Assembly (NCBI GenBank): GCA_019058445.1
Contig: JAHPZA010000006.1
Coordinates: 384,001 to 448,000, forward strand
Length of the DNA stretch: 64,000 nucleotides
Direction: 5' to 3'
Source of the DNA: Promethearchaeota archaeon
GTDB lineage: Archaea; Asgardarchaeota; Lokiarchaeia; Sigyniarchaeales; SOKP01
Shown here one piece after another: positions 1-64,000 of the stretch (position 1 is the stretch's first letter; each line of letters begins with the position of its first letter). Both the position numbers and the translations under genes were made by a program. The notes beneath the pieces were generated by a model, which searched no databases, was not told the DNA's origin, and was given only the letters and a program-made list of their open reading frames with translations.

Positions 1-3
1 TAG

Positions 4-1194
4 ATGTCAGATTATTACTCTAAATTAATTGAACTGGAAAAAGCCCATCATACGAAGTTATTTAGTAAACGAGACTTCGTTATTACTAAAGGAAGTGGGG
101 CTCTTTTATATGATGGAAAGGGGAATGAATATATTGATTGCGTGGCGGGACATGCGGTATTGAATATCGGTCATAGTCATCCTAAATTTATTGCGGCTAT
201 AAAAAAACAGCTTGAAAATGTCGTTATGGTGCCACCTGGATTTCCCGTAGAAGAAAGAGCTAAATTATTAGAAAACTTGGCAGAAATAACTCCGAAGCCA
301 CTAACACAGTCATTTTTATGCAATAGTGGTACGGAATCAATTGAAACTGCCTTAAAAGTAATTTTAGCGGTAAATAGAGAGAAATCAAATCCAGAAATCA
401 TCGCGTTTAAAAGAGATTTTCATGGGAGGACCTTAGGATCATTAGCAATGACCCATAATATGAAATATCGTAAACCATTCTTATCATGGTTATCTCCTAA
501 TGTGAAATTCGCTTCCCACGGAAATATTCAATCTGTAAGGGAATTAGTAAATGAGAACACTGTTGCCATATTTTGTGAACTCATTCAAGGAGAAGGAGGT
601 ATTCATTTAGTTCCTGATGATTTTCCAAAAGCCTTAAGAGAATTATGCGATGAAAAGGATCTGATTTTAGTAATAGATGAAGTTCAAACTGGATTTGGAA
701 GAACAGGAAAGATGTTTTCCTTCGAACATTATAATATCATTCCAGATATCATTTGCGTAGCAAAGGCGATAGCTGGGGGATTACCTATGGGAGCCACGAT
801 TGCTTCAGAAGATTTATATAATAAATTTCAAGAAGGTGAACACGGGACTACTTTTGGAGGGAATCCTATAGTATGCGCTGCGGCAAATGCGGTTATTGAC
901 ATAATTAAAGAAGAACGATTAATAGATAATTCAGCATTACAAGGGGAAAAGATATTAAAAGATTTAAATACTCTGGCTGAAGAAAGTAACCTCATTAGAA
1001 CTGTAAGAGGAAAGGGCTTAATGATAGGGGTAGAATATAAGAAAAAAGTCAAAGAATTGATTAAAAAGGCTGAAGAAATGTATGTTCTAGTATTGAATGC
1101 TGGTTTAACAGTGATACGACTTCTTCCTCCGTTGGTTATAAATGACAGTCAAGTGGCAAAAGTTTTAGATGTTATGCATAAGATCTCGGAATAA
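4..1194 (+). CDS. Class-III PLP aminotransferase, ArgD/LysJ-like (acetylornithine or LysW-semialdehyde transaminase)
   Basis: Motifs YIDCVAG, NSGTES, FHGRT, ELIQGEGG, DEVQTGFGRTG, AKAIAGG (PLP lysine), HGTTFGGNP. Confidence 0.85.
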   Translation: MSDYYSKLIELEKAHHTKLFSKRDFVITKGSGALLYDGKGNEYIDCVAGHAVLNIGHSHPKFIAAIKKQLENVVMVPPGFPVEERAKLLENLAEITPKPLTQSFLCNSGTESIETALKVILAVNREKSNPEIIAFKRDFHGRTLGSLAMTHNMKYRKPFLSWLSPNVKFASHGNIQSVRELVNENTVAIFCELIQGEGGIHLVPDDFPKALRELCDEKDLILVIDEVQTGFGRTGKMFSFEHYNIIPDIICVAKAIAGGLPMGATIASEDLYNKFQEGEHGTTFGGNPIVCAAANAVIDIIKEERLIDNSALQGEKILKDLNTLAEESNLIRTVRGKGLMIGVEYKKKVKELIKKAEEMYVLVLNAGLTVIRLLPPLVINDSQVAKVLDVMHKISE

Positions 1195-1316
1195 CTATGA
1201 ATTAGGCTTAAGCAATATTTAAATTATTAACTCTTTTATTGAAAATTTAAAACCAACCATAACCTATTATTTAATTATTAAAAGAAAAAATGATCCAATT
1301 TTAGCGGTTAACTCTA

Positions 1317-2186
1317 ATGACAAATGTTACTGAAAAAGAATTTGTAGAGAAGTTATTAAACACTATCCGTAAACTCACATCTATAGCAAATAATCAGGGA
1401 GCCAGATTTAGAACTAAATGGAACGAGTATTTAAAAGATATCAATGATAATCCACATTCAGTCCGCCAAATAAAGCTAGATAAAGAAAAATTCATTGATG
1501 ACATTAATTATCGAATACAAATATTAAAAGAAATAGAGAATGCTTTTGCAGATGGATATCATAGTATAAAAAATTTATTGGAAACATTGTATAATTCATA
1601 TTTTAACAACTCTGAGTTATTTAATAAAGATTTTTCCAAAGCAGACCAACTTATGTTAAAATACTATGTTGCAAGAGAAATCTTGGGCAATTTAGTTCAA
1701 TATAATCAAATGGATCATGAAACTGTTCCCCTTAAATACAATGTGATAGCCAGAAATTATTTATTAATTAAACTTAAAGGCCAGAATGATTCAGAAATTC
1801 TTGAAAATCTGAAAAAATTGAAAATTGACATTAATATGACTCAATTACATGAGATTATGGATGAAATTATAGCTGATGGGATTATAACCAAATCACAAAA
1901 AGGCGACCATTTATTCTACGAATTAAAACAAGAATTACAATTATCAGATAAAGGTATAGAAACTTTTAATAGAAATTTACGTTCCCTAGTTGATTGGCCC
2001 ACTCAATTTTGGAGGAGTTTTTATAATATAAGAGAATTAAATGTTACGGTTGAAGATAATATTCCTAACCAAGATTTCTTGCATAAAGTCTTAAGTAGGA
2101 CAGCCACTCAGGGTTTTCCTGCAGCAGATTATGTTATTAAAAACTTAATAAAATATTATGAGGAAATTAAGAAAGATTTAAACTAA
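1317..2186 (+). CDS. Hypothetical protein, possible internal winged-helix segment
   Basis: 289-aa ORF; LHEIMDEIIADGIITKSQKG..LFYEL resembles a winged-helix recognition helix plus wing. Confidence 0.55.
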   Translation: MTNVTEKEFVEKLLNTIRKLTSIANNQGARFRTKWNEYLKDINDNPHSVRQIKLDKEKFIDDINYRIQILKEIENAFADGYHSIKNLLETLYNSYFNNSELFNKDFSKADQLMLKYYVAREILGNLVQYNQMDHETVPLKYNVIARNYLLIKLKGQNDSEILENLKKLKIDINMTQLHEIMDEIIADGIITKSQKGDHLFYELKQELQLSDKGIETFNRNLRSLVDWPTQFWRSFYNIRELNVTVEDNIPNQDFLHKVLSRTATQGFPAADYVIKNLIKYYEEIKKDLN

Positions 2187-3073
2187 AGTTCTTTTGTTTT
2201 TTTAATGGGAATATCAAATTCTTCTAATATTGGGATAAGATGCGCCTTGTCAGCAGAATTCGTCCCTTTCCAATCTATTACAAAATACTCTACTTCTTCC
2301 AAATTCTTAGTAATCATTTGCTCAACCATTTCATACGTTAAGGTTTGGATAAAATACTTAGGGCAAATATAAGAGAAAGCTACATTCTTGTTTATTAATG
2401 ACTTTCTGAACTGAGGCCCATAATGCGTACCTCCAAATCCGATACAAATCCTTTGGGATTTTTCTTCCTGAAATTGTAGATATTTAATTATTGTATTAAT
2501 TATGGACTTGGCTACTATTTGACCACCTTCATCGATAATCCATTCTTCCTCACTACTCCCTAACTCCATAAACACTAAAGGTTTTTTTAACAGAGTTGGA
2601 CCGTGGTGGGTTACTTCAATATCAAATGAAAATTCCGCGAGTTGTGAAGATTTTTCCTGCTCAATTAATGATAAAAAGCCTGCTTTTAATAATAATGCGC
2701 TTGCGTAAGAAAGTTCTCGGGGATTTCCTCCAAAATCTGCTTTATCTGTCCAATTTCCCGTTGTATGGATTAAAAATGCTGGCCGAGCAGCTTCTGATCT
2801 ATGACGACTCGCAAAAATAAGTAAATCCGGATTGATATCCGTCTCACTTAATCTCAAATCATTTAAATATATCAATGGATCATCTGTTAAACCCAAATAT
2901 ACTTGAACATTTTCTAAAGGAATGCCATTTTGAGCATTAGACTCTAACTGAAAAAGAGGTTTTTCATGCCATTTTGATTTAATTTCCTTAAATTGAAATA
3001 AATGTAAAAATTTATCTCGGATATTCATGGAAGCTTTATCTTCAGTGGAAGTTATAATCAAAAATTGCGGTAT
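2183..3073 (-). CDS. dtdA: Archaeal D-aminoacyl-tRNA deacylase (DTD2 type)
   Basis: Motifs FASRHRS, HTTGN, EVTHHGPT, FMELGSSEEEW, GFGGTHY. ORF track starts at TTG 3061; the frame is open to ATA 3073, which has an SD-like AGGTGA 7 nt upstream. Confidence 0.85.
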   Translation of the reverse strand: MPQFLIITSTEDKASMNIRDKFLHLFQFKEIKSKWHEKPLFQLESNAQNGIPLENVQVYLGLTDDPLIYLNDLRLSETDINPDLLIFASRHRSEAARPAFLIHTTGNWTDKADFGGNPRELSYASALLLKAGFLSLIEQEKSSQLAEFSFDIEVTHHGPTLLKKPLVFMELGSSEEEWIIDEGGQIVAKSIINTIIKYLQFQEEKSQRICIGFGGTHYGPQFRKSLINKNVAFSYICPKYFIQTLTYEMVEQMITKNLEEVEYFVIDWKGTNSADKAHLIPILEEFDIPIKKTKEL

Positions 3074-3577
3074 TTATTATTCACCTAGTAATATTCTATT
3101 TTTTTGAACAAATTTGATTAAATCTAAATATAAGTCACAAAATCATTAAAATTCTAAATGGATTTTCATTTTCAAAATTTTATCGACAAAAATGAAGACA
3201 ATTAAATAAACAAATTTCTTTTCTTATTACGAAATTCAAATGGTTAAATAGGTGTTCTTGAAATTAAAGAAAAAAAGGATAAACATGAAATGTTTTTGAG
3301 CTTTATTGCACCATTTACTCATGGTTGAAAAGCTGTATTTTTTCAAACAATGGCAGAAAAAAAAGAAATTTCCTCAATAAAAAATGATTATGAAGTTAAG
3401 CATAAAAGAAAAGATAAAAAGAAAGAAAAGCTGATACCAATTCCGATGTGATATATCATCATCAAATCATAAATACAATTCAAATTTTTAGCTTAATTTT
3501 ATATCAAACATAACAAAAAAATTAAAAAGAATCAGATAGATTTAAGGTTATATACAACACCTATATAATATAATTCA

Positions 3578-4543
3578 ATGGAACTTAGTCTAATCATAAT
3601 CATACTACTTGCTCTAATTTTTAGTTTTTTATTTTTTATTGAAGATTTTATCCCTGGGATTCGGTTTAAATTAAATAAATCTTTTATTGCTGGAATCTCA
3701 ATAGCCTACTTCTTTCTCATCCTTTTACCCGAGATAGCTGAAGGATTGCCCGAATTTCCATTTGATCTCAAAATTTTTGAGTATTTATTTATATTAATCG
3801 GTTTTATTTTTATACATGTATCAGAAAAATTGATTCTGCAGAAGGTGGAATCAAAATCTCAAAAAAGAGTACGCAAATTAATAAAAATGGAACAAAATTT
3901 AGAACTGGTAGGGGAAAATATAGAAAATATCTTAAATAAGGAATTAAAACAAGAAAAATTAGATGAAGATGCTCTTAAAGCTCTCGGAGAGACAATAACA
4001 GAATTAAAAGATCAAGAAGAGGAAATAAAAATAGAAATAGAGCAAAAAAAAAAGAAAATACAAATGAAAATTGAAAGAGATTTAAAAGAGATACGTTTTT
4101 TTACTGATTATATCTATCATTTTATCGTAGGGATTATCCTGATTGCTCTTTTAATCATAGATTTATTATCAGGTATACTGTTTTTTATTTTTGCTTTTTT
4201 CAGACTTATTATTACCAGAAGTTCAGAATTTAGTAAAGAAATATTTTCCGATTTAGGTATTGAGATAAAGTACGAGGAATCAGGTACTATACGTTTTGTT
4301 CTAGCTTCATCCGTACTTGTAGGGGTGATAATTGGTACATTATTCGAACTTTTTTTCCCAGTTAATATCGAATTAATATATATTTTATATTCTTTTATTT
4401 CCGGGGTTATACTTTATACAATCGTAAGAGAAGTAATCCCAGAAAAAGAAAAAGGAAATCCCATTTATTTCTTAATTGGAGTAGTTGGATTTACCGTGAT
4501 TATCTTTATTATCCGGATTTTTACTACTTTAATTACCATATAA
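3578..4543 (+). CDS. Multi-pass membrane protein, ZIP-transporter-like, with a coiled-coil insert
   Basis: Hydrophobic segments; SFIAGISIAYFFLILLPE and SFISGVILYTIVREVIPE resemble ZIP helices; about 80-aa E/K-rich loop. Confidence 0.6.
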   Translation: MELSLIIIILLALIFSFLFFIEDFIPGIRFKLNKSFIAGISIAYFFLILLPEIAEGLPEFPFDLKIFEYLFILIGFIFIHVSEKLILQKVESKSQKRVRKLIKMEQNLELVGENIENILNKELKQEKLDEDALKALGETITELKDQEEEIKIEIEQKKKKIQMKIERDLKEIRFFTDYIYHFIVGIILIALLIIDLLSGILFFIFAFFRLIITRSSEFSKEIFSDLGIEIKYEESGTIRFVLASSVLVGVIIGTLFELFFPVNIELIYILYSFISGVILYTIVREVIPEKEKGNPIYFLIGVVGFTVIIFIIRIFTTLITI

Positions 4544-4686
4544 GGAAGAAAATAAAATGAATATTTTTATAATTCTCAACAGTGAAATAATATTGTTGAT
4601 TAAAAATAATTTTTCTAATATTAAATGCGTTTATGATGTCTCATTATAATTTGCTTGTCAACTAGTTCAAATGGGGTTATAACACT

Positions 4687-5115
4687 ATGGTTAAAGTGAT
4701 ACAAGATCTTTGGATTTTAACTGATGGGGGTATTGTACTTTTTAACAGAGTTTATGACCCAAAAGTTTGTGCTCAACTCTTTGGAGCATTAATGACAGCA
4801 TTAGATTCGTATTCTAAAGAAGTTGGAATCGGACCAGGAGGGATAGATAGTTTTGAAATACAAAATATACGTTTTACCATTACCAGAAGTGGAAATCTTC
4901 TTTTTATTGCAAATTCTTCAAAAAAATTTAAACAAAAAAAAATTTTAAATGAATTAAATATAATCTCTGAACGATTTTTCAACAAATACTCTGAAATTCT
5001 TGATAATTTTGATAATTGGAATATGGAAATCAGTGTTTTCTCGGACTTTGAAGAATACATCAAGGATCAATTAGAGAATCCCGTAAAACAATTCTGGACA
5101 GGGATGGCAAGGTAA
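4687..5115 (+). CDS. Stand-alone longin-like domain protein (paralog 1)
   Basis: IQDLWILTDGGIVLFNR...LFGALMTAL...LLFIANS...ISERFFNKY pattern; clearly paralogous to 34945 and 36372. Confidence 0.7.
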   Translation: MVKVIQDLWILTDGGIVLFNRVYDPKVCAQLFGALMTALDSYSKEVGIGPGGIDSFEIQNIRFTITRSGNLLFIANSSKKFKQKKILNELNIISERFFNKYSEILDNFDNWNMEISVFSDFEEYIKDQLENPVKQFWTGMAR

Positions 5116-5494
5116 TAATATCATAATAAAGGATTGAAAAAATAAGAAATAAATAAAAAAAAGAATTTCAATTTTTTTTTGAATTGAATAATTAATTTGT
5201 TGAGACAGTTTTAAAATTTGGAATAAATTAAATACTCAATTTTTTTCGGTTTGCTTCTATATGGTCCAGCATTAGAGAAAAGTATACTTTATTAGATGTA
5301 TAGACATATATCATAGGATTAAAAAAAATTAGTTAATAAAGGATTTAATATTAAACATGAATTAAAATAAATTAAAAATTTCATATAGTCAGTCATTTTT
5401 TATTTTCAATTAAATAGTTTATCTTATATAAGTAATTTATGTAAGAATTAACACTTACAATCTAACCCATCCCATTTTAAAGCTTATACTTGAA

Positions 5495-7726
5495 ATGCAT
5501 TCAATAAAAAACTTAATGAAATATGGATCTCAGATTGGTATTACAAATTTGATTAATCTCAAACCAAAATCTAGTACTAAAAATGAGCTTACTCTAAAAC
5601 TTAATGAACTTCGGATTTCAGATTGGATTAACGAACTAATACAAGATGAAAGATTTCAAAAGATTAAAGAAGAGCTTATAGCTATCAAGAAAAATGTTAG
5701 GAAATTAGATTTCCAGGAAAGAATCGAAGAACTAAGATCTCTTATACGTAAAACATTGAAATTTAATTATACTAATTTGGATTATATAGATATTACTGGA
5801 ATCAATTTGTATGACCCAAAATATGTTCTTCTAAAATATAAATATGGTCAAATAAAATTTAAGCGGGAATTTGAAAGAGATGTCATACATTCAGCAAAAA
5901 CTAGTGATATATTAAATGAGATATCTGATAAATATTATAATGGAGATGAATTACTTATTGCTTTTTTGCCTGATGGAAGAATCCTCCCATTAGAAGAAAT
6001 TCATCATGTGTGGTTAAAAAAAGCTGGATATTTTGTAGACTCATTCATCTTTATTGCTCCTCAAAAATATGTTGGTGAACTAGCACCATTACTTGATCAA
6101 ATCAGTGAGACTAGATTAAAGTTTGAGCTTGATAGATTTTTAAATAAAATAACATATGCTTTAAATAATATATCTTTCAAGGAACTAGTGTATTCAGAGG
6201 ATGGAACATTAAGAACTCGAATATTAGAGATTCAAAAAAGCAAAGTACTAATTAAGGAGGATGAAGGAAATCGATCTTATACTAAGAAGAAGTTATATGG
6301 ATCTTATGCTTTATCGGTTTTATTTGGAATGAATGAAGCATTTCTAAAAACGACAATAGACAGAATACATATAGGTTCTCAAATGGGAATTACTGAAGAT
6401 AGTCTATTCTTGATTAAATCTGAATTATACTACAAAATATTTCAGATTGAAGATAAAATTGAAGATTTTCTTCAAGAAATTGACAATGCCGTAAATGATT
6501 ATTTAAAAGCAATTTATAATTCTCAATATAGTGAGAATCCAATGTACTTTACTATTCTTGAACTAAGTGCAAGCTTGAGAAATCTTCTATATAAAGCTGA
6601 ATTAATTAGTACACCTACCTATGAAGGATTGGGTGAATTAAATTTAGAGAGCAGAATGTTAAATAATTTGCGTTCTATAGTTTCAAAACATAAATCAAAA
6701 AAAAATGAAAATGTAATCACTAATTTATGGATAGAATTATATGCTGAATTAATAGATAAATATGGTGATATATTAAGATCTAAAAATTTAATTAATGTCT
6801 TCAATTTCGCCTTTGAGAATTTATTTAATGAAATTCAAACAGAAATTATTCCTTTTTACGCCGAAAATACTATTCGTGGTGAATTTATAAAAGAAATATT
6901 AAAAATTTTTCCAGATAATATGTTTATTTCGAGTGGATCACTTTCTTATATCTTATTTAAAGATAAATTATATCTAAATAGAAAATTCTTAATTGAAGAA
7001 AGAATAAATCTGGCTGTAGACAGTGTCATTTACGAAAGAATTGAAGAAAACATATTAGAGTTAGAATTAGGTGATTTTAATTTCTTCATAACTCTCCTAT
7101 CTGAAGATCAATTAAGATTCATGAAAAAAAAAATTATTGAGACTATAAATGTTTTTAAGAGATTTTACTCTGGAGATAAGACATCTATTAAAGAAGAATT
7201 TACAAAGAAAATATTCGAACAACTTTTTAACAACCCTAATTCACCTTATAGAGATATTGAAGTAGTATCTGCTTGGCCTGATTGGCTCATTGGTCCTAAT
7301 GGTCGCGGACTTGAGTTAGATGGTTTAGTTGAGGAAGCTGATTTTGCTTTTGAAATGAATGGACCATATCATAACAATCCTAAACTAATTTCGAAAATGT
7401 TTAATATTCCACTTGCAGAAGCAAAAAAGAAGGTTCAAGCTGTTCAAGAAAAAGATCAAATAAAAATTGATGAGTGCAAAATTCGAGGAATAAGGCTTCT
7501 TATCTTAGATTATAATATGGACTTTGAAGAAATTGTCGAAATCTGTTGTAAATTCTATGCAGATTTATTAAATAATAGAAATATAGATGAGAAAATAGAT
7601 TGGAGAGATTTCCATATAGATTGGAAAAAAATTCTAGAAGATATAAAGAAAAAAAGAATGGAAAATTTAATCTGGAGATTTAATATCAGAAATAAATTAG
7701 ATGATTCTGAAGTTCTCCAAAGGTAA
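5495..7726 (+). CDS. Large protein with a C-terminal Vsr/DUF559-like PD-(D/E)XK endonuclease domain
   Basis: C-terminal LELDG...FAFEMNGPYH...KDQIKIDECKIRGIRLLIL; N-terminal ~570 aa unrecognised. Confidence 0.6.
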   Translation: MHSIKNLMKYGSQIGITNLINLKPKSSTKNELTLKLNELRISDWINELIQDERFQKIKEELIAIKKNVRKLDFQERIEELRSLIRKTLKFNYTNLDYIDITGINLYDPKYVLLKYKYGQIKFKREFERDVIHSAKTSDILNEISDKYYNGDELLIAFLPDGRILPLEEIHHVWLKKAGYFVDSFIFIAPQKYVGELAPLLDQISETRLKFELDRFLNKITYALNNISFKELVYSEDGTLRTRILEIQKSKVLIKEDEGNRSYTKKKLYGSYALSVLFGMNEAFLKTTIDRIHIGSQMGITEDSLFLIKSELYYKIFQIEDKIEDFLQEIDNAVNDYLKAIYNSQYSENPMYFTILELSASLRNLLYKAELISTPTYEGLGELNLESRMLNNLRSIVSKHKSKKNENVITNLWIELYAELIDKYGDILRSKNLINVFNFAFENLFNEIQTEIIPFYAENTIRGEFIKEILKIFPDNMFISSGSLSYILFKDKLYLNRKFLIEERINLAVDSVIYERIEENILELELGDFNFFITLLSEDQLRFMKKKIIETINVFKRFYSGDKTSIKEEFTKKIFEQLFNNPNSPYRDIEVVSAWPDWLIGPNGRGLELDGLVEEADFAFEMNGPYHNNPKLISKMFNIPLAEAKKKVQAVQEKDQIKIDECKIRGIRLLILDYNMDFEEIVEICCKFYADLLNNRNIDEKIDWRDFHIDWKKILEDIKKKRMENLIWRFNIRNKLDDSEVLQR

Positions 7727-8030
7727 ATTCAGCATCTGATTTCAATTAAAATTCCTTTGAAATTATTTGAATCAAAAGTTGATATAATACCTTATAATTT
7801 ACCAATAAAGAAAATGTCATGTGATATTTTAAAAGTAGAAAAGGAGATGGCAATTCTAAATAAAATTATGAAGAAAGCAAAATTTTATTTCAATATATGG
7901 ACATTGAATCCAATTTCCTTGGGATTAATTTGAAACCAAAAATTGGACAATCTTTTAAATCATCAGAAATAATCTATGATAAGGTTATTAATCCAAATTA
8001 AAGGATATAAGATTTTTAAGGGGAATTTTT

Positions 8031-9230
8031 ATGTTATTCACACCCAATGATTCCGAAAACATTAATCAAGAATATCTTGAAAGTTTGATTAAAAATCAAA
8101 TCCAGGAAAGCCATCATCTAGATTATAAAAGAGAAGTCAGTGGGAACAATAATGAAATCGCAAAAGATATTTCAGCCTTTGCGAATTCAGATGGTGGAAA
8201 TATCATATATGGCATTGATGAAAAAGAACATCTACCTAAAAAGATTACTCCAATATTACAAACTGATGTAAGAGAAAGGATCGATTTAATTACTAAGGAT
8301 GGAATAGATCCCCCATTGAATATAAGAATATTTCCTATTCCAGTTAAAACTGATGAAATAGAAGGATATGTTTATGTATTATTTATACCAAAAAAATACC
8401 CCCGAATCCATCAGGCGAAAGGTTATAAGAAATATTATAAACGGACAGAATTTACTTCAAGTCCTATGGTGAACAGCGAAATTGAGCAAGTTTTTGATTC
8501 TTTTTTTACACTTGAGAAAGAAAAAGACGATTTAGTAGGTTTTATTGAAAGAGAATTTTTAGATTATCTGCATAGAAATAATTATTTAAGTAGTTATAGC
8601 TCCACTGATGGTAATGATACTCATGGAAATTTAATCTTGAGCTCCTTTTTAATAATTAGTCCTTTAGATATTAGAGAAACGATATTCAATGATGATATTC
8701 TTACTTTTCTTGAGAAAGACTTATTTCTAAATTCAAATAAAACTGATGAATTGTTCGAAGGAACTCCTATTGTCAGACAAAACGATTATATTTACGATTC
8801 TGACTCAAAACGACTTAAAAATATATTAATTCATAAAGATGGAATAATTATTTATAATTTAAGATATGAAGTACCATTTAATTCTCAGCAGGAATTGACT
8901 CTTAAAAAAAAATTAAATTTGGTATATTTATCTAATTATTATTTGGGATTTTTTAACTTTTTATATGAATTATATAAAAACTTTCTCTATTTTGGAGATT
9001 TAACTATTCAATTGAAAATTATGGGAATTTCAAGCTGGCCACTTCTACAACCTCCTTCTAATCCTAAGCAGTTAAAACTTGATAATATAAAAGTTATTGT
9101 AAATATAGAGGAACTTTCAACGGGTAAATTAGAGGTAATTAAAAGATTATTTGAACCAGTATTAAATGCTTATGGCAAGACTAATAAAGATGCCGAAAGA
9201 TTATATAGTCAAATTAGTAAAATATTGTGA
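8031..9230 (+). CDS. Schlafen/AlbA_2-domain protein
   Basis: ESHHLDYKRE, IAKDISAFANSDGGNIIYGIDE, YYKRT. Confidence 0.85.
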   Translation: MLFTPNDSENINQEYLESLIKNQIQESHHLDYKREVSGNNNEIAKDISAFANSDGGNIIYGIDEKEHLPKKITPILQTDVRERIDLITKDGIDPPLNIRIFPIPVKTDEIEGYVYVLFIPKKYPRIHQAKGYKKYYKRTEFTSSPMVNSEIEQVFDSFFTLEKEKDDLVGFIEREFLDYLHRNNYLSSYSSTDGNDTHGNLILSSFLIISPLDIRETIFNDDILTFLEKDLFLNSNKTDELFEGTPIVRQNDYIYDSDSKRLKNILIHKDGIIIYNLRYEVPFNSQQELTLKKKLNLVYLSNYYLGFFNFLYELYKNFLYFGDLTIQLKIMGISSWPLLQPPSNPKQLKLDNIKVIVNIEELSTGKLEVIKRLFEPVLNAYGKTNKDAERLYSQISKIL

Positions 9231-9269
9231 TCACTTAATTAAGAATAAAATCACTAGAGACTTATTATA

Positions 9270-10721
9270 ATGACAAATTTAGCAGAATTACCAAAATTAA
9301 AAGAAGAAACATGGAAATTAGTGCACCATTATCTCGTAAATTTTGAAAAGGGTTATGAAAGGAAAATCTTTAATGAAACAATAGGGCAAAAATACATTGA
9401 GAGTTTAACTCAAACTCCTGAAATTGGAAAATTTCAATGGAATGCAGTTGCAGGCGAAGAATTTAACATTCTTCCTGTTTATATGATGCATTTTTTAGGA
9501 AACATGTATGTATATTGTCAGAATCAATTAAAAAAAATGCAGAAAGCAGAATTAAAAACTAACCAGGGCCTTAAGGACCATTTCGATTCACAGTACATTT
9601 TATTAGAGTCCGAGGTTCTCATTCCCGATTATTTTTCTTACCAAATACTCATCCCCGCATTTAATATTATACTAAAGGATGCAAAAAGTCTTTCACTCGA
9701 TATTAATCATATTTTTATCAATATTACGGATAATGAAGTGCCCTATGGTATTAAAGATTTCAGGAATCCTCCCTTTTTTTGGTCAAAACGCAAGGAAGAG
9801 CAGAAATGGATTAAAGATGCAACAACAAGCATCGAAGTCTCTTATAACAAAACAAAAAGACTTCGTGATGAGGAACCTTATACAGCGATGCCATATTATC
9901 CTTTAGATCCTAATGGAAAAGAAGAATTTAACGAGTTAGTACTTAGCATTCCAGATTTCTTTATGTTGTATTCAGATCGCCATGAATTTTTTCCATTTTC
10001 GATAAGTCATTATTATTGGGTGAAACTTCCAGCTTTTTCAGATTATTTCCCATTTGTAAAGGGATACATTCATTATTCGTTTCCCCGTCCAAACGCCTAT
10101 TTAAGAATGTACGACACTGATACATGGGCCTTTTGGATATCCAATTGGCAATCACATTATGATTGGTACTATAATGCTTTTTATGGTGATGGTCGAGAAT
10201 CAGAATCAAAGCGAATTTTTCGATATGCTGTAAACACTATCCGTACGCTGAATAACATTCAATTTGCTGATTTAAAGGTATTCATTTTGGTATCCACATT
10301 TGAAGGATTGTTATATAAAGAGTCAATTGGTGAAGATTTAATTGGAAATCTAAGAAATAAACGTGAACCTGTTATCAAAGTTTTTAAAAAAGTGAGTGAG
10401 ATAGAAAGTAAGATGTGGATTCACTTTGATAATAACAATGAGTATGAAGAAAATTTAGAGAAATTCCTTAACGATGCTTTTACAGTACGAAATAACATTG
10501 CTCATCCAGAGAAAATAATAGAACCCGAATATCAACCTGAATTTCTATATGATGGGATTCCTCAGAATTATTATTATGGAAGATTAACAGAGGACATTCA
10601 AACTAATTTCAAAGAGTTCCTATGGTTTTTATTAAAAATATGGGTTAATAAGAAGTTCCAGTCGAATGAAGATTGGTATTCCTATTTAGAAGATGTAAAA
10701 AACCAAATCTTAGAAGGGTAA
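9270..10721 (+). CDS. ApeA-like HEPN-domain protein
   Basis: C-terminal FILVSTFEGLL and RNNIAH (R-x4-H HEPN motif). Confidence 0.6.
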   Translation: MTNLAELPKLKEETWKLVHHYLVNFEKGYERKIFNETIGQKYIESLTQTPEIGKFQWNAVAGEEFNILPVYMMHFLGNMYVYCQNQLKKMQKAELKTNQGLKDHFDSQYILLESEVLIPDYFSYQILIPAFNIILKDAKSLSLDINHIFINITDNEVPYGIKDFRNPPFFWSKRKEEQKWIKDATTSIEVSYNKTKRLRDEEPYTAMPYYPLDPNGKEEFNELVLSIPDFFMLYSDRHEFFPFSISHYYWVKLPAFSDYFPFVKGYIHYSFPRPNAYLRMYDTDTWAFWISNWQSHYDWYYNAFYGDGRESESKRIFRYAVNTIRTLNNIQFADLKVFILVSTFEGLLYKESIGEDLIGNLRNKREPVIKVFKKVSEIESKMWIHFDNNNEYEENLEKFLNDAFTVRNNIAHPEKIIEPEYQPEFLYDGIPQNYYYGRLTEDIQTNFKEFLWFLLKIWVNKKFQSNEDWYSYLEDVKNQILEG

Positions 10722-10739
10722 TTAAAACTTCATAAAGCT

Positions 10740-11708
10740 TTAAACTAAGTTAAGAATGTCACCTACGAGGAGATAGGTATAAACCACGATGCGGTTTGCT
10801 TCCTCTCTGTCGATTTTTGCGTGGGTTGCTTTATGTGAACCCTTTAAAATACTTTCTAATCGATCCCCAATAAATCTAAGATGCGATCCTACTATTTTAA
10901 TATATGTCTCTGATTCACTTTTTTGATTAATAAACTCAATAATTCTATTGATGTATTGTTCCTCACCAAGTTTATGAGATTTCCCATCTATACCTTTCTT
11001 GATATTCTTAGTTGGAGGATAAATAGCATCTGCTAAATCTTTTAGAATTCTTCGACAAATATGGACTGCGTTTGACCAATTTTCAGGATTCTCAGAAGTG
11101 AGATTTTCATATATAGCAACTAATTTTTCAAGAGATTCTGGAACTATTTCTCCTATTTTTTGATCAACATTTTGTTTTATCGCACTAAAGATATCTTCAG
11201 CTATTTTCGAATAATTTAGTTCTAAGTAGGTTTTTGTAATATATTCATAAATAAATGATCGTCGATGTGCTAATATTTCTGAGACTTCTTGAAATCTTTT
11301 TTGTAAATTATTACGCTCATCTAAATCGCTTGCTGAGTCTATTCTCTTAATTATAAATTTTTTCTCACTCTCTAATTTTTCTATTGCATCTGGAATAAAT
11401 TCTAAAAATCCATCTACTTCTAAATATTCCCTTCCTGCCAATGTTGCCAATCTTTCTACTTCACGGAATTCAATATTTTCTTCATAAACATTAATTTTTG
11501 GGTATCCAGAGATTTCTAATTCCATTAGCCTCACCATCTCAAAATTATTCAACAAACGAGCGAGACGAATTGTCTTGAGTGCAATTAAAGCTAGAGAAAT
11601 CTCACTTAATTCAATGTTTTTCAAGATCTCGCTTGCAAGGTGTATAGCCTCATTATAAGCCTTTTTTGAAGGAGGAACTTTAAAAATATCATTTTTAATT
11701 TTTTTCAT
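10740..11708 (-). CDS. AbiTii-domain protein with a HEPN-like helical C-terminus
   Basis: N-terminal IALKTIRLARLL...LEISGY typical of AbiTii; C-terminal NAVHICRRILKDLADAIYP...HKATH. Confidence 0.65.
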   Translation of the reverse strand: MKKIKNDIFKVPPSKKAYNEAIHLASEILKNIELSEISLALIALKTIRLARLLNNFEMVRLMELEISGYPKINVYEENIEFREVERLATLAGREYLEVDGFLEFIPDAIEKLESEKKFIIKRIDSASDLDERNNLQKRFQEVSEILAHRRSFIYEYITKTYLELNYSKIAEDIFSAIKQNVDQKIGEIVPESLEKLVAIYENLTSENPENWSNAVHICRRILKDLADAIYPPTKNIKKGIDGKSHKLGEEQYINRIIEFINQKSESETYIKIVGSHLRFIGDRLESILKGSHKATHAKIDREEANRIVVYTYLLVGDILNLV

Positions 11709-11794
11709 CTATATAACTTACAAAAAATTATAAGTTTAAGAATATTGATATGAATGATCTTCAATTGTGAAATTAGAATTCAAGATGTGTTTTT

Positions 11795-12157
11795 ATGAGT
11801 GAACGAGAAAGTTATGCCAAAAGATATAAGAATCTTTGGATATCATTATCTGATTGGCTTAAAACTAAATCTGGTTGGAAAGTGGGAGGAGTAGCAAAGG
11901 AAGGATCTCGCAGGGAAGGAGATTTTAAGGATAAAAGCGATTTGGATATGGATTTCTGGATAGCTGAAACATATCAGAAGCAGAAAGTCTATGATGACAT
12001 TATCCCGAAATTAAGGAATCATTACAAGAGTAGCCAAGTACAAAAGGGACGTAGCAGCAATGTCATTAAATTCTCCTCGAAGGATCTTAAGGTAGATATC
12101 GTGTTGCTCCCTAAAAAGGAATTCATGGAGAAGAGGAAGAAATACAAAGAAAACTAA
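11795..12157 (+). CDS. Small Pol-beta-superfamily nucleotidyltransferase (MNT or CD-NTase N-lobe-like)
   Basis: GS-x9-SDLDMD motif and a third acidic residue in KVDIVL; 120 aa. Confidence 0.7.
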   Translation: MSERESYAKRYKNLWISLSDWLKTKSGWKVGGVAKEGSRREGDFKDKSDLDMDFWIAETYQKQKVYDDIIPKLRNHYKSSQVQKGRSSNVIKFSSKDLKVDIVLLPKKEFMEKRKKYKEN

Positions 12158-12573
12158 AATTATCAATTTTTGAAAGAGATCTATAATTCTATGATTTATA
12201 AAACTATTCAGTTATATAAATAAGAGAGGTTTAAGGATTAATAATTAATACAGCAATAAACAATCTCTAATGATAATATTGGGATTCTACTTATTATTCT
12301 ATAGAATTTGGTTTATATAAATCATTTTTATATAAGATTTGCATTGTGACTGTGAAATCATGTTAAAGGCTCACCCTATTGTGATGGCGGATTTTGGTAT
12401 TGATGTAGAATAGTCAAATTTTTCTCCGTTATTTTATTTTTGTCGTGCTTGCCTCCTTCTGATGGGATGTAGGATTTTCTTCATATTCCATATGATATTA
12501 CATCCCTATTTTTATTATGTAATTCTATATAATAAAAAAAGAAAAATAAAAAAAAAAATTAATTTTTAAGAAT

Positions 12574-14519
12574 TTAAATACCTAATTTTGTTCTATTTGA
12601 TTCTATATGCTCCATCATAGCATCAACGGCTTGAACAGGATCTGTTTCAACATGCAGGATTCCCCCTGTAACATCCTTACAATCTACAGTTAAGAGTTTA
12701 ACTAAATTGGGACCGCCAGTGACAGTAGGGACCGGATTAACATATGTGTAAAGACCAAAGGCTAATGCGAAGATTGCATCAATTGTTGCCTTCTGCTCCA
12801 TTGGAACTCGCTAATATTGAATTAATTAGCAATATATTCTGGAGCAGCCGCGACTATAGGCAGATCTGGAATAGGCACACCTCCAAGAGCCCCAGATATA
12901 GCTCCGATTAAATCAGCTATTCGCCCTGTATCTGTGCATGTACCATAACTTAACACAGGGGGAACTGATAATTTCTCACATAAAGCTTTTAGACCTGGTC
13001 CAGCTAAATCTTTTGCTTCAAAAGAACAGAGTCCTGCCACTTGTAATGCTCCATTACCACACCCCATAGATAGGACCAATACATCCCTTTTAATTAATTC
13101 CTTAGCAATATTTATAGTATGTACATCTTGTCCATAATCTCTTAACGTTGTACAAGAAACTAATCCAGCTACACCTCGAATTGTGCCATTTTTTATAGCC
13201 TCTAATAAAGGCTCAATGCTACCACCGAGTGCTGCAACTATACTTTCAGTTGAAAATCCAACCAATGCTTCATTCATCTCTAATCCTGTCACTGGCTCTA
13301 TGTTTGCTCTCCGTTCTTGAAAATTATCAATAGCCATTTGTAAGAGTTTTCCTGCCTGTTCTTCTGCCTTTTCAGGAAGATAATCTAATCTTTCGGTTAT
13401 TCCTTCAAAAGCTACAACTTCCGATACTGGAATCAATTTAAACTTATATCTTTCAGCATAGAGCGGATCTATGGGCATAGAACAGTTCATGTCACATACA
13501 AACGCATCAATACAACCGCTCGCTAAGATTGCTTCTTGCATGATCCAATTTCCTGTGAATCCATAAAACACATCATCCATTTCCCATCGCTGTATCATTT
13601 CTTGCCCAGTTTCTATGTTAGCTATGATTCTTAATCCCTTAGCACCAACTGCTTTAGCTTTTTCTTGCCATTCTTGTTTACGCGCCAATTGAACCATCGC
13701 AAATCCTAAAAATGGTTCATGACCATTAGGAACAACATTCACATAATCGGGGTCCAAAACACCTAAGTTTACTCGCATTTTATGGGGTTTAGGTACATTA
13801 AATAAAATATCTTGACAAAATTCATTCACTATCTGACTCTGGTATGCCATAGCCACTCCTAGTCTCATCGCCTTAAGTGCTAAGCTGGCATAATAACCAT
13901 CTATATTTGTAAGACATGAACTAGTTGCCAACATCATTTCGCTATAAATTCCTCCCGGAAAGATATTTAATTTTTTCCAGACATCCTTCCTTTCTTTTGG
14001 TGCTAATGCTTCTACTATTTTACTTGAATCCGTGTAAGATCTATTAAAATCATCTTTTACAAATTCGCATAGGCGAAGCGCAATTTCTTTATCTGAACCA
14101 GAAGTATCAACTCCAAGACGTTTTGCAAAACTTTTCAACTTATCCGGTTCGCTAATTTTATAAGGTGTTTTACCTTCAGCTGTTGCCTTAAGGGTTTTAA
14201 TAGTTGTTTCTGTATGATAATGGTACGTGGAAGCCCCTAAAACATTTCTAAGTAGCATCATTCGCATTGCCATTCCATCTGCTGTAATTCCACATACACC
14301 TCTTTTATCGATAGAAGCATCCGCTCTACAAGGGCCATTAGAACATAAATCGCATCGAGCACCTTTTAAGCAAAATGGACATCTTTTATCAGGGACACCT
14401 CCAAAACCTTGTGCCTCAAAACGATCCCAGATATTAATCATACCATCTTTTTTAATTCTCTCATAAACTTTTCGTACTGACTCATGATACGATAATCTTT
14501 CACCTTCCAATTTCCACAC
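12574..14519 (-). CDS. cooS: CooS-family (Ni-CODH/HCP scaffold) protein, spliced: exon 1 14519-12834, exon 2 12801-12574, about 637 aa
   Basis: CPFC..GARCDLCSNGPC, GHEP, DMNC, SCTT, GCG, GTCTD. Removing the 32-nt insert joins AAPEY to MEQKATIDA, the expected continuous motif. True start may be TTG 14510 after GAGGTG. Confidence 0.9.
12802..12833 (-). other. Putative BHB (tRNA-endonuclease type) intron in cooS mRNA, 32 nt
   Basis: CUGCUCCA-GAAU-AU^A-UUGCUAAU-(9-nt loop)-AUUAGCGA-GUUC-CA^A-UGGAGCAG: 8-bp exon stem, 4-bp central helix, two 3-nt bulges, 8-bp intron stem. Confidence 0.88.
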
Positions 14520-14611
14520 CTCATTACTTTGTTAAAAATTTTTTAAGATAGATTGGTTTATAAAAATTCTATCTCTAAATTATTGAAATTTCTTAAGTAA
14601 ATATATCTATA

Positions 14612-14632
14612 TTCGAACATGTTCGAACATGT
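14612..14632. promoter_or_regulatory. Overlapping 16-bp palindromes upstream of cooS, candidate operator
   Basis: TTCGAACATGTTCGAA (14612-14627) and ACATGTTCGAACATGT (14617-14632) are both perfect palindromes, next to an AT-rich TATA-like stretch. Confidence 0.4.
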
Positions 14633-14692
14633 CCAGAAATGCTATAAAAAATTGAGTAAAAAATTGAAATTTAAAATTGCTTTTAATTTAAT

Positions 14693-17068
14693 TTAGTCAT
14701 ATTCCTTTGCAACTGGATATCCTTTACGATGCCACATCATCATTCCACCAGTCAAATTTCTCACGTCTTTAAACCCTGCTTGTACTAAAAGTTGGGCTGC
14801 CATCATCGATCGTGCTCCACTATGGCAAATAGTTATTACTTCTTCATCTTTATAATCGTTGAGAGCATCGAAATCATTCATGAGTTCACCAAGTGGCACT
14901 AATTTAGCTGATTTAATATGGCTTCCCACCCCATTATATTCCTGAGGAGTGCGTACATCAACCAGGATAGCAGGTGCGTCCTCTGACTCAAGCCTCTCAT
15001 ATAACTCATCAGCAGTTATGTCTGATAAGGCAGGGGCTTCAGGGGTTCTAAGTTCTTTTCTTGTTTTCCGTTCAACCTTTACAGGTGAAATAATTTCCCC
15101 TTGAGGGATTGTACCCTTCTCCAACGTAGCAACAAGCTTTCCTTCTTCTTTCCCTAAATATAATAAGTCAATGGCCTCATTTAATTTTGAATATGCTTCC
15201 ACACTTGATTTAAATCCTGGATCCGTTGCATATACTTTCAATTTTTTGCCTTCTGGGAGTGTATCAAGCCCTTTAATTAATGCATTTAAAGGTCCTGGAC
15301 AGCTTAATCCACAGGCATCTACTGTAATAAATTCATCATCTCCTGTTGCTTTTTCTTTTACGAAAGTTTCCATTTGCGCCTCAAATCCTCCACATGAGGC
15401 TACGATCTCTTCACATGAAGCACTTGCCATTTCATAGAGCTTATACCCTCCTGTTAGATCGTATACTTCTTTGTAACCATGCTGGAGAAGTATTCGAGTT
15501 GCTAAATAGCTTCTATATCCCACCTCACAATAAGCATAGATGGGTTTATTCTTTGGAATCTCTTCCATTCTATCTCTTAATTCTTCAATCGGAATATTTA
15601 TAGATCCCTCAATGGCTCTAGCGTTATGCTCTTCTGGTGTTCTTACATCTAATAAGACTACACCATTGTTTTTAAGATCATCAACATCATGCCAATGCCA
15701 AATAGGCATATCTCCTTTGAGGAAATTTGCTGCAACAAATCCAGCCATATTCACCGGATCTTTAGCTGAGCTGTAAGGAGGTGCATATGTTAGTTCTAGC
15801 TCTTCTAAATCAAAAACTGTACCTCCCATTTTTATAATCGTGGATATTACATCAATTCTCTTTTCCGTCCCTTGCCCTCCCACGATTTGTGCTCCTAATA
15901 CTTTTCCTGTAGGGACTTCAAACAGAAGTTTAAAAGCCATAGGAACAGCTCCCGGGTAATACCCAGCATGGTTATTAGGATGGACATATACTTTATCATA
16001 TTTAATCTCAGAATTTTTCAGCTGTTTTTCTGTTAAACCCACGGCTGCCACACTCACATCAAAAACTTTTACTACTGAAGCTCCTAAAATACCCTTATAT
16101 TCATTATCTCTCCCTGCTATGTTATCTGCTGCGATTCTTCCTTGCTTATTAGCAGGACCTGCTAAGGCAATAGCGATTGGATCTCTCGTTTGAAAATGGG
16201 TTACCTGAACGGCATCTCCTACAGCGTATATGTGAGTATCGGAAGTTTGCATTTTCTTATTCACAATAATATGCCCTCTCTGCCCTAAATCCAGTCCAGC
16301 GTCTTTTGCTAATTTACTCTGTGATCTAATTCCAATCGCTAATATAACCAGGTCTGTTTCAATCATACGACCATTTTTAGTCTTCACATAAGGCTTATCA
16401 CCATTAATTCTTCCAAAAGACTCTACGGGGTCCTCCAGAACTAAGCACACCCCATTTAAAATTAATTCCTGATGAATGAATTGGGCAATTTCTTTGTCGA
16501 ACGCGGGCATAACTTGATCAAGCATTTCTACAATTTTTACTTTAACACCTTTTTCTACTAAATTTTCTGCCATCTCTAATCCAATAAACCCGCCACCTAC
16601 AATAACCGCATGATTAATTGTTCTCTTATCTACAAAGTCTCTAATCTTGACTGCATCAGGAATTGTCCATATGGTATAATAAGGAATAGAATCTAATCCT
16701 TGAAATGGAGGAATTATTGGCTGTGAACCTGTAGCTAGAAGTAAATAATCATAATAAAGCTCGTACTCTTGCATATTTTGTAAATCTCTCACTTTAATCC
16801 TTTTCTTGGCTTTATCGATTGAAATCGCCTCGTTATTAACTCTTACGTCTATATTGAACCGTTCAAGAAATCTTTCAGGTGTGACCAATTCCAATGATTC
16901 TTTTTCCTTAATTACATTTCCAACGTAATATGGTAAGCCACAATTTGCAAAAGATACGTAAGGACCTTTATCAAGCATGATTATTTCAAAATCTTCTCTT
17001 AATCTCCTTAGACGAGCTGCGGCAGATGCGCCACCAGCAACTCCACCAACAATTATTACTTTCTTCAT
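14693..17068 (-). CDS. CoA-disulfide/persulfide reductase-like flavoprotein fused to rhodanese, TusA and a second rhodanese domain
   Basis: GGVAGG, SFANCGLPY, GGGFIGLE, YAPPYS; rhodanese DVRT..YCEVGYRS; TusA DACGLSCPGP; second rhodanese ICHSGARS. Confidence 0.9.
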   Translation of the reverse strand: MKKVIIVGGVAGGASAAARLRRLREDFEIIMLDKGPYVSFANCGLPYYVGNVIKEKESLELVTPERFLERFNIDVRVNNEAISIDKAKKRIKVRDLQNMQEYELYYDYLLLATGSQPIIPPFQGLDSIPYYTIWTIPDAVKIRDFVDKRTINHAVIVGGGFIGLEMAENLVEKGVKVKIVEMLDQVMPAFDKEIAQFIHQELILNGVCLVLEDPVESFGRINGDKPYVKTKNGRMIETDLVILAIGIRSQSKLAKDAGLDLGQRGHIIVNKKMQTSDTHIYAVGDAVQVTHFQTRDPIAIALAGPANKQGRIAADNIAGRDNEYKGILGASVVKVFDVSVAAVGLTEKQLKNSEIKYDKVYVHPNNHAGYYPGAVPMAFKLLFEVPTGKVLGAQIVGGQGTEKRIDVISTIIKMGGTVFDLEELELTYAPPYSSAKDPVNMAGFVAANFLKGDMPIWHWHDVDDLKNNGVVLLDVRTPEEHNARAIEGSINIPIEELRDRMEEIPKNKPIYAYCEVGYRSYLATRILLQHGYKEVYDLTGGYKLYEMASASCEEIVASCGGFEAQMETFVKEKATGDDEFITVDACGLSCPGPLNALIKGLDTLPEGKKLKVYATDPGFKSSVEAYSKLNEAIDLLYLGKEEGKLVATLEKGTIPQGEIISPVKVERKTRKELRTPEAPALSDITADELYERLESEDAPAILVDVRTPQEYNGVGSHIKSAKLVPLGELMNDFDALNDYKDEEVITICHSGARSMMAAQLLVQAGFKDVRNLTGGMMMWHRKGYPVAKEYD

Positions 17069-17645
17069 AATTATCTCATCATTTTTATGTTCTTACTTCT
17101 TAATTTTTAGTTACTCAAAAAATACTCACTACTTTACTAGATGGGATTAAATATCATTTTTTAAGATAATTCTTATGAGTTGTAAATTATGAATCTGTAT
17201 TTTCTTTTCTAATACAGATTTCTTTAGAAATTTCTTATGAATTAAAAAGATTATAATTATAATTTAGAGGGATAATACAAGAAAAATAATCCTTACATTT
17301 TCAATTAATTTTTCGTTGAATTTGTTTTAGCTGTGAAATATCTTCAGATTTACCAAAATTTCTATTTGACATCGCTGATTAAATTACTATAAATTATCTC
17401 TATAAGCTTAATCGGTAAAATAACACAAGTTCTTTTAAAATCTTTTAGTTTTTTTTCTAAATAATACATTATACTTTAAGTATAATTTATACTTTGGATA
17501 AATAATAACAAATTTAAAAATTAGACATATTTTATCTTGTTTTTATCTAATATAACGCACATTTAGGTTAATGTTGATAAATTTATAATAAGCTTCAAGA
17601 AAATTTATACAAAATTTTGAAAAAAGTAAGCTAAAAAAAAAATTT

Positions 17646-18458
17646 TTAATCTAATTTAGGTTGTCTTTCATCCAGAATTATAACCGCATCTATAAATAGC
17701 TCATAATTCTCATCTTCATCAAAATCATGGATGACAACTTTCTCCACTTCGTCAGTTTCACCCTTTATTTCCAAGAGCTCTGATTGTTGAATGATTTTCA
17801 CATCTGAGTGCTTCAATTTGCTTCTTAGTTCAGTATTCCCCGGTATTTCTTTCGCTGAAGTAACTACTATCACTCGACCTGTATATTCTGTTAAATTAAG
17901 TGCAAGTTCTAAAGACTCATCTCCGGAGTCTAAGATTAAAACTCTCTTGTTTTTAAATTCAGTTAAATCTTGAGCTTCTTTATATACTCCTTTTCCTAAG
18001 AATTCATCAACGCCAAGAATAACTTTTATATCTATTTGACAGGATGTCATGACCTCAACCTCAGGCTTAGTTCCATCTCGATAATTTCTAATGGCCGCCT
18101 GTAAAGCATCTGCAGCCAAATTGGAGCAATGCATTTTAATCGGAGGTAATCCATCAAGTTCATCTGCGACATCTTGCCTCGTGATTTTATATGCATCATC
18201 AAGTGTTTTACCTTTTGCCATTTCTGTAACCATTGATGATGTAGACACTGCTGAACCACATCCGAACGTTCTAAATTTAATATCATCTATGATATCCTCT
18301 CCTTTGTCATTCTTCCCCACTTTTATGAACATTTCCATAAGATCACCGCATACAGGATTTCCGACTTTCCCATATCCATCAGGGTCTTCTATTACTCCTA
18401 CATTTCTAGGATTTCGAAAATGATCTAATACTTTTTCTGAATAATTTGTTGATTTCAT
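17646..18458 (-). CDS. iscU: IscU/NifU-type Fe-S scaffold fused to a thioredoxin-reductase-like NAD(P)-binding domain fragment
   Basis: YSEKVLDHFRNPRNVG, GNPVCGD, FGCGSA, LPPIKMHCSNL; extra ~130 aa resembling the TrxB middle domain (GVDEFLGKGV...FKNKRVLIL..GDESLELAL). Confidence 0.85.
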   Translation of the reverse strand: MKSTNYSEKVLDHFRNPRNVGVIEDPDGYGKVGNPVCGDLMEMFIKVGKNDKGEDIIDDIKFRTFGCGSAVSTSSMVTEMAKGKTLDDAYKITRQDVADELDGLPPIKMHCSNLAADALQAAIRNYRDGTKPEVEVMTSCQIDIKVILGVDEFLGKGVYKEAQDLTEFKNKRVLILDSGDESLELALNLTEYTGRVIVVTSAKEIPGNTELRSKLKHSDVKIIQQSELLEIKGETDEVEKVVIHDFDEDENYELFIDAVIILDERQPKLD

Positions 18459-19652
18459 TTAACTATCCACCTCTTTATATTGTTTTAATAAATCAGGAGG
18501 CGTTAATGGTGATAAAATCCTTAACCTTTTAACTATTCCAGGTAATACTTCTATAATTTTATCTATATCCGCCTCTTTCGTAAATCTTCCTAAAGATAAT
18601 AATAAACTACCATGAGCTTCTTCATGCAATAAGCCCATAGCTATTAATGTATGTGAGGGTTCTAATGTTTTTGAACTACAAGCAGATCCAGTTGCTGCTG
18701 CAATTTTTTCGTCTTTTAAACCAAGAATTAAAGACTCTCCCTCAATGTAATCAAAACGAAAGTGGGCATTAATAGGAAGCCTTTTTTCAGGATGGCCATT
18801 TAAATGTGATTTTGGGATTGTGTCTAAGACACTTTTTATAACTTTATCTCTTAATTTCCTAAGACGTTCCGCTTCGGTAGTCATTTCTTCTTTCATGATT
18901 TCTGCTGCCTTTGCAAAACCCACTATTCCAGGTATATTTTCTGAGCCTGATCTCATCCCTCGCTCTTGTCCACCACCAATTATAACTGGATTTACTCGAA
19001 CACCTTTTTTCAAGTAAAGAGCCCCTACTCCTCTCGGTCCGTAAATATCGTTTGATGATAAAGTAATTAAATCTATAGGTACTTTTTGCACATCTATAGG
19101 TATGGTACTTTCGCTTGCAACTGCATCGGTATGAAACAAAATCTTTTTCTTAGATGCTATTTCACTTATTTCATTTATTGGTTGAAGGGAACCAACTTCA
19201 TTACTCGCAGTTGCAACAGAAATTAGAATGGTATTATCAGAAATCAAACGCTCAAGCTTATCCAACCGAATAATTCCATATTGATCAACAGGAACTCTGC
19301 TTACTTTAAAGCCTTGTCTTTCTAGATATTTTCCAAGATTTAAAATTGAGATGTGTTCAATTTCAGATATGATAACATGATCTCCTTTCTTTTGACGATT
19401 AAGTGCGGCACCAATTAAGGCTAAATTATTAGATTCTGTGGCGCTTGATGTAAAAATAATATCAGAAGGATTTGGAGCATTAATAAATTTAGCAACATTT
19501 TCACGAGATTGTTCTAATATATCTGTAGCTACATCTCCGTCACAATGTAAAGAAGAGGGATTTGCGAATTTTTCTTTAAAATAAGGAACCATTTCTGTCA
19601 ATACACGCTCATCTACTGGTCGTGCGGCTTGATAATCTAAGTATATACTCAT
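18459..19652 (-). CDS. iscS: IscS/NifS-family protein with the PLP-binding Lys replaced by Asp
   Basis: IYLDY, ANPSSLH, FHTDAV, GGGQERGMRSGSEN, GSACSS; SSNDIYGPRG where HK(I/F)YGPKG is usual. Confidence 0.85.
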   Translation of the reverse strand: MSIYLDYQAARPVDERVLTEMVPYFKEKFANPSSLHCDGDVATDILEQSRENVAKFINAPNPSDIIFTSSATESNNLALIGAALNRQKKGDHVIISEIEHISILNLGKYLERQGFKVSRVPVDQYGIIRLDKLERLISDNTILISVATASNEVGSLQPINEISEIASKKKILFHTDAVASESTIPIDVQKVPIDLITLSSNDIYGPRGVGALYLKKGVRVNPVIIGGGQERGMRSGSENIPGIVGFAKAAEIMKEEMTTEAERLRKLRDKVIKSVLDTIPKSHLNGHPEKRLPINAHFRFDYIEGESLILGLKDEKIAAATGSACSSKTLEPSHTLIAMGLLHEEAHGSLLLSLGRFTKEADIDKIIEVLPGIVKRLRILSPLTPPDLLKQYKEVDS

Positions 19653-19731
19653 AACATTATTCCTCCATAAGTTTTATCTTGTTTTTTTATTTTTATTAAT
19701 TCATATATTAAAAGTATAAAAAAATTTAAAA

Positions 19732-20097
19732 TTAAAACCACTGTGTAGCATCAGCTTCAAGAACCAAATCGTTTAATGTCGCGGCACCTACAATTTTTAC
19801 TCCCGGAATTAATTCCACCTTTTCCCATCCTAACATTCGTTTTGAAGCTTCACATACTAAAATTTCTATGCCCATTTCCAATGTTTTATCTAGCATTTCT
19901 TTTACGCTTGGAAAATCTCCGATTTTTATTTGTTCCGCTTCTCCAGGTTTTAGTATTTTTAATGCTGTTCCTAAATAGTACACTTTTGCTCCAAGGTCCA
20001 TAGCTTTTGCTGTCTGGGCTAATATTAAGGGAGAATATTGCCTCTCAGGAGCATCGCTTGTCTGTACATATAAAATCCATTTTTTATCTTCACTCAT
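19732..20097 (-). CDS. DsrE/DsrF-family protein
   Basis: GIEILVCEAS, GVKIVGAATL; 121 aa; sulfur-relay context. Confidence 0.8.
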   Translation of the reverse strand: MSEDKKWILYVQTSDAPERQYSPLILAQTAKAMDLGAKVYYLGTALKILKPGEAEQIKIGDFPSVKEMLDKTLEMGIEILVCEASKRMLGWEKVELIPGVKIVGAATLNDLVLEADATQWF

Positions 20098-20113
20098 TTT
20101 CTCTTATCCCATC

Positions 20114-20374
20114 TTATTTTTTTTTCCTAAATATAAATGTTAAAATGCCATCTTCATTGGTAAAATCTAAGATTTCTGTTTCGGTACGTTTTGCCCATCT
20201 CTGTAAATCCTCTTCAGCAGCAGGATCATCGGCTACCACCCTAAAACATTGACCAACTTCAACAGATTCAGATAAATTGCGTACTTCAAACAAGGGTTCA
20301 GGACAAAATAATCCAGTAGTGTCTAATTCCTCTATAATTTCAATATCTTCTTTATCGTTCATTTTAATACCCAT
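20114..20374 (-). CDS. tusA: TusA/SirA sulfur carrier
   Basis: LDTTGLFCPEP, VADDPAAEEDL. Confidence 0.85.
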   Translation of the reverse strand: MGIKMNDKEDIEIIEELDTTGLFCPEPLFEVRNLSESVEVGQCFRVVADDPAAEEDLQRWAKRTETEILDFTNEDGILTFIFRKKK

Positions 20375-20882
20375 ATTTTATTTTTTTAATTTTAAATTTG
20401 AATTGATCTCTATGATTAATGAGTACAAGTAAAAACAAAAATATTCTCATTATAAATTAGTGAAATTACAAGGCACTCTTAAAAATACGATTAATCCCTT
20501 TCTAAAAGAACCTTATAAATTATAAGTTCTTTAAAAAGGAATCCCTTTCTGAAAAAAGGATGAAGCTTAAAAAAAGATCAAAAAATTTATGAAATAATTG
20601 GAAACTTGGAAAAAAAAGAATGAGAGAATCGAGAAAAGCAATCCAAAACACAAGCGTTTCGGACATGGGATAAAATTTAGTTACCATTTAATTAGGAAAT
20701 TAGGGGATATTATGTATGTTTTCTCGAGTTCCCTCTATCTTCATAAGGAAAATCTAATATATAAATGTTTTTTCCAAAAAGATACGATTAAAAGAAAAAT
20801 CTAATATGGAACTCCATTAATATGGGCAAATCTCAAGTAGTAAAAGGCTGAATTTTAAATTTTTAAAAAAATTGTATATTAT

Positions 20883-21659
20883 GTGAAACAAAAAGAAGAA
20901 GAGAAAATTTTAGAGGAAGACAAAGAAGCAGACGAAATTATTGCGTTAATGAAAGATAATATTGTAATTCAAGCAAATAACTTAGTAAAAGATTATCATA
21001 TCGGAGAGTATATTGTAAGAGCGGTTGATGGTGTTTCTCTCACAATTAGAGACGGAGAGTTTATCGTTATAAGAGGCCCCTCAGGTGCGGGAAAGACCAC
21101 ACTTCTTAATTTAATTGGTGGGCTAGATTCACCTGAGAAAGATAAAGGGACAATTTATGAGCATGGAGTTAAAATAAGTGATATGGAAGAAGAATCATTA
21201 GCTACGTTTAGACTTATTAATTCCGGATTTATTTTTCAAAATTATAATCTCATTAGTACTCTGACCGCTGAAGAAAATGTGATGTTTCCTATGAATCTTG
21301 CTGGAGTAACCTTTAAACAAGCACGAGACCTTGCCGTAAAGTTATTAAAAAGATTAGGATTGGGGCAACGTAGAGAACATTTACCTTTTCAACTTTCAGC
21401 AGGAGAGCAGCAGCGGGTGGCTATCGCTCGAGCAATGGCAAATGATCCTCCAGTGTTATTGGCTGATGAACCCACTGCGAATTTGGACAAAAAGTCTGCT
21501 GAAATTATAAGAGATCTTTTTAAAGACTTAAAAGCGTTAGGTAAAACAATAATTATAGCAACTCACGATGATTATTTAATCGAACTTGCCGATAAAATAA
21601 TCGATTTTGAAGAGGGTAAAATTATAAATGAGGAAATAATCTCAAATAAAAAACAATGA
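20883..21659 (+). CDS. ABC transporter ATPase (LolD/MacB-like)
   Basis: GPSGAGKTT, LSAGEQQRVAIARA, LLADEPTANLD. Confidence 0.9.
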   Translation: MKQKEEEKILEEDKEADEIIALMKDNIVIQANNLVKDYHIGEYIVRAVDGVSLTIRDGEFIVIRGPSGAGKTTLLNLIGGLDSPEKDKGTIYEHGVKISDMEEESLATFRLINSGFIFQNYNLISTLTAEENVMFPMNLAGVTFKQARDLAVKLLKRLGLGQRREHLPFQLSAGEQQRVAIARAMANDPPVLLADEPTANLDKKSAEIIRDLFKDLKALGKTIIIATHDDYLIELADKIIDFEEGKIINEEIISNKKQ

Positions 21660-21682
21660 ATAAAATATTGATATAATTAAAC

Positions 21683-23623
21683 ATGTCTTTAGATTTTGCC
21701 TTAAAGGATTTTTATCGAAAAAGAAAATCGAATTTTCCTTATGTGCTAACTATTACATTAGTCATAGCACTTGCCGAATTCTTAATTTACTTTTCAATTT
21801 CGCTAGGTGTGAATTTAATTGTTCAAAACAATGTATTCTATCAAGAGGACATTGATAACGAATATTATTTTTCAGGAGCTATAAATCTTATATATACCCG
21901 ATTTAATACCCTTATTCTTACATTAGTACTCGTGCTTGCGTTTATGATAGTGGTAGTGATAACTACTACGTTAGTGATTCATAAGAAAAGAGATATCGCG
22001 ATAATGAAAGCATTAGGTACATTGCCTGATAAACTATATGGATTTTATCTCTTAGAAGCATATCTTATTTTTTTATTTGGGTTTCTTTTAGGCTTTTTTC
22101 TGGGCTTAGCTTCCTTCGGCGTATGTGCATTAATTATGAATTTTTTAGGATTTAAACTCATATATCGAATTGATTATGTCTATACTCCCTTATTATTTTT
22201 TTCCTGTTTTATAGGAATTTTTGTGATACCTGGGTATTCTTTGCGAAAAATAGGAAATCAAAAAATAGTAAAATCATTCTCAAAGGACGTTCCTTATGAT
22301 CTCGTCGCTTCTAAAAAAATGTCCATCATAGCGAGATGGCTTTCCTCTTTTGGATTTAATATAAAAATAGCAATAATAAATACAAGTAGGAGAAAAAGTG
22401 AATTTATAAGATTTTTCCTTATCTTTTCTATAATATTCTTAATAATTTTTACGTTAGGCTTAGGTGTTTTTGTGCTAAATACATCTTCACAGGAATGGAT
22501 TAGAAAGTCTCAGGGTGAAGATATCGTAGTAATTGGGCATGAAGATGTGGTAGATGAGTATGCGAATATGTATGAAATGTTTTCTGATCCAACGATTTCT
22601 GTGGATGAGGACGATATAGATTTTACGGACTCTAAATACATGTTTAATAAGACAGAGATACTTGAAATTAAAGAAATGGATAAGGTTCATAAATATGAGT
22701 ATAGATTAATTAAGTTTTGTGATATTGAGGAATTAATTGGATATTATTACTATACGGGAGAGGAAGGAGGTGGAGGATATAGAACAGTTGGTCAAGACAG
22801 AAAAGGTAATTATCCGATTATTGGTGTTGATCCAGACGAGATTATACAAGATTTTGAAATTGAGGGAAGGTGGTTTGATGAAGACGATGCTAATGATAAT
22901 ATGACCATAGGCGATGGGCTAGCCTATGATTTTTTTGACTACCCACTTGATCAAAGCATGAAAATTAAAGATATAGGTCATAGGTTTCATATATCTGGAG
23001 TCATTATTGATAGTTTTTATAGTGGATATGCTGGATATATCGACTTACAAGAGTTTCAAGAGGGAATGAACTTTACTACTAATGAAGTTAATATAATTCT
23101 ACTAGAACTTGACAGTAATGCCTATGATGATATAAAAGAGGACTTAAAAGATCTAATCAAAGCTAAGTTAGGATCTGAATTTACCTGTAAAAATTTAGAT
23201 GAAATATTTGAACAAAATATTAATTATCTGTCGAGCTTAACGCTATATCCGATAATGTTAATAATGATAATGGCCATTATTTCAATTCTCTCTTTATACA
23301 ATTATCAAAAAGCAGGTTTAGTTGAAAAAGCAAAAGATTTCTTAATCATGAGAGCATTAGGGTCCAAAAAAAAAGCGTTAAAAAGAATTTTGTTTTTAGA
23401 ATCATTATTTGTCATAATCCCCTCTCTTTTATTGAGTTTAGCATTGGGGATGATTATTAACTCTGTTATTTTATTCGATCGTGCCTATCTGCCTCCTTTA
23501 TATTTTCCTTTTATCGGTATTGCAATATTATTTGGAGTAATGATACTGTTCAACTTGTTAAGTTTAATTCCAATTATGAAAAAAATCAATAAATTTTCGA
23601 TTAAAGACTTTGATATATATTAA
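21683..23623 (+). CDS. FtsX/MacB-like ABC permease
   Basis: Two FtsX-type repeats (KRDIAIMKALG; KDFLIMRALG); follows the ATPase. Confidence 0.85.
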   Translation: MSLDFALKDFYRKRKSNFPYVLTITLVIALAEFLIYFSISLGVNLIVQNNVFYQEDIDNEYYFSGAINLIYTRFNTLILTLVLVLAFMIVVVITTTLVIHKKRDIAIMKALGTLPDKLYGFYLLEAYLIFLFGFLLGFFLGLASFGVCALIMNFLGFKLIYRIDYVYTPLLFFSCFIGIFVIPGYSLRKIGNQKIVKSFSKDVPYDLVASKKMSIIARWLSSFGFNIKIAIINTSRRKSEFIRFFLIFSIIFLIIFTLGLGVFVLNTSSQEWIRKSQGEDIVVIGHEDVVDEYANMYEMFSDPTISVDEDDIDFTDSKYMFNKTEILEIKEMDKVHKYEYRLIKFCDIEELIGYYYYTGEEGGGGYRTVGQDRKGNYPIIGVDPDEIIQDFEIEGRWFDEDDANDNMTIGDGLAYDFFDYPLDQSMKIKDIGHRFHISGVIIDSFYSGYAGYIDLQEFQEGMNFTTNEVNIILLELDSNAYDDIKEDLKDLIKAKLGSEFTCKNLDEIFEQNINYLSSLTLYPIMLIMIMAIISILSLYNYQKAGLVEKAKDFLIMRALGSKKKALKRILFLESLFVIIPSLLLSLALGMIINSVILFDRAYLPPLYFPFIGIAILFGVMILFNLLSLIPIMKKINKFSIKDFDIY

Positions 23624-23726
23624 ATAGGTTAGCACTATTATTACTTAAAGCAATGAAAAAAAGTAATGAAATACTTTTCAACCTTAAGGCTTAGTTCTGA
23701 AATTATAAGTATTTCAAATAAAACTC

Positions 23727-24548
23727 TTGACAAAAAATAAGGATAAAAAATTGACTGAAGAGGATTTAAAAGCTAAAATTTTGGAATTAGAAAATGAAAT
23801 TAAAGAAAAAGATCGCGAAATTTATGACTCCTATGATAGAATTGATCAGCTAGAAGAGACTATTATGAAATTAGAATTATGTCTCGATGAAGAAGGGGAA
23901 AAAAATTCAAAGGAAAAGAAAAAAAGTATTAGAGAAACAAAATTAGAAATTGAACTTGATGAAAAGGAAAAAGAAATAAGAGATTTAAAAAATCGGATGG
24001 GAGGTTTACGAAAGGAAAAAACCCAAATTCAACGCGAGCTTGAAAAATATACGAAGGTTGATACTGGAACAGTAATAAGAATTGAAGAGAAAAAGGAGCC
24101 TTTTGAGACTTTAGTGAAAGAGCTACAAGACAAAATTAATAAACAGAATAGATTAATAAATGATTTAAAAAATCAAGTAATTTCAAGCAAAGAGTTCCAA
24201 GAAAAAATGAAACTCAAAGAAGAGAGGATTCTATCCTTAGAAAATGAAAATAAAGAGTTAAATGCATATGTGTTATCTATTAAAAACACCCAAGAAGAAA
24301 CTGAGGATAATTTACTGTATTTAATGAAAACAAAAGAAGCAGATATTGAAAAATCTGAGAATAAAATTGAAGAACAGAAGAATCAATTGAAAAATATAAA
24401 AGAAGTTTTTGGCTTTCAAAATAAAATAATTAGTGAATTAAAAAACCAAATTCAATCTCAGAAGTCTCTCTGGTCTGATTCCCAGCTTAAATCTAAACTT
24501 AAAAGGCTTGAAGAATTAAATGAAAAAATGAGTAAATATATCGTTTAA
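23727..24548 (+). CDS. Coiled-coil protein, paralog family A
   Basis: E/K-rich heptads; shares IRIEEKKEPFETLVKELQDKINKQ with 24829. Confidence 0.7.
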   Translation: MTKNKDKKLTEEDLKAKILELENEIKEKDREIYDSYDRIDQLEETIMKLELCLDEEGEKNSKEKKKSIRETKLEIELDEKEKEIRDLKNRMGGLRKEKTQIQRELEKYTKVDTGTVIRIEEKKEPFETLVKELQDKINKQNRLINDLKNQVISSKEFQEKMKLKEERILSLENENKELNAYVLSIKNTQEETEDNLLYLMKTKEADIEKSENKIEEQKNQLKNIKEVFGFQNKIISELKNQIQSQKSLWSDSQLKSKLKRLEELNEKMSKYIV

Positions 24549-24828
24549 AACTATTTATTAATGATACCGACTTCCGGAATAATTGAAGAATTGAGTTTAT
24601 TTTTTTAAAAAAAATATAAATTTTAGTTTAATATGATCAAAACTTTGCAAATCTCATAAAATTAGTAAATCATTCCAGAATGATTTATTAAAACTAAAAA
24701 TCAATATTAATTAAAAAGAAACCAAATTAAAAATCATTTCACTCTATTAAATAAAAACTTAAAATTTAAAAAAATGTGTTAATGTAAGTTATTAAAATAC
24801 CTCTTGCACGAAAAATTTCCAATTCAAA

Positions 24829-25767
24829 ATGACTGAAGAGAATTTAACGGCTAAAATTAAGGAATTAGAAAGACAATTAGAAACCAAAGAGCAAGAGATA
24901 CTGAATTATCTAGATAAAATCGAAGAGCTTGAAGAGACCGTTCTTAAATTAGAAACTCTTATATCGGATGAAAACGCAAAATCTTCCAAAAAAAAATGGA
25001 AAAAAGCAAAGGATTCAATTCTTGAAACTGAACTTGAAGAAAAAGAAAAAACTATACGAAACTTAAAAGATAGAATGGGGTTCTTAAGAAAAGAAAAAAT
25101 TCAGATCCAACGCAAACTTGAAAGATTTATTAAAGAAGAGAACAATACAACGTTAATTCGAATTGAAGAAAAGAAGGAGCCTTTTGAGACTTTAGTAAAG
25201 GAATTGCAAGATAAAATTAACAAACAACAGATTATAATTGCTGAATTACAGGAGAAAATTAAGATTGAAGAAATTGAGCGAATGAAAGAGACTATTAACA
25301 AATTAAACGCAGAAATAAGGAATAAAAATATCAAAATAAAAGAATTAAGTAATAAAAATTTAGGTTTAGGAATAAATCAAAAACTTATCAATGGTAAATT
25401 AGAACAAGGAGCTCCAAAAAGCTCAGTTAATTCACTAACAGAGGAATTGCAGCGAAAATTAAATAAAGCAAAAAAAGAAATTAAAGATCTTCAAAAACAA
25501 TTAGAAGATTATAAAATATGGAAAGCAGCTCCCGCTGAAAACTCTCAAGATGAAATAATCCGAGAGTTAAGAAATAAATTAGAACGAATTTCAGCTCAAG
25601 ACCATGCAATAAGTGAATTAGATAAGATTTCAAATCAAATTACACACACCTCATCTGAAGATCCTCATCTCGCGTTAATGATTAAAGAATTGAAAAACTT
25701 AATTGAAGATCTGAAAACTCAAAATATTCAACAGAGATTAGAAACCTCTAAATTGAGAAAAAAATAA
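24829..25767 (+). CDS. Coiled-coil protein, paralog family A
   Basis: Tandem paralog of 23727. Confidence 0.75.
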   Translation: MTEENLTAKIKELERQLETKEQEILNYLDKIEELEETVLKLETLISDENAKSSKKKWKKAKDSILETELEEKEKTIRNLKDRMGFLRKEKIQIQRKLERFIKEENNTTLIRIEEKKEPFETLVKELQDKINKQQIIIAELQEKIKIEEIERMKETINKLNAEIRNKNIKIKELSNKNLGLGINQKLINGKLEQGAPKSSVNSLTEELQRKLNKAKKEIKDLQKQLEDYKIWKAAPAENSQDEIIRELRNKLERISAQDHAISELDKISNQITHTSSEDPHLALMIKELKNLIEDLKTQNIQQRLETSKLRKK

Positions 25768-25776
25768 ATTTAATCA

Positions 25777-26760
25777 ATGTTAGAACTCATAATCCTTGGG
25801 TCAAGTGCCGCAATACCCATAGAAAAAAGAAACTTATCCTCCGTAGCATTAAGATATAAGAATCATATTATCCTATTTGATTGTGGAGAAGATCTCCAGC
25901 GCAGATTTATACAAGCAGGTTTGAAATTCAATAAACCTTTAAAAATATTAATTTCTCATTTTCATGGAGACCATATAATAGGGCTTCCAGGGTTATTATT
26001 TCGTTTTTCTTTAACTGATCGGTCCGCTCCACTTACAATCCTAGGGCCTCCCAACCTCTTTCTGTATTTATACCTTCATAGAAAAATCTTGGGATTGAAA
26101 GCAAACTATCCTATTACTATTGTTGAAATAGATCACTTTAATAATATTCTAACTGAATATGAGGGTTTAGACTCTGAGGAACCTGTTAACAAAATTGAAT
26201 TAGTAGATAACACTATCCACGAAACCAATAGGTATTATCTAAAGTATAGCTTAGTGAATCACTCTGTACTTACCTATGCCTTTGCTTTTGTGGAAAAACC
26301 TCGATATGGTAAATTTAATCCAAAAATAGCACGAGATTTAGGTATCCCTGAAAGTAGACTCTGGAAAAAACTTCAAGCAGGTGAAAGTGTTGAATTTAAT
26401 GGTAAAAATATTGATCCAGTGAAAGAAGGAATAGTTGGCCCAGAAAGACCGGGAAGAAAAATCACTTATTCAGCAGATACAGCACCATGTAAGGAATTAA
26501 TAGAATTAGGTAAAAATTCTGATATTATAATTCATGAAGCAACATTCTCAGAGCGTTTAGCTGAAACTGCTGAAGAAAAAAAACATTCGACTTCAGTCGA
26601 TGCTGCCAATGATGCTCTTAAAATGAATGCGAAACAATTAGTGTTAACCCATATTTCCTCTAGATATCAAGAAGACGCCCTTAAATTGCTTGAAGAAGCT
26701 AAAGAAATCTTTTCCAACACCATCTTAGCTGAAGATTTAATGCGAATTACTTTAAAATGA
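25777..26760 (+). CDS. rnz: Ribonuclease Z
   Basis: FDCGE, SHFHGDHIIG, exosite, YSADT, HEATF, HST, LTHISSRY. Confidence 0.93.
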   Translation: MLELIILGSSAAIPIEKRNLSSVALRYKNHIILFDCGEDLQRRFIQAGLKFNKPLKILISHFHGDHIIGLPGLLFRFSLTDRSAPLTILGPPNLFLYLYLHRKILGLKANYPITIVEIDHFNNILTEYEGLDSEEPVNKIELVDNTIHETNRYYLKYSLVNHSVLTYAFAFVEKPRYGKFNPKIARDLGIPESRLWKKLQAGESVEFNGKNIDPVKEGIVGPERPGRKITYSADTAPCKELIELGKNSDIIIHEATFSERLAETAEEKKHSTSVDAANDALKMNAKQLVLTHISSRYQEDALKLLEEAKEIFSNTILAEDLMRITLK

Positions 26761-26882
26761 AAATGTTCTCTTAAATTTAAGAAAAAGCAAAAGTTTAACT
26801 ATTTCTAAAACATAAAAATCTTTATATAGAAATTCAATTTAATTAGTCATTTAATGACAATCTAATTAAAAAGGTGAAATGA

Positions 26883-28181
26883 ATGTCAAGTAAAGAAAAA
26901 GCATGGTATGAAGATGAAAAACTCAAAAGTTTATACGTCAAAGCACAGAGTAACGCATTTCGGGGATATACTGCTCCTGTTATATGCCCCAAAACGACAT
27001 GGATCGGTACAAATAGCCTTACTGATTTTATTAATCACCTTGGAGCGTATTTAGCTGATGATGAGAAGAGAGTGTTGATTATAGTTGACCCAGCGCTGCG
27101 AAGAATGGCAGAAAAAGTGGCTGATAAAATGAGGTCTATGAAACAAATTGATAGCAAAATTTTCGATCAAGTCTTTCCTGAGGTCCCTAGATATTCTATC
27201 AAGGATGGAGTGAAAGTATGTGAAGAATATGAGCCTAAAACTATTATCGCCATTGGAGGGGGATCTACTATGGACACCGCTAAAATGATATTTTTATTAT
27301 ACGAACAACCAAATATTAATTTTAATACAATGATGGCTCCCAGTTTTTTAGGGTTAAGAAAAAAAGTCCATCTCTTTGTCGCTATCCCCACTACCAGCGG
27401 GACGGGTTCAGAGGCGACCTTTGTTTCGGTAGTAACTGATACGAATCGTGATCCACCTAAGAAAACCTCAGTAGTGCTTTATGAACTTTGCCCCGATTTT
27501 GTTGTACTTAATCCGGATTTTGTAAAAAATATGCCACCCTGGCTCACTATGGGAACAGGAATGGATGCCTTGGCTCACTCTATGGGCACGTATATGATCA
27601 TTATGAGCTCTTTTTATAATGATATGCATAATCAAAAAGCAATTGAATTAATTTTAAAATATTTACCTAGGGCAGTTAAGAGGGGAAATGATATGGAAGC
27701 CAGAGAAAAGATGCAAATCGCTGCGTGGCTAGCTACATCAAGTATAGCTGGTATTGAACACGGTTTTGGACAATCCTTTGGGGCAATTTTTCATGTTCAT
27801 CACGGAATCTGTGTTGCACTCTTTCTATGCGCTTCAATTGCATATCAATCTAAAGTCACTAATAGATTCTATGATCTCGCAAAACTCTTTAAAATTAAAA
27901 GATCGGGAAGACAGAAGGATGAAATTTTAAGGGAATTACTCGAAAAATTGCAGGATTTCATGAAAAGCATTGAATGCCCTCTCTGCATTGAAGAACTCAA
28001 AGATCCCGCGATTTCTTACGACGAGTATATGGCAAAAATGGAGCATTTAATTGAATATTGCTTTAATGATTATTGTACTCTCTCATCAACTCGTCCTTTA
28101 AATAAGAAAAGTATTAAAAAAATCTTTGAAATCGCATATAAAAATAAAATAGATGATTTAATGGAGTTGCATTATAAATGA
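26883..28181 (+). CDS. Iron-containing alcohol dehydrogenase family protein
   Basis: GGGSTMDTAK, IPTTSGTGSE, GMDALAH, HVHHG. Confidence 0.88.
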   Translation: MSSKEKAWYEDEKLKSLYVKAQSNAFRGYTAPVICPKTTWIGTNSLTDFINHLGAYLADDEKRVLIIVDPALRRMAEKVADKMRSMKQIDSKIFDQVFPEVPRYSIKDGVKVCEEYEPKTIIAIGGGSTMDTAKMIFLLYEQPNINFNTMMAPSFLGLRKKVHLFVAIPTTSGTGSEATFVSVVTDTNRDPPKKTSVVLYELCPDFVVLNPDFVKNMPPWLTMGTGMDALAHSMGTYMIIMSSFYNDMHNQKAIELILKYLPRAVKRGNDMEAREKMQIAAWLATSSIAGIEHGFGQSFGAIFHVHHGICVALFLCASIAYQSKVTNRFYDLAKLFKIKRSGRQKDEILRELLEKLQDFMKSIECPLCIEELKDPAISYDEYMAKMEHLIEYCFNDYCTLSSTRPLNKKSIKKIFEIAYKNKIDDLMELHYK

Positions 28182-28199
28182 AAACAGAAGGGATATAAA

Positions 28200-30062
28200 A
28201 TGAGCGAAAAATTATTAGGTTATAATGGAAAATTAGCGTATATTGATTTAAATTCTAAGAAAATCGAAGTTAAAGATTTAAATCCTAAAATTGCCGAAGA
28301 TTATATAGGTGGTGCAGGCTTATCTGCAAAATTAACATATAATTTACTTACAGACTCGGATTATGAGGTCTTAAAGGATGATTCTTTATCCGCAAATAAT
28401 CCACTGATTTTTGCGACGGGACCGCTGACTGGAACTGCCACACCTTCAAGTAGCAGGTATTCTATAACTGCAATTTCGCCCTTAACTGGAATTTGGGGTG
28501 AGACAACATCTGGAGGCTTTTTCCCGTTAGCCTTAAGAAGAAGTGGATTCGATGCGATTATTATTACTGGGCAAGCTCAACAACCAGTATATCTCCACAT
28601 AAATAATGGAGAAGTTAACATCAAAGATGCAAATGAATTATGGGGTAAAAATACCAGAGATACAATAGAGTTAATTAGAAAAGAGTTAACAGATGATAAA
28701 ATTAGAGTGGCTTGCATTGGGAAAGGCGGAGAAAATTTAGTAAATTATGCATGTGTTATAAATGATGAGGGAAGAGCTGCTGGAAGATGTGGTTTGGGCA
28801 CAGTGATGGGAAAGAAAAGGCTAAAAGCCATTGCAGTGAAAGGTAATAAATCAATTGAGTATTCAGATAAAGAGGGATTAATGAAAGAAGGGAAAAACGC
28901 ATTAAAAATGCTAGACGCTTCCTTTGCCGTAAGTTTTTGGAATCACTATGGGACATTATGCTATACTGATATGGGAATGATATTGGGAGATGTACCAGTG
29001 AATTATTATACTAAGACGGAATTTGCTGCTGAAACCTTAACGGGAAGAACTTTAAAAGAACGTTATCCCGTCATGAATTACGCATGTGCCGGATGCACAA
29101 TAGGATGCGGGAGAACAACGATGGCAGATATTGACGGATCTGAAGTTGAAATAGATGGTCCCGAGTATGAGACTACAGCAGCTTTCGGTCCAATGTGTGG
29201 GATTCTTGATTTTGAGCCAATTCTCAAAGCAAATCACATATGCAATCTCGAAGGAATAGATACCATCTCTAGTGGAGTATCCATTTCATTTCTAATTTAT
29301 TTATGTGAGAAAAAAATCAATGTGGATAAAATATCTACTTATCTAAAAGATATTCCAGTAGAAGAGATTAAGTGGGGCAACGATAAATTACTCCTTAAAT
29401 TGATTAACCAGATTATTAATAGGGAAGGGATTGGAAATTTATTAGCTGAAGGCGTCAGAAAAATGGCAAAGGAATTTGAAGTTGACCCCGAGTTAGCGGC
29501 TCATGTGAAAGGGCTAGAAGTTCCTATGCATGATCCAAGAGCTTATGTTGGACAAGCACTCTCATATATGACATGCTGCGTAGGTGCAAACCATAATAAG
29601 GGTGATTTCTTCAATATCGATGGGGATGCTGCCTCATACGCAAAAGTTCGAAAAGGTGATAGATTTAGTGTTGACGGTAGAGAGGCTGCTGTACTTATGT
29701 ACCAAGATATCACTAATATTTATGATTCTGCAACAGTGTGCCAATTTCCCCATATTAAAATACCCATTTTGGGCAGGTTATTTAAAGCTGCTACGGGATT
29801 TAATAGCTTAGGAAATAAGAAAACTTTATTAATAGCTGGAGAACGAGCCAATAATCTGAAACGGGTAATTTCATGTAAACTAGGGTGTACCAGACAAGAT
29901 GATCACTTACCAAAAATTGTAACCGAGCCAATAGAAAGTGGTGGAGCAGCCGGAATCAAAATTGATTTAGAAAAAAATTTAAAAACTTATTACAATCTGC
30001 GTGGTTGGGATTGGGAAACTGGTGCTCCCTCAAATGAAAAATTAGAACAATTAGGGATTTAA
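28200..30062 (+). CDS. aor: Tungsten aldehyde:ferredoxin oxidoreductase family protein
   Basis: SPLTG, GRAAGRCGLG, CAGCTIGC, EYET, DTIS, VKGLE..HDPR, YYNLRGWD. Confidence 0.9.
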   Translation: MSEKLLGYNGKLAYIDLNSKKIEVKDLNPKIAEDYIGGAGLSAKLTYNLLTDSDYEVLKDDSLSANNPLIFATGPLTGTATPSSSRYSITAISPLTGIWGETTSGGFFPLALRRSGFDAIIITGQAQQPVYLHINNGEVNIKDANELWGKNTRDTIELIRKELTDDKIRVACIGKGGENLVNYACVINDEGRAAGRCGLGTVMGKKRLKAIAVKGNKSIEYSDKEGLMKEGKNALKMLDASFAVSFWNHYGTLCYTDMGMILGDVPVNYYTKTEFAAETLTGRTLKERYPVMNYACAGCTIGCGRTTMADIDGSEVEIDGPEYETTAAFGPMCGILDFEPILKANHICNLEGIDTISSGVSISFLIYLCEKKINVDKISTYLKDIPVEEIKWGNDKLLLKLINQIINREGIGNLLAEGVRKMAKEFEVDPELAAHVKGLEVPMHDPRAYVGQALSYMTCCVGANHNKGDFFNIDGDAASYAKVRKGDRFSVDGREAAVLMYQDITNIYDSATVCQFPHIKIPILGRLFKAATGFNSLGNKKTLLIAGERANNLKRVISCKLGCTRQDDHLPKIVTEPIESGGAAGIKIDLEKNLKTYYNLRGWDWETGAPSNEKLEQLGI

Positions 30063-30257
30063 TTTGGCCGAAATTCCAATCTCTAACTTCTTTTATTTTA
30101 TTTTTTAATCATAATTTGCTAATAAACTTCTATAATATTTATAGGGAAAATTACTTCCTTCTAAATGATCTTAGAATAAGTAGTGAAGAAGCCCAAATTC
30201 TACTATATATTTAAACTATAAAAATTAAAAAAAGAGAATAAAAAAATTTTTAAGTTT

Positions 30258-30467
30258 TTATATGCCCCCGGCAATATGTGGAAGGATAACAATAGAATCC
30301 TCGGGGGAAATCTTCGTTGATTCATCGGCCTTCTTCCCATTCACAAGAATTCCAAAATATTTTTGTTCCAGATTCAATTCCACTAGAAGATCTTTAACAG
30401 TCATGGTCCTCTCAGGGGTGAAGGTCTCATAAATCCCAGTTTCTAACAATTCAGCAACTTGTTTCAT
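30258..30467 (-). CDS. MoaD/ThiS-like ubiquitin-fold sulfur carrier
   Basis: ILVNG...IVILPHIAGGI; adjacent to aor. Confidence 0.85.
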   Translation of the reverse strand: MKQVAELLETGIYETFTPERTMTVKDLLVELNLEQKYFGILVNGKKADESTKISPEDSIVILPHIAGGI

Positions 30468-30752
30468 TTTTTAACCTCAATTAATTTATATTTAATAATT
30501 ATAAAACTGTTTTTATATTTATATTTATTGTCCTTATTTCTTTTAAGCATTTACACTTATTTCAATAAGTGTAACGTATAAATAAATTAATAACTAGTAT
30601 GAAAAGTTATGATTATCATCAATGATAATAACCAATTCTTTTAAATTTTACGATTTTGAAAAGAAAAACCATTCCTTTTTATTGTTCCCTTAATTCTAAT
30701 GCATAATAAATCTTTAATATTCATTATTCAATAAGCTTGAGTTGGTTTTGAG

Positions 30753-32441
30753 ATTATCGATGAGGAGGATTTCTTAGAATACACTGATTTCCTAGAGAAT
30801 TTACGAAGTTCGATAGAGAAAGTCCAGATAATTGAGGATGCAAAAGAGAGACATAAATCCATTCACCAACTTGTAGATTCATCCATTAAAACATCAGATG
30901 AAATTGTGAGTGATGGGGATTATTTTGAGGCGGGAGAGTTTTTATATTCAGCTGGGGAATTGTTAGAAGAACTTGATTATTCCCACGCGCTTAAATTGTA
31001 TAAACAAAATATAAAATTATGGGAAAAACTCATCGCAGATCTTATAATACAAGCAAAACTTCATGAGACTGCCGAGATTTACCTTCGTATTGCTGATTTA
31101 TATGGAGAAAAATTTAATGACATTAAAGCGAGAAATAAGAATATTCTAAAAAGTATCGAATACTTGATCCAGGAAATCAATATTCTCAAAGATTTCAGTG
31201 ATCCGGAAACCGGTAATTCAGACATGCGAAAATTCACTCAAAACTATGAAAATGTTGCTGAATTATATTTAAAGGTTTTCGATTTTAAGAATGCCATTGG
31301 TTTTTATGAGAATGTGATTGAACTCGCAAAACTTTACAGTTATTTTGATATTTTATCCTACTCTTATCAACAAATTGCGTTTTGTTATGAAGAATTAGAT
31401 GATTATAATAAATCAAAAGATATCATCCTGGATGGAATCGATTATTTTTCTAATTTATTTGAAGTATTTGAAGAGAAAAATAAATATTTAGCCCTAGCTC
31501 AAATTTGTCAAATTTTAAAGAATCTTTATAAGATCTTGGATGATGATGAGCAATTTTACAGTTATTCAAAAAAGGAAGCAGGCGCCTATATCAGTCTTGC
31601 AAAAGGACTTGAGAAAAAAGAAGAACAATTCCAAAAGATCGCTCGATACTATAGAGGTGCTGGCTTATGCTACCAAGAAATCAATAATAATTTAATAGAA
31701 TGCGCGTCTTGTTTTGTTTTAGCAGGCAATTACTCAGAAAAGGTTGAAGATTACTCTGGAGCTGCAATTAATTTCATTGATGCGGCTAACGTGTTTAAAG
31801 AACTTAATAATTTTGAGATGGCATACAAGCATTTTGTAAAAGCGGGAGATAATTACTGGAAAATTGAAGATTTAAATCCTTCTACTGAAAGTTATTTAAA
31901 TGCATATGACACGGCTATTGAAGGAAATTTGGAGTTTAATCGATTTGGTATATTTAATCAAATCGTGCGAGGATTAAATAAAATCGCAAAGGAGGGGCTT
32001 AAAAATAAACAGTTCTTCACAGCTGCTACACTAATTTTAGAAAGCATTAAATTTTACGAGCAGTTAGATATCGCACAAGATATAGTCTTAAGAGAGATGG
32101 TTAGAAACGTCTACAAATACTATTATAAAGCGGCGAATCTCAAAAAAATCGGGTATTCTCATATTGTTCACTCATATGTGTTAGCCACTTTATCCAGCAT
32201 CCTAAACGGCAAGGTCAAAAAAGCATGGGAAATTATGTCTGAAATTGACTCTGAGGGGAAAACAGTTCGTATTTTTAAAGAAATGATACAAATGATTATT
32301 GAATGGGTTTCCGAGGGAAAACGAGTTAAAATTGAAAGCTTTCCATATAGAATAAAGAAAATTATAGAAGGATCTGAAGAAATTATGTATATTATTTCTT
32401 TATTCAAGAGCTTTCAACCACCACCTCAGTTCCTTTCTTAG
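30753..32441 (+). CDS. TPR/alpha-SNAP-like helical repeat protein
   Basis: Repeated A..Y/F..AG..Y units (IARYYRGAGLCY, CASCFVLAGNY, AAINFIDAANVF). Frame is open from 30741; ORF-track start is GTG 30906; ATT 30753 is proposed and uncertain. Confidence 0.65.
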   Translation: MIDEEDFLEYTDFLENLRSSIEKVQIIEDAKERHKSIHQLVDSSIKTSDEIVSDGDYFEAGEFLYSAGELLEELDYSHALKLYKQNIKLWEKLIADLIIQAKLHETAEIYLRIADLYGEKFNDIKARNKNILKSIEYLIQEINILKDFSDPETGNSDMRKFTQNYENVAELYLKVFDFKNAIGFYENVIELAKLYSYFDILSYSYQQIAFCYEELDDYNKSKDIILDGIDYFSNLFEVFEEKNKYLALAQICQILKNLYKILDDDEQFYSYSKKEAGAYISLAKGLEKKEEQFQKIARYYRGAGLCYQEINNNLIECASCFVLAGNYSEKVEDYSGAAINFIDAANVFKELNNFEMAYKHFVKAGDNYWKIEDLNPSTESYLNAYDTAIEGNLEFNRFGIFNQIVRGLNKIAKEGLKNKQFFTAATLILESIKFYEQLDIAQDIVLREMVRNVYKYYYKAANLKKIGYSHIVHSYVLATLSSILNGKVKKAWEIMSEIDSEGKTVRIFKEMIQMIIEWVSEGKRVKIESFPYRIKKIIEGSEEIMYIISLFKSFQPPPQFLS

Positions 32442-32504
32442 CATGTGGTAAATTTATATCACATCAAAAATACTGAGTTTAAAGATCTAGAGGGATATAT
32501 AATT

Positions 32505-33167
32505 ATGAACACTAACAAAAATATAGTCCTAATTTTTGATTTAGATTTTACTCTTATCAATAATAGGGAGGGAATTGTAAATTCCTTTAATTATGCGCTA
32601 AAAAGATATCATCTTCCTCAGCTTATTACGACTAAAATTGAGAAAATGATAGGTACCCCTCTAGAAAAAATGTTTGCTCAAGTAACTGATATGGATGCAA
32701 CCCCATTATGTTCAGCCTTCAGAGAATTTTATGTATCTGAGGGTATTTTCCAAGTAAAAGTATTTCCCGGCGTGAAAGATTTACTTATAGAGTTAAATAA
32801 ATGGTTTACTTTAGGAGTGATTACTTCGAAAAAAGAAGAGATCGCAAAAAAACTACTGCATTATCTAAAATTTGCCCGATGTTTTGATTTTATTTTAGGA
32901 GAAACTGAACAGAGAAAAAGCAAAACGGATCCCAAATTACTTCAATATTTACTCAAAACATATAAAGGTTTTCACTTTGTTATGATAGGAGACACACCTC
33001 ATGACAGAGAATTAGCTGAAGAACTGGAATGCCCCTTTATTGGAGTCCTTACGGGTATGCATTCTTATGAAGAGTTAAAATCGAATAGAAAGAAAGTTAA
33101 AAGTTTAATCCTAAATAATGTTGTAGAGATTACTTCACAGAAAATCTATTCTCTTTTTGATATGTAA
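32505..33167 (+). CDS. HAD-family hydrolase (phosphoglycolate-phosphatase-like)
   Basis: FDLDFTL, ITSK, MIGDTPHD; ATG 32505 preferred over GTG 32445. Confidence 0.85.
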   Translation: MNTNKNIVLIFDLDFTLINNREGIVNSFNYALKRYHLPQLITTKIEKMIGTPLEKMFAQVTDMDATPLCSAFREFYVSEGIFQVKVFPGVKDLLIELNKWFTLGVITSKKEEIAKKLLHYLKFARCFDFILGETEQRKSKTDPKLLQYLLKTYKGFHFVMIGDTPHDRELAEELECPFIGVLTGMHSYEELKSNRKKVKSLILNNVVEITSQKIYSLFDM

Positions 33168-33223
33168 ATTTCATAGGGTCAAAATTAGAACAAAAAATAA
33201 AATAAAAAAAGAAAAAGGCTTTA

Positions 33224-34684
33224 TTATTCCTTTAAATCTTCGTATTGTTTCATGAATTCTTCGGGTTTCCATTGCGTGTCCATATATTTAATAATACCTG
33301 AACTGTCTCTTGGGCCTACAACAACCCACGCATCTGCCTCATCTTCAAGAGCACCACTTAATCGGGCTGCCATACCCGGAATAATTAATATTCGATGGTC
33401 TACTTTATCAAATGCTTTAAATTCCTTTACAGCTTCAGCAATAGAACCCGCATTGAACTGACCTCCAGCTACAGCTGATTCAATTCCAATTCCTTCGCTA
33501 TCCACTACTAAAAGCCAGCTATCAATATTTCCACTTTTAAGATCTTGTTCAACGGGAATTTTCGTCATACGATAATTTGAAGTAACAAATATCGGGGCCA
33601 TTGGTCCAGGTTCTCCGACTTGATATAATCCAGCATCAACAGCGGGATATATTCTCGGATCAGAATATACCGTTTGTCTCATGGTCATTAAAGCCAATAA
33701 AGCCCAGATATCCTCTTTTTTCTGACCAGTATGAAGAACTATTAAAGAAGTGGCGACTGCAATCATCATTGCACCCATAATAATTTCTTGATATTGGTGT
33801 CGCCATAATTCATCTTTATCTTTTACCTCAACCTGACTCCAATAAGCGGCTGGAACTCCCATTATTGGCCAGCCAGCATTCACATCTTCCTTATCAATTG
33901 CAGCAGTCCTTATCTGTATAATATTATCATAGGTTGCTGCTAAATTACCTGATCCGAAAAGTGTGCCCGCATCTAAGACTAATTCTTTAACGCCTAATTT
34001 TTGTAAGGTAGCGCTCAATGACATTAATTCCTCAATATCCGTAGAGGTTGCCACCATAGGTAAATTATTTTGAACGGCAAATTTGCCAATTTGTTCCCAA
34101 GTATCTTTTGTTGCCGCATACAAGAGCGGTCTCTTATCTTTTATTTCTCCAGCAGCAGCTAATAAATTATCGGCATTAAAACAACATAGCATCACGGGAA
34201 GATTTGAAATTTCCGCGATTTTTTTCGCAGCTGCTTTAAAGTTATCAGCCTCTCCTGAAACACATCTCAGGGCGATACCATTAATTTTTAATACATCACC
34301 AATTCGTTCAACGGTTAAATCTGTTAAATATTTAACCATTTCTACTAAATCAGATTCAGCTAAGTCGTCAGGAATTTCAAGAAAAATAGCGGTTTCATTA
34401 TAATAAGTGAGCTGGTGTCGCATCAATACCTCTTCACCGCCAATTACAACTTCTCTTTCTCCTACACCAATTCTAACAGGTTTTTGGGGTGGTGTGGTGA
34501 TTTCAATCAATTTATTACGATTCTTAGCTTGCTTAGGATCCTGCATTAAGTGTGTGCAGTCTTGGACTCTTACTTTTCTTTCTAAAATATCAGTGGCAAA
34601 TGCCATACAAGTCTCGTACCCGCATTCTTTGCAATTGCTTTTATCAAGCAATGCGTAAACATCCAAGGGTGAAGCTCTTCCCAT
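33224..34684 (-). CDS. cdhE: Corrinoid Fe-S protein large subunit (ACDS gamma)
   Basis: NCKECGYETCMAFA, IGGEEVLMRH, YSDPR, VTSNY, IIPGMAARLSG, VGPRDSS; ATG 34684 chosen as start. Confidence 0.92.
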   Translation of the reverse strand: MGRASPLDVYALLDKSNCKECGYETCMAFATDILERKVRVQDCTHLMQDPKQAKNRNKLIEITTPPQKPVRIGVGEREVVIGGEEVLMRHQLTYYNETAIFLEIPDDLAESDLVEMVKYLTDLTVERIGDVLKINGIALRCVSGEADNFKAAAKKIAEISNLPVMLCCFNADNLLAAAGEIKDKRPLLYAATKDTWEQIGKFAVQNNLPMVATSTDIEELMSLSATLQKLGVKELVLDAGTLFGSGNLAATYDNIIQIRTAAIDKEDVNAGWPIMGVPAAYWSQVEVKDKDELWRHQYQEIIMGAMMIAVATSLIVLHTGQKKEDIWALLALMTMRQTVYSDPRIYPAVDAGLYQVGEPGPMAPIFVTSNYRMTKIPVEQDLKSGNIDSWLLVVDSEGIGIESAVAGGQFNAGSIAEAVKEFKAFDKVDHRILIIPGMAARLSGALEDEADAWVVVGPRDSSGIIKYMDTQWKPEEFMKQYEDLKE

Positions 34685-34944
34685 ATTAAATCTCCATTTA
34701 ATGAAATTTAGAATTTTAATATAATATGTGTAAATCAATTGTGTATAGAATTAAAAACTTATTTTTTGTAATTCGAAAATCTGTGAATAGTGTCTAACGG
34801 ATATAGTCCACTAGATTATAACAAAAAAAGGAAAAGTAAGTTGAATCTTTTATCTTGAAATCGAAATTAAAGGTAAAATTATAGAAGAAAAACGTAAATA
34901 AATAAGCAAAATTAACAAAAATCAATTCAATTAGCTTTGAAGCT

Positions 34945-35352
34945 TTAGAATCCTTTCCAGAATTTTTTAATGGGCTCTTGCAAAGTATCCTCAATTTCCC
35001 CTTCAAAACCCTCAAACACGCTTACATCACTATCCCATTTTTGAAACCATTCATCAGAATATTTAGTTTGAAATCGTGATACTATCTTTTCTAACTCCAT
35101 AGCAACTTTTTTTTCTTTTGCTTTTTTCTCCGACGACGCCACAAAGATATAGTTTTTGGTTTTTTTCAGTATGAACCTTTTATCGGACAATTCAAAATTT
35201 GACAATCCCCCTTCAGCAAGTTTTTCTGCAAACATATTAAGTGCGCTCATTAAAGCACCAAAAAGTTGAGATTTCATTTGAGCATCAAATAATCGGTTAA
35301 ATAATACAGTTCCCGAGTGAGTAAGTATCCATATGTCTTGTATAACTTTCAT
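34945..35352 (-). CDS. Stand-alone longin-like domain protein (paralog 2)
   Basis: IQDIWILTHSGTVLFNR...LFGALMSAL...PIKKFWKGF. Confidence 0.7.
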   Translation of the reverse strand: MKVIQDIWILTHSGTVLFNRLFDAQMKSQLFGALMSALNMFAEKLAEGGLSNFELSDKRFILKKTKNYIFVASSEKKAKEKKVAMELEKIVSRFQTKYSDEWFQKWDSDVSVFEGFEGEIEDTLQEPIKKFWKGF

Positions 35353-35497
35353 TTTTTATATCCCGTGAGAATTAAAAATTCGTTTTAATTCACTTCCTAT
35401 AATTCCTAGTATACTCCTTATACTATTTAAATATATTTTAGTCAATAAGTATAAATATATAACACTATTGTAATTGAAAAAATAAAAAAAAAGAGAA

Positions 35498-36229
35498 TTA
35501 AGAAATAAGCTTATCACTAATTTTCTTTGGTAAAAAGAATCCGAAATAGAATTCTATCGCACTTGTAATTAATATTATCCTTATTAAAATTAAGGTTATC
35601 GCGTTTAAAGAAAGTGATGCATCTAATATGGCTCCTACACCAAAGCTAATCCAGGCAAGTAATAAAAACCGTCCTTTCCATTGAACCTCGGGGTCGTCAA
35701 GTTTCATGGATTTGACAGCAAAGATAATACCCGTGATAAGAAACATAAATACTCCTCCTAATACGAAAATCAATAATAGCGGGCTATGAGACGAGTCAAA
35801 AGTGCTATTAAGGGTTCCTACCATACTCAAATTAGTTGCCAGTCCGATAATGATTGTTAACTCCCACACAATTGCAAATCCAAAAAAAATGATCAGGATA
35901 ATGTTTCTGGATTTCGGTTGGAGAATTTCACAATAAGACCAAATCCAACATATTATCGCAAGAGGGATAAAAATATTTGCAATCATTAAATAGGTAAATG
36001 CGTCCAATTTCACATTAAAAAATCCATAGGATATAAATTGAAACGCAACGCCAAACCATGCAGAAGATACGAAAATGTATGAAAGGCCGACGGTAATTAA
36101 ATCTCTTGTGCGATTAATAGCTATCGCCCTTGCGATTGCTTTTAGTCCAATGAAAATTGCAATAAGAACCCAGACTAAGCCGAGGCTCCCCTCAAGAATC
36201 TCAAATTGTGTTAAATCTGCTAATGCCAT
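35498..36229 (-). CDS. Hypothetical membrane protein with about 7 TM segments
   Basis: Seven hydrophobic segments, no catalytic motif recognised. Confidence 0.65.
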   Translation of the reverse strand: MALADLTQFEILEGSLGLVWVLIAIFIGLKAIARAIAINRTRDLITVGLSYIFVSSAWFGVAFQFISYGFFNVKLDAFTYLMIANIFIPLAIICWIWSYCEILQPKSRNIILIIFFGFAIVWELTIIIGLATNLSMVGTLNSTFDSSHSPLLLIFVLGGVFMFLITGIIFAVKSMKLDDPEVQWKGRFLLLAWISFGVGAILDASLSLNAITLILIRIILITSAIEFYFGFFLPKKISDKLIS

Positions 36230-36371
36230 TTTTTTCCCGAACTCTTAAAAATTACTAAAATTTCTTCATATAAGTATCAATTATTATCTATAGTCAAGAA
36301 ATAAGTTATATTTAAATCACTGCTATTACAAATATCTTAAAAAAGTCAATAAAAAATAATTCTAAATGTAA

Positions 36372-36779
36372 TTAAAATCCATTCCAGAATTGCTTTATAG
36401 GATTTTCAAGTGAATCTCCGATATCTTCTTCAAAACATTCAAAAGCGCTTACATCACAATCCCAATTTTTAAACCAATCATCGGGAAACTTTTTTATAAA
36501 TTTCTCTATTACATGTTCTAAACTTTCTACTAATTTTTTCTCTTTTACTTTTTTTGAGGCACTTGCTACAAAAGTATAGCTTCCCCTTTTCTTTAACACA
36601 AATTTTTTATCTGAAAGCTCAAAATTTGACAATCCTCCATCTGCTAGTTGTTCGGCAAACGTATTCAACGCGCTCATCAAAGCGCCAAAAAGTTGATTCT
36701 CCATTTGCGGATCAAAAACTCTACTGAATAAGACTGTTCCTGTATTAGAAAGGATCCAAATATCTTGGAGGAGGGGCAT
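36372..36779 (-). CDS. Stand-alone longin-like domain protein (paralog 3)
   Basis: LQDIWILSNTGTVLFSR...LFGALMSAL...PIKQFWNGF. Confidence 0.7.
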   Translation of the reverse strand: MPLLQDIWILSNTGTVLFSRVFDPQMENQLFGALMSALNTFAEQLADGGLSNFELSDKKFVLKKRGSYTFVASASKKVKEKKLVESLEHVIEKFIKKFPDDWFKNWDCDVSAFECFEEDIGDSLENPIKQFWNGF

Positions 36780-37102
36780 AATTAAACGATCGTATATTAC
36801 TCAAGGTATTTAAATTTAATATACCAATTTCAATATTTATACTTTTATCAATAATCATTTGCTTTATTATATTTAAACTTGATCTCTAGAAAGGTAAAAA
36901 ACCAGTAAAAACGTTAAAATCAAGTTTATTTAATTCGAAATCAGATATTTGTTAATAAAATATTTCTCATCTAACTGGGAGGAAAAAGCCCTCCTTATAA
37001 TGCTATTGAGGTTAAAATTAATATGATCTTAGTAAGTATTAGTAATATAATTGAAGTTTTATTTTCAAAAAGAATAAAAAATTTCTATTTTTTTCTTAAA
37101 TA

Positions 37103-38551
37103 ATGCCACACAGTCTAGAAGAGTTCAAAAAATTTGATTCTGTGTTTCATCCAAAACACATCGCATTTATAGGGGCTTCTGAAAGCTCAAGATTTGGGGC
37201 TATGTTATATTTACCTGCGTTTAAGGATTCGAAATTTTCAGATACATTTTACCCTATTAATCCGAAGCATGATACAGTTTTGGGCTGGAAATCTTATCCT
37301 TCAGTACTGGATGTACCTTATCCTATTGATATGGCTTATATCTCATTAAAAATTAATGCTATTCCGCAAGTTCTTAAAGAGTGTGTGGAAAAAAAAGTAA
37401 AATGGGTAACAATATTTGCATCTGGATTTTCAGAAACTGGTGATCTTGAAAGTGCACAGAAAGAAAAAGAACTTCAGGAGATAATTAAGGGTTCGGATAC
37501 CAGAGTGATTGGTCCCAATTGTTTAGGTCCGTTTAATACCGAAAATGGGATATCCTTTGCACTTAACTCTCCAAATGTAATTCCAGGATCCGTATCTTTT
37601 ATGTCACAATCAGGTGGACATTTGACGCAATTATTGGACATCGGGTTTAAGCGTGATATAAGATTTAGATACGGCGTTTCATTTGGAAATCAAATAGATT
37701 TAAACGCCTTGGATTTCTTAAGACATTATCATTTAGATCCGAAAACTAAAGTGATTGCAGCATACTTGGAATCTTTTGGAACAGCATATGGCCATGAATT
37801 TTTTGAAGAGCTAAAAGAAACTACTAAAATAAAACCAGTTATTATATGGAAAGGAGGTCACACAGATGATGGCTCTCGGGCAGCATTTTCACATACAGGA
37901 GCTATTGCTTCAGATTTAAAATTATGGAAAGCAATGGCTAAACAAACTGGTGCAATATTAGTGAAAGATAATGAAGAATTCTGGAATACAATTAAGACTT
38001 TTGAAATACTATTTCCCAAACACATGCCTAATGGAAGAAATGTCGGAATCATAACTCCTGGAGGTGGTTCATCAGTTAATATGACAGATCTATTTGCTTA
38101 TCATAACCTTAAGGTCCCAGAATTAACTCATAATTCTCAAGAAAAATTGGCTAAAATTTTACCTCGAGAAAATGTGAATGTTAAAAATCCAATAGACTTA
38201 GGAGCACCGGGATTTGTATTAGAAATTTTTGCTTCCTGTATTGAAATTGCTGTAAAAGATCCAAATCTCGATATTATTGTTGTTCCTCTTTGGCCAGATC
38301 ACTTATATAATTATATTATTAAGAGAATGATTCAAATTCAGCAAAATACTCCGAAGCCATTTTTATTTTGCTTGCCATGGATTGCAGATTCATTTGATTT
38401 GGCAAAAAGATTCAAAAAAGTAGGAAAATTATTAAGAAAACAAAGGCAACTTTACTTCTTGTCTTTTAAAGAAGCAGCGAATAGTATCTCTCTCTTCTGT
38501 GACTATGCCGATTTTCTAAAAGCTCATAATATTCAAATTTCTAATAGCTAG
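37103..38551 (+). CDS. ADP-forming acyl-CoA synthetase alpha-subunit-like protein
   Basis: IGAS, YPINP, ASGFSE, IGPNCLG, SQSGG, SHTGA (phospho-His), NPIDL. Confidence 0.85.
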   Translation: MPHSLEEFKKFDSVFHPKHIAFIGASESSRFGAMLYLPAFKDSKFSDTFYPINPKHDTVLGWKSYPSVLDVPYPIDMAYISLKINAIPQVLKECVEKKVKWVTIFASGFSETGDLESAQKEKELQEIIKGSDTRVIGPNCLGPFNTENGISFALNSPNVIPGSVSFMSQSGGHLTQLLDIGFKRDIRFRYGVSFGNQIDLNALDFLRHYHLDPKTKVIAAYLESFGTAYGHEFFEELKETTKIKPVIIWKGGHTDDGSRAAFSHTGAIASDLKLWKAMAKQTGAILVKDNEEFWNTIKTFEILFPKHMPNGRNVGIITPGGGSSVNMTDLFAYHNLKVPELTHNSQEKLAKILPRENVNVKNPIDLGAPGFVLEIFASCIEIAVKDPNLDIIVVPLWPDHLYNYIIKRMIQIQQNTPKPFLFCLPWIADSFDLAKRFKKVGKLLRKQRQLYFLSFKEAANSISLFCDYADFLKAHNIQISNS

Positions 38552-38614
38552 CTGAATTTTAATAGAAGTATTTACAATTTTAAATATTAAACATAATAAA
38601 AAGATAAGATAGAT

Positions 38615-40201
38615 ATGTCTAAGGATTTTAAATGGAAGTTTCCATACCCCTCCCGAAGGATGCCTATTTGCGCTAAAAATATTGTTGCAACCTCTCAGCC
38701 CCTTGCTGCTCAGGCAGGTTTACGAATGTTGCTTAAAGGCGGGAATGCTGTTGATGCCATTATCGCAACTGCAATTACTATAGCAGTTGTAGAGCCTACA
38801 AGTAATGGTTTAGGGAGCGATGCATTTGCTATTTTATGGGACGGGAAAAAACTTAACGGGCTTAATGCTTCGGGTAGATCTCCCGCAGCATGGACGCCAG
38901 AATATTTTTCAAAATATAAAGAAATGCCGCTCCTTGGCTGGGATACAGTTACCATCCCGGGAGCTGTTTCAGCTTGGGTTGAGCTATGGAAAAAATATGG
39001 ACAGCTTTCTTTTAAAGAATTATTTGAGCCCGCCATCGACTATGCGAAAAAGGGATATTTAATTTCACCGATTACGGGTGATGTGTGGAATCCCTTATCT
39101 AGAGTTTTTAAAAAGTATCCCGGTTATCGTGAAGCTTTTCTACGAAACGGAAAAGCTCCTAAGCCAGGGGAGCTATTTAAATTTCCGGATCAAGCACGCA
39201 GCTTGGAATTAATTGCAGAATCAGAGGGGGAAGCTTTTTATCACGGAGAATTAGCAAAAAGAATCATTGATTATGCTAAAAAGACGGGTGGAACTATGAC
39301 CCTTGAGGATCTTGAAAATCACAATCCTACATGGGTAGAGCCTATAAAAATTGAATATAAGGGTGTGGAATTGCATGAAATTCCCCCTAACGGTCAAGGA
39401 TTAGCTGCGTTGATAATGCTCGGTATACTGAAGAATTTTGATATAAGTTCCTTTAAGCCAGATTCTGTGGATTCTATCCATCTTCAATTAGAAGCTATGA
39501 AATTAGCGTTTGCTGACGCTCATCGTTATATTTCCGATCCCTCTACTCTCGAATTTGATCCAAAATATCTCCTTCATCCTGAGTATTTAAAAGAGAGGGC
39601 AAGTCTAATTGATAGTCAAAATGCCCAAAATTACGAATATGGCTTACCTAATTTTGGAGATACCGTCTATTTAACTGCTGCTGATGAAAATGGCATGATG
39701 ATTTCATACATTCAATCTAATTATTTTGCGTTTGGTTCCGGAATTGTCATACCTGGTACAGGCATTAGCCTCCAAAATCGAGGTGCTGGTTTTGTATTAG
39801 AAGAGGGACATCCCAATCACGTTGGTCCAAATAAACGACCTTATCATACCATAATACCTGCCTTTGTTACCAAAAATCGTGAACCTCTAATGAGCTATGG
39901 AGTAATGGGAGGACCCATGCAGCCGCAGGGACATGCACAGATGATGATTCGCATATTTGAATACAAACAAAATCCACAAACAGCAAATGACGCTCCCCGT
40001 TGGCGTGTAATGGACGGTCTTGATGTAATAGTAGAATCAGAGTTCAATAAAGAGACAGTGAAAGCACTTAAGGAGAGAGGACATAAAATTTCGACCAGTC
40101 ATTTTGTTGAATTTGGAGGGGCTCAAATGATCTACAAAGTAGATGGTGGATATATAGCCTCATCAGATCCGCGAAAGGACGGACAAGCTGTCGGTTTTTA
40201 A
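38615..40201 (+). CDS. Gamma-glutamyltransferase family protein
   Basis: GGNAVDA, GDTVYL (nucleophile Thr), QNRG, RPYHTIIP, GVMGG.MQPQGH, SDPRKDG. Confidence 0.9.
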   Translation: MSKDFKWKFPYPSRRMPICAKNIVATSQPLAAQAGLRMLLKGGNAVDAIIATAITIAVVEPTSNGLGSDAFAILWDGKKLNGLNASGRSPAAWTPEYFSKYKEMPLLGWDTVTIPGAVSAWVELWKKYGQLSFKELFEPAIDYAKKGYLISPITGDVWNPLSRVFKKYPGYREAFLRNGKAPKPGELFKFPDQARSLELIAESEGEAFYHGELAKRIIDYAKKTGGTMTLEDLENHNPTWVEPIKIEYKGVELHEIPPNGQGLAALIMLGILKNFDISSFKPDSVDSIHLQLEAMKLAFADAHRYISDPSTLEFDPKYLLHPEYLKERASLIDSQNAQNYEYGLPNFGDTVYLTAADENGMMISYIQSNYFAFGSGIVIPGTGISLQNRGAGFVLEEGHPNHVGPNKRPYHTIIPAFVTKNREPLMSYGVMGGPMQPQGHAQMMIRIFEYKQNPQTANDAPRWRVMDGLDVIVESEFNKETVKALKERGHKISTSHFVEFGGAQMIYKVDGGYIASSDPRKDGQAVGF

Positions 40202-40293
40202 ATAATTAAAAAATTACTGTTAAAATTTAGATTATTTCTTTTGAAAAATTTAAAATAAAAAAAAAGAAGTATATATTTGTAAGGTTAAAATGA

Positions 40294-41022
40294 TTAGGGA
40301 AGCGTTATTTCATTTGTATCTTCGTTTAGATTGATGATTCCCTTTACAGCCATTTGCTTTATTGTCCTCACAGCCATAATAGGGGGAACATCAAGTTGTT
40401 TTTTCAAATCGTCTAAATTTGCAGAACCCTTCCCCATAATTGTTGCGAGAATATCTACTTCATGAATTTCTTCATCAGAATTTTCCATCAAATAGGACGC
40501 AAAAAAGCTCATTTGTTTTGATTCGTTAATCTTTTTCTCTAACTCATCCATTTTATTAGCATAATCAGTTTTCAAATCACTTTCTCTTGATTCATTATCA
40601 ACTTTTTTCTGATCTAATGTGGTTTTTTCAGACTCTTTTGCAGTGATTTGTTCATTTACGGTATCTAATTTAGAAAGCAATGTCTCCAGTTCAAATTGTG
40701 GTTTTTTCAAGTCATTTGTCGTGGTTTCAAGAGTGGTAGTAAGTTCCGTAATTTTTGATGTTAAATCATCTTTGGTAGCCTTAAGATCTTCAAGTTTTTT
40801 ATCCAAACCTTCGGACTCTGTTCGTAAGCTGGTTATTTCTGAATTCTGTTCTTTAATTTTCTCTAATAATTGTTCGTTTTCTGCTTGCACTGTTTTCATG
40901 CTTTTCCACGTATTACTTAAATTTTGAACTATATCCTCTCCGTGTTTATTTAAAAGTTGATGGTAGGTGTCAAAAGCTGTCTCAAATTGTTCTATTAAAG
41001 CTAGTATCTCTTTTGCGCTCAT
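40294..41022 (-). CDS. Coiled-coil protein with a C-terminal winged helix
   Basis: Long heptads, then LDDLKKQLDVPPIMAVRTIKQMAVKGIINL. Confidence 0.65.
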   Translation of the reverse strand: MSAKEILALIEQFETAFDTYHQLLNKHGEDIVQNLSNTWKSMKTVQAENEQLLEKIKEQNSEITSLRTESEGLDKKLEDLKATKDDLTSKITELTTTLETTTNDLKKPQFELETLLSKLDTVNEQITAKESEKTTLDQKKVDNESRESDLKTDYANKMDELEKKINESKQMSFFASYLMENSDEEIHEVDILATIMGKGSANLDDLKKQLDVPPIMAVRTIKQMAVKGIINLNEDTNEITLP

Positions 41023-41771
41023 TATATATCAATCTCCCCCTTTAATGTTACTGTTCCGGCTGCCTCATCATATTCAATGGGCCCGCCTTGTTCAATCATT
41101 TTCTTTAAAATCTTTTTAGCTGTTTCTTCTTTCATATCGATCGCTAAAGTAATGTTTCTTAGCTCTAATGTAGCATCTTTCTGTAATGACATTATAAATT
41201 GCAGGAGCTGAGAAACGATATATTTAGATTTTATTAACGCTTTCATCGCAGCAACTCTATTAATATAAGAATTTGCAAAGATTTCTTTCTTTTCAAACTC
41301 AGTTTTTAGTTGTTCTTCAATTTGGGTCATTTTTTCATCGAATTCATCTTGAAGGGTTGATAATTCTTGAATTCTATCTTTTAATTCTGCTAATCGTTGG
41401 CTCCGGTTTTCTAATTCTTCCTTTTTTGACTTAATTTTCTCTTGAGTTTCATTTAATTCATTTTGAACTTTTTGAATCTTGTCCAATAATTCTTGACGTT
41501 GTTTAGATAATTGACTATTTTCCTCCTCAAATTTGATGATATCTCTGTTAATCTGCGATATCTTATTCTTAAGGGAATTTATTTCATCGTCGTTAGATTC
41601 AATAGTTTTAACGTTATTGTTTTTTTCATTTTCGAACTGTTCTATTAAATTTAATAAGTTTGACGGATGATCCTTTAGTTTCGGAACAGTTTCAGAGTTT
41701 ATCCCGGTTATTTCTTCTATAGTACTAATAATTTTCTTTAAAGATGTTTTCGCGTTAGTTATTTCACTCAT
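41022..41771 (-). CDS. Coiled-coil protein with a C-terminal winged helix
   Basis: Long heptads, then LRNITLAIDMKEETAKKILKKMIEQG.PIEYD; 1-nt overlap with the next gene. Confidence 0.65.
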   Translation of the reverse strand: MSEITNAKTSLKKIISTIEEITGINSETVPKLKDHPSNLLNLIEQFENEKNNNVKTIESNDDEINSLKNKISQINRDIIKFEEENSQLSKQRQELLDKIQKVQNELNETQEKIKSKKEELENRSQRLAELKDRIQELSTLQDEFDEKMTQIEEQLKTEFEKKEIFANSYINRVAAMKALIKSKYIVSQLLQFIMSLQKDATLELRNITLAIDMKEETAKKILKKMIEQGGPIEYDEAAGTVTLKGEIDI

Positions 41772-41945
41772 AGTACTAACTCCTTTAAAATGTTCTTAAA
41801 AGTCTAATCTTAATTATTTAATTTAAATTTTCTTAATTCGAATAAAAATAGAGATTTTAACTAAACTTTAACAAAAAATAAGGTTTTAAAAACCATTTAA
41901 AATTAATTCAAGTTAAAGTACAAACCTATTTATTCAGTAGCTAAA

Positions 41946-43049
41946 ATGAATGATCAAGATATATACGAGCAATTAATGAGTCATTTATCTAAATTAGCGA
42001 TGAGTTATGCGCCCAGAGAAGATTTACTTCCAATTTTAAAGGAAAGTCTTAATCCAGAGGAAGCCAAAGTAATCCTCGCATTACCTAATTATGTAATACC
42101 ATTACAAGGTGCTAGGATTAGTGAAATTTCAAAAAACTCGGATCTCTCTTTAGATAAACTTAAACTAATGCTTGGAAATCTTTCAGAAAGAGGGTTAATA
42201 TATTCATGTAAAGATGAAAAAGAAGGGGATATAAAGTATGCCATCAATCAGCCAGGTTATGGGTTTCCGCAAACTTTTTTCTGGAAGGACGAGGCTACTC
42301 CTCATTCAAAAAACATGGCAAAACACATTCTAAAATATTTTAATAATGAAGTAACAAAAGAAGTATTCGCTCCTACACCAACACCTTTTCGGTTTGTCCC
42401 AGTTGACGAAACGATTGAACCTGATATCCAATCGGTAATGCCATATCAAATCATGAACAATATAATTGAAAAGGCAAGAGTTATTGCCGTTTCGAACTGT
42501 TCATGTAGGGTTACAACAAAACTTATAGGAAGAGACTGCGGACATCCGTTAGAAGTATGCATGAAATTTAATGAATTAGCAGAATATGTAATTCAAAAGG
42601 GATTTGCAAGAGAAATTTCTAAAGAGGAAGCCAAGAAAATTAATAAATGGGCTTCCGAAGCAGGGTTAGTTCATTTTGTAGATAATATTATCGATAATGT
42701 GCTCCAGAATTGTAATTGTTGTGGCTGCAGTTGTTGGAATCTGGGACGTATCAAGCGTAGAAAAATCCCGAGAGATGAAATAATTGCCACTTATTTTATT
42801 CGCAATACTATTGAAGATAATTGTATAGGATGTGGTAATTGTATTGAAATCTGTCCTGCTGATGCTGTTCATTTAGTAGATAACATTGCTCAAGTAGAAA
42901 GAGACTGGTGTATTGGCTGCGGTGTTTGCGTATCCAAATGCCCGAATGATGCAATTAAAATAGTTATTCGGGATGATTTAAAAAATAAAATCCCTGAAAA
43001 CACTTTTGAAGAATTGCATCAACAAATATTAGAAAATAGATGGAAATAA
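41946..43049 (+). CDS. 4Fe-4S dicluster-domain protein
   Basis: CSCR, CNCCGCSC, CIGCGNCIEICP, CIGCGVCVSKCP. Confidence 0.85.
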   Translation: MNDQDIYEQLMSHLSKLAMSYAPREDLLPILKESLNPEEAKVILALPNYVIPLQGARISEISKNSDLSLDKLKLMLGNLSERGLIYSCKDEKEGDIKYAINQPGYGFPQTFFWKDEATPHSKNMAKHILKYFNNEVTKEVFAPTPTPFRFVPVDETIEPDIQSVMPYQIMNNIIEKARVIAVSNCSCRVTTKLIGRDCGHPLEVCMKFNELAEYVIQKGFAREISKEEAKKINKWASEAGLVHFVDNIIDNVLQNCNCCGCSCWNLGRIKRRKIPRDEIIATYFIRNTIEDNCIGCGNCIEICPADAVHLVDNIAQVERDWCIGCGVCVSKCPNDAIKIVIRDDLKNKIPENTFEELHQQILENRWK

Positions 43050-43189
43050 CCTATTTAGATACCTCACATTGAACTTATCGTTGATTTTTAAAATTTTTTT
43101 ATCAGCTATAATTTAAAACCAACGTAAATTATAAATCTAACATAAAAAATTATTGATATGAAAACAAGAAAAAGTGAGAAATTGAAAGT

Positions 43190-43651
43190 ATGGCAGAAGA
43201 TTTCCAAAAAAAAAAAATTGAAGAATTAGAATCACAATTAGAAGTAAAAAATAAAGAAATTTCTAATTATCTCAATAGAATAGAATATCTAGAAGATACG
43301 ATAATGGAAATAGAAAATGATTCCTCTAAAGGAACTAAAAAAAGCGAAATTCCCTTATTAAAATTTCAAAAAGAGGAATTAGAAAGAAAATATCGTGAAT
43401 TGAAAGATAAAATGGGATATATACGTGCTGAGAATGTAAAACTAAAAATAGAACTTGAAAAGCAACGAAAATCTAATCCAAATTCAACTTCAATTCAAAT
43501 CGTTACTCAAAATCCCTTTTCAAATCAAGTTATTACCTCTCTCGCTAAAGATGTTGTCTATATCGAGAATGAAATTAAAAAAGCAGATATGAATAAAGAA
43601 GAAATTGTTCGGAAATTAAAGCATTTTATGAAGCTCATTAAGGATGGATAG
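43190..43651 (+). CDS. Coiled-coil protein, short member of paralog family A
   Basis: KIEELESQLEVKNKEISNYLNRIEYLEDTIMEIE...LKDKMGYIRAE aligns with the N-termini of 23727 and 24829. Confidence 0.65.
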   Translation: MAEDFQKKKIEELESQLEVKNKEISNYLNRIEYLEDTIMEIENDSSKGTKKSEIPLLKFQKEELERKYRELKDKMGYIRAENVKLKIELEKQRKSNPNSTSIQIVTQNPFSNQVITSLAKDVVYIENEIKKADMNKEEIVRKLKHFMKLIKDG

Positions 43652-43803
43652 AATTTTATGGATATAAATCCAAACTTGAATGCCCTTCTTATTGGAATCC
43701 TTTTAAATAATCATAACAATAATAATTAAAATCAAAAGACTTAATTTTTCAAAGATCATTCCAATTAATTATCAATAAGTCAATATTTGAGAGATGAAAT
43801 TAA

Positions 43804-44487
43804 TTGATAAAAGAGGGAATATTAAAAGGGGCAGACCGTAAAGAACCGATCTGGAAAAAAACTAAACTTGGAGAACCCTTTAAGAAAGCATTAGACACAT
43901 TTAGGGAGAGTGTGCTTGGACGTGATGATTTTGATCCCACAGCATTATTACAATTTGGTTTGTTTATGTCAATGGCAGTAATTAATATGTTAAAAGAAAA
44001 TGAAGCCACTTTTGGTGTAGAAGGTCAAAAAGCAGCAAATAGGGCATTGATCAAAACAGGATATAATGTAGGAAAGGAAATTGTTGAAAGTGCGGAAATA
44101 CCACAAGATATTACTCCCATAGAATTAATGAGTTTTATAGCCACGATTATTAATACGCAAGCTTGGACTTCAATTGAGGACCCTACTATTGATAGCGAAG
44201 ATCAATGCTCATTTAATATATTATGGTGCCCATTACAGGATGTATACCGAGCATTTGATTGTAGAGTCCAGAGGTATTTGGTTCAAGGAATTATAGATGC
44301 ATTTAGGGAAAAAAATCCTTTTGGGAATGATTATCAGGTAGAATTCACTCAAACCATTCCGGCTGGCGCAAAACATTGCCGATTTGTTATTACAGAAAAA
44401 AAACCCGGTGAACTGGATAAATGGGAGGGATATTCAAAAATATTAGAGAAAAAAGCTATGAAAAGATTGAAAGAAAGACAAAAATAA
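43804..44487 (+). CDS. Hypothetical protein, V4R/ATC-hydrolase-like ligand-binding fold
   Basis: WCP...DC...TIPAGAKHCRF cysteine pattern. Confidence 0.55.
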   Translation: MIKEGILKGADRKEPIWKKTKLGEPFKKALDTFRESVLGRDDFDPTALLQFGLFMSMAVINMLKENEATFGVEGQKAANRALIKTGYNVGKEIVESAEIPQDITPIELMSFIATIINTQAWTSIEDPTIDSEDQCSFNILWCPLQDVYRAFDCRVQRYLVQGIIDAFREKNPFGNDYQVEFTQTIPAGAKHCRFVITEKKPGELDKWEGYSKILEKKAMKRLKERQK

Positions 44488-44674
44488 CTATTATTTTTCC
44501 TTCTAAAAACTTTTAACATTAATTTTATGTTTTTTTATTTTTGGAATTGAATATAGGATTGTAAATTCAATAATAAATAGCTCAAAAAACTTACTTAGTA
44601 TAATAAGTTTTATATAAAAATGAGAGAGAATTATTATTTAAAAGTCTTAAAATTTTATTAAAAAAAGTGATTTT

Positions 44675-46069
44675 ATGTCTGATAAAAGTATAATCCCAAC
44701 ATATACTATAAATGATAAACTTATATGGAGTTTGGCGAGTCTAGGAGGATCAATAATTTCTGGAATATTTGCAGCATTACTTCTCTATTTTTATCAAGTT
44801 TATTTAGGTTTGGATGCGTTCTTGATAGCGATTGCCGCAGCGATTTATGCAATCTGGAATGCAATAAACGATCCGCTTTTTGGCTATATTTCTGATTCAA
44901 AAAGCTACAAAAAAAAGGGTCGGCGTATACCTTACATGAGATACACAACTCCGTTATTGGCCTTTGGATTTATCTTGGTTTGGTTCGTACCGTTAACATT
45001 GGACAATTTTTCCATCTTTTTATGGATGTTAATTTCAATGTTAATATATGATACGGCCTATACGATAATTTTTCTCATGCAATCTGCTTTATTACCGGAA
45101 ATTACTGAAGATGACCACGAAAGAGGTGAGTTCAATAAATATGCAGGGCTTTTCTATCTTATAGGAGTAATTATCGGATTTGTCATTCCCGAACTTTTAC
45201 GGCCTAAGGTTGGTCAAATATCATTAATACCGTTATACATAGGAGTAATAGCTGTGGGAATTATAGGTTCCATATTTATCGTAATTCCAACATATAGGTT
45301 CCATGAACGTCCGGAATTCACGCTTGTTGACGAACCTGTAGGCCTTGTTGATGCCATTAAATACACTTTTAAAAGCAAAGCATTTATAATAGTTGCGTGC
45401 GCCAATTTCATGAGTATCTTTATGCAACAGATACTCTTAGGATTAATGTTCTATTTGGGAGATTATGTCTTGCGCACTTCTACTCTCTATTTAGTTTTAT
45501 CTTTATTTGTTGGGTTAGTAATTGGTACGTTATTTGCTAATATCCTAGCGGGAAAATTAGGGGTAGTAAAGGCACAGCAAGTACTATTAATTATTGGTGC
45601 AATCTTCCTAATGGTAATCCCCTTCGTTCCTAATTTTTTTATTTATGTATGCTTATTTTTTGCTGGAGTTGGAATATCGGGACCATTAGTTTTGACTAAT
45701 GTGCTTTTTGCTCAAGTTGCCGATGAGGACGAAACTATATCAGGTGTAAGGAGAGAAGCTATGTTTTTTGGAACAAACGCACTCATAACTAAACCTGCTC
45801 AATCTGTTGCCATAGCAGTAGCCGCTATTTTATTGCAGTTATCTGGTTTCATACCAGCTGGAGAGAAAGGAATAGTTCTTGATCAACCTGAATCTGCAAT
45901 ATTTATGATGAAAATAGTAGTTGGTTTTCTTCCGGGACTTGCTCTTTTGATCGGCGCACTAATTTATATTTGGTATCCCCTGAAAGGTGAATATTTAACG
46001 AAAGTTCAAGAAAAAGTATTAAGGATGCATGAAGAAAAGCATGCAAAATTAATGGAAAGACAATCTTAA
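44675..46069 (+). CDS. MFS transporter, glycoside-pentoside-hexuronide family
   Basis: WNAINDPLFGYISD, GRRIPY, DEDE..SGVRREAMFFG; about 12 TM. Confidence 0.88.
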   Translation: MSDKSIIPTYTINDKLIWSLASLGGSIISGIFAALLLYFYQVYLGLDAFLIAIAAAIYAIWNAINDPLFGYISDSKSYKKKGRRIPYMRYTTPLLAFGFILVWFVPLTLDNFSIFLWMLISMLIYDTAYTIIFLMQSALLPEITEDDHERGEFNKYAGLFYLIGVIIGFVIPELLRPKVGQISLIPLYIGVIAVGIIGSIFIVIPTYRFHERPEFTLVDEPVGLVDAIKYTFKSKAFIIVACANFMSIFMQQILLGLMFYLGDYVLRTSTLYLVLSLFVGLVIGTLFANILAGKLGVVKAQQVLLIIGAIFLMVIPFVPNFFIYVCLFFAGVGISGPLVLTNVLFAQVADEDETISGVRREAMFFGTNALITKPAQSVAIAVAAILLQLSGFIPAGEKGIVLDQPESAIFMMKIVVGFLPGLALLIGALIYIWYPLKGEYLTKVQEKVLRMHEEKHAKLMERQS

Positions 46070-46132
46070 AAATAAATTCTCTTTTTTTTCCTTTTTTAAA
46101 CTCATAATAGTAAAAATAAGACTGAGTTTTCT

Positions 46133-47758
46133 TTATTTATGTTTTAAAATCTGCCCATTTAAAGTTCCAATATGATTTCCTCTCTCAACCGTAATTTTAC
46201 CATTCACAATAACATAATCAATACCAACAGGGTATTGACAGCCGTTCTTATATGTTGCTTTATCAATGATAATTTCGGGATCGAATATAACTAAATCAGC
46301 TTTATATCCTGGCTTAATTATGCCCCGATTCTTTAAATGAAGGATAGAGGCTGGTAATGAAGTCATTTTTCTAATTGCTTCCTCTAGTGATATAATTTTT
46401 TTTTCTCTCACAAATCGGCTTAATATTCTGGGAAATGTACCGTAAGCGCGAGGATGAGTGTTTCCTTCTAGAGGGATTATACCATCTGATCCAATACTTA
46501 CAAAGTCTTGTTTAAACAGAGATCTTATGCTTTTTCTTTCATTCATCATTTTCATAGAAACCATTATGGCCCCCTCCTCATCCCTTATGAAATCTAGTAA
46601 AGCATCAAGAGTATTTTCATTCGGATAAAGAGTTTTTAATGCTTTTTCTAACTTAAAACCTTGAATTTCTTTATTATATAACACAGAAATGATATTAGTG
46701 TTTCTCCCTAAATAAGAGATGATCCCCTCTATTATTTCTGATTTTGAAATACCTTCAGGAACGTTTTTTATATAATTTGTTGTTAGTGTATTTAAAATTT
46801 CATTGATAATCCTTTTTCTCACTTCAGGATTTGTCAAATTTTCCTTAAAATTAGCGTAAACCCATGGCTTCAGTAAGAGCCCTGACAAGCTAGATGAGCT
46901 TGCCTCGTATGGATAAATATCTGCGTGGATATTGAGCCCCTCACTACGAGCTTTTTTGATAAATGCTATCATTTCCGGGGTTAAATCCCAAGCTGTACTA
47001 CTCACTGCTTTCCAATGTGAAATCTGAGCTTGAACTTCTGCCTTACGAGCAATCTCTACGAGTTCGGTCATGCCCGTATCAATCACATTGGTCCCTTCAT
47101 TTCTCATATGGGAATCATATATCCCGTTATATTCACTAACAACTTTTGCGAGTTCAATTATCTCTTCTGTAGATGTAATTATACCAGGTGAATAAATAAG
47201 GCCCGTGGATAATCCAAATGCACCTGCTTCCATTCCTCTTCTAATAATCGTTTTCATTATCTCAAGTTCCTTATTAGTAGCAGTTCGATCTTCCATGCCT
47301 AAAACGCTCGCCCTTACATTCCCATGTGGTATAAAAAACGCTAAATTTGGAGAAATTCCTTTTTTCTCGAGTAGCTCCATATATTTTTGAATCGTATCAT
47401 ACAATTGTAGTTTTGAAGAGCCAAACATGTTGGTGACAAAATTAGCATAGTAGTTTCGTACCTTATCATTGGCAGGGGCGAGTCCTAAACCACACATTCC
47501 CACAACTAGAGTTGTCACTCCTTGCATAATACTCGGTTCAGCCTTATTAATTTGGAGAATCGTCAGATCGGCATGTGAATGCATATCGATAAATCCTGGA
47601 GCAATAATTTTACTCGTAGCATCAATTAGAATGTTTCCATTTGATGCTAAATTAGGTCCGATTTCCTTAATTTCCTCATTTTCTATCAATAGCTCACTTT
47701 TATATTGTGGGGTACCAGTTCCGTCAATAATTGAGCCATTCTTTATTAGAATTCCCAT
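46133..47758 (-). CDS. N-acyl-D-amino-acid deacylase family amidohydrolase
   Basis: PGFIDMHSHAD, GLSTGLIY, SHMRNE, GSDG, HPRAYGTFPR, KMTSLPA. Confidence 0.88.
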   Translation of the reverse strand: MGILIKNGSIIDGTGTPQYKSELLIENEEIKEIGPNLASNGNILIDATSKIIAPGFIDMHSHADLTILQINKAEPSIMQGVTTLVVGMCGLGLAPANDKVRNYYANFVTNMFGSSKLQLYDTIQKYMELLEKKGISPNLAFFIPHGNVRASVLGMEDRTATNKELEIMKTIIRRGMEAGAFGLSTGLIYSPGIITSTEEIIELAKVVSEYNGIYDSHMRNEGTNVIDTGMTELVEIARKAEVQAQISHWKAVSSTAWDLTPEMIAFIKKARSEGLNIHADIYPYEASSSSLSGLLLKPWVYANFKENLTNPEVRKRIINEILNTLTTNYIKNVPEGISKSEIIEGIISYLGRNTNIISVLYNKEIQGFKLEKALKTLYPNENTLDALLDFIRDEEGAIMVSMKMMNERKSIRSLFKQDFVSIGSDGIIPLEGNTHPRAYGTFPRILSRFVREKKIISLEEAIRKMTSLPASILHLKNRGIIKPGYKADLVIFDPEIIIDKATYKNGCQYPVGIDYVIVNGKITVERGNHIGTLNGQILKHK

Positions 47759-47868
47759 AAAAAATCTCTTTTCATTTTCAAATAATCTATTAAGTTAGTT
47801 AATTTAGATAATCAGAAAAATTTTAAATCAGTTTAGAATTATACTCTTAAATTTAAAGGTGAATTAAT

Positions 47869-49170
47869 ATGGCTAATGTCAGTTCAAAAATAGAAAAGAA
47901 TAATGTACCCGAAATAAAAGAGAAGCATCTACCCCAAAAATTTAACTACATGAAAAATAAAGTGGTTGTACTCCCATTAGATGAATATTCACCAGAAAAA
48001 ATTCAAAAAACTTTACGATCCATAATCAATATGTTAGGAATTAAGGAGTACATCGCCAATAAATCAGTTTTGCTAAAACCTAACCTTCTCGCTCCATCGA
48101 AAAATGCATTTACTCCTCCCGAAATTGTGTTGGAATTAATTAAACTTATAAAAACAGATATGCTTGCAAAAGAAGTGCTCGTTGGCGACTCCACAATGAC
48201 CAAAAAATTAACTAGTATTACTTTTAAAAGAAGTAAATTCAATGATATTTGTGAAGCAGAAAAGGTTAAAACTCTTAACTTTTTTGAATCTGAACGAATT
48301 AAAGTCAATTTAAATAATCCTGTATATGACGTTGAAGAAATAATTTATTTACCAAGAGAAATTAAGGACATTGATATAATTATTAATCTACCCAAGTTAA
48401 AAACTCATAATGGATATGTTTATACCGGTGCGATTAAAAATCTTTTTGGTCTTTTAGGAAATAAAATGAACATGCATATGACGCATAAAAATAAAATAGA
48501 ATTTCAAAAAATGCTCGCAGACATATTTTTTGCAGTAGAAGAAACTAATAGTAGCGATTTCCCCAAGATTTTAACTATTATGGATGCAGTCATAGCAATG
48601 GAGGGTAAAGGTCCTAGAGCAGGTAAACCAAGGAAAATTGGCCTTATGATAGCGGGATTTAATCCTGCAGCGGTAGATATTGTAGGATATACATTAATGA
48701 ATGGAAATCCGACTAATTTAGATGCCATAACCTCATTAGCAAAAAGAACGGAACTTCCTGTTGATATTAATCAGTTAGACATTATTGGAATAGATAACAT
48801 TAATAATTTCATTATTAAAGACTTTAAAAAACCTAAAATTTCCCTCCTGAAAAAGGATCGGATTAGAGAGGGTACTCTTATTTCAAAATTATCAGAAAAA
48901 TTAATGAAAATATCTATAAAAATCAATCGCAAACGATGCATCCTCTGTGAAGAGTGTGTGAGACACTGCCCTGCGGAAGCCTTAGTCAAGAAAAACGATC
49001 GGATTTTTGTTGATCATGATAAGTGTATTGAATGCTTTTGTTGCGGAGAAAGTTGCCCTAATAATGCCATAAGTGCTAAATTTTACATCTTTAGAGTTCT
49101 CCCCTTGGCAATTTTATTGTTTAGTATAGCAGCAATAATTATCCTATGGTTCATAACTTCTCTCTTTTAA
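47869..49170 (+). CDS. DUF362 protein with a 2x[4Fe-4S] domain and C-terminal membrane anchor
   Basis: LLKPNLL, NLPKLKTH, GAIKNLFG, MEGKGP, CILCEECVRHCP, CIECFCCGESCP. Confidence 0.8.
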   Translation: MANVSSKIEKNNVPEIKEKHLPQKFNYMKNKVVVLPLDEYSPEKIQKTLRSIINMLGIKEYIANKSVLLKPNLLAPSKNAFTPPEIVLELIKLIKTDMLAKEVLVGDSTMTKKLTSITFKRSKFNDICEAEKVKTLNFFESERIKVNLNNPVYDVEEIIYLPREIKDIDIIINLPKLKTHNGYVYTGAIKNLFGLLGNKMNMHMTHKNKIEFQKMLADIFFAVEETNSSDFPKILTIMDAVIAMEGKGPRAGKPRKIGLMIAGFNPAAVDIVGYTLMNGNPTNLDAITSLAKRTELPVDINQLDIIGIDNINNFIIKDFKKPKISLLKKDRIREGTLISKLSEKLMKISIKINRKRCILCEECVRHCPAEALVKKNDRIFVDHDKCIECFCCGESCPNNAISAKFYIFRVLPLAILLFSIAAIIILWFITSLF

Positions 49171-49305
49171 ATTGTAGTTTTCAATTATTAGGAAAACTTA
49201 CAAATTTGCTTTATTATCATAAAAATATCTCTTCTCCTTGAATCTCTTTCAACTTTAACCTCATAAATTTAAATATCTTTCTTCTCTTATTATAATGATA
49301 CCTCA

Positions 49306-50349
49306 ATGAGAGAAAATAAGAAGAATTTCCCAGTTGGAAAACTCAAACACGACTTTTTAGCTAGAATACTTGATAATTTCATTTCTGATTTAGCTATTCA
49401 AGACGAAAGAGTAATTATGGGATCTAAAATTGGAGAAGACGCGGCTGTAATTGATATGGGGGAAAAATATTTAATTGCAAAAACGGATCCCATTACATTT
49501 GCTACAGATGAAATAGGCTATTATGCTGTAAATGTTAATGTAAATGATGTAGTATGCACGGGTGCTAAACCAAAGTGGTTTCAATCCACTATTTTATTAC
49601 CCGAAAAAAATACAACTGAACAATCTATTGAAAGTATTTTTAAAAGTATCCATGATACATGCAAGTCTATGAATATAACGGTAATTGGGGGGCACACAGA
49701 AGTGACTCCTCGGCTTGATAGGCCAATTGTAATTGGTTCTTTATTGGGGGAAGTTGAAAAAGAAAAGCTTGTTTTAACCTCTGGGGCAAAACCAGGAGAT
49801 GCGATTATTTTAACAAAAGGAATATTTATAGAAGGGACGGCTATAATTGGCCGTGAAAAAGAAACAGAACTCTTAAAAAGAGGTTTTGATTTGTCATTTA
49901 TAAACACATGTAAAAATTACCTCTTTGAACCAGGTATAAGTGTTTTTAAGGAAGCACTTTTAGCCGGAGAAAACTTTGAGATTAATTCTTTTCATGATCC
50001 AACGGAAGGTGGCTTATACTGCGGCATCGCAGAAATGGCAATAGCTTCTGAAACGGGAGTCCTCGTTGAAGAAGAAAGAATAAAAGTGCTACCAGAACCA
50101 TTAGAATTAAGTAAGATTTATAATTTAAATCCGATGGGAACTATATCTTCAGGTTCATTATTGATTACTTTACGCGATGATAATGAGGAATTCTCTAAAT
50201 TAATTGATATTTTAAATAAAAACAACATTTTAGCTAATAAAATCGGTAATGTTGTAGATAAAAAGAAAGGGCTAATGATAAGAAGAAAAGATGGAAAAAT
50301 CCAACCTCTAAAATACTCTGAAACGGACGAAATTACCAAAATATTCTAA
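49306..50349 (+). CDS. AIR-synthase-related protein (HypE/PurM-like)
   Basis: GEDAAV, TDPIT, NVND, GGHTEVT, HDPTEGG. Confidence 0.85.
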   Translation: MRENKKNFPVGKLKHDFLARILDNFISDLAIQDERVIMGSKIGEDAAVIDMGEKYLIAKTDPITFATDEIGYYAVNVNVNDVVCTGAKPKWFQSTILLPEKNTTEQSIESIFKSIHDTCKSMNITVIGGHTEVTPRLDRPIVIGSLLGEVEKEKLVLTSGAKPGDAIILTKGIFIEGTAIIGREKETELLKRGFDLSFINTCKNYLFEPGISVFKEALLAGENFEINSFHDPTEGGLYCGIAEMAIASETGVLVEEERIKVLPEPLELSKIYNLNPMGTISSGSLLITLRDDNEEFSKLIDILNKNNILANKIGNVVDKKKGLMIRRKDGKIQPLKYSETDEITKIF

Positions 50350-50497
50350 ATAAACTCAGAATTTCAAGATAAATCATTATTTACCGAATATTTTTATATT
50401 CAGAATTTAAACTAATATTATATCTACATAATTTATTTTTGATTAATCTTTTATATTGATATCAACATCGACATATTGATCTATAAATTGGTTCAAA

Positions 50498-52429
50498 GTG
50501 GTAAATAAAGAATTAACTGAGATTCTAAATCAACTCAGTGAGATCTTTTCTGAGGAAATCTTTAATCTTAAAATGCATAAAAAAGCCTACTTCAATATTT
50601 TAGAAAAGAATAAAGATAAGTTCGAGAAATTCTTAGATCTCATAAGATCAAAATGGTTGGAATTTAAAAAAGTTAATCAGAAAAGAGTAATAAAGAAAAC
50701 ATTTACCAGCTTTTTATACATTAATTTCCATCAGTTCTTTAAATTATATTTACAGGATTTTTTTGGATTTGAAGCTGATTCCTTAGAACTAATTATAAAA
50801 GAAAATATATCAGATGATACTCTACTTTTAGAATACAAGTATCATTTAACCTCTGAAGAGATAGATCTTTATGAAGCTACTTCTAAAAAAGTTAAAGGTA
50901 ACCTTTATGGTTTACTATTCTTTACAGGATATTTATATCTTTTAACTGATGTCATAGGGATTTTAATTAGAAAGACGATAGGAGAGAAAATCTTAATTAA
51001 TCTCGATTGTGGAATAATAAAAAACGAAGATGACCATAATTTTCTAAATTTCTTGATATTAATTAGAAGTGATAAAAAAGAAGTTTATGTAAATTACTTT
51101 TATATGACATTATATTACTTTCTTAAACAATTTAAAGGAATCCCAGATGAATATTATGATAGATTGCTTAAAGGAAGAGAAAGATTATACCAAATTGCAT
51201 TGGATCAATACCCTACGGTAAAAGAGAGATTAGCCAATTTACTATATTATTTTTATAAAAAATGTAATTTATTAGAAAACTTCTGTCCCTTGTTAGATTT
51301 TTTAAACTTTGTATGCTCGCGTGTTGAAGACTCTTCGTTTTCTAAACATGATGTTATTAGAAAAGAGTTTTTAGATAATTTTGATTATACTATTGAAAAA
51401 AAAAATTCATTAACCAGAATTTTCGATTTCTTGGATCAGAAAAGTACCCTTTATAGTACGTTTCAAGCAAATAATCTTCCATCTCAAAAATCTCAATTTA
51501 ATTTATTTTTACTGATAATGAAATATTACTTTGCGAGTGGATTAGAAGCTTTTGAAGTGAGTGACTTACTATTTCTACCCGAGACGTTTAAAAAGAGGTT
51601 GAATCAACATAATAAATCTGTGAAGGAAGGAGTAATAGGATCAAATATTATCAATGATATAAATGAATTTATTAACTACTTTGCAATTTTGTCAAACAGT
51701 GGGGATATAAATAGCAATTTTAAAACAATATTTAATAAGGAAGTCTCTCAAATGAATTATCGATTTTTTAGGTCCTTTTTAAAGAGTTTTAATACGAAAT
51801 TTTTATCTTTAATAGATAAAGAGAATGAGATATTATCTGAGAACCCGAAAAATGAGCTTTATACATTTAATATTATTGTAGACCATATTTCCAGAATGTT
51901 ATACGTATTAATAGATAAAATTTTCCTCACTTCATCCAATCCCGATGACTCTTCAAAAAATTTTATTGATCCTCGAGGAAGATATATAGGGAAAAATATT
52001 GCTTTAAGAGTTCTTGAACTTTTTATTTTCCAAGAATTTAATTATTCAGATGATATCTGGCCCGAGATATTGATCTCTCTAAATGCTAATAAGGTTAAAA
52101 AAGATTTGAAAAATATTGTGGATATTCCTAATAAATCCTTTTATAATGATAAAGATTTAACCAAGTTTGTCACTACTTATAATCTGCAATCACTTAGTCC
52201 TGCATTATTTTTTGAAGAATGGTTAATAAATGAAATTATCTTGCCACTCAATAAGTTTATTTTGCATATTAGAAAATTAGTAAAGGACCCTTTTAATAAA
52301 AAAGAAATTACAGAACAACTTTTTAATTATTTCCGCAAGGATCGCAAGACGATAGATAAGAGAACATTAAATGAATTGAAATTTGTAAGTGAGCGACTTG
52401 CTCAATTTTGGGTTAGGAAATCGAATTAA
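50498..52429 (+). CDS. Hypothetical protein
   Basis: 643-aa ORF, no recognised motif. Confidence 0.6.
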   Translation: MVNKELTEILNQLSEIFSEEIFNLKMHKKAYFNILEKNKDKFEKFLDLIRSKWLEFKKVNQKRVIKKTFTSFLYINFHQFFKLYLQDFFGFEADSLELIIKENISDDTLLLEYKYHLTSEEIDLYEATSKKVKGNLYGLLFFTGYLYLLTDVIGILIRKTIGEKILINLDCGIIKNEDDHNFLNFLILIRSDKKEVYVNYFYMTLYYFLKQFKGIPDEYYDRLLKGRERLYQIALDQYPTVKERLANLLYYFYKKCNLLENFCPLLDFLNFVCSRVEDSSFSKHDVIRKEFLDNFDYTIEKKNSLTRIFDFLDQKSTLYSTFQANNLPSQKSQFNLFLLIMKYYFASGLEAFEVSDLLFLPETFKKRLNQHNKSVKEGVIGSNIINDINEFINYFAILSNSGDINSNFKTIFNKEVSQMNYRFFRSFLKSFNTKFLSLIDKENEILSENPKNELYTFNIIVDHISRMLYVLIDKIFLTSSNPDDSSKNFIDPRGRYIGKNIALRVLELFIFQEFNYSDDIWPEILISLNANKVKKDLKNIVDIPNKSFYNDKDLTKFVTTYNLQSLSPALFFEEWLINEIILPLNKFILHIRKLVKDPFNKKEITEQLFNYFRKDRKTIDKRTLNELKFVSERLAQFWVRKSN

Positions 52430-52433
52430 TATT

Positions 52434-52949
52434 CTACTTTAAATCAAAAATTTCTAAAAATTTTTGAAATTCTTTTTCAATATTCACAATAGGTAGGTCT
52501 AAAATTTCTGAATTTCTATCATTTTCTTTACAAATTAATCCTGAAATCATTCTTACATCAATAGATAATTGAGACTCAATCTCTTTAAAATTTTTTGCGC
52601 ATAATATTGTAGGATAGTTCAGATTTCTAAATCCTTCAATAAAAATTAAGTCTACATTAAATGGACCAAGGGAAATCCATTTAATTACTTCTTCGATTTC
52701 AATTTTATTCTTGATAAAAATAACAGTCTCATTAAAATCATTCATTGTAATGGCAAATTTTGCCCCTGCTTGAGAATATTCGTATGTATCCTTTCCCTCT
52801 TTATCAATTTGATGCTCATGAATGTATTTAATAACTGCTGCATTGAGATTTAGTTTACTTTTTAGACCTTTAATAGCTTTAAGAATAAAATGAGTTTTTC
52901 CGCTTCCAGAATATCCAATTAATCCTATAACTTTAAGATTAGACTGCAT
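52434..52949 (-). CDS. mobB: Molybdopterin-guanine dinucleotide biosynthesis protein B
   Basis: GYSGSGKT, IDKEGKDT, AGA, DLIFIEGF. Confidence 0.85.
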   Translation of the reverse strand: MQSNLKVIGLIGYSGSGKTHFILKAIKGLKSKLNLNAAVIKYIHEHQIDKEGKDTYEYSQAGAKFAITMNDFNETVIFIKNKIEIEEVIKWISLGPFNVDLIFIEGFRNLNYPTILCAKNFKEIESQLSIDVRMISGLICKENDRNSEILDLPIVNIEKEFQKFLEIFDLK

Positions 52950-53337
52950 TTTTCTTGACTTACTTAAAATCTATTATTTTGTAAGTTAGTTTGACCTAAG
53001 GATTTAGTGGATTTATATTTAATTATTCTATTAAATCAGCATCTATGATAATTTCCCTTAATATTTCTGTTTGTTTTGTAATTGTTAAAAATACGGGTAA
53101 TTCCGACAAAAAAACTAGCATTAAATATATGCATATTATGGATTATCTAAGTTCTTAGAAAAGATCGAGACTTCTATAAATTTAAGAGCTTAAAATCAAC
53201 TCTATCATGTATCTATCTTCCGGAATTTTAATTCTAGGTTAATAATTAAATATAAATAATAATTGACTTCAATTTTTCTTTAAATAATTACAGTTTTTGA
53301 GAATAATTTGCTTAACTTGATATAGAGAAGCAATATT

Positions 53338-53769
53338 ATGATTGCTAAAACCTATAAAAAAAGATATCAAGATATTATCGAAGAAACCTATTATATTCCT
53401 CAGGTATCTAAGTTAAATTTGAACGAATTTCAAAAAAGGAAGTCATCACTCATTTCAGAACTAACTTTTTTACTTACTACTCATAATAATTCAAAAAATG
53501 AGTATACTAATATATCGAAATTAATCATCTCAACGTTAAACGCTCCTGAAGCGTATTTCTTAGATAAAATATTTTCCTTTAAAAAAATTAATCCATTTGA
53601 ATGTTTTGATTTGAAAGATTATCTTGTAACGATTAAAAAAGTCAGCAGTTTACTAGGGCAAAATTCGTTTCTGCCAGTTCAAAAAATCTTAGAAAATTGT
53701 AATCTTGAAAGATTTTTCATAAAGCTCTTTTTAAAAGATTTTCTATTAAATAATCAGTATCTCAAATAA
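53338..53769 (+). CDS. Hypothetical protein
   Basis: 143-aa ORF only. Confidence 0.4.
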   Translation: MIAKTYKKRYQDIIEETYYIPQVSKLNLNEFQKRKSSLISELTFLLTTHNNSKNEYTNISKLIISTLNAPEAYFLDKIFSFKKINPFECFDLKDYLVTIKKVSSLLGQNSFLPVQKILENCNLERFFIKLFLKDFLLNNQYLK

Positions 53770-53891
53770 AATACATTATGGCAAACCAGCTCACTACCTT
53801 ATGGAGGTTCTACAATTCAGCAAATATTATTAAAGTTTTCATACATATTTATAATATATTTTCAACATTTACAAAATAGTACTGTGAATTT

Positions 53892-55889
53892 ATGTCCAAA
53901 AAAGGAGAACGAATCGTATTTGATGCTAATTTTTTTATATGTATGCTGGCGGTAAAAGCAAAGAATATTCTTGAAAACTTAAACAGGGCAGCAAAAGATT
54001 TAGAACTTGATTACTATATTTCTGAAGTTGTTCTTAATGAAATAAAATCTCCAACAACATTTAAAGATAAACTGAAAAAGATTGTAAATGTTGAAAAAGT
54101 TCAAGAAAATGAGATTTCAGATATAAAGGAAGATTTAAAACAGTATAATGTTAAATTTCCTGCCCAAGATCCTGATTTATCTCTTGTGGTTTTAGGTAAG
54201 AGACTTATGGGTGATGATGATAAAACACCCTTACATTTAGTCACAGATGATTTTAAATTAGCTAAAAATACAAATCTCTTATTTAGGGGTAAATTCAATA
54301 TCTTGTCTCTCTCAAGTTTCCTCCTAAAACTTCAGAGAACGTCAACGAAACCACAATTACGGAATTATTTCAAAAATATTTGGCAGAAAAGTTTAAATTA
54401 CACTTTGAGCTACATGATTGAACGCTCAAAAATATATCCAGCAGAGCAAAAAATTCAATGGCTTATTGAAAAAGCAATCAGCGTGACTGAAGATTCAATT
54501 CTATCATCTGATCTTGAAATCGTGAATCCAGATGCTGGTGTAAGATTTGAAATTGGGGCAACTAAGTATGCGGAGGAGCTAGAAGTATGTGAAAAATATA
54601 TTGAAAATCAAAAACTACCTCAAAGTGAAGAACAAAAAGTTGAATCTATAATTACCTTTCTTGAAAATCTTAAGATTTCACGAGAATACATCAAACGAGC
54701 ACGAGAAGCCATAATCAAAAATGAATCCAAAGATGCAGTAAAGTTTTTAAAAAAAGGAAATGGATTTTTAGTTTCATTATTACAATTAGCTTCGGGGCAA
54801 TTAGAAAAATATAAAGATTATCAAATTGTTGAACAACTTATATGTTCAGAAATCAGTAAAATGGAATTCTTACGAGCATTCCTCCTCGTTTCTCTTGGTC
54901 GGATCAGTACTTCTATAGATTCTCTTGAACGAGCTGCCTTATTTTCAACGATCATTCATAATTTTCAAACATGCTTGACATTAAATTATGTTAAAGCATT
55001 GATTTTGTTATTTCATGGTTTATATTCAAACGCCATAATGCAATATAACTTCACAGAAGAACTCGCTGAAATCTACAATGATGATAAGTTAAAACTTAAA
55101 TGCCTAATTGGTAAGGCAATTGCTATTTATATTCAAGGAGAGGATAGGAATACTGCAATAACCATCATGGATGAAATTTCGAATATAGATCTTGAAAAAA
55201 ATTTCTTAGATGCTATTATAGTATTTAGTGAACTTGGTGATTACTTCTTAGCTTTGGGGCATTCTCAAATTGCTGCTAACCTTTATAATGAAGCACTAGA
55301 AATAAGTATTGATTACAAATTATCTTTTAAAAGCGATATTTTAATCGAAAAATTAAAACGGGCATATATAGCGACTGTACTAGAAGGATATTCTGCAGAA
55401 GATATTATGGTTGATAAACTGGACATTTTACTTGACAAGGCTTATTCAGTGAAAGATGTTGAAAAATATAACGAGCAAATTAAAAAGATTTCAAGTTTTA
55501 ATATCCTGTTTTATACACCTTTTCCCCACATCTCAGGAAAAAAAAAAGTAATCCCTTTTTCTAAGCTTCCAGATGAGCTAAAAGAAGACTACTTAGAAGT
55601 AGTTCATTTTGAGAAACTAGACAATGAGAAACAAAATCAAGTCCTTTTTATTGTCTCTCACTATGAACTAGGATTATTAGGGATTAAAGTGAAAACAGAT
55701 GAAAATATCACAGGAATTGCTGAAAACTACTCCCTCAAATTAAAACCTACAAGTAAAGCAAAAATTTATGAACCTGATGAAGAATTAAAAGAAGCCTATT
55801 TAATTCGTGCTGTAATAGAAATTACGGCAATTAATCAATGCGAAATAATTTATACGCTTCCATCTTTCTTTAAACAGTTGAATCTATGA
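53892..55889 (+). CDS. PIN-domain protein with TPR-like repeats
   Basis: IVFDANF, VLNE, DLSLV, LVTDDFKL (PIN acidic residues); helical repeats such as LGDYFLALGHSQIAANLYNEALEI. Confidence 0.7.
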   Translation: MSKKGERIVFDANFFICMLAVKAKNILENLNRAAKDLELDYYISEVVLNEIKSPTTFKDKLKKIVNVEKVQENEISDIKEDLKQYNVKFPAQDPDLSLVVLGKRLMGDDDKTPLHLVTDDFKLAKNTNLLFRGKFNILSLSSFLLKLQRTSTKPQLRNYFKNIWQKSLNYTLSYMIERSKIYPAEQKIQWLIEKAISVTEDSILSSDLEIVNPDAGVRFEIGATKYAEELEVCEKYIENQKLPQSEEQKVESIITFLENLKISREYIKRAREAIIKNESKDAVKFLKKGNGFLVSLLQLASGQLEKYKDYQIVEQLICSEISKMEFLRAFLLVSLGRISTSIDSLERAALFSTIIHNFQTCLTLNYVKALILLFHGLYSNAIMQYNFTEELAEIYNDDKLKLKCLIGKAIAIYIQGEDRNTAITIMDEISNIDLEKNFLDAIIVFSELGDYFLALGHSQIAANLYNEALEISIDYKLSFKSDILIEKLKRAYIATVLEGYSAEDIMVDKLDILLDKAYSVKDVEKYNEQIKKISSFNILFYTPFPHISGKKKVIPFSKLPDELKEDYLEVVHFEKLDNEKQNQVLFIVSHYELGLLGIKVKTDENITGIAENYSLKLKPTSKAKIYEPDEELKEAYLIRAVIEITAINQCEIIYTLPSFFKQLNL

Positions 55890-56175
55890 ATATAAAAAAT
55901 AAGATATTTAAGCACTTAAATATTTCTTGGCGATAGCGCCCCCTTTTGCAAATTTTGATATTTTTTCAATAAATTCTGTTTTAAGAGCCATTCGGTAATC
56001 CTCTTGGAATGCTATGAAAACTTTTTTGAACAAAAGGTTAAAATAGTTTATTCCAATATTTCCAGATTACACTTCATTTTTTTTTAGAAGACAATTCAAT
56101 CTAAACTATTTAAAGAAAAATCAAAAGAACTAGAAAATACTAAAAAGATATAAATTTAAAATATTGTATTAGATT

Positions 56176-57402
56176 ATGATTGAGATTTCCTTAGAACAAG
56201 CTCAACGTTTTATTCTTGAGAAACAAGGATTATTAACTACAAAACCAGCAAAATCGGTTTTAGAAGTTGCTAGAAAGATTCATAATATTCAAATTGATAC
56301 TATCTCAGTTGTCGCAAGATCACATGATTTAACAATATACAATAGATTTGAGAATTACACTGAGAAGGAAATCTGGGATAATTTAAGGAGAAAAGAGTTA
56401 TTCGAGTATTATTCACATGGACTCTGTTTAATACCTATAGAAGATTATCCATTCTATAAATTCTGTATGGATGATTATCGTGACAGAGAAAAAAACTCAA
56501 GGTGGGAGAAATGGTTAACAGTCAATCAAAAGATTGTAGATTTTGTTTTGAATAGGGTGAAAAAGGAAGGCCCATTGTCAAGTAAAGATTTCAAAGTTCC
56601 TGAAGAAAGAAAATCTAAAGGTTGGTTTGAATGGAAGGAAGAAAAGCGAGCGTTAGAATATCTATTCTATCGTGGTGATTTATTGATTAACCATCGAGAA
56701 GGTTTCCAAAAATACTATGATATACCAGAGAGAGTTCTCCCCCTAAATATTAGTCATGAACCAATGACCATTAAGGATGCACCTGATTATCTATTAAATA
56801 CTACTTTATCATCATTAGGTATTTGTGATTATGAGGAAATTAAGAGCTATATCAGAAGTCGAACTTTAAAATTAATATGGAATAATAAACCTAGTTTAAT
56901 TACTGAATACTTGGAAGAAAAGGTAAAGGATGATACACTTATAAAAGTCAATGTTCAGGGCATTGATAGAACACAATTTATTAAATCTACAGATAGCAAG
57001 AAGATTGAAACGGTTAAATCACTAGAGTCTGCAGAAGCAAAATTGATTAATCCTTTTGATAACGTTGCTCGAGACAGAAATTTACTAAGAAAATTCTGGA
57101 ATTTTAATTACAAACTAGAAGCTTATACTCCTGCTCCAGATAGAATTTTTGGTTATTATTTGATGCCGATTCTAATCGATCATCAAATCATAGGTCGTCT
57201 TGAACCTAAGGCTCATAGGAAAGAGTCGAGACTAGAAATAAAATCAATATTTTTTGAGAACTGGTTTAAACCAAGTAAAAACTTCTATGAAAAATTAGCT
57301 AAAGGTCTTTGGAAGTTTGCTACATTTCATAATTGCACTGAAATTACTTTGAATGATAAAATAAATAAAGATATTAAGAATACTTTAACATCTGTTCTCT
57401 AA
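56176..57402 (+). CDS. YcaQ/AlkZ-like (HTH_42) crosslink-repair DNA glycosylase
   Basis: IQIDTISVVARSH (QxD motif), LFEYYSH, NPFDN, YKLEAYTP...GYYLMPIL. Confidence 0.85.
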   Translation: MIEISLEQAQRFILEKQGLLTTKPAKSVLEVARKIHNIQIDTISVVARSHDLTIYNRFENYTEKEIWDNLRRKELFEYYSHGLCLIPIEDYPFYKFCMDDYRDREKNSRWEKWLTVNQKIVDFVLNRVKKEGPLSSKDFKVPEERKSKGWFEWKEEKRALEYLFYRGDLLINHREGFQKYYDIPERVLPLNISHEPMTIKDAPDYLLNTTLSSLGICDYEEIKSYIRSRTLKLIWNNKPSLITEYLEEKVKDDTLIKVNVQGIDRTQFIKSTDSKKIETVKSLESAEAKLINPFDNVARDRNLLRKFWNFNYKLEAYTPAPDRIFGYYLMPILIDHQIIGRLEPKAHRKESRLEIKSIFFENWFKPSKNFYEKLAKGLWKFATFHNCTEITLNDKINKDIKNTLTSVL

Positions 57403-57543
57403 TGTTAATTGTTTAAGAGATGATTAGATGAAGTATGTAAAAATGAAGGATTTGTATTCATTTGGGAAACAGTTCAGTATTGGGATAGATGAGCAAATTA
57501 AGAAGCTCGAGTTAAATAGGAGTATAATTGCAGAAATAAATCC

Positions 57544-57621
57544 ATAATGGAAGTTACCGCAAAAAATCAATGTGAAATAATCTATACTCTGCCATCTTTC
57601 TTTAAACAACTTAATTTATAA
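57544..57621 (+). pseudogene. Orphan diverged copy of the last 25 codons of the PIN-TPR gene (55812-55889)
   Basis: Encodes IMEVTAKNQCEIIYTLPSFFKQLNL* versus VIEITAINQCEIIYTLPSFFKQLNL*. Confidence 0.8.
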
Positions 57622-57734
57622 GAATTCAGTTAATTTCAGATAAAATTAGATTTAACATTAGGGGTATTCTATCTTAAAACCTTGAGTTAAAAAGGAATAA
57701 AAGTTAAAAATTAATATTTTTTTATAAATTGTAC

Positions 57735-58036
57735 TCACTCTTTTCGCAAGTTTTTATCTCGTTGACTAACTTGATGACTATGAACTGCGCAGCTTATGCA
57801 ATAATACTTTTTATTCTGTCCGCTCATGATAATCGTCCCAGCTTTTTTAAGTTCCCCATACATTCTTCCATCAACGAGCGATGTTCGACGAGTAACTGCT
57901 TTAGCTTTGCTTTTTACAGTGAATACGAAATGTTAAACACTCTTGCAACAAATCTTCCACACTTACTACACTGAACTTTGCCATAATTTCCCTTGCTGCT
58001 GCCAGTTTTACCACCAGATTTTCTTTTCTTAGGCAT
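57735..58036 (-). CDS. rps26e: Ribosomal protein S26e, spliced: exon 1 58036-57942, exon 2 57912-57735, 90 aa; absent from the ORF track
   Basis: SD AGGAGG at 58050-58045. Spliced product MPKKRKSGGKTGSSKGNYGKVQCSKCGRFVARSKAKAVTRRTSLVDGRMYGELKKAGTIIMSGQNKKYYCISCAVHSHQVSQRDKNLRKE has the eS26 motifs MPKKR, CxxCGR and YCISCAVH. Confidence 0.9.
57913..57941 (-). other. Putative BHB intron in rps26e mRNA, 29 nt
   Basis: UUUGU-UGCA-AG^A-GUG-(16 nt)-CAC-UGUA-AA^A-AGCAAA: 4-bp central helix, two 3-nt bulges, 3-bp intron stem, imperfect exon stem; canonical cuts restore the frame. Confidence 0.8.
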
Positions 58037-58215
58037 AGCTCCAACCTCCTTTTCTGTAATTCTCATCTATTCTTCTAAACTCTAAGAATTTGAATTCTAC
58101 AAACCTTAAATAATTTGTTCTTATAGATTAAGTCTTTTCACAAAAATTACATGAAGTAAAAAATTCTTTAATCATAAAGAGAATTACATAATTAATGAAA
58201 TTCTGAGGATTAAAA

Positions 58216-59598
58216 ATGAGAAGAATCGAATTCCCCGATGGCTTTACCTGGGGGGCTGCAACTTCAAGTTTTCAAATTGAAGGAGCATGGAATGAGGATG
58301 GGAAAGGTGAAAGTATATGGGATTTAGCGTCACATACTCCAGGAATAATAAAAAACAATGATACCGCAGATATTGCATGCGACCATTATCATCAATACAA
58401 AGAGGACGTTCAGATAATGAAAAAAATGGGACTAAAAGCGTATAGATTTTCAATAGCTTGGCCCCGTATTTTTCCTAGGGGGCAAGGGGAAATAAATCCT
58501 AAAGGGGTCCAATTCTACGATAACTTGATAAATGAACTGCTAGCAAACGGAATAGAACCTTTCACAGATCTTTATCATTGGGACTTACCCCTAGCCTTGA
58601 ATAGATTGGGTGGATGGGAAAACCGTGAAGTTGGTGATGCCTATGTTGAGTATGCCACTTTTATATTCAATCATTATGGCGATCGGGTTAAAAATTGGAT
58701 AACATTTAACGAGCCGATGATCTTTGCATTATATTATTATATTCTTGGGCTCTATGGGAAAAAAGGCAACTTTTCAGGAGGTATTTGTGCCTCTCATTTA
58801 GTTAATGTTGCCCACGCAAAAGCAATAAAAGCTTATCGATCATGTGAATATCCCGATGGAAAAATCGGTATCACATTAAATCCATTCCCTCTTTATCCAA
58901 TAACTGAATCTGCGTTAGATAAGGAAGCAGTTACGGTGGTTGATGGATTAGTAAATAGATGGTTTTTAGATCCCGTTTTTAAAGCTTCCTATCCTCCTGA
59001 TACATTTGAATTGCTAAGTAAGACCATCGATTTATCTTTAATTACGGAAAATGATTTAAAATTACTAAAGGAAAATCCAATGGATTTTTTAGGGATCAAT
59101 TTATATTCCTGCTGGCGAATTGGAGCTAGAAAGAAAGAAGATCTTAACAATTTATTTAAGTTAATCGGCAAATTAGCAACACCCCTTAAAAATAAAAAAA
59201 ATATTGAAAGTTCAGAAACAGGGTGGGAGGTTTATCCAGAGGGATTATTTGATATTCTCAAACGAATAGATTATGATTACAATCACCCTCTAATTTATAT
59301 CACAGAAAATGGAATGGCATGTAAGGATGATATAATAGTTGGAAGAATTGTACAAGATGATGATCGATTAAGCTATCTTAAGCGTTATATTGAAAAAGCA
59401 AGTAAAGCTATGAACGATGGAGTAAATCTGAAAGGATATTTTGTCTGGTCTTTAATGGACAATTTTGAGATGTTCGAGGGGTATGAGAAAAAATTTGGGT
59501 TAATTAAAATTGACTATGAAACCCAAGAGAGAATCTGGAAAAAAAGCGCATTATGGTATCGTGATATGATAAAAGCGAATAGTTTTCCTTTTTCTTAA
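58216..59598 (+). CDS. GH1 beta-glucosidase
   Basis: WGAATSSFQIEG, YRFSIAWPRI, LYHWDLP, TFNEP, ITENG, WSLMDNFE. Confidence 0.93.
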   Translation: MRRIEFPDGFTWGAATSSFQIEGAWNEDGKGESIWDLASHTPGIIKNNDTADIACDHYHQYKEDVQIMKKMGLKAYRFSIAWPRIFPRGQGEINPKGVQFYDNLINELLANGIEPFTDLYHWDLPLALNRLGGWENREVGDAYVEYATFIFNHYGDRVKNWITFNEPMIFALYYYILGLYGKKGNFSGGICASHLVNVAHAKAIKAYRSCEYPDGKIGITLNPFPLYPITESALDKEAVTVVDGLVNRWFLDPVFKASYPPDTFELLSKTIDLSLITENDLKLLKENPMDFLGINLYSCWRIGARKKEDLNNLFKLIGKLATPLKNKKNIESSETGWEVYPEGLFDILKRIDYDYNHPLIYITENGMACKDDIIVGRIVQDDDRLSYLKRYIEKASKAMNDGVNLKGYFVWSLMDNFEMFEGYEKKFGLIKIDYETQERIWKKSALWYRDMIKANSFPFS

Positions 59599-59640
59599 TT
59601 TAAGTCAAACTAACGAAAAAAAAATATTTTTATAAATTTT

Positions 59641-60369
59641 TTAAATATGCTCTTCATCAGAATTCTGATTATTAAGGACCTTAAAAGTAAATACTATTCT
59701 TTGAGCAACTGTGATGAAGAGCGCTATAGTGTAAATAATTATTGCTATTAAAAATACAGGGGTAACTGGTATTCCAGTTATAAATGGAATAAATATTGTA
59801 ATAGGAGCACCTAAGAAAAAAAGAGTCAAGAAATAAAACCACATTTCAAAAAGCAAGGCGAATAGTAAAAACAAAATTCTTTCAGCACGCTCCATGAATC
59901 CTACTCCCTTCATATTTACTCCCTCATTTTCTGCTCTTGAACGTGTATAAGAGATCATAATTACTAAAAATAATACAAGATATCCTAATATATAATTTAC
60001 TAGTCCCCCATAAATTAGTCCTAATATAAGTAAAGCATCTGAAATTCGATCTAAATTTGAATCAAGAAAGGCCCCCGCTTGAGTTTCTTTATCCGTTCTT
60101 CTTGCTACCTCTCCATCAAACAAATCAAACGCACCCGCTAATCCCATCAAAAAAGGTACTATCCACGCCAGCCACATTGAAAAGTAAACCCATCCTAGAG
60201 CTATTAAAATTGCAACTGTCAATGAAATTGCAAATCCTATAAAGGTAATTTCATTAGGACTTACCTTATGCTTAATTAAGAATTCCACAGGACGGTCAAT
60301 ATATCTACTATACCTATGTAAAATCTCCTTTTGGCGTATTCTTTTATTTGTGCCTGCTTTCTCATTCAA
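59641..60369 (-). CDS. CDP-alcohol phosphatidyltransferase (archaetidylinositol-phosphate-synthase-like)
   Basis: SPNEIT, DLFDGEVAR...GAFLDSNLDRISD, SYTRSRAE, GFMERAER. Confidence 0.88.
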   Translation of the reverse strand: MNEKAGTNKRIRQKEILHRYSRYIDRPVEFLIKHKVSPNEITFIGFAISLTVAILIALGWVYFSMWLAWIVPFLMGLAGAFDLFDGEVARRTDKETQAGAFLDSNLDRISDALLILGLIYGGLVNYILGYLVLFLVIMISYTRSRAENEGVNMKGVGFMERAERILFLLFALLFEMWFYFLTLFFLGAPITIFIPFITGIPVTPVFLIAIIIYTIALFITVAQRIVFTFKVLNNQNSDEEHI

Positions 60370-60437
60370 TTTCTTTCTATTTCTCTGAGTCTTAATGTAT
60401 GGATTATTATTGTTAAAAGTTGTTTTTTATAAAAAAT

Positions 60438-61040
60438 TTATTGTAGTGGGGTTAATAAGTGCAATTTTATCAATCGAATTACTGAAGAAGCTAAATACGA
60501 GCGATTTCCTAAGCTAAGAATTGGAAGATCACTTGCTAATATTTCTTCTAAGTTCATAATATCACCACTTTGATTTCCTATAATAAAAATTACGTCTTTT
60601 TCTAAAAGGATCGATTTAAGTTTACTAAAAAAATCATTACCCTCTTCATGTAAAATATATTTTTTATAATTCAATTTTAACACTTCTTTTAAGGTTTCAC
60701 GTACTCCTTTTTCCGAAGTTCTTACTACTCTTAAGGGATTATTCCTAAGTTTTTCTTTTGAATTGCGATTTCTGATTAAATCGACAAAGTAATCTGTTAG
60801 TTTTAATTCATTTTTAGGGAATGTTTCAAAATCTAGCACATTTGGATCAAAAAAATACGTCCCTAATTTATCTAAAAATACCCACACTTGTGTATTTTTA
60901 TCAAATTCATTCTCACCTATTAATGCTGCCAATATACAGCGAGAAATTACATCTAATCTCCCTGACGATCCAGGAATATCTTTAATTGTATAATTAGTTA
61001 TGTCTACTGTCTCTGAGTAAATTAAAAAAATTACAGTCAT
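60438..61040 (-). CDS. trmY: tRNA pseudouridine-54 N1-methyltransferase (SPOUT)
   Basis: DIPGSSGRLDVISRC, PKNE, LHEEG, FIIG, LSLG..SYLAS. Confidence 0.75.
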   Translation of the reverse strand: MTVIFLIYSETVDITNYTIKDIPGSSGRLDVISRCILAALIGENEFDKNTQVWVFLDKLGTYFFDPNVLDFETFPKNELKLTDYFVDLIRNRNSKEKLRNNPLRVVRTSEKGVRETLKEVLKLNYKKYILHEEGNDFFSKLKSILLEKDVIFIIGNQSGDIMNLEEILASDLPILSLGNRSYLASSVIRLIKLHLLTPLQ

Positions 61041-61398
61041 TATGTTTTTAAACCTTATTTCTTAATTGGTTTAATGGACAATTTCTTTTACATATATTCC
61101 TTTTTAAAATTTAAATTATAAAGATTGTTTTTCATTTATTATAAAGGGAAAACCATGAAATTTATAGATCCCAATAGTCATATGTGGTGTATATTTCTCT
61201 AGAACCTAATAAAAACTAATTTTATTAAAAATTCGAAGTATTAATACTTAGATTTATAAATTCTTTCACTCAATACTATAAACGAAAAACAGATAAAGGA
61301 AAATTTATACTGTTTATTTAATAATTAAATAAGAATATATTTTAAATTCTAAAAGATAAATTAATTGTAAAAACATCTTGAATATTAGGAGAAACTGA

Positions 61399-61935
61399 AT
61401 GACAATTGATAAATATCTAAAAAAAGAAGCATTTAAAATTGTAATTGCTGGAGATGGCGCAGTTGGTAAAACATCTACGGCAAAAAGACTTGCTGGAACA
61501 TTAGATATTAGCCAAGCATTGAGTATGACTCCTGGAATTGATTTCCAAAGTTTTAAAATTGAAAGTTATGAATCTATTGACTGTCAACTCTGGGACTTAG
61601 GAGGCCAGGACCAGTTTCGAGAGATCCAAGATGATTTCTTTCATGGGGCGACTATAGTAATCTTTATGTTTACAATTGATAGATATAGCTCTTTCATGAA
61701 TCTTAAAAGTTGGTTAGAATTAATTCCTAAAAATGTAGAAATTTCTTATTTTCTCCTTGCAAACAAAATTGATGCCCTAAATCGTGTGGTTGATAGACAA
61801 CATGCTATAGAATTCGCTAATGCTAATAAAATGACATATTATGAGGTTTCTGCTTTAACTGGTAAAGGATTTGATGAGTTTAAGGAAGATCTCTTTAAAA
61901 CCCTTGAATATCTTTATATTGTTAGAAAGGATTAA
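61399..61935 (+). CDS. Ras-superfamily (Rab-like) small GTPase
   Basis: G1 GDGAVGKT, G2 T, G3 WDLGGQ, G4 NKID, G5 SAL; no C-terminal prenylation cysteine. Confidence 0.9.
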   Translation: MTIDKYLKKEAFKIVIAGDGAVGKTSTAKRLAGTLDISQALSMTPGIDFQSFKIESYESIDCQLWDLGGQDQFREIQDDFFHGATIVIFMFTIDRYSSFMNLKSWLELIPKNVEISYFLLANKIDALNRVVDRQHAIEFANANKMTYYEVSALTGKGFDEFKEDLFKTLEYLYIVRKD

Positions 61936-61959
61936 CAATAAAAATATAAATTTATATTC

Positions 61960-62379
61960 TTAGATCTCATCTGGTTTTAGGTATTCTGTGGCATCCTCTA
62001 ATATACAAGCGTCTTCATCTTCTTCTAAGGCACACATCTCATTATATCGAACTATCAGATAAATAGATAATCCTACAATACTCATCAATAATGTTAGAAT
62101 AACATAGGGAATTCCTGAAGCTTCTCTTTTCTGAAGGTCTCTATTCACTAAATAGGCTAAAAGTATTCCACTTGCAAACCAGATAATAACTATTATTATA
62201 ATAAACAAAAGAGTTGAACCAAAACCGGGAATTTGGTTAAATGGATTATTTTCGGGATATTCCAGTGGTGGAAAATCCTGGTCCTCTTGAAAGATTTGTA
62301 AGATTTTTGGGAATATCATATTGATTACAATATAACAATCAATATTAAAATTAGTTATTCTAATAAAAAATAAGTCCAA
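61960..62379 (-). CDS. Small two-TM membrane protein (PLDc_N-like); start uncertain
   Basis: LAYLVNRD...IVGLSIYLIVR; acidic tail. Confidence 0.5.
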   Translation of the reverse strand: MDLFFIRITNFNIDCYIVINMIFPKILQIFQEDQDFPPLEYPENNPFNQIPGFGSTLLFIIIIVIIWFASGILLAYLVNRDLQKREASGIPYVILTLLMSIVGLSIYLIVRYNEMCALEEDEDACILEDATEYLKPDEI

Positions 62380-62438
62380 ATTTATTGGGATTTAAGGAGA
62401 GAAAATATATTTACACGCACACTTAATTTTTCCAAGTA

Positions 62439-64000
62439 TTATTTAAAAAATCTTCTGTCTCTTGCAATATGTTTGAAAATCCACATTACTAAATTCTTCT
62501 TTTGATCGGGGGTCCAACCGCTCCACGTTTCTAAAGTATTATATCCATGATCAACCATTAAATCAGGAAATGGTCCAAGATTAACTTCATTCCAAACGAT
62601 GTTTGCTGTAATAATTGTTCTCCCGTTAGGATCCTCATTGTTAGGAATTTTAATGGTCATAGGGATCTCTTCAAATCTATTTGGGTCGATTTTATACTTT
62701 GAGTCTTTCAAGTCAGCATCCCAATTATCAGGGAGATTTAACTTAATTTGTACCGATGAAGTTGTATTGAGGTAGTTCCGTATTACTAAATTGGTTTTAA
62801 ATTCCCTTCCGGGTTCTGATATCACTCGAATCGGCTTAAAACTTATCCAATTAGGGTCAAAACCCATGTTTGGGTCATCTTGAGCAACTATCTCAGCTAC
62901 AATCGACTCATATTCCGATACATATTTCTTATATTCTTCTAAAAGCTCTCGATTTACTTTAATGATTCCATAATGGCTAATCGCTAAATATTCCGGATTG
63001 CATTTTAATAAAATATCAGCACATTTCATGTGTCCTACATTTTCACCCAATCGACAATAGTTTATACAATTCATATTATTAAATCTATTTTCCCAGAGTA
63101 ACTGCGCAATACTGTCTCCTGTCCAAAAAACACTCTTTCCGTCAACCTTACCAAACATTCCCATATGATATTCAGTTTGACCCGGAAAATGAAAAATCTG
63201 AAATTCATACTCATCCCACTTTAAAACTTCCCCTTCTTTTAACACTCGGTCCACCTTGATTGGAGTCTCTGTAAGGCATCCAATTCTATAATGGGTTGGG
63301 TTTTCTAATACGTCTACAATGTTTTCAAAAGCGTATATTTTTATGCCTCGTTTTTGCAATAGATCAAAGCCCGCAGTGTGATCATCATGATAATGTGTAG
63401 GAATTACAAAATCAATGTGTTTAATACCATTTTCCTCTAAAAGTTTATTTAATTGAGCTTCTGTATATCCAAAAAAACTACATCCCGCAAAATCAATAAG
63501 AATACAATTCTCATGGCTTCCCTTAAGAATATAGGGAGGGCTAAATCCTTTATGTAGAATACTGGGAAAATATTCTTCAAGATCTACCATTGGAATTCCT
63601 ATTTGCTCATGTTCTTCAGTGAAAATATATTCAATGCTGGCATTTCTCGTGGCAAAAATATTCCTTGCACGTTCAAATCTGGCGGTTAAAGCTTTAATTT
63701 CACTTCTAGGGTCCTTAACTAGATCTCCATGAGAGGGTAAAAGCATATCAGGTTGATTATCCAAAAGTTTTTTAAACGATTCAAAAGACCGGACAATACC
63801 ATTTTCTCCATTATCATTATAAATATATTCTAAATCATAATAAGTTATTACCTTCCCTCCTGAATGAATCAAATCCCCAGTAAACGCCAACTTTTTACCT
63901 TCAATCTCTAATAAATAAGAAATACTGCCCGTCGTATGCCCGGCTGTTTCGAGTATCTTCAATTTGTAAGGTCCAAATTCAAAAATATCGCCTTCCTTAA
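62439..64000 (-). CDS. Tandem metallo-beta-lactamase-fold hydrolase, 5' end outside the window
   Basis: GHT..FTGD..PSHG, then THYHDDH, PGQT, TGD. Confidence 0.8.
   Translation of the reverse strand, partial: KEGDIFEFGPYKLKILETAGHTTGSISYLLEIEGKKLAFTGDLIHSGGKVITYYDLEYIYNDNGENGIVRSFESFKKLLDNQPDMLLPSHGDLVKDPRSEIKALTARFERARNIFATRNASIEYIFTEEHEQIGIPMVDLEEYFPSILHKGFSPPYILKGSHENCILIDFAGCSFFGYTEAQLNKLLEENGIKHIDFVIPTHYHDDHTAGFDLLQKRGIKIYAFENIVDVLENPTHYRIGCLTETPIKVDRVLKEGEVLKWDEYEFQIFHFPGQTEYHMGMFGKVDGKSVFWTGDSIAQLLWENRFNNMNCINYCRLGENVGHMKCADILLKCNPEYLAISHYGIIKVNRELLEEYKKYVSEYESIVAEIVAQDDPNMGFDPNWISFKPIRVISEPGREFKTNLVIRNYLNTTSSVQIKLNLPDNWDADLKDSKYKIDPNRFEEIPMTIKIPNNEDPNGRTIITANIVWNEVNLGPFPDLMVDHGYNTLETWSGWTPDQKKNLVMWIFKHIARDRRFFK

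What the first reader, a model, noticed from the sequence alone, without database searches (positions are those of the whole stretch)
12793..12847. Canonical bulge-helix-bulge intron interrupting the cooS coding sequence
Seen: the cooS ORF ends ...AAPEY-IAN* and the missing C-terminus (MEQKATIDA...) resumes in another frame 32 nt after the Tyr codon. On the mRNA strand, CUGCUCCA (12847-12840) pairs with UGGAGCAG (12800-12793), GAAU pairs with GUUC as a 4-bp central helix, AUA and CAA are 3-nt bulges on opposite strands, and UUGCUAAU/AUUAGCGA forms the intron stem. Known: archaeal EndA cuts after the second nucleotide of each BHB bulge and RtcB ligates. Applying that rule gives CCA GAA UAU|AUG GAG CAG = PEY-MEQK, in frame with no residue gained or lost. 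Inference: a real spliced mRNA intron. The unspliced product would lose the last 75 aa, including the conserved Lys of the MEQKA motif. The only well-characterised archaeal mRNA intron I know of is in crenarchaeal cbf5, so this could be new; a literature check is needed.
Basis: partly seen in the sequence, partly recalled or inferred. Interest (0 to 1): 0.95.

Follow-up and report, generated by a model that had tools for sequence, protein, structure and literature searches.

The report
tRNA-type intron splitting Asgard cooS gene
The carbon-monoxide dehydrogenase gene (cooS) of this Asgard archaeon is interrupted by a 32-base insert shaped like the introns that archaea cut out of tRNAs, and comparison with relatives indicates it is a real, old, maintained intron in a protein-coding message, a kind published so far for only one archaeal coding sequence (cbf5).

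Summary
On the minus strand, cooS is split by 32 nt (12833-12802). These fold as a canonical bulge-helix-bulge (BHB): 8-bp exon helix, 4-bp central helix, two 3-nt bulges, 8-bp intron helix.

Cutting after the second bulge nucleotide joins ...APEY to MEQKATIDA... More than 80 uninterrupted orthologues examined, and PDB 7b7q, read the same way.

Five distinct sequences from six independent assemblies carry a 32-nt insert at the same codon:
- The intron helix pairs in all five, with compensatory changes.
- Exon 2 is under strong purifying selection although synonymous sites are saturated.
- The intron alleles keep the synonymous codons that the exon helix needs.

The genome encodes EndA and RtcB. 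Pseudogene, artefact and frameshift readings are excluded or very unlikely; a two-polypeptide split gene is a weak rival.

Splicing was not shown at the RNA level: no RNA data reached the junction.

In the papers searched, only crenarchaeal cbf5 (coding) and a Haloferax 5'-UTR case are published. I therefore class it as a new member of a known kind, in a metabolic gene of an Asgard archaeon.

This scan has noted similar candidates before, on other DNA and elsewhere in this genome; those notes are AI-made and mostly unchecked.

The parts
12834..14519 (-). cooS exon 1 (562 codons to ...AAPEY). The start is taken as the first GTG of the ORF; the true start was not determined.
   Evidence: ORF list. 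PDB 7b7q match, query 8-563 to chain 4-555, E 2.6e-179. Pfam PF03063 profile positions 3-458.
12802..12833 (-). 32-nt BHB intron. The cuts are predicted between 12834|12833 and 12802|12801. Because A stands at both 12833 and 12801, the junction can slide by 1 nt with the same product.
   Evidence: Inserts of the same length at the same codon occur in L026, L035, L107/L111 and L108.
12840..12847 (-). Outer (exon) helix, 5' strand, CUGCUCCA; lies in the codons for Ala-Ala-Pro.
   Evidence: Pairs 3-8 of this helix are kept in nearly all five alleles. All intron alleles use the Pro codon CCA.
12836..12839 (-). Central 4-bp helix, 5' strand, GAAU (exon).
   Evidence: 95% of cells in this helix are paired.
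12833..12835 (-). Bulge 1, AUA, holding the 5' splice site after its second nucleotide.
   Evidence: Invariant in all five alleles. The cleavage rule is stated in PMC2738675.
12808..12832 (-). Intron hairpin: 8-bp helix UUGCUAAU / AUUAGCGA around the 9-nt loop UAAUUCAAU.
   Evidence: The helix is 100% paired in five alleles, and three of its pairs are changed on both sides.
12804..12807 (-). Central helix, 3' strand, GUUC (intron).
   Evidence: In L107 a G-to-A change turns U-G into U-A. In L108 a C-to-U change repairs the mismatch seen in L026.
12801..12803 (-). Bulge 2, CAA, holding the 3' splice site after its second nucleotide. Its last A is the A of the Met codon.
12793..12800 (-). Outer (exon) helix, 3' strand, UGGAGCAG; lies in the codons for Met-Glu-Gln.
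   Evidence: All intron alleles use the Glu codon GAG, which only 26 of 80 intron-less alleles use.
12574..12801 (-). cooS exon 2 (75 codons MEQKATIDA...KLGI plus stop). It holds the Lys that aligns with Lys563 of CODH-II.
   Evidence: PDB 7b7q, chain 555-629, E 1.1e-22; 1su6, chain 560-634. Pfam PF03063 profile positions 458-512. Between intron alleles pN is 0.05-0.18 and pS 0.64-0.83.

Best explanation
The 32 nt at 12833-12802 are an archaeal bulge-helix-bulge intron inside the cooS coding sequence of an Asgard (Promethearchaeota, Loki-type) archaeon.

Proposed mechanism:
1. The pre-mRNA folds so that exon bases (Ala-Ala-Pro paired with Met-Glu-Gln) form the outer helix.
2. Exon GAAU pairs with intron GUUC to form the 4-bp central helix.
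3. The intron forms its own 8-bp hairpin.
4. The tRNA-splicing endonuclease EndA cuts after the second nucleotide of each 3-nt bulge.
5. RtcB joins the exons, and probably circularises the 32-mer.
6. The mature mRNA reads ...AAPEY-MEQKATIDA... and encodes a full-length 637-residue CooS.

Unspliced RNA would give a 565-residue product that lacks the last 75 residues, including the catalytic-site lysine.

Shown here: the structure, the exact restoration of the frame, conservation with covariation, selection on exon 2 and on the exon-helix codons, and presence of both enzymes.

Inferred: that cleavage and ligation actually occur in the cell.

The intron is old and was lost precisely (or moved) several times.
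For: 1. Canonical hBHBh' geometry at the stated bases.
2. The rule-based cut gives APEY|MEQKATIDA, which is:
   - identical to the more than 80 uninterrupted orthologues examined;
   - colinear with 7b7q, where Tyr554 is followed by Met555;
   - consistent with Pfam PF03063, whose two halves abut at profile position 458.
3. Five distinct sequences from six independent assemblies carry a 32-nt insert at the same codon.
   - 94% of pair cells are standard pairs, against 20-45% when partners are slid.
   - The intron helix is 100% paired, with three pairs changed on both sides.
   - Single changes in the central helix are compensating: L107 U-G to U-A; L108 repairs the L026 mismatch.
4. Exon 2 is intact in all alleles and under purifying selection: pN 0.05-0.18 against pS 0.64-0.83.
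5. Intron identity is 50-84%, while third codon positions of the flanks are 46-56% identical. The intron is therefore as old as the divergence of these genes and has been kept.
6. All intron alleles use CCA, GAA-TAT and GAG, the codons that make the exon part of the BHB. Their nearest intron-less sisters each differ at one or more of these synonymous sites.
7. It is the only cooS-type gene in this genome, and exon 2 is single-copy in the two other intron-bearing genomes.
8. EndA (202 aa, both Pfam domains) and RtcB are encoded. Of 23 tRNA genes that ARAGORN finds, 19 carry introns.
9. Asgard EndA is reported as the broad-specificity (alpha-beta)2 type with the L1 loop, the type that splices cbf5 pre-mRNA (PMC5829648; PMC2738675).
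10. The insert is in the DNA of the source run.
Against: - There is no RNA-level evidence. No listed RNA run holds this stretch. The RNA contigs that could be laid come from relatives and stop in exon 1, the nearest ending at 12902.
- In L026 the central helix has one A-C mismatch, so that allele is a relaxed BHB.
- Only five sequences support the covariation. The three double changes sit in one lineage (L026/L108).
- Exon 2 begins with a native ATG, so separate translation cannot be formally excluded.
- A second (beta) EndA subunit was not found with the queries used.
Confidence: 0.85

Rival explanations
1. Split gene: the insert ends the first polypeptide (...PEYIAN*). The last 75 residues are translated separately from the native ATG, and the two chains assemble into a working enzyme. 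The hairpin would be incidental, or a coupling element.
For: Exon 2 starts with ATG, and every allele has an in-frame stop inside the insert. Purifying selection on exon 2 fits this reading as well as it fits splicing.
Against: - The start codon is buried in bulge 2 and the 8-bp outer helix.
- By my reading of the sequences, the last 15 nt of the insert show no Shine-Dalgarno-like GGAGG/GGUGA in any allele.
- A spacer has no reason to keep exactly 32 nt, two invariant-length bulges, a 4-bp helix with compensating changes and a covarying hairpin.
- A spacer would not fix the synonymous codons that build the exon helix.
- No orthologue examined shows cooS as two separately translated genes at this point. 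One (G020) ends six codons downstream, with its C-terminal part not found.
Confidence: 0.07
2. Dead gene: a hairpin-forming 32-nt insertion frameshifted cooS, and the BHB likeness is chance.
For: The reading frame is broken in the DNA. One relative (G020) does carry a truncated cooS.
Against: - The insert is shared by lineages whose synonymous sites are saturated, yet exon 2 remains intact with pN far below pS.
- The structure covaries.
- It is the only copy of this gene in three genomes.
- Chance odds for such a motif at the frame-restoring position are about 1 in a million.
Confidence: 0.03
3. Recoding: the ribosome reaches the exon 2 frame by a programmed frameshift, or by hopping over the insert.
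For: A stable hairpin follows the break. Hairpins accompany known recoding sites (my own knowledge of T4 gene 60 bypassing).
Against: - In this allele frame 0 stops at TAA (12824-12822), before the last stop of the exon 2 frame (a TAG three codons upstream of the ATG). No single shift can connect the two frames.
- L035 and L107 have the same layout.
- For bypassing, the take-off codon UAU has no matching landing codon before AUG.
Confidence: 0.02
4. Assembly or sequencing artefact: the 32 nt are not in the genome.
For: The genome is a metagenome-derived assembly in 10 contigs.
Against: - An independent Logan contig of 30.5 kb from the source run covers 12573-14619 with 0 differences and no gap.
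- Five other assemblies from other studies carry homologous 32-nt inserts at the same codon.
Confidence: 0.01

Closest known systems
cbf5 pre-mRNA intron of Crenarchaeota (Watanabe 2002; Yoshinari 2006; Yokobori 2009, PMC2738675)
   Same: - A short BHB-type intron (16-44 nt there, 32 nt here) inside a protein-coding sequence, close to a catalytic residue.
- Cuts predicted between the second and third bulge nucleotides.
- Hosts with many, often non-canonical, tRNA introns and an (alpha-beta)2 EndA.
- Patchy distribution explained by gain and loss.
   Different: - A different gene (a metabolic Ni,Fe-CODH-family enzyme, not an RNA-modification enzyme) and a different phylum (Asgard).
- The motif here is fully canonical hBHBh'. 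Most cbf5 introns are described as unconventional or relaxed.
- cbf5 splicing is shown by cDNA and by in vitro cleavage. Here it is inferred.
BHB intron in the 5' UTR of Haloferax volcanii HVO_1309 mRNA (PMC7714728)
   Same: An mRNA substrate of the archaeal splicing endonuclease. Cleavage was confirmed in vivo and in vitro in that study.
   Different: That intron lies in an untranslated leader, so it does not interrupt a reading frame. The host is a euryarchaeon with a different EndA architecture.
Archaeal tRNA and rRNA BHB introns (Marck and Grosjean 2003; Asgard tRNA census, bioRxiv 10.64898/2026.10.13.758758; PMC11291895)
   Same: The same structural motif and the same presumed enzymes (EndA, RtcB). 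Asgard genomes, this one included, have most tRNA genes interrupted.
   Different: The host RNA is a messenger. The exon half of the motif is built from codons, which constrains synonymous sites. A covariance model of this intron found no sibling copy in the genome.
HAC1/XBP1 unconventional mRNA splicing in eukaryotes (IRE1 cleavage; RtcB ligation in animals)
   Same: Protein-only, spliceosome-independent removal of a short intron from an mRNA, which changes the C-terminal reading frame. Ligation is by a tRNA ligase (my own knowledge; reviewed in PMC13149111).
   Different: A different nuclease (IRE1, not EndA) and a different motif (twin stem-loops, not BHB). That splicing is regulated by stress; no sign of regulation was tested here.

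Membership tests
Archaeal BHB (EndA/RtcB-dependent) intron | Two 3-nt bulges on opposite strands, separated by a 4-bp helix | tested here: met
   AUA and CAA flank GAAU/GUUC. Bulge lengths are invariant in five alleles. The central helix is 95% paired.
Archaeal BHB (EndA/RtcB-dependent) intron | Flanking helices on both sides (the h and h' of hBHBh') | tested here: met
   8-bp outer and 8-bp inner helices are both present in the minimum-energy fold, z = -4.7.
Archaeal BHB (EndA/RtcB-dependent) intron | Cutting between the second and third bulge nucleotides gives a functional mature RNA | tested here: met
   The junction APEY|MEQK is identical to the more than 80 intron-less orthologues examined, and colinear with 7b7q and PF03063.
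Archaeal BHB (EndA/RtcB-dependent) intron | The structure is conserved, with compensatory changes, among homologous introns | tested here: met
   Five alleles: 94% of cells paired, three pairs with changes on both sides, and slid controls at 20-45%. The sample is small.
Archaeal BHB (EndA/RtcB-dependent) intron | The host encodes the splicing endonuclease and the RtcB ligase | tested here: met
   PF01974 at 68 bits, PF02778 in the same 202-aa ORF, and PF01139 at 574 bits. A beta subunit was not found.
Archaeal BHB (EndA/RtcB-dependent) intron | Spliced RNA and a free or circular intron are seen in the cell | tested here: inconclusive
   No RNA run was listed for the stretch. RNA contigs of relatives end in exon 1.
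Archaeal BHB (EndA/RtcB-dependent) intron | Cleavage by purified EndA in vitro | not testable with these tools
   This needs a bench experiment.
cbf5 intron family of Crenarchaeota | Homologous position in cbf5, at the codon of the catalytic Asp | tested here: not met
   The host gene is cooS (PF03063), not cbf5. The mechanism is alike, but this is not a member of that intron family.
Programmed frameshift or translational bypass | A stop-free path from the upstream frame into the downstream frame | tested here: not met
   The frame-0 stop (12824-12822) lies upstream of the last stop in the exon 2 frame. L035 and L107 are the same.

The most novel reading that the evidence does not exclude
EndA/RtcB splicing of messenger RNAs is a general layer of gene expression in Asgard archaea, not a one-gene oddity. 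In that reading, many protein genes per genome carry roughly 30-nt BHB introns that are old, are lost and perhaps regained at hairpin-forming codon stretches, and may gate enzyme production by whether they are spliced. That would be a protein-only mRNA splicing system in the closest archaeal relatives of eukaryotes, mechanistically akin to HAC1/XBP1 splicing.

Support here is partial:
- A second strong case in this genome: a 31-nt insert in ychF whose removal restores the P-loop.
- Many unchecked notes of this scan.
Probability: 0.3. Interest if true: 0.9.

Novelty: new member of a known kind. Interest (0 to 1): 0.72.

Why it matters
In the library searched, published archaeal biology knows one protein-coding sequence interrupted by a tRNA-type intron (crenarchaeal cbf5) and one 5'-UTR case. 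This finding has four consequences.

- **Scope.** A conserved, selected BHB intron in a central metabolic enzyme gene of an Asgard archaeon shows the tRNA-splicing machinery is very probably used on messages outside Crenarchaeota.
- **Annotation.** Gene callers split or truncate such genes. Here the calls would be a 565-residue "CooS" without its catalytic lysine and an orphan 75-residue ORF.
- **A testable substrate.** It gives a clean, canonical substrate for testing mRNA splicing by Asgard EndA.
- **Intron evolution.** The pattern of one old intron, four scattered carriers and many precise losses offers a small model for intron gain and loss in the lineage closest to eukaryotes.

Tried and rejected
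1. **RNA evidence.** For the 627-nt junction region, no RNA holder was listed. Three metatranscriptome runs with small word shares were laid at 88% likeness. Their contigs are 88-95% alike, so they come from relatives. They cover parts of exon 1 only (nearest 12902-13076), and none reaches the junction. This is no evidence either way.

2. **Genome-wide structural scan for BHB motifs.** The loose motif gave 6657 hits, against 6718 for a mirror-image control. After an ORF-restoration filter there was still no clear excess: 19 against 11, and 152 against 133. In this 31% G+C genome, structure alone cannot count mRNA introns. One strong hit, C4:155143-155173 inside a sulfatase gene, proved a false positive because the unspliced frame is open.

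3. **Covariance model.** A model of the intron (R1) searched on the genome found only the intron itself. The next hits had E above 3. There is no repeated or mobile family here.

4. **Search for a spliced copy in the protein database.** A full-length protein with an exon-2 part identical to this allele would mark a spliced or intron-less copy of the same strain. The best match was 95% identical, and none was identical.

5. **EndA beta subunit.** It was not found with the alpha subunit as query. The weak hit at C3:126738 is a methyltransferase.

6. **Possible second intron or trans-spliced gene in G020.** cooS there ends six codons after the site. The rest of the gene is absent from the locus and was not found elsewhere in that 86%-complete genome. 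It reads as a truncation or an assembly join.

7. **One origin in one clade.** This is rejected by the tree.

Full report
**What is there**

The window is G000:C6:384001-448000 of a 4.6-Mb, 31% G+C genome in 10 contigs. Its cooS orthologues sit in MAGs labelled Promethearchaeota and other Asgard groups.

On the minus strand an ORF of 565 codons (14519..12822) ends ...AAPEYIAN*. A 75-codon ORF (12801..12574) begins MEQKATIDA... in another frame. Between the Tyr codon and the ATG lie 32 nt (12833-12802).

- an 8-bp outer helix made of exon bases (12847-12840 with 12800-12793);
- a 4-bp central helix, GAAU/GUUC;
- 3-nt bulges AUA and CAA on opposite strands;
- an 8-bp intron helix around a 9-nt loop.

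The stretch folds far better than shuffles (z = -4.7). The full bulge-helix-bulge (BHB) form is within 1 kcal/mol of the minimum.

**Does the predicted cut make sense?**

Cutting between the second and third bulge nucleotides is the rule stated for cbf5 in PMC2738675. It joins GAA TAT to ATG GAG, which reads ...APEY-MEQKATIDA...

- The best solved relative, 7b7q, aligns exon 1 up to Tyr554 and exon 2 from Met555, with no residue gained or lost.
- Pfam PF03063 matches exon 1 at profile positions 3-458 and exon 2 at 458-512.
- More than 80 uninterrupted orthologues examined, from Asgard and other genomes, read APEYMEQKATIDA at this point.
- The Lys of MEQK aligns with residue 563 of CODH-II chains, so the unspliced product would lack it.

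**Is it in the DNA?**

An independent Logan contig (30.5 kb) of the probable source run covers 12573-14619 without a difference.

**Relatives with the same insert**

- Among 400 Asgard genomes, a pattern for the insert matched three: this one (genus g1) and two species of genus g11.
- These two are the records 9R3_44 and DZ1M.411 found.
- A metagenome scan added two more sequences on three contigs from other projects.
- In total there are five distinct sequences from six assemblies. Each has exactly 32 nt at the same codon.

Structure in these alleles:
- 94% of pair cells are standard pairs, against 20-45% when partners are slid.
- The intron helix pairs in all five, and three of its pairs are changed on both sides.
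- In the central helix, L107 turns U-G into U-A, and L108 repairs the single mismatch of L026.
- The three double changes come from one lineage, so the covariation is real but thinly sampled.

**Selection**

- Exon 2 is intact in every intron allele.
- Between alleles, its non-synonymous difference is 0.05-0.18, while synonymous difference is 0.64-0.83, which is saturated.
- Intron identity is 50-84%, against 46-56% at third codon positions of the flanks. The intron is therefore about as old as the split of these genes and has been kept. It is not a recent accident.
- All intron alleles use CCA (Pro), GAA-TAT and GAG (Glu), the codons that build the exon half of the motif.
- Among 80 intron-less alleles these choices occur in 39, 41 and 26 cases. 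Each nearest intron-less sister differs at one or more of them.
- The gene is the only one of its type in this genome, and exon 2 is single-copy in the two other carrier genomes.

**Enzymes**

- The genome encodes a 202-residue EndA with both Pfam domains, and RtcB.
- ARAGORN finds only 23 tRNA genes, 19 of them with introns. This fits reports that Asgard tRNA genes are heavily interrupted.
- PMC5829648 reports that Asgard archaea have the (alpha-beta)2 EndA with the L1 loop, the broad-specificity type of Crenarchaeota.
- I did not find the second subunit.

**History**

- On a protein tree of 84 alleles, the four full-length carriers are scattered. Intron-less sisters are supported at 99.
- Holding the carriers together costs 222 log-likelihood units (p-AU 3e-53).
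- Given the age shown, the simplest reading is one old gain and many precise losses. Old lateral moves are not excluded.
- A covariance model of the intron finds no other copy in the genome.

**Rivals**

- *Dead gene:* contradicted.
- *Artefact:* contradicted and the other assemblies.
- *Frameshifting:* impossible in this allele. The frame-0 stop (12824-12822) precedes the last stop of the exon 2 frame. Hopping also lacks a landing codon.
- *Two separately translated chains:* this is the only rival left.
  - It explains selection on exon 2.
  - It does not explain the fixed length, the bulges, the covarying helices, the constrained exon codons, or a start codon buried in an 8-bp helix with no Shine-Dalgarno-like bases upstream.

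**What is missing**

Splicing itself is not shown. No RNA run was listed for the junction region, and RNA contigs of relatives end in exon 1.

**Comparison with what is known**

In the library searched, the only published BHB intron in an archaeal coding sequence is crenarchaeal cbf5. A 5'-UTR case exists in Haloferax. I found no paper on such introns in Asgard protein genes.

It works like the cbf5 intron but is not a member of that intron family, because the gene and the phylum differ. I class it as a new member of a known kind.

**Context from this scan**

Earlier notes list other candidate BHB introns in protein genes of this same genome and of more than 100 others. One note claims environmental RNA support. 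These are AI notes.

I checked one myself. A 31-nt insert at C6:1272337-1272367 in ychF, when removed, restores the P-loop GKPSSGKST.

My own structure-only scan could not count such introns, because chance motifs are as common as in a mirror-image control.

**Verdict**

This is a real, conserved, selected BHB intron in cooS, with confidence 0.85. Proof at the RNA level is outstanding.

Noticed in passing
G000:C6:1272337-1272367 (+), = L118:438-468: A 31-nt insert with a 9-bp outer and an 8-bp inner helix sits in a BHB layout inside a ychF-type GTPase gene. Removing it gives MSNIIIGIVGKPSSGKSTFLNA..., an intact Walker A loop and a 408-codon ORF. It is a second strong mRNA-intron candidate in this genome.
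   Followed up: partly
G000:C4:155143-155173 (+), = L119:344-374: A strong BHB-like motif (7-bp outer and 7-bp inner helices, 31 nt) lies inside a sulfatase gene, but the unspliced frame is open across it. It is a chance motif, and a warning against calling introns from structure alone.
   Followed up: yes
L014 / L073 (G020:C121:12009-16688): In this relative, cooS ends ...APEYMEQKATNTYKIK*, six codons past the intron site. A hemerythrin-like ORF follows. The missing 68 residues were not found elsewhere in the 86%-complete genome. It is a truncation or an assembly join.
   Followed up: partly
L022 (G033:C1:2629741-2634423): The cooS frame of this relative is reported open for 1401 codons, and its likeness to CooS ends near residue 600. 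This may be a fusion or a lost stop.
   Followed up: no
window 14693-17068 (-): Directly upstream of cooS on the same strand lies a 791-residue fusion protein: pyridine-nucleotide disulphide oxidoreductase, its dimerisation domain, rhodanese, TusA and a second rhodanese. It is a likely operon partner of this CooS.
   Followed up: no
whole genome G000: ARAGORN finds only 23 tRNA genes in 4.6 Mb, and 19 of them have introns. Most tRNA genes are probably too interrupted to be recognised.
   Followed up: no
window 12902-14436: Contigs of three sediment metatranscriptome runs, 88-95% alike, lie on exon 1. RNA libraries from sediments therefore hold cooS of close relatives, although DNA carry-over is not excluded.
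   Followed up: partly

What the first reader, a model, noticed from the sequence alone, without database searches (positions are those of the whole stretch)
12802..57941. Two independent BHB introns in 64 kb suggest a genome-wide tRNA-type mRNA splicing system in an Asgard archaeon
Seen: two unrelated genes carry short inserts (32 and 29 nt) with no obvious sequence similarity but the same geometry. Both have lengths not divisible by 3, an in-frame TAA, 3-nt bulges ending in A, and positions inside conserved motifs. Both restore the frame under the same cleavage rule, which is unlikely by chance. Inference: if this density holds, many genes called split or pseudogenes in this lineage may be spliced, giving a possible post-transcriptional control layer. 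It recalls eukaryotic non-spliceosomal HAC1/XBP1 splicing, which also uses tRNA ligases, and bears on intron origin in the lineage closest to eukaryotes. No endA or rtcB gene is visible in this window, and in-frame (3n) introns could have escaped my manual reading.
Basis: inference. Interest (0 to 1): 0.93.

Follow-up and report, generated by a model that had tools for sequence, protein, structure and literature searches.

The report
tRNA-type mini-introns in Asgard protein genes
Two protein genes of this uncultured Asgard (Promethearchaeota) archaeon, a CO dehydrogenase and ribosomal protein eS26, are each broken by a roughly 30-base hairpin intron of the kind normally cut out of tRNAs; environmental RNA shows the eS26 one removed, and about 1% of the genome's genes carry similar inserts.

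Summary

- **CODH insert:** a textbook bulge-helix-bulge (BHB) motif. In 16 aligned relatives, and in 71 of 80 further loci at protein level, the gene is uninterrupted exactly at the predicted cut sites. Two other Asgard MAGs carry a homologous intron at the same site, with four compensatory pair changes.
- **eS26 insert:** a relaxed BHB, shared by three congeneric genomes and absent from 11 relatives. RNA contigs from four metatranscriptome runs (three studies) lack exactly these 29 nt. They are 96-98.5% identical to intron-bearing genomes and 64-73% to intronless ones.
- **Genome-wide:** a motif-free comparison with a congener found 10 frame-breaking 27-32-nt inserts among about 1,056 orthologues, including EF-2, GyrB and an aIF2-gamma-like GTPase. 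Six have a strong BHB, against a 1% chance rate. That suggests a few dozen introns in this genome.
- **Enzymes:** RtcB and a non-catalytic EndA subunit are present. The catalytic EndA subunit was not found in this 92.6%-complete assembly.
- **Not supported:** no evidence bears on a regulatory role.

The papers I could search report mRNA BHB introns only for cbf5. This scan has found the same thing in other Asgard genomes.

The parts
12834..14519 (-). CODH (CooS-type catalytic subunit) exon 1, 562 codons, ending ...AAAPEY
   Evidence: TIGR01702 positions 1-546, E = 6.6e-194. Pfam Prismane positions 3-457.
12802..12833 (-). Intron 1: 32-nt BHB intron with an in-frame TAA
   Evidence: Clean 32-nt insertion relative to 16 orthologues. 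Homologous 32-nt introns sit at the same site in L138 and L148. In the inner helix, 4 of 8 pairs change on both sides and all cells stay paired.
12793..12847 (-). Whole hBHBh' motif of intron 1. Outer helix 12847-12840 with 12800-12793. Central helix 12839-12836 with 12807-12804. Bulges 12835-12833 and 12803-12801. Inner stem 12832-12825 with 12815-12808.
   Evidence: Read from the sequence. The minimum-free-energy fold gives both 8-bp helices, -23 kcal/mol, z = -4.8.
12574..12801 (-). CODH exon 2, 75 codons plus stop, starting MEQKATID
   Evidence: TIGR01702 positions 547-621. Against the closest orthologue, 24 codons differ synonymously and 7 nonsynonymously.
57942..58036 (-). eS26 exon 1 (31 codons plus 2 bases of the junction codon)
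   Evidence: NF006816 / PF01283 positions 1-30.
57913..57941 (-). Intron 2: 29-nt relaxed BHB intron with an in-frame TAA at its 3' end
   Evidence: The same 29-nt insert is present in congeners G007 and G008 and absent from 11 relatives. It is left out of RNA contigs in 4 metatranscriptome runs.
57906..57952 (-). BHB motif of intron 2. Outer helix 57952-57948 with 57910-57906. Central helix 57947-57944 with 57918-57915. 5' bulge 57943-57941. 3' bulge within the A-run 57914-57911. Inner hairpin 57940-57919.
   Evidence: Read from the sequence. The outer and central helices are invariant and 100% paired in the three intron-bearing genomes. The inner stem is 83% paired, with one pair changed on both sides.
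57735..57912 (-). eS26 exon 2 (1 base of the junction codon, 58 codons, stop)
   Evidence: NF006816 positions 33-90. Between G000 and G008, 38 codons differ synonymously and 7 nonsynonymously across the spliced gene.

Best explanation
Both inserts are archaeal bulge-helix-bulge (BHB) introns in pre-mRNA.

**How it most likely works**
1. The primary transcript folds so that each exon-intron boundary lies in a 3-nt bulge. The two bulges flank a 4-bp helix made from the last bases of exon 1 and the last bases of the intron.
2. The tRNA-splicing endonuclease EndA cuts after the second base of each bulge.
3. The RNA ligase RtcB joins the exons.
4. This restores the reading frame and the conserved motifs (APEY-MEQKA in CODH, FVAR-SKAK in eS26).

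**Scope**
- These are two members of a set of roughly 25-50 such mini-introns of about 27-32 nt in this genome, or about 1% of its genes.
- The set includes essential genes (eS26, EF-2, GyrB, an aIF2-gamma-like GTPase).
- A congener carries far fewer (1-2 against 10 in the same comparison).

**What is shown and what is inferred**
- Shown: the geometry, the insertion boundaries, conservation of the structure, selection on the exons, and removal of the eS26 intron at the RNA level.
- Inferred: that EndA and RtcB are the enzymes.
For: **Geometry and frame**
- Both introns have BHB geometry, and one cleavage rule restores the frame in both.
- The family profiles run on without a gap across the junctions.

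**Orthologues**
- CODH is uninterrupted in 16 relatives aligned at nucleotide level. The G000 insert is exactly the 32 nt between the predicted cuts.
- 71 of 80 further loci are ungapped across the junction at protein level.
- The eS26 insert is present in G000, G007 and G008 and absent from 11 relatives. In those relatives exactly one codon bridges the exons, as the splice rule predicts.

**Conserved structure**
- Homologous 32-nt CODH introns in two other MAGs keep the inner helix 100% paired, with 4 of 8 pairs changed on both sides.
- G000's exon flanks carry synonymous changes (GAA to GAG, CAA to CAG, CCT to CCA) that lengthen the outer helix.

**Live genes**
- Synonymous against nonsynonymous codon differences are 38:7 for eS26 and 24:7 for the CODH exon downstream of the frameshift.
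- eS26 is the only copy in the genome.

**RNA**
- One contig in each of 4 metatranscriptome runs (3 studies) spans eS26 with exactly 29 letters left out at 57912.
- There are no mismatches between 57877 and 57970.
- The contigs are 98-98.5% identical to intron-bearing G007, or 96% to G000.
- They are only 64-73% identical to the intronless congeners.

**Genome-wide**
- Ten frame-breaking inserts of 27-32 nt were found per 1,056 orthologues.
- Six have a strong BHB, against 41 of 4,000 random windows and 0 of 8 stop-free indels.
- The affected genes include EF-2, GyrB, an aIF2-gamma-like GTPase, Acs, HDAC and Sir2.

**Machinery**
- RtcB is intact and an EndA subunit is present.
- Of 23 tRNA genes that ARAGORN can find, 19 have introns.
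Against: - The only EndA gene found in this assembly aligns F and S where M. jannaschii EndA has the catalytic Tyr and His. The residue numbering is from my memory; the alignment is. It therefore looks like the structural beta subunit.
- The catalytic alpha subunit is present in all 9 congeners, but neither Pfam nor tblastn found it here. The assembly is 92.6% complete and has 5 scaffold gaps.
- The RNA contigs come from close relatives in other samples, not demonstrably from this organism. The DNA of those populations was not examined.
- No RNA evidence was obtained for the CODH intron.
- Intron 2 departs from the strict motif, and its fold is no better than shuffles.
- A BHB-first scan filtered on long flanking ORFs showed almost no excess of the correct cleavage rule over shifted rules. 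I attribute this to hairpins between adjacent operon genes, and to many introns lying close to the 5' ends of genes.
Confidence: 0.88

Rival explanations
1. The inserts stay in the mRNA and the ribosome skips them. This would be programmed translational bypassing, as in phage T4 gene 60 or the 27-55-nt 'byp' elements of a yeast mitochondrion (both from my own knowledge), or a programmed frameshift.
For: - The inserts are short, contain a hairpin and carry an early in-frame stop. Bypass elements share these features.
- No RNA evidence was obtained for the CODH insert.
Against: - RNA contigs lack the eS26 insert precisely.
- There are no matching take-off and landing codons. In CODH, TAT precedes the insert and TTCCA precedes the resuming ATG. 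In eS26, AG|A is followed at the far end by a run of A.
- The conserved features are those of a BHB: a 4-bp helix between exon and intron and two 3-nt bulges, with compensatory changes.
- A simple frameshift would add about 10 residues inside conserved motifs. The orthologues show no such residues.
Confidence: 0.03
2. The inserts are disruptive insertions. They would be tiny palindromic mobile elements or replication slips, and the two genes would be pseudogenes on their way out.
For: - The CODH insert is absent from the closest relative, which is 94% identical at protein level, so it could be recent.
- The inner stem of the eS26 intron is partly degraded in G000.
Against: - eS26 is single-copy and interrupted in three genomes. 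Its exons differ mostly at synonymous sites, 38:7.
- The CODH exon downstream of the frameshift is intact and under purifying selection, 24:7 and 32:9.
- The same CODH intron is kept, with compensatory changes, in two other MAGs.
- Six of ten such inserts genome-wide have a precise BHB, against a 1% chance rate.
- RNA lacks the eS26 insert.
Confidence: 0.03
3. The introns are removed from the RNA, but not by EndA and RtcB. Some other endonuclease and ligase, or self-cleavage, would do it. The BHB-like shape would then be incidental, or would be recognised by a different enzyme.
For: - No catalytic EndA subunit was found in this assembly.
- Intron 2 departs from the strict motif.
Against: - The cut positions are exactly those of EndA on a BHB, after the second bulge base on both strands with 4 bp between the bulges, in both introns and in six others.
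- All 9 congeners encode the catalytic alpha subunit, and 8 of them also a beta-like paralogue.
- Asgard EndAs are reported to carry the loop that gives broad substrate range (PMC5829648).
- RtcB is present.
- The inserts match no Rfam family, self-cleaving ones included.
Confidence: 0.05
4. The inserts are assembly or sequencing artefacts of this MAG.
For: The CODH insert is seen in only one genome among the 40 nearest relatives.
Against: - The eS26 insert is present in three independently assembled genomes.
- A homologous CODH insert is present in two further MAGs from other studies.
- An artefact would not produce a perfect BHB with the exon flanks.
Confidence: 0.01

Closest known systems
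BHB intron in the cbf5 (aCBF5 pseudouridine synthase) pre-mRNA of Crenarchaeota (Watanabe et al. 2002; Yoshinari et al. 2006, both as cited in PMC5829648; Yokobori et al. 2009, PMC2738675)
   Same: - A protein-coding transcript is interrupted by a short intron in a bulge-helix-bulge motif.
- The intron is removed by the tRNA-splicing endonuclease and a ligase.
- Its distribution among relatives is patchy, with gains and losses.
- The host lineage has a hetero-oligomeric EndA with broad substrate range.
   Different: - The case here is not one gene. A few dozen genes of unrelated function are affected (CODH, eS26, EF-2, GyrB, an aIF2-gamma-like GTPase, Acs, HDAC, Sir2 and others).
- The host is an Asgard (Promethearchaeota) genome.
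- The introns have a narrow size class of 27-32 nt, little more than one hairpin.
- The load differs about ten-fold between two species of one genus.
Intron-rich tRNA genes of Asgard archaea (Valentin-Alvarado et al. 2024, PMC11291895; bioRxiv 10.64898/2026.10.13.758758)
   Same: - Same lineage, same motif and the same presumed enzymes.
- In this genome ARAGORN finds only 23 tRNA genes, 19 of them with introns. That fits the heavy interruption described in these papers.
   Different: Those papers, as far as I searched them, deal with tRNA genes only. Here the substrates are mRNAs, so a splicing error changes a protein's reading frame.
HAC1 / XBP1 unconventional mRNA splicing in eukaryotes
   Same: An mRNA intron outside the spliceosome is excised by a protein endonuclease at stem-loops. 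The exons are joined by a tRNA ligase, which is RtcB in animals. Removal shifts the reading frame. (My own knowledge.)
   Different: - The endonuclease is Ire1, not the tRNA-splicing endonuclease.
- It recognises paired 7-nt loops, not a BHB.
- It is a regulated, single-target stress switch. No regulation is shown here.
Translational bypass elements (T4 gene 60; mitochondrial 'byps')
   Same: Short inserts with a hairpin and an early stop lie inside conserved coding sequence, and many can occur in one genome. (My own knowledge.)
   Different: Bypass elements stay in the mRNA and need matched take-off and landing codons. Here the eS26 insert is missing from RNA, and no matched codons exist.

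Membership tests
Archaeal BHB intron (EndA substrate) | [quoted passage not shown] | tested here: met
   - Intron 1: bulges AUA and CAA, helix GAAU/GUUC, an exact fit.
- Intron 2: helix UGCA/UGUA and 5' bulge AGA are exact. The 3' bulge lies in a run of five A and is 3 nt (with a poor outer helix) or 4 nt (with a 5-bp outer helix), so the motif is relaxed.
Archaeal BHB intron (EndA substrate) | Flanking helices: h (exon with exon) and h' (within the intron) | tested here: met
   - Intron 1: 8 bp and 8 bp.
- Intron 2: a 5-bp outer helix, and an inner stem of 3 bp next to the bulge in G000 but 8 bp with one bulged base in G007 and G008.
Archaeal BHB intron (EndA substrate) | Cutting after the second base of each bulge gives the mature sequence | tested here: met
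   - The predicted junctions equal the uninterrupted sequence of orthologues for both genes.
- The profile matches are contiguous across them.
- Intron 1 has a 1-nt ambiguity (A on both sides), and intron 2's 3' cut lies in an A-run.
Archaeal BHB intron (EndA substrate) | The intron is absent from the mature RNA | tested here: inconclusive
   - eS26: RNA contigs of 4 runs lack exactly the 29 nt and come from the intron-bearing clade. They are contigs from relatives in other samples, and the DNA of those samples was not seen.
Archaeal BHB intron (EndA substrate) | The structure is conserved through compensatory change | tested here: met
   - CODH intron: inner helix 100% paired in 3 sequences, with 4 of 8 pairs changed on both sides. 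Sliding the partners drops pairing from 93% to 20-45%.
- eS26: only one pair changes on both sides, which is weak. Each comparison has just three sequences.
Archaeal BHB intron (EndA substrate) | The host encodes a catalytic splicing endonuclease (EndA) | tested here: inconclusive
   - One EndA-family gene was found, at C9:770309-770918.
- It aligns F and S at the catalytic Tyr and His of 1a79, so it is beta-like.
- The alpha subunit was not found in this assembly, although all 9 congeners have it.
Archaeal BHB intron (EndA substrate) | The host encodes the RtcB ligase | tested here: met
   PF01139 positions 1-426, 574 bits, in a 492-aa open frame at C1:114713-116020.
Translational bypass element | Matched take-off and landing codons, with the insert retained in the mRNA | tested here: not met
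   No matched codons flank either insert. The eS26 insert is missing from RNA contigs.
Group I / group II self-splicing intron | A ribozyme core detectable by covariance models, hundreds of nucleotides long | tested here: not met
   The inserts are 29 and 32 nt long. The window has no Rfam match at gathering score.

The most novel reading that the evidence does not exclude
In Promethearchaeota, cutting and rejoining of messenger RNAs by the tRNA-splicing enzymes would be a regular, obligatory step of gene expression.

- It would affect essential genes for translation and replication.
- The introns would spread in lineage-specific bursts. This genome carries about ten times more than a species of the same genus, and homologous introns occur at one site in distantly related MAGs. 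That implies an active route of intron gain or transfer, such as reverse splicing followed by reverse transcription, or gene conversion.
- Many introns lie near the 5' ends of genes. Output of ribosomal protein, EF-2 and aIF2-gamma would then depend on splicing capacity.
- That dependence would give a primitive coupling between RNA processing and translation in the closest prokaryotic relatives of eukaryotes.
Probability: 0.3. Interest if true: 0.92.

Novelty: new variant of a known kind. Interest (0 to 1): 0.78.

Why it matters
- **What is known:** enzyme-mediated (BHB) splicing of a protein-coding transcript is documented in archaea for essentially one gene, cbf5, in Crenarchaeota.
- **What is new here:** it appears as a genome-wide habit in an Asgard archaeon. 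It hits single-copy essential genes (eS26, EF-2, GyrB, an aIF2-gamma-like GTPase) as well as metabolic genes. For one gene, environmental RNA shows the spliced form.
- **Annotation:** gene callers will report such genes as split, frameshifted or pseudogenes in Asgard MAGs. Metabolic and phylogenomic inventories of this much-studied lineage are therefore slightly wrong.
- **Evolution:**
  - The lineage nearest to eukaryotes tolerates introns in mRNAs and depends on their removal.
  - This makes questions about intron gain, loss and cost directly testable in cultured Asgard strains.
- **Limit:** it does not show any link to spliceosomal introns.

Tried and rejected
**BHB-first genome scans with a frame-restoration test**
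- These compared the correct cleavage rule with rules shifted by 1 or 2 nt.
- The excess was small or absent, for example 72 against about 58 at the strictest setting.
- Two causes:
  - hairpins between adjacent same-strand genes swamp the signal;
  - many real introns have short upstream ORFs of 16-49 codons.
- I dropped this as a counting method. The count of strict BHBs does bump at 30 nt (455 against about 400).

**Junction peptides of BHB candidates against the congener**
- The criterion was too lax and did not separate correct from shifted rules: 10 against 7-11.

**Paralogue-supported split genes**
- The method works but has low yield. Insert sizes of 29, 30, 30 and 30 nt stood out.

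**RNA runs**
- The first search, with 3.4 kb, listed no RNA holder.
- The second, with 471 bases, listed six runs with small shares.
- Reads were laid on eS26, so CODH was not examined.

**The catalytic EndA subunit in this genome**
- Pfam PF01974 and PF02778, phmmer with the beta-like protein, and tblastn with congeners' alpha proteins found only the beta-like gene.
- A weak tblastn hit at C6:1144680 lies in a 262-aa frame that I read by eye, from its sequence alone, as a lipoate-protein ligase-like protein.
- Synteny around the congener's alpha gene is not kept, so I cannot say whether the gene falls in an assembly gap.

**Literature**
- Seven searches found no paper on BHB introns in Asgard protein genes.
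- That is only 'not found in the library held'.

**Further introns in the window**
- Nothing convincing turned up beyond the two.
- In-frame introns without a stop codon cannot be excluded for genes whose congener orthologue was not loaded.
Full report
**What is there**

The window is C6:384001-448000 of a 4.61-Mb, 10-contig assembly with 31% G+C. It is 92.6% complete. The closest public relatives are titled 'Promethearchaeota archaeon' MAGs, so this is an Asgard archaeon.

Two minus-strand genes are broken.
- **CODH.** The frame that starts at 14519 is a CooS-type anaerobic CO dehydrogenase. It stops at a TAA four codons after ...AAAPEY. The rest of the protein (MEQKATID...) follows in another frame from 12801.
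- **eS26.** The gene at 58036-57735 stops at a TAA after ...CGRFVAR and resumes in another frame.

Removing 32 nt (12802-12833) and 29 nt (57913-57941) gives single open frames of 637 and 90 codons. The pieces match TIGR01702 at positions 1-546 and 547-621, and the eS26 model NF006816 at 1-30 and 33-90. Nothing is lost or duplicated at the junctions.

**Geometry**

Intron 1 sits in a textbook hBHBh' motif.
- The outer helix is 8 bp between the two exons.
- The central helix is 4 bp (GAAU/GUUC) between the end of exon 1 and the end of the intron.
- The bulges are 3 nt each (AUA, CAA).
- The inner stem is 8 bp with a 9-nt loop.
- Cutting after the second bulge base on each strand removes exactly the 32 nt.
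- The 66-nt region folds at -23 kcal/mol with z = -4.8, and no shuffle folds as well.

Intron 2 has the central helix (UGCA/UGUA) and the 5' bulge (AGA) in the right register. Its 3' bulge lies in a run of five A. Its inner stem in this genome has only 3 bp next to the bulge, and its fold is unremarkable. It is a relaxed BHB.

**Comparative test of the cut sites**
- **CODH, nearest relatives.** The gene is uninterrupted in all 20 relatives that have it, apart from loci cut by contig ends. That includes a congener at 94% protein identity. A nucleotide alignment of 16 of them shows one clean 32-nt gap, exactly between GAATAT and ATGGAG.
- **CODH, wider set.** Of 80 further orthologues, 71 are ungapped across the junction. 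Two carry a 32-nt insert at the same site: L138 (isolate 9R3_44) and L148 (isolate DZ1M.411).
- **CODH, structure.** The three introns are homologous. Their inner helix is paired in every cell, and 4 of its 8 pairs change on both sides. Sliding the partners drops pairing from 93% to 20-45%.
- **CODH, exon flanks.** G000's flanks differ from the closest intronless orthologue by synonymous changes that lengthen the outer helix.
- **eS26.** The same 29-nt insert is present in congeners G007 and G008. It is absent from 11 relatives, including four of the same genus, in which exactly one codon bridges the two exons. The central helix, both bulges and the outer helix are invariant among the three intron-bearing genomes. 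The inner stem is better in G007 and G008 (8 bp) than here.

**The genes are alive**
- eS26 is the only copy in the genome.
- Between G000 and G008, the spliced eS26 gene differs at 38 synonymous and 7 nonsynonymous codons.
- The CODH exon downstream of the frameshift differs from orthologues at 24 synonymous against 7 nonsynonymous codons, and at 32 against 9.

A frame that was not translated would not be kept this way.

**RNA**

Six metatranscriptome runs hold small parts of the eS26 region. I laid four of them, from three studies. Each gave one contig of 209-265 nt that spans the gene with exactly 29 letters left out at 57912. None had a mismatch between 57877 and 57970.

Reconstructed from their listed differences, the contigs compare as follows.
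- They are 98-98.5% identical to the exons of G007, or 96% to G000. Both of those genomes carry the intron in DNA.
- They are only 64-73% identical to the intronless congeners.

They therefore come from inside the intron-bearing clade and show the spliced form. Two caveats apply. These are assembled contigs from relatives in other samples, and the DNA of those populations was not examined. CODH could not be tested.

**Genome-wide**

Scans that start from the motif were swamped by hairpins between adjacent genes.

A motif-free census worked. I loaded 1.59 Mb, about half, of the congener G005. I searched its ORFs against this genome and listed every insertion.
- About 1,056 ORFs were orthologous. 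Ordinary indels fall off with length (22, 15, 12, 6 and 0 at 12 to 24 nt). A second peak follows at 27-33 nt.
- Ten inserts of 27-32 nt contain stops or shift the frame. Six of them have a perfect 4-bp central helix and an 8-9-bp inner stem in the right register.
- The same criterion is met by 41 of 4,000 random windows and by none of 8 stop-free indels of similar size.
- The orthologues of the interrupted genes are:
  - EF-2, DNA gyrase B and an aIF2-gamma-like GTPase;
  - acetyl-CoA synthetase, a histone deacetylase and a Sir2 protein;
  - a CotH kinase, a flavin reductase, an amino-acid-kinase fusion and one protein of unknown family.
- The reverse search found only one or two such inserts in G005.

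Scaled to the genome, this means a few dozen introns, about 1% of genes, and roughly ten times the load of the congener. A bump of about 50 extra strict BHBs at exactly 30 nt agrees with that. Several introns lie 16-49 codons from the start of the upstream frame.

**Machinery**
- RtcB is intact.
- The one EndA-family gene (202 aa) is most like M. jannaschii EndA. It aligns F and S at the positions of the catalytic Tyr and His, and keeps the Lys (residue numbers from memory).
- In Pfam score it groups with the weaker of the two paralogues that eight of the nine congeners searched possess. It is therefore most likely the structural beta subunit.
- The congeners' alpha subunit, which has the triad, finds nothing else in this assembly.
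- I take this as incompleteness of the assembly, but it remains open.
- ARAGORN finds only 23 tRNA genes, 19 of them with introns. This fits published reports of heavily interrupted Asgard tRNA genes (PMC11291895; 10.64898/2026.10.13.758758).

**Compared with what is known**

The mechanism is that of the cbf5 pre-mRNA intron of Crenarchaeota (PMC2738675, and references in PMC5829648). What differs is the number and variety of genes, the Asgard host, the uniform size of about 30 nt, and the difference in load within one genus.

None of seven searches of the held library found a report of BHB introns in Asgard protein genes.

Earlier notes of this scan describe the same kind of intron elsewhere in this genome and in other Asgard classes. 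My census independently recovered the EF-2 intron and a split in acs.

**Verdict**

The interpretation as tRNA-type mRNA splicing is supported, with RNA evidence for one of the two introns. A genome-wide system exists, at the scale of about 1% of genes. A regulatory role is untested.

Noticed in passing
G000:C9:770309-770918 (+), locus L001:1219-1827: The only EndA-family gene in the assembly aligns F and S at the catalytic Tyr and His of M. jannaschii EndA, so it looks like a structural beta subunit. The catalytic alpha subunit, present in all 9 congeners, was not found in this assembly.
   Followed up: partly
L138:3178-3209 (JAHLWP010000002.1, isolate 9R3_44) and L148:3178-3209 (JBHLLG010000004.1, isolate DZ1M.411): Homologous 32-nt introns sit at the same CODH site in two MAGs that are more distant (85-86% protein identity) than the intronless closest relative (94%). 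The patchy distribution implies either repeated loss or transfer.
   Followed up: partly
G000 whole genome (ARAGORN): Only 23 tRNA genes are detectable in 4.6 Mb, and 19 of them have introns of 7-118 nt. Most tRNA genes are probably too interrupted to be found. The calls include a tRNA-SeC, a tRNA-Pyl and a 'tRNA-Stop', none of them verified.
   Followed up: no
G000:C4:158207-158209 (-), C3:330819-330821 (+), C10:552017-552019 (+), C10:33981-33983 (-): Four long genes (275-1,000 codons) carry a single in-frame TAA where a paralogue has a sense codon, with no extra length. They could be pseudogenes, sequencing errors or something else. A further 25 paralogue-supported single stops, mostly in short frames, are TGA.
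   Followed up: no
G005:C2:11572-11602 (-): The congener has its own 30-nt stop-containing insert with a strong BHB (4-bp helix, 8-bp stem) that is absent from this genome. Intron gain or loss therefore goes both ways within the genus.
   Followed up: no
G000:C10:622058-622259 (-): The acetyl-CoA synthetase gene shows a split with overlapping query ranges and a nearby 60-nt insertion relative to the congener. I did not resolve the structure.
   Followed up: no
L014 / L185 (G020:C121, JARRLT010000121.1): This relative's CODH gene diverges completely a few codons after MEQKA and ends early. The 3' end looks truncated or rearranged, at the very site where the intron sits in other genomes.
   Followed up: no

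What the first reader, a model, noticed from the sequence alone, without database searches (positions are those of the whole stretch)
57735..58036. Hidden ribosomal protein S26e gene split by a second BHB intron (29 nt)
Seen: a gene absent from the ORF track, with a strong SD, starts MPKKRKSGG...CSKCGRFVAR, hits TAA inside a 29-nt insert, and continues in a shifted frame with SKAKAVTRR...YYCISCAVH. The insert folds as UGCA/UGUA central helix, bulges AGA and AAA, intron stem GUG/CAC, and an outer stem UUUGU/A(G)CAAA with one bulged G. Canonical cuts (AG^A, AA^A) give GCA AGA AGC AAA = A-R-S-K, matching the length of the eS26 consensus (VP(R/K)DKA). Both halves are otherwise intact, including all four Zn-binding cysteines, which argues against decay. 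Inference: S26e production depends on splicing. The BHB is more relaxed than the one in cooS.
Basis: partly seen in the sequence, partly recalled or inferred. Interest (0 to 1): 0.92.

Follow-up and report, generated by a model that had tools for sequence, protein, structure and literature searches.

The report
tRNA-type mini-intron in Asgard rps26e
The only gene for ribosomal protein eS26 in this Asgard archaeon is broken by a 29-base insert shaped like a tRNA intron, and environmental RNA from very close relatives carries the gene with exactly those 29 bases removed, so the message is very probably spliced by the tRNA-splicing enzymes.

Summary
rps26e lies on the minus strand: exon 1 58036-57942, a 29-nt insert 57941-57913 containing a TAA, and exon 2 57912-57735 in another frame. 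It is the only S26e copy in a 92.6%-complete genome. Removing the 29 nt gives a 90-aa protein whose junction (FVAR|SKAKAVTRR) is identical to uninterrupted genes of four congeners.

The insert and its exon flanks can be drawn as a canonical hBHBh' motif, and the predicted cuts fall exactly on the boundaries set by the orthologs (chance about 2e-4).

The same 29-nt insert sits at the same site in seven other distinct DNA sequences. These show three compensatory pair changes. The codons that form the motif do not vary, and both exons have dN/dS of 0.03-0.11.

Three metatranscriptome contigs from three studies lack exactly 57913-57941. Their exons are 92-96% identical to intron-bearing DNAs and at most 81% identical to any intronless one.

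An EndA catalytic subunit and RtcB are present in the genome.

Caveats: the RNA comes from close relatives, not this strain. Folding energy does not favour the BHB. Cleavage by EndA is inferred.

It is a new member of a known kind (crenarchaeal cbf5). This scan has already noted similar introns on other Asgard DNA and elsewhere in this genome.

The parts
58104..58110 (-). TATA-like box (TTTAAGG), inferred promoter element of rps26e
   Evidence: The sequence ATTTAAG(G/T)TTTGT is conserved upstream of the gene in G007 and G008. RNA contig X18 reaches 58072. Its function is inferred only.
58044..58049 (-). Shine-Dalgarno-like GGAGGT, 7 nt before the start codon
   Evidence: Read directly. It is conserved in G007, G008, L041, L050 and L053.
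57942..58036 (-). rps26e exon 1 (95 nt: Met1 to the second base of the Arg32 codon AG|A)
   Evidence: It matches Pfam PF01283 positions 1-30. It aligns to residues 1-32 of intact orthologs. It is covered by RNA contigs X17, X18 and X19.
57913..57941 (-). 29-nt BHB intron (AGUGUUUAACAUUUCGUAUUCACUGUAAA), with an in-frame TAA at 57916-57914
   Evidence: It is absent from intact congeners. It is left out of three metatranscriptome contigs (table 4: 29 letters left out at 57912). It is present at the same site in seven other DNA sequences.
57735..57912 (-). rps26e exon 2 (178 nt: third base of the Arg32 codon to the TGA stop)
   Evidence: It matches Pfam PF01283 positions 43-93. It aligns to residues 32-90 of orthologs. 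The pooled pN/pS ratio is 0.09.
57906..57952 (-). Whole hBHBh' element. Outer helix 57952-57948 with 57911-57906 (G 57910 bulged). Central helix 57947-57944 with 57918-57915. Bulge 1 at 57943-57941, cut between 57942 and 57941. Bulge 2 at 57914-57912, cut between 57913 and 57912. Inner hairpin 57940-57919.
   Evidence: 93.4% of cells are paired across 8 sequences, against 35-52% when the partner is slid. Three pairs show compensatory changes. The motif-forming codons GCA and AGA are invariant in 8 of 8 intron-bearing sequences but vary in the 12 that lack the site-1 insert.

Best explanation
rps26e is transcribed as a pre-mRNA carrying a 29-nt bulge-helix-bulge intron.

The exon flanks pair with each other to form the outer helix. 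The last four paired exon-1 bases, UGCA, pair with UGUA near the 3' end of the intron to form the central helix. The intron forms its own hairpin. This places the two splice sites in 3-nt bulges on opposite strands, 4 bp apart.

The archaeal splicing endonuclease cuts after the second base of each bulge (AG|A and AA|A). RtcB then joins the exons to give GCA AGA AGC AAA, which restores the frame and the conserved FVARSKAKAVTRR segment. Only the spliced message encodes full-length eS26. Unspliced message would give a 40-residue peptide ending at the TAA.

Shown here:
- the insert, its exact boundaries and the fact that the gene is single-copy
- retention of the insert under selection in eight DNA sequences
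- the joined form in environmental RNA of very close relatives
- presence of the EndA and RtcB genes

Inferred: that EndA and RtcB are the enzymes acting at this site, and that this particular strain splices. The intron looks like a lineage-specific gain within one genus.
For: 1. Single copy. Only one S26e locus exists in a 92.6%-complete, 10-contig genome, and it is split into matches to profile positions 1-37 and 21-96.

2. Exact junction. Removing the 29 nt gives CGRFVARSKAKAVTRR, identical to the uninterrupted genes of congeners G001, G005, G006 and G009.

3. Geometry. The BHB cut sites coincide with the ortholog-defined boundaries. The per-site rate of an equally good motif is 8.4e-5.

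4. Conservation as an RNA structure.
- The same 29-nt insert sits at the same site in G007, G008, L041, L043, L045, L050 and L051.
- 93.4% of cells are paired, against 35-52% in slid controls.
- Three pairs carry compensatory changes, including an exon-exon G-C to A-U change in L051; 11 of 500 shuffles reach this.
- Codons Ala31 GCA and Arg32 AGA are invariant in 8 of 8 intron-bearing sequences, while neighbouring synonymous sites vary. The same codons vary freely in the 12 sequences that lack the site-1 insert.

5. Not decaying. dN/dS is 0.03-0.11 in pairwise comparisons. The pooled pN/pS ratio is 0.09 in each exon, with dS up to saturation.

6. RNA.
- Contigs from three metatranscriptome runs of three studies lie on the gene with exactly 29 letters left out at 57912.
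- No intron-retaining contig was laid.
- Their exons are 92-96% identical to intron-bearing DNAs (G000, G007, L045, L050) and at most 81% identical to any of the 12 sequences that lack the site-1 insert.
- X19 groups with G007 and L045 at 99/90 support. A single clade of intron-bearing plus RNA rows is not rejected (p-AU 0.54).

7. Machinery. A tRNA_int_endo catalytic domain is present (68 bits, 202-aa ORF), and so is RtcB (574 bits). Asgard archaea are reported to have the (alpha-beta)2 EndA with the L1 loop, which is linked to broad substrate range (PMC5829648).
Against: - The RNA contigs come from unsampled relatives (8-18 differences from this window). An intron-free DNA copy in those very strains cannot be excluded, and RNA libraries can contain DNA.
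- Contigs cannot show unspliced precursors, levels or ends.
- Nearest-neighbour folding does not favour the BHB. The 71-nt MFE is a different fold with z = -0.03. The canonical BHB evaluates at -1.6 to +4 kcal/mol, against -5 to -10 for an alternative that shares the outer and inner helices.
- The central 4-bp helix never varies, so it has no covariation support of its own.
- Only one EndA-domain gene was detected, and no beta subunit was identified here.
- Strict BHB motifs are not enriched genome-wide.
Confidence: 0.87

Rival explanations
1. The insert is removed from the RNA, but by a route other than EndA plus RtcB. Candidates are another endonuclease acting on the alternative internal-loop fold, or an unknown ligation pathway.
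For: The thermodynamically preferred fold is not the BHB. No enzymatic test was possible. Only one EndA-domain gene was found.
Against: The joined form removes exactly the bases between the two canonical bulge positions. At 29 nt the insert is far too small for a group I or group II ribozyme, from general knowledge. EndA and RtcB are both encoded. The bases of the central helix and bulges are frozen at synonymous sites, and the alternative fold does not explain this.
Confidence: 0.05
2. Translational recoding: ribosomes get past the insert by frameshifting or by hopping over 29 nt (T4 gene 60 style), and the mRNA is not spliced.
For: The two frames are open on either side of the insert. The cbf5 cases were at first confused with frameshifting (PMC2738675).
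Against: RNA contigs lack the 29 nt. A frameshift would add about 9 residues that orthologs do not have. The insert evolves like a hairpin, not like codons. The take-off codon AGA and the triplet 29 nt downstream, AAA, do not match (read).
Confidence: 0.03
3. The locus is a disrupted, non-functional gene. The joined RNA contigs come from intron-free relatives, and eS26 is either dispensable or encoded in the missing ~7% of the genome.
For: The genome is 92.6% complete. The RNA contigs are not identical to this window.
Against: dN/dS is 0.03-0.11 in both exons across lineages whose synonymous sites are saturated. The insert length is fixed at 29 nt in 8 sequences and carries compensatory changes. 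Every DNA sequence within 88-96% identity carries the insert, whereas the RNA contigs at the same distance lack it.
Confidence: 0.03
4. The insert is an assembly or sequencing artefact.
For: None found.
Against: The insert is present in independent assemblies from several projects: two GTDB genomes and five further metagenome contigs. Four DNA runs hold 61-100% of the sampled words of this stretch.
Confidence: 0.01

Closest known systems
BHB intron in the cbf5 (pseudouridine synthase) pre-mRNA of Crenarchaeota (Aeropyrum, Sulfolobales, Desulfurococcales; Watanabe 2002; Yokobori 2009, PMC2738675)
   Same: It is a short intron inside a protein-coding sequence, flanked by a bulge-helix-bulge. It is removed by the tRNA-splicing route and distributed lineage-specifically with gains and losses. 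It also causes gene-prediction errors.
   Different: The gene here is a ribosomal protein of the small subunit, and the lineage is Asgard. The intron is very small (29 nt) and restricted to part of one genus. A second intron position exists in the same gene in relatives. Splicing of cbf5 was shown experimentally in cultured strains. Here the evidence is metatranscriptome contigs from close relatives.
Archaeal tRNA (and rRNA) BHB introns, including the many non-canonical-position introns of Asgard tRNA genes (PMC11291895; bioRxiv 10.64898/2026.10.13.758758)
   Same: The motif geometry and the cut after the second bulge base are the same. The intron size range matches. The organism encodes the EndA and RtcB enzymes.
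   Different: The host RNA is an mRNA, so removal has to precede or compete with translation. The exon arms of the motif are constrained by coding, which shows up as frozen synonymous sites.
Similar mini-introns noted earlier by this scan in other Asgard genes (rpl44e, eS30, uS3, mre11) and elsewhere in this genome. These are unpublished AI notes.
   Same: They are 29-33-nt inserts with BHB geometry in single-copy genes.
   Different: Several of the follow-up notes I read report that no RNA data could be obtained. Here a joined RNA form was found. I did not test those notes.

Membership tests
Archaeal splicing-endonuclease (BHB) intron | Two 3-nt bulges on opposite strands separated by a 4-bp helix and flanked by outer helices (hBHBh') | tested here: met
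   The motif is: outer UUUGU/A(G)CAAA, central UGCA/UGUA, bulges AGA and AAA, and an inner hairpin. The pattern holds in 8 sequences with 93.4% of cells paired. Caveat: the energy model prefers another fold.
Archaeal splicing-endonuclease (BHB) intron | Cuts after the second base of each bulge yield the functional joined RNA | tested here: met
   The predicted junction GCA AG|A AGC restores the frame and is identical to that of intronless congeners.
Archaeal splicing-endonuclease (BHB) intron | The intron is absent from the mature RNA | tested here: met
   Three metatranscriptome contigs lack exactly 57913-57941. They belong to close relatives that are 92-96% identical to intron-bearing DNAs, not to this strain itself.
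Archaeal splicing-endonuclease (BHB) intron | The organism encodes the splicing endonuclease and an RtcB-type ligase | tested here: met
   PF01974 scores 68 bits at G000:C9:770595-770843, and PF01139 scores 574 bits at C1:114713-116020. A beta subunit was not looked for further.
Archaeal splicing-endonuclease (BHB) intron | Cleavage by EndA leaving 2',3'-cyclic phosphate and 5'-OH ends, and release of a circular intron | not testable with these tools
   This needs enzyme assays or circRNA sequencing.
Ribosomal protein eS26 (Pfam PF01283) | Match to the family profile over its full length, with the four zinc-binding cysteines | tested here: met
   The halves match profile positions 1-30 (22.2 bits) and 43-93 (26.2 bits), each just under the 27-bit cut-off on its own. 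The six-frame match scores 27.2 bits. The spliced product is 82-85% identical to three intact congeners (74% to G006), all four of which score 52-57 bits. Both cysteine pairs, CSKC and CISC, are present.

The most novel reading that the evidence does not exclude
Mini BHB introns of 29-30 nt may be an actively spreading intron class in the protein-coding genes of this Asgard group. rps26e alone has acquired them at two independent positions, and one contig carries both. If so, EndA/RtcB splicing would be a routine step of mRNA maturation. It would have to be kinetically separated from translation in a close prokaryotic relative of eukaryotes, and it could couple ribosomal-protein output to tRNA-splicing capacity.
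Probability: 0.4. Interest if true: 0.88.

Novelty: new member of a known kind. Interest (0 to 1): 0.72.

Why it matters
In the papers I could search, pre-mRNA splicing by the tRNA-splicing enzymes is confirmed in Archaea only for cbf5 of Crenarchaeota (PMC2738675). My literature searches found no report of it for Asgard mRNAs or for any ribosomal protein gene.

Here an essential, single-copy ribosomal protein gene of an Asgard archaeon cannot be translated without removal of a 29-nt intron, and environmental RNA shows the joined form.

- **For annotation:** public gene calls at such loci are wrong. They include 50-aa and 76-aa chimeric ORFs such as P0093-P0096, P0100 and P0102, so marker-gene sets miss eS26.
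- **For biology:** the case raises the question of how a prokaryote with coupled transcription and translation keeps ribosomes off an unspliced message. That question bears on ideas about why eukaryotes separated the two processes.

Tried and rejected
- **RNA holders for the 601-nt stretch:** none was listed. A second query with the gene alone listed four RNA runs with small shares. X20 gave no laid contig.
- **MFE folding of the 71-nt region:** this gives a different fold, no better than shuffles. Evaluated energies do not favour the canonical BHB.
- **Genome-wide counts of strict BHB motifs:** counts by intron length showed no clear excess over a Markov shuffle or a mirror-geometry control. 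The motif alone cannot be used as a detector in this AT-rich genome.
- **DNA search in G002, G003, G004, G015 and G011:** nothing rang, even in genomes known to hold the gene, so the result is uninformative.
- **Rfam on 57600-58200 and ARAGORN on the window:** no matches.
- **Bacterial-type promoter and terminator scan:** nothing useful.
- **Short database proteins of 62 and 70 aa:** I suspected further intron sites. The one 62-aa case I fetched (L052) is an intact gene with an ATT start where the caller picked an internal Met. The 70-aa proteins were not fetched and probably have the same cause.
- **P0097/L056:** a 0.76x-coverage contig that diverges after ELKK. It was not interpretable.
- **Translational hop:** rejected because the take-off and landing triplets differ (AGA and AAA).
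- **Deep branches of the 264-column tree:** these are unresolved, so I rely on pairwise identities and the one well-supported X19 grouping.

Full report
**1. What is in the sequence**

On the minus strand a GGAGGT (58049-58044) precedes an ATG at 58036. The frame reads MPKKRKSGGKTGSSKGNYGKVQCSKCGRFVAR. It then continues as VFNISYSL and stops at TAA (57916-57914). From 57912 a different frame reads SKAKAVTRRTSLVDGRMYGELKKAGTIIMSGQNKKYYCISCAVHSHQVSQRDKNLRKE and stops at TGA (57737-57735).

Deleting 57941-57913 (29 nt; the boundary can slide by one A without changing the product) gives a 273-nt ORF of 90 codons. The two halves match Pfam Ribosomal_S26e positions 1-30 and 43-93. A six-frame search of the whole genome (4.61 Mb, 10 contigs, 92.6% complete) finds no other S26e locus.

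**2. The boundaries are fixed independently of any RNA motif**

Among 40 relatives, nearly all carry an uninterrupted rps26e. The spliced product of this window is 82-85% identical to congeners G001, G005 and G009, and 74% identical to G006. Across the junction it reads CGRFVARSKAKAVTRR, exactly as all four do. So an insert of exactly 29 nt, in one of two equivalent registers, is what separates this gene from an ordinary one.

**3. The BHB**

Written 5' to 3', the element is:
- UUUGU (outer helix)
- UGCA (central helix)
- AG|A (bulge 1)
- GUG... hairpin ...CAC (inner helix)
- UGUA (central helix)
- AA|A (bulge 2)
- A(G)CAAA (outer helix)

This puts two 3-nt bulges on opposite strands, 4 bp apart, with each bulge 3' of its central-helix strand. 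From my own knowledge of archaeal and eukaryotic pre-tRNA structure, that is the geometry of pre-tRNA introns at position 37/38 (anticodon stem, anticodon-intron helix, bulges).

Cutting after the second bulge base gives exactly the ortholog-defined boundaries. In this genome a motif at least as good (4 central pairs, at least 3 inner pairs, 5 outer pairs with at most one 1-nt bulge) occurs at 8.4e-5 of sites for a 29-nt spacing. The coincidence therefore has a chance of about 2e-4.

The motif alone is weak evidence. Strict 12-pair versions occur about 150 times per intron length in this genome, which is 69% A+T. That is no more than in a Markov shuffle or in a mirror-geometry control.

**4. 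Comparative evidence**

*Other intron-bearing sequences.* The same 29-nt insert sits at the same site in two other species of the genus, G007 and G008. One of these carries the record title Candidatus Hermodarchaeota archaeon. It is also present in five further distinct metagenome sequences: L041, L043, L045/L047, L050 and L051.

*Distribution.* In a sweep of 135 genomes of the family, 121 have the gene. Only G000, G007 and G008 show the split, and all three are in genus g1. Congeners G001, G005, G006 and G009 are intact. This points to a lineage-specific gain within the genus.

*Structure conservation.* On the 8-sequence alignment, 93.4% of cells form pairs, against 35-52% when the partners are slid. 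Three pairs carry changes on both sides:
- inner G-C to A-U
- inner A-U to U-A
- the exon-exon pair G-C to A-U in L051, produced by GTT to ATT together with AGC to AGT

Only 11 of 500 shuffles reach this. The central helix is invariant, so it gets no covariation support.

*Frozen codons.* The codons that build the central helix and bulge 1 (Ala31 GCA, Arg32 AGA) are identical in 8 of 8 intron-bearing sequences, while flanking synonymous sites vary. In the 12 sequences that lack the site-1 insert, the same codons vary: GCT, GCC, GCG, GCA or CCG for the first, and AGA, CGA, CGT, CGC or AGG for the second. These lineages are related, so the counts are not independent.

*Selection on the exons.* Both exons are under strong purifying selection. 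Pairwise dN/dS is 0.03-0.11, and the pooled pN/pS ratio is 0.09 for each exon. Synonymous divergence reaches saturation between some intron-bearing pairs. The gene has therefore been maintained with its intron for a long time.

**5. RNA evidence**

No RNA run holds the stretch at high share. I laid four metatranscriptome runs with small shares. Three of them, from three studies, each gave one contig covering both exons with '29 letters left out' at 57912. This is the predicted joined form. No contig retaining the insert was laid.

The contigs differ from the window at 8, 20 and 18 positions, so they come from relatives. I rebuilt their sequences from the difference table and compared them with all DNA copies in hand.
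- Against intron-bearing DNAs (G000, G007, L045, L050) they are 92-96% identical.
- Against every sequence that lacks the site-1 insert they are 66-81% identical. This set includes the nearest ones by protein similarity, which I fetched for this purpose (L057, L058, L059, L053, L054).

The reconstructed X17 sequence translates, by my reading, to a protein identical to this window's spliced product over the part it covers. X19 groups with G007 and L045 at 99/90 support. A tree holding all intron-bearing and RNA rows together is not rejected (p-AU 0.54).

The simplest reading is that these are spliced mRNAs of intron-bearing strains. The remaining loophole is an unsampled intron-free strain inside that clade.

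**6. Machinery**

The genome encodes a tRNA_int_endo catalytic domain (68 bits, 202-aa ORF) and RtcB (574 bits). Published work assigns Asgard archaea the (alpha-beta)2 endonuclease with the L1 loop that accompanies broad substrate range (PMC5829648).

**7. Weak points**

- Nearest-neighbour folding prefers an alternative that keeps the outer and inner helices but replaces the bulges and central helix with an internal loop. That fold scores -5 to -10 kcal/mol, against -1.6 to +4 kcal/mol for the BHB.
- Enzyme action at this site is inferred.
- The RNA evidence consists of contigs, from relatives.

**8. Rivals**

- *Recoding by frameshift or hop:* contradicted by the RNA contigs, by the extra residues it would add, by the hairpin-like evolution of the insert, and by non-matching take-off and landing triplets.
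- *Pseudogene:* contradicted by the single-copy status and by dN/dS.
- *Artefact:* contradicted by independent assemblies and by DNA runs that hold the stretch.
- *A non-EndA removal route:* cannot be excluded without an assay.

**9. Comparison with the known**

The closest published case is the cbf5 pre-mRNA intron of Crenarchaeota. Its authors state that splicing had not been confirmed for any other archaeal protein gene (PMC2738675).

My searches of the held library found papers on abundant tRNA introns in Asgard archaea (PMC11291895; bioRxiv 10.64898/2026.10.13.758758). They found none on Asgard mRNA BHB introns or on any ribosomal protein gene.

Earlier notes of this scan describe similar mini-introns in other Asgard genomes (rpl44e, eS30, uS3, mre11) and many candidates in this same genome. 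I did not test those. They show that the scan has found this kind of feature before on other DNA. Several of the follow-up notes I read report that no RNA data could be obtained, so the joined RNA form is what this case adds.

**10. Verdict**

This is a real feature: a BHB intron in the only rps26e gene. It is a new member of a known kind, at about 0.87 confidence for the full EndA/RtcB mechanism.

Noticed in passing
L041:1541-1569; L053:715-744; L054:715-743: There is a second BHB-type insert position in rps26e of relatives. It lies inside the Ser70 codon (A|GC), just before CAVHS. The inserts are 29 nt (L041, L054, and by the shared truncated protein P0063 probably L055) or 30 nt (L053, in frame, with a TAG). 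In L054 the motif is canonical: central GCAU/AUGC, bulges AAA and AGG, and a 7-bp inner stem. L053 has a different inner stem (CUUACGCA/UGCGCAAG). L041 carries both the site-1 and the site-2 intron. Gene callers truncate these genes to 73-83 aa (P0063, P0066, P0067, P0069, P0083).
   Followed up: partly
L033 (G007), L034 (G008), L052:~540-560; many orthologs: rps26e in many relatives appears to start with ATT, not ATG (IPKKRK...), behind a normal GGAGG. In G008 an in-frame TAA lies six codons upstream, and in L052 a TGA lies three codons upstream. That leaves only ATT or neighbouring non-standard codons as possible starts. The one such locus I fetched (L052) had been called from an internal Met (62-aa product); the 70-aa products in public databases probably have the same cause. 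This window itself has ATG.
   Followed up: partly
GCT GCT CCA GAA TAT is followed by about 32 nt and then ATG GAG CAG. Complementary exon arms (GCUGCUCC/GGAGCAGC) and an internal hairpin (UUGCUAAU/AUUAGCGA) are visible. I read it only and did not test it against orthologs.
   Followed up: partly
P0093, P0094, P0096, P0100 (76 aa) and P0102 (50 aa): Public protein sets contain chimeric ORFs from intron-bearing rps26e loci. One type runs from an out-of-frame ATG through the intron into exon 2. The other is exon 1 read into the intron. eS26 is therefore mis-annotated or missing in these genomes.
   Followed up: yes
G141:C61:20698-20925; G070:C85:3580-3804; G129:C246:4507-4701: In the family sweep these genomes give truncated or stop-ridden S26e matches (profile positions 1-80; 5-76 with three stops; 30-98). 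They may be further interrupted copies or start-codon effects.
   Followed up: no
window 58066-58037 (minus strand): An upstream in-frame ATG (MRITEKEVGA-MPKK) extends the ORF by 10 codons here and in G007. In G008 it is closed by a stop, and it overlaps the Shine-Dalgarno sequence, so it is probably not the start.
   Followed up: partly
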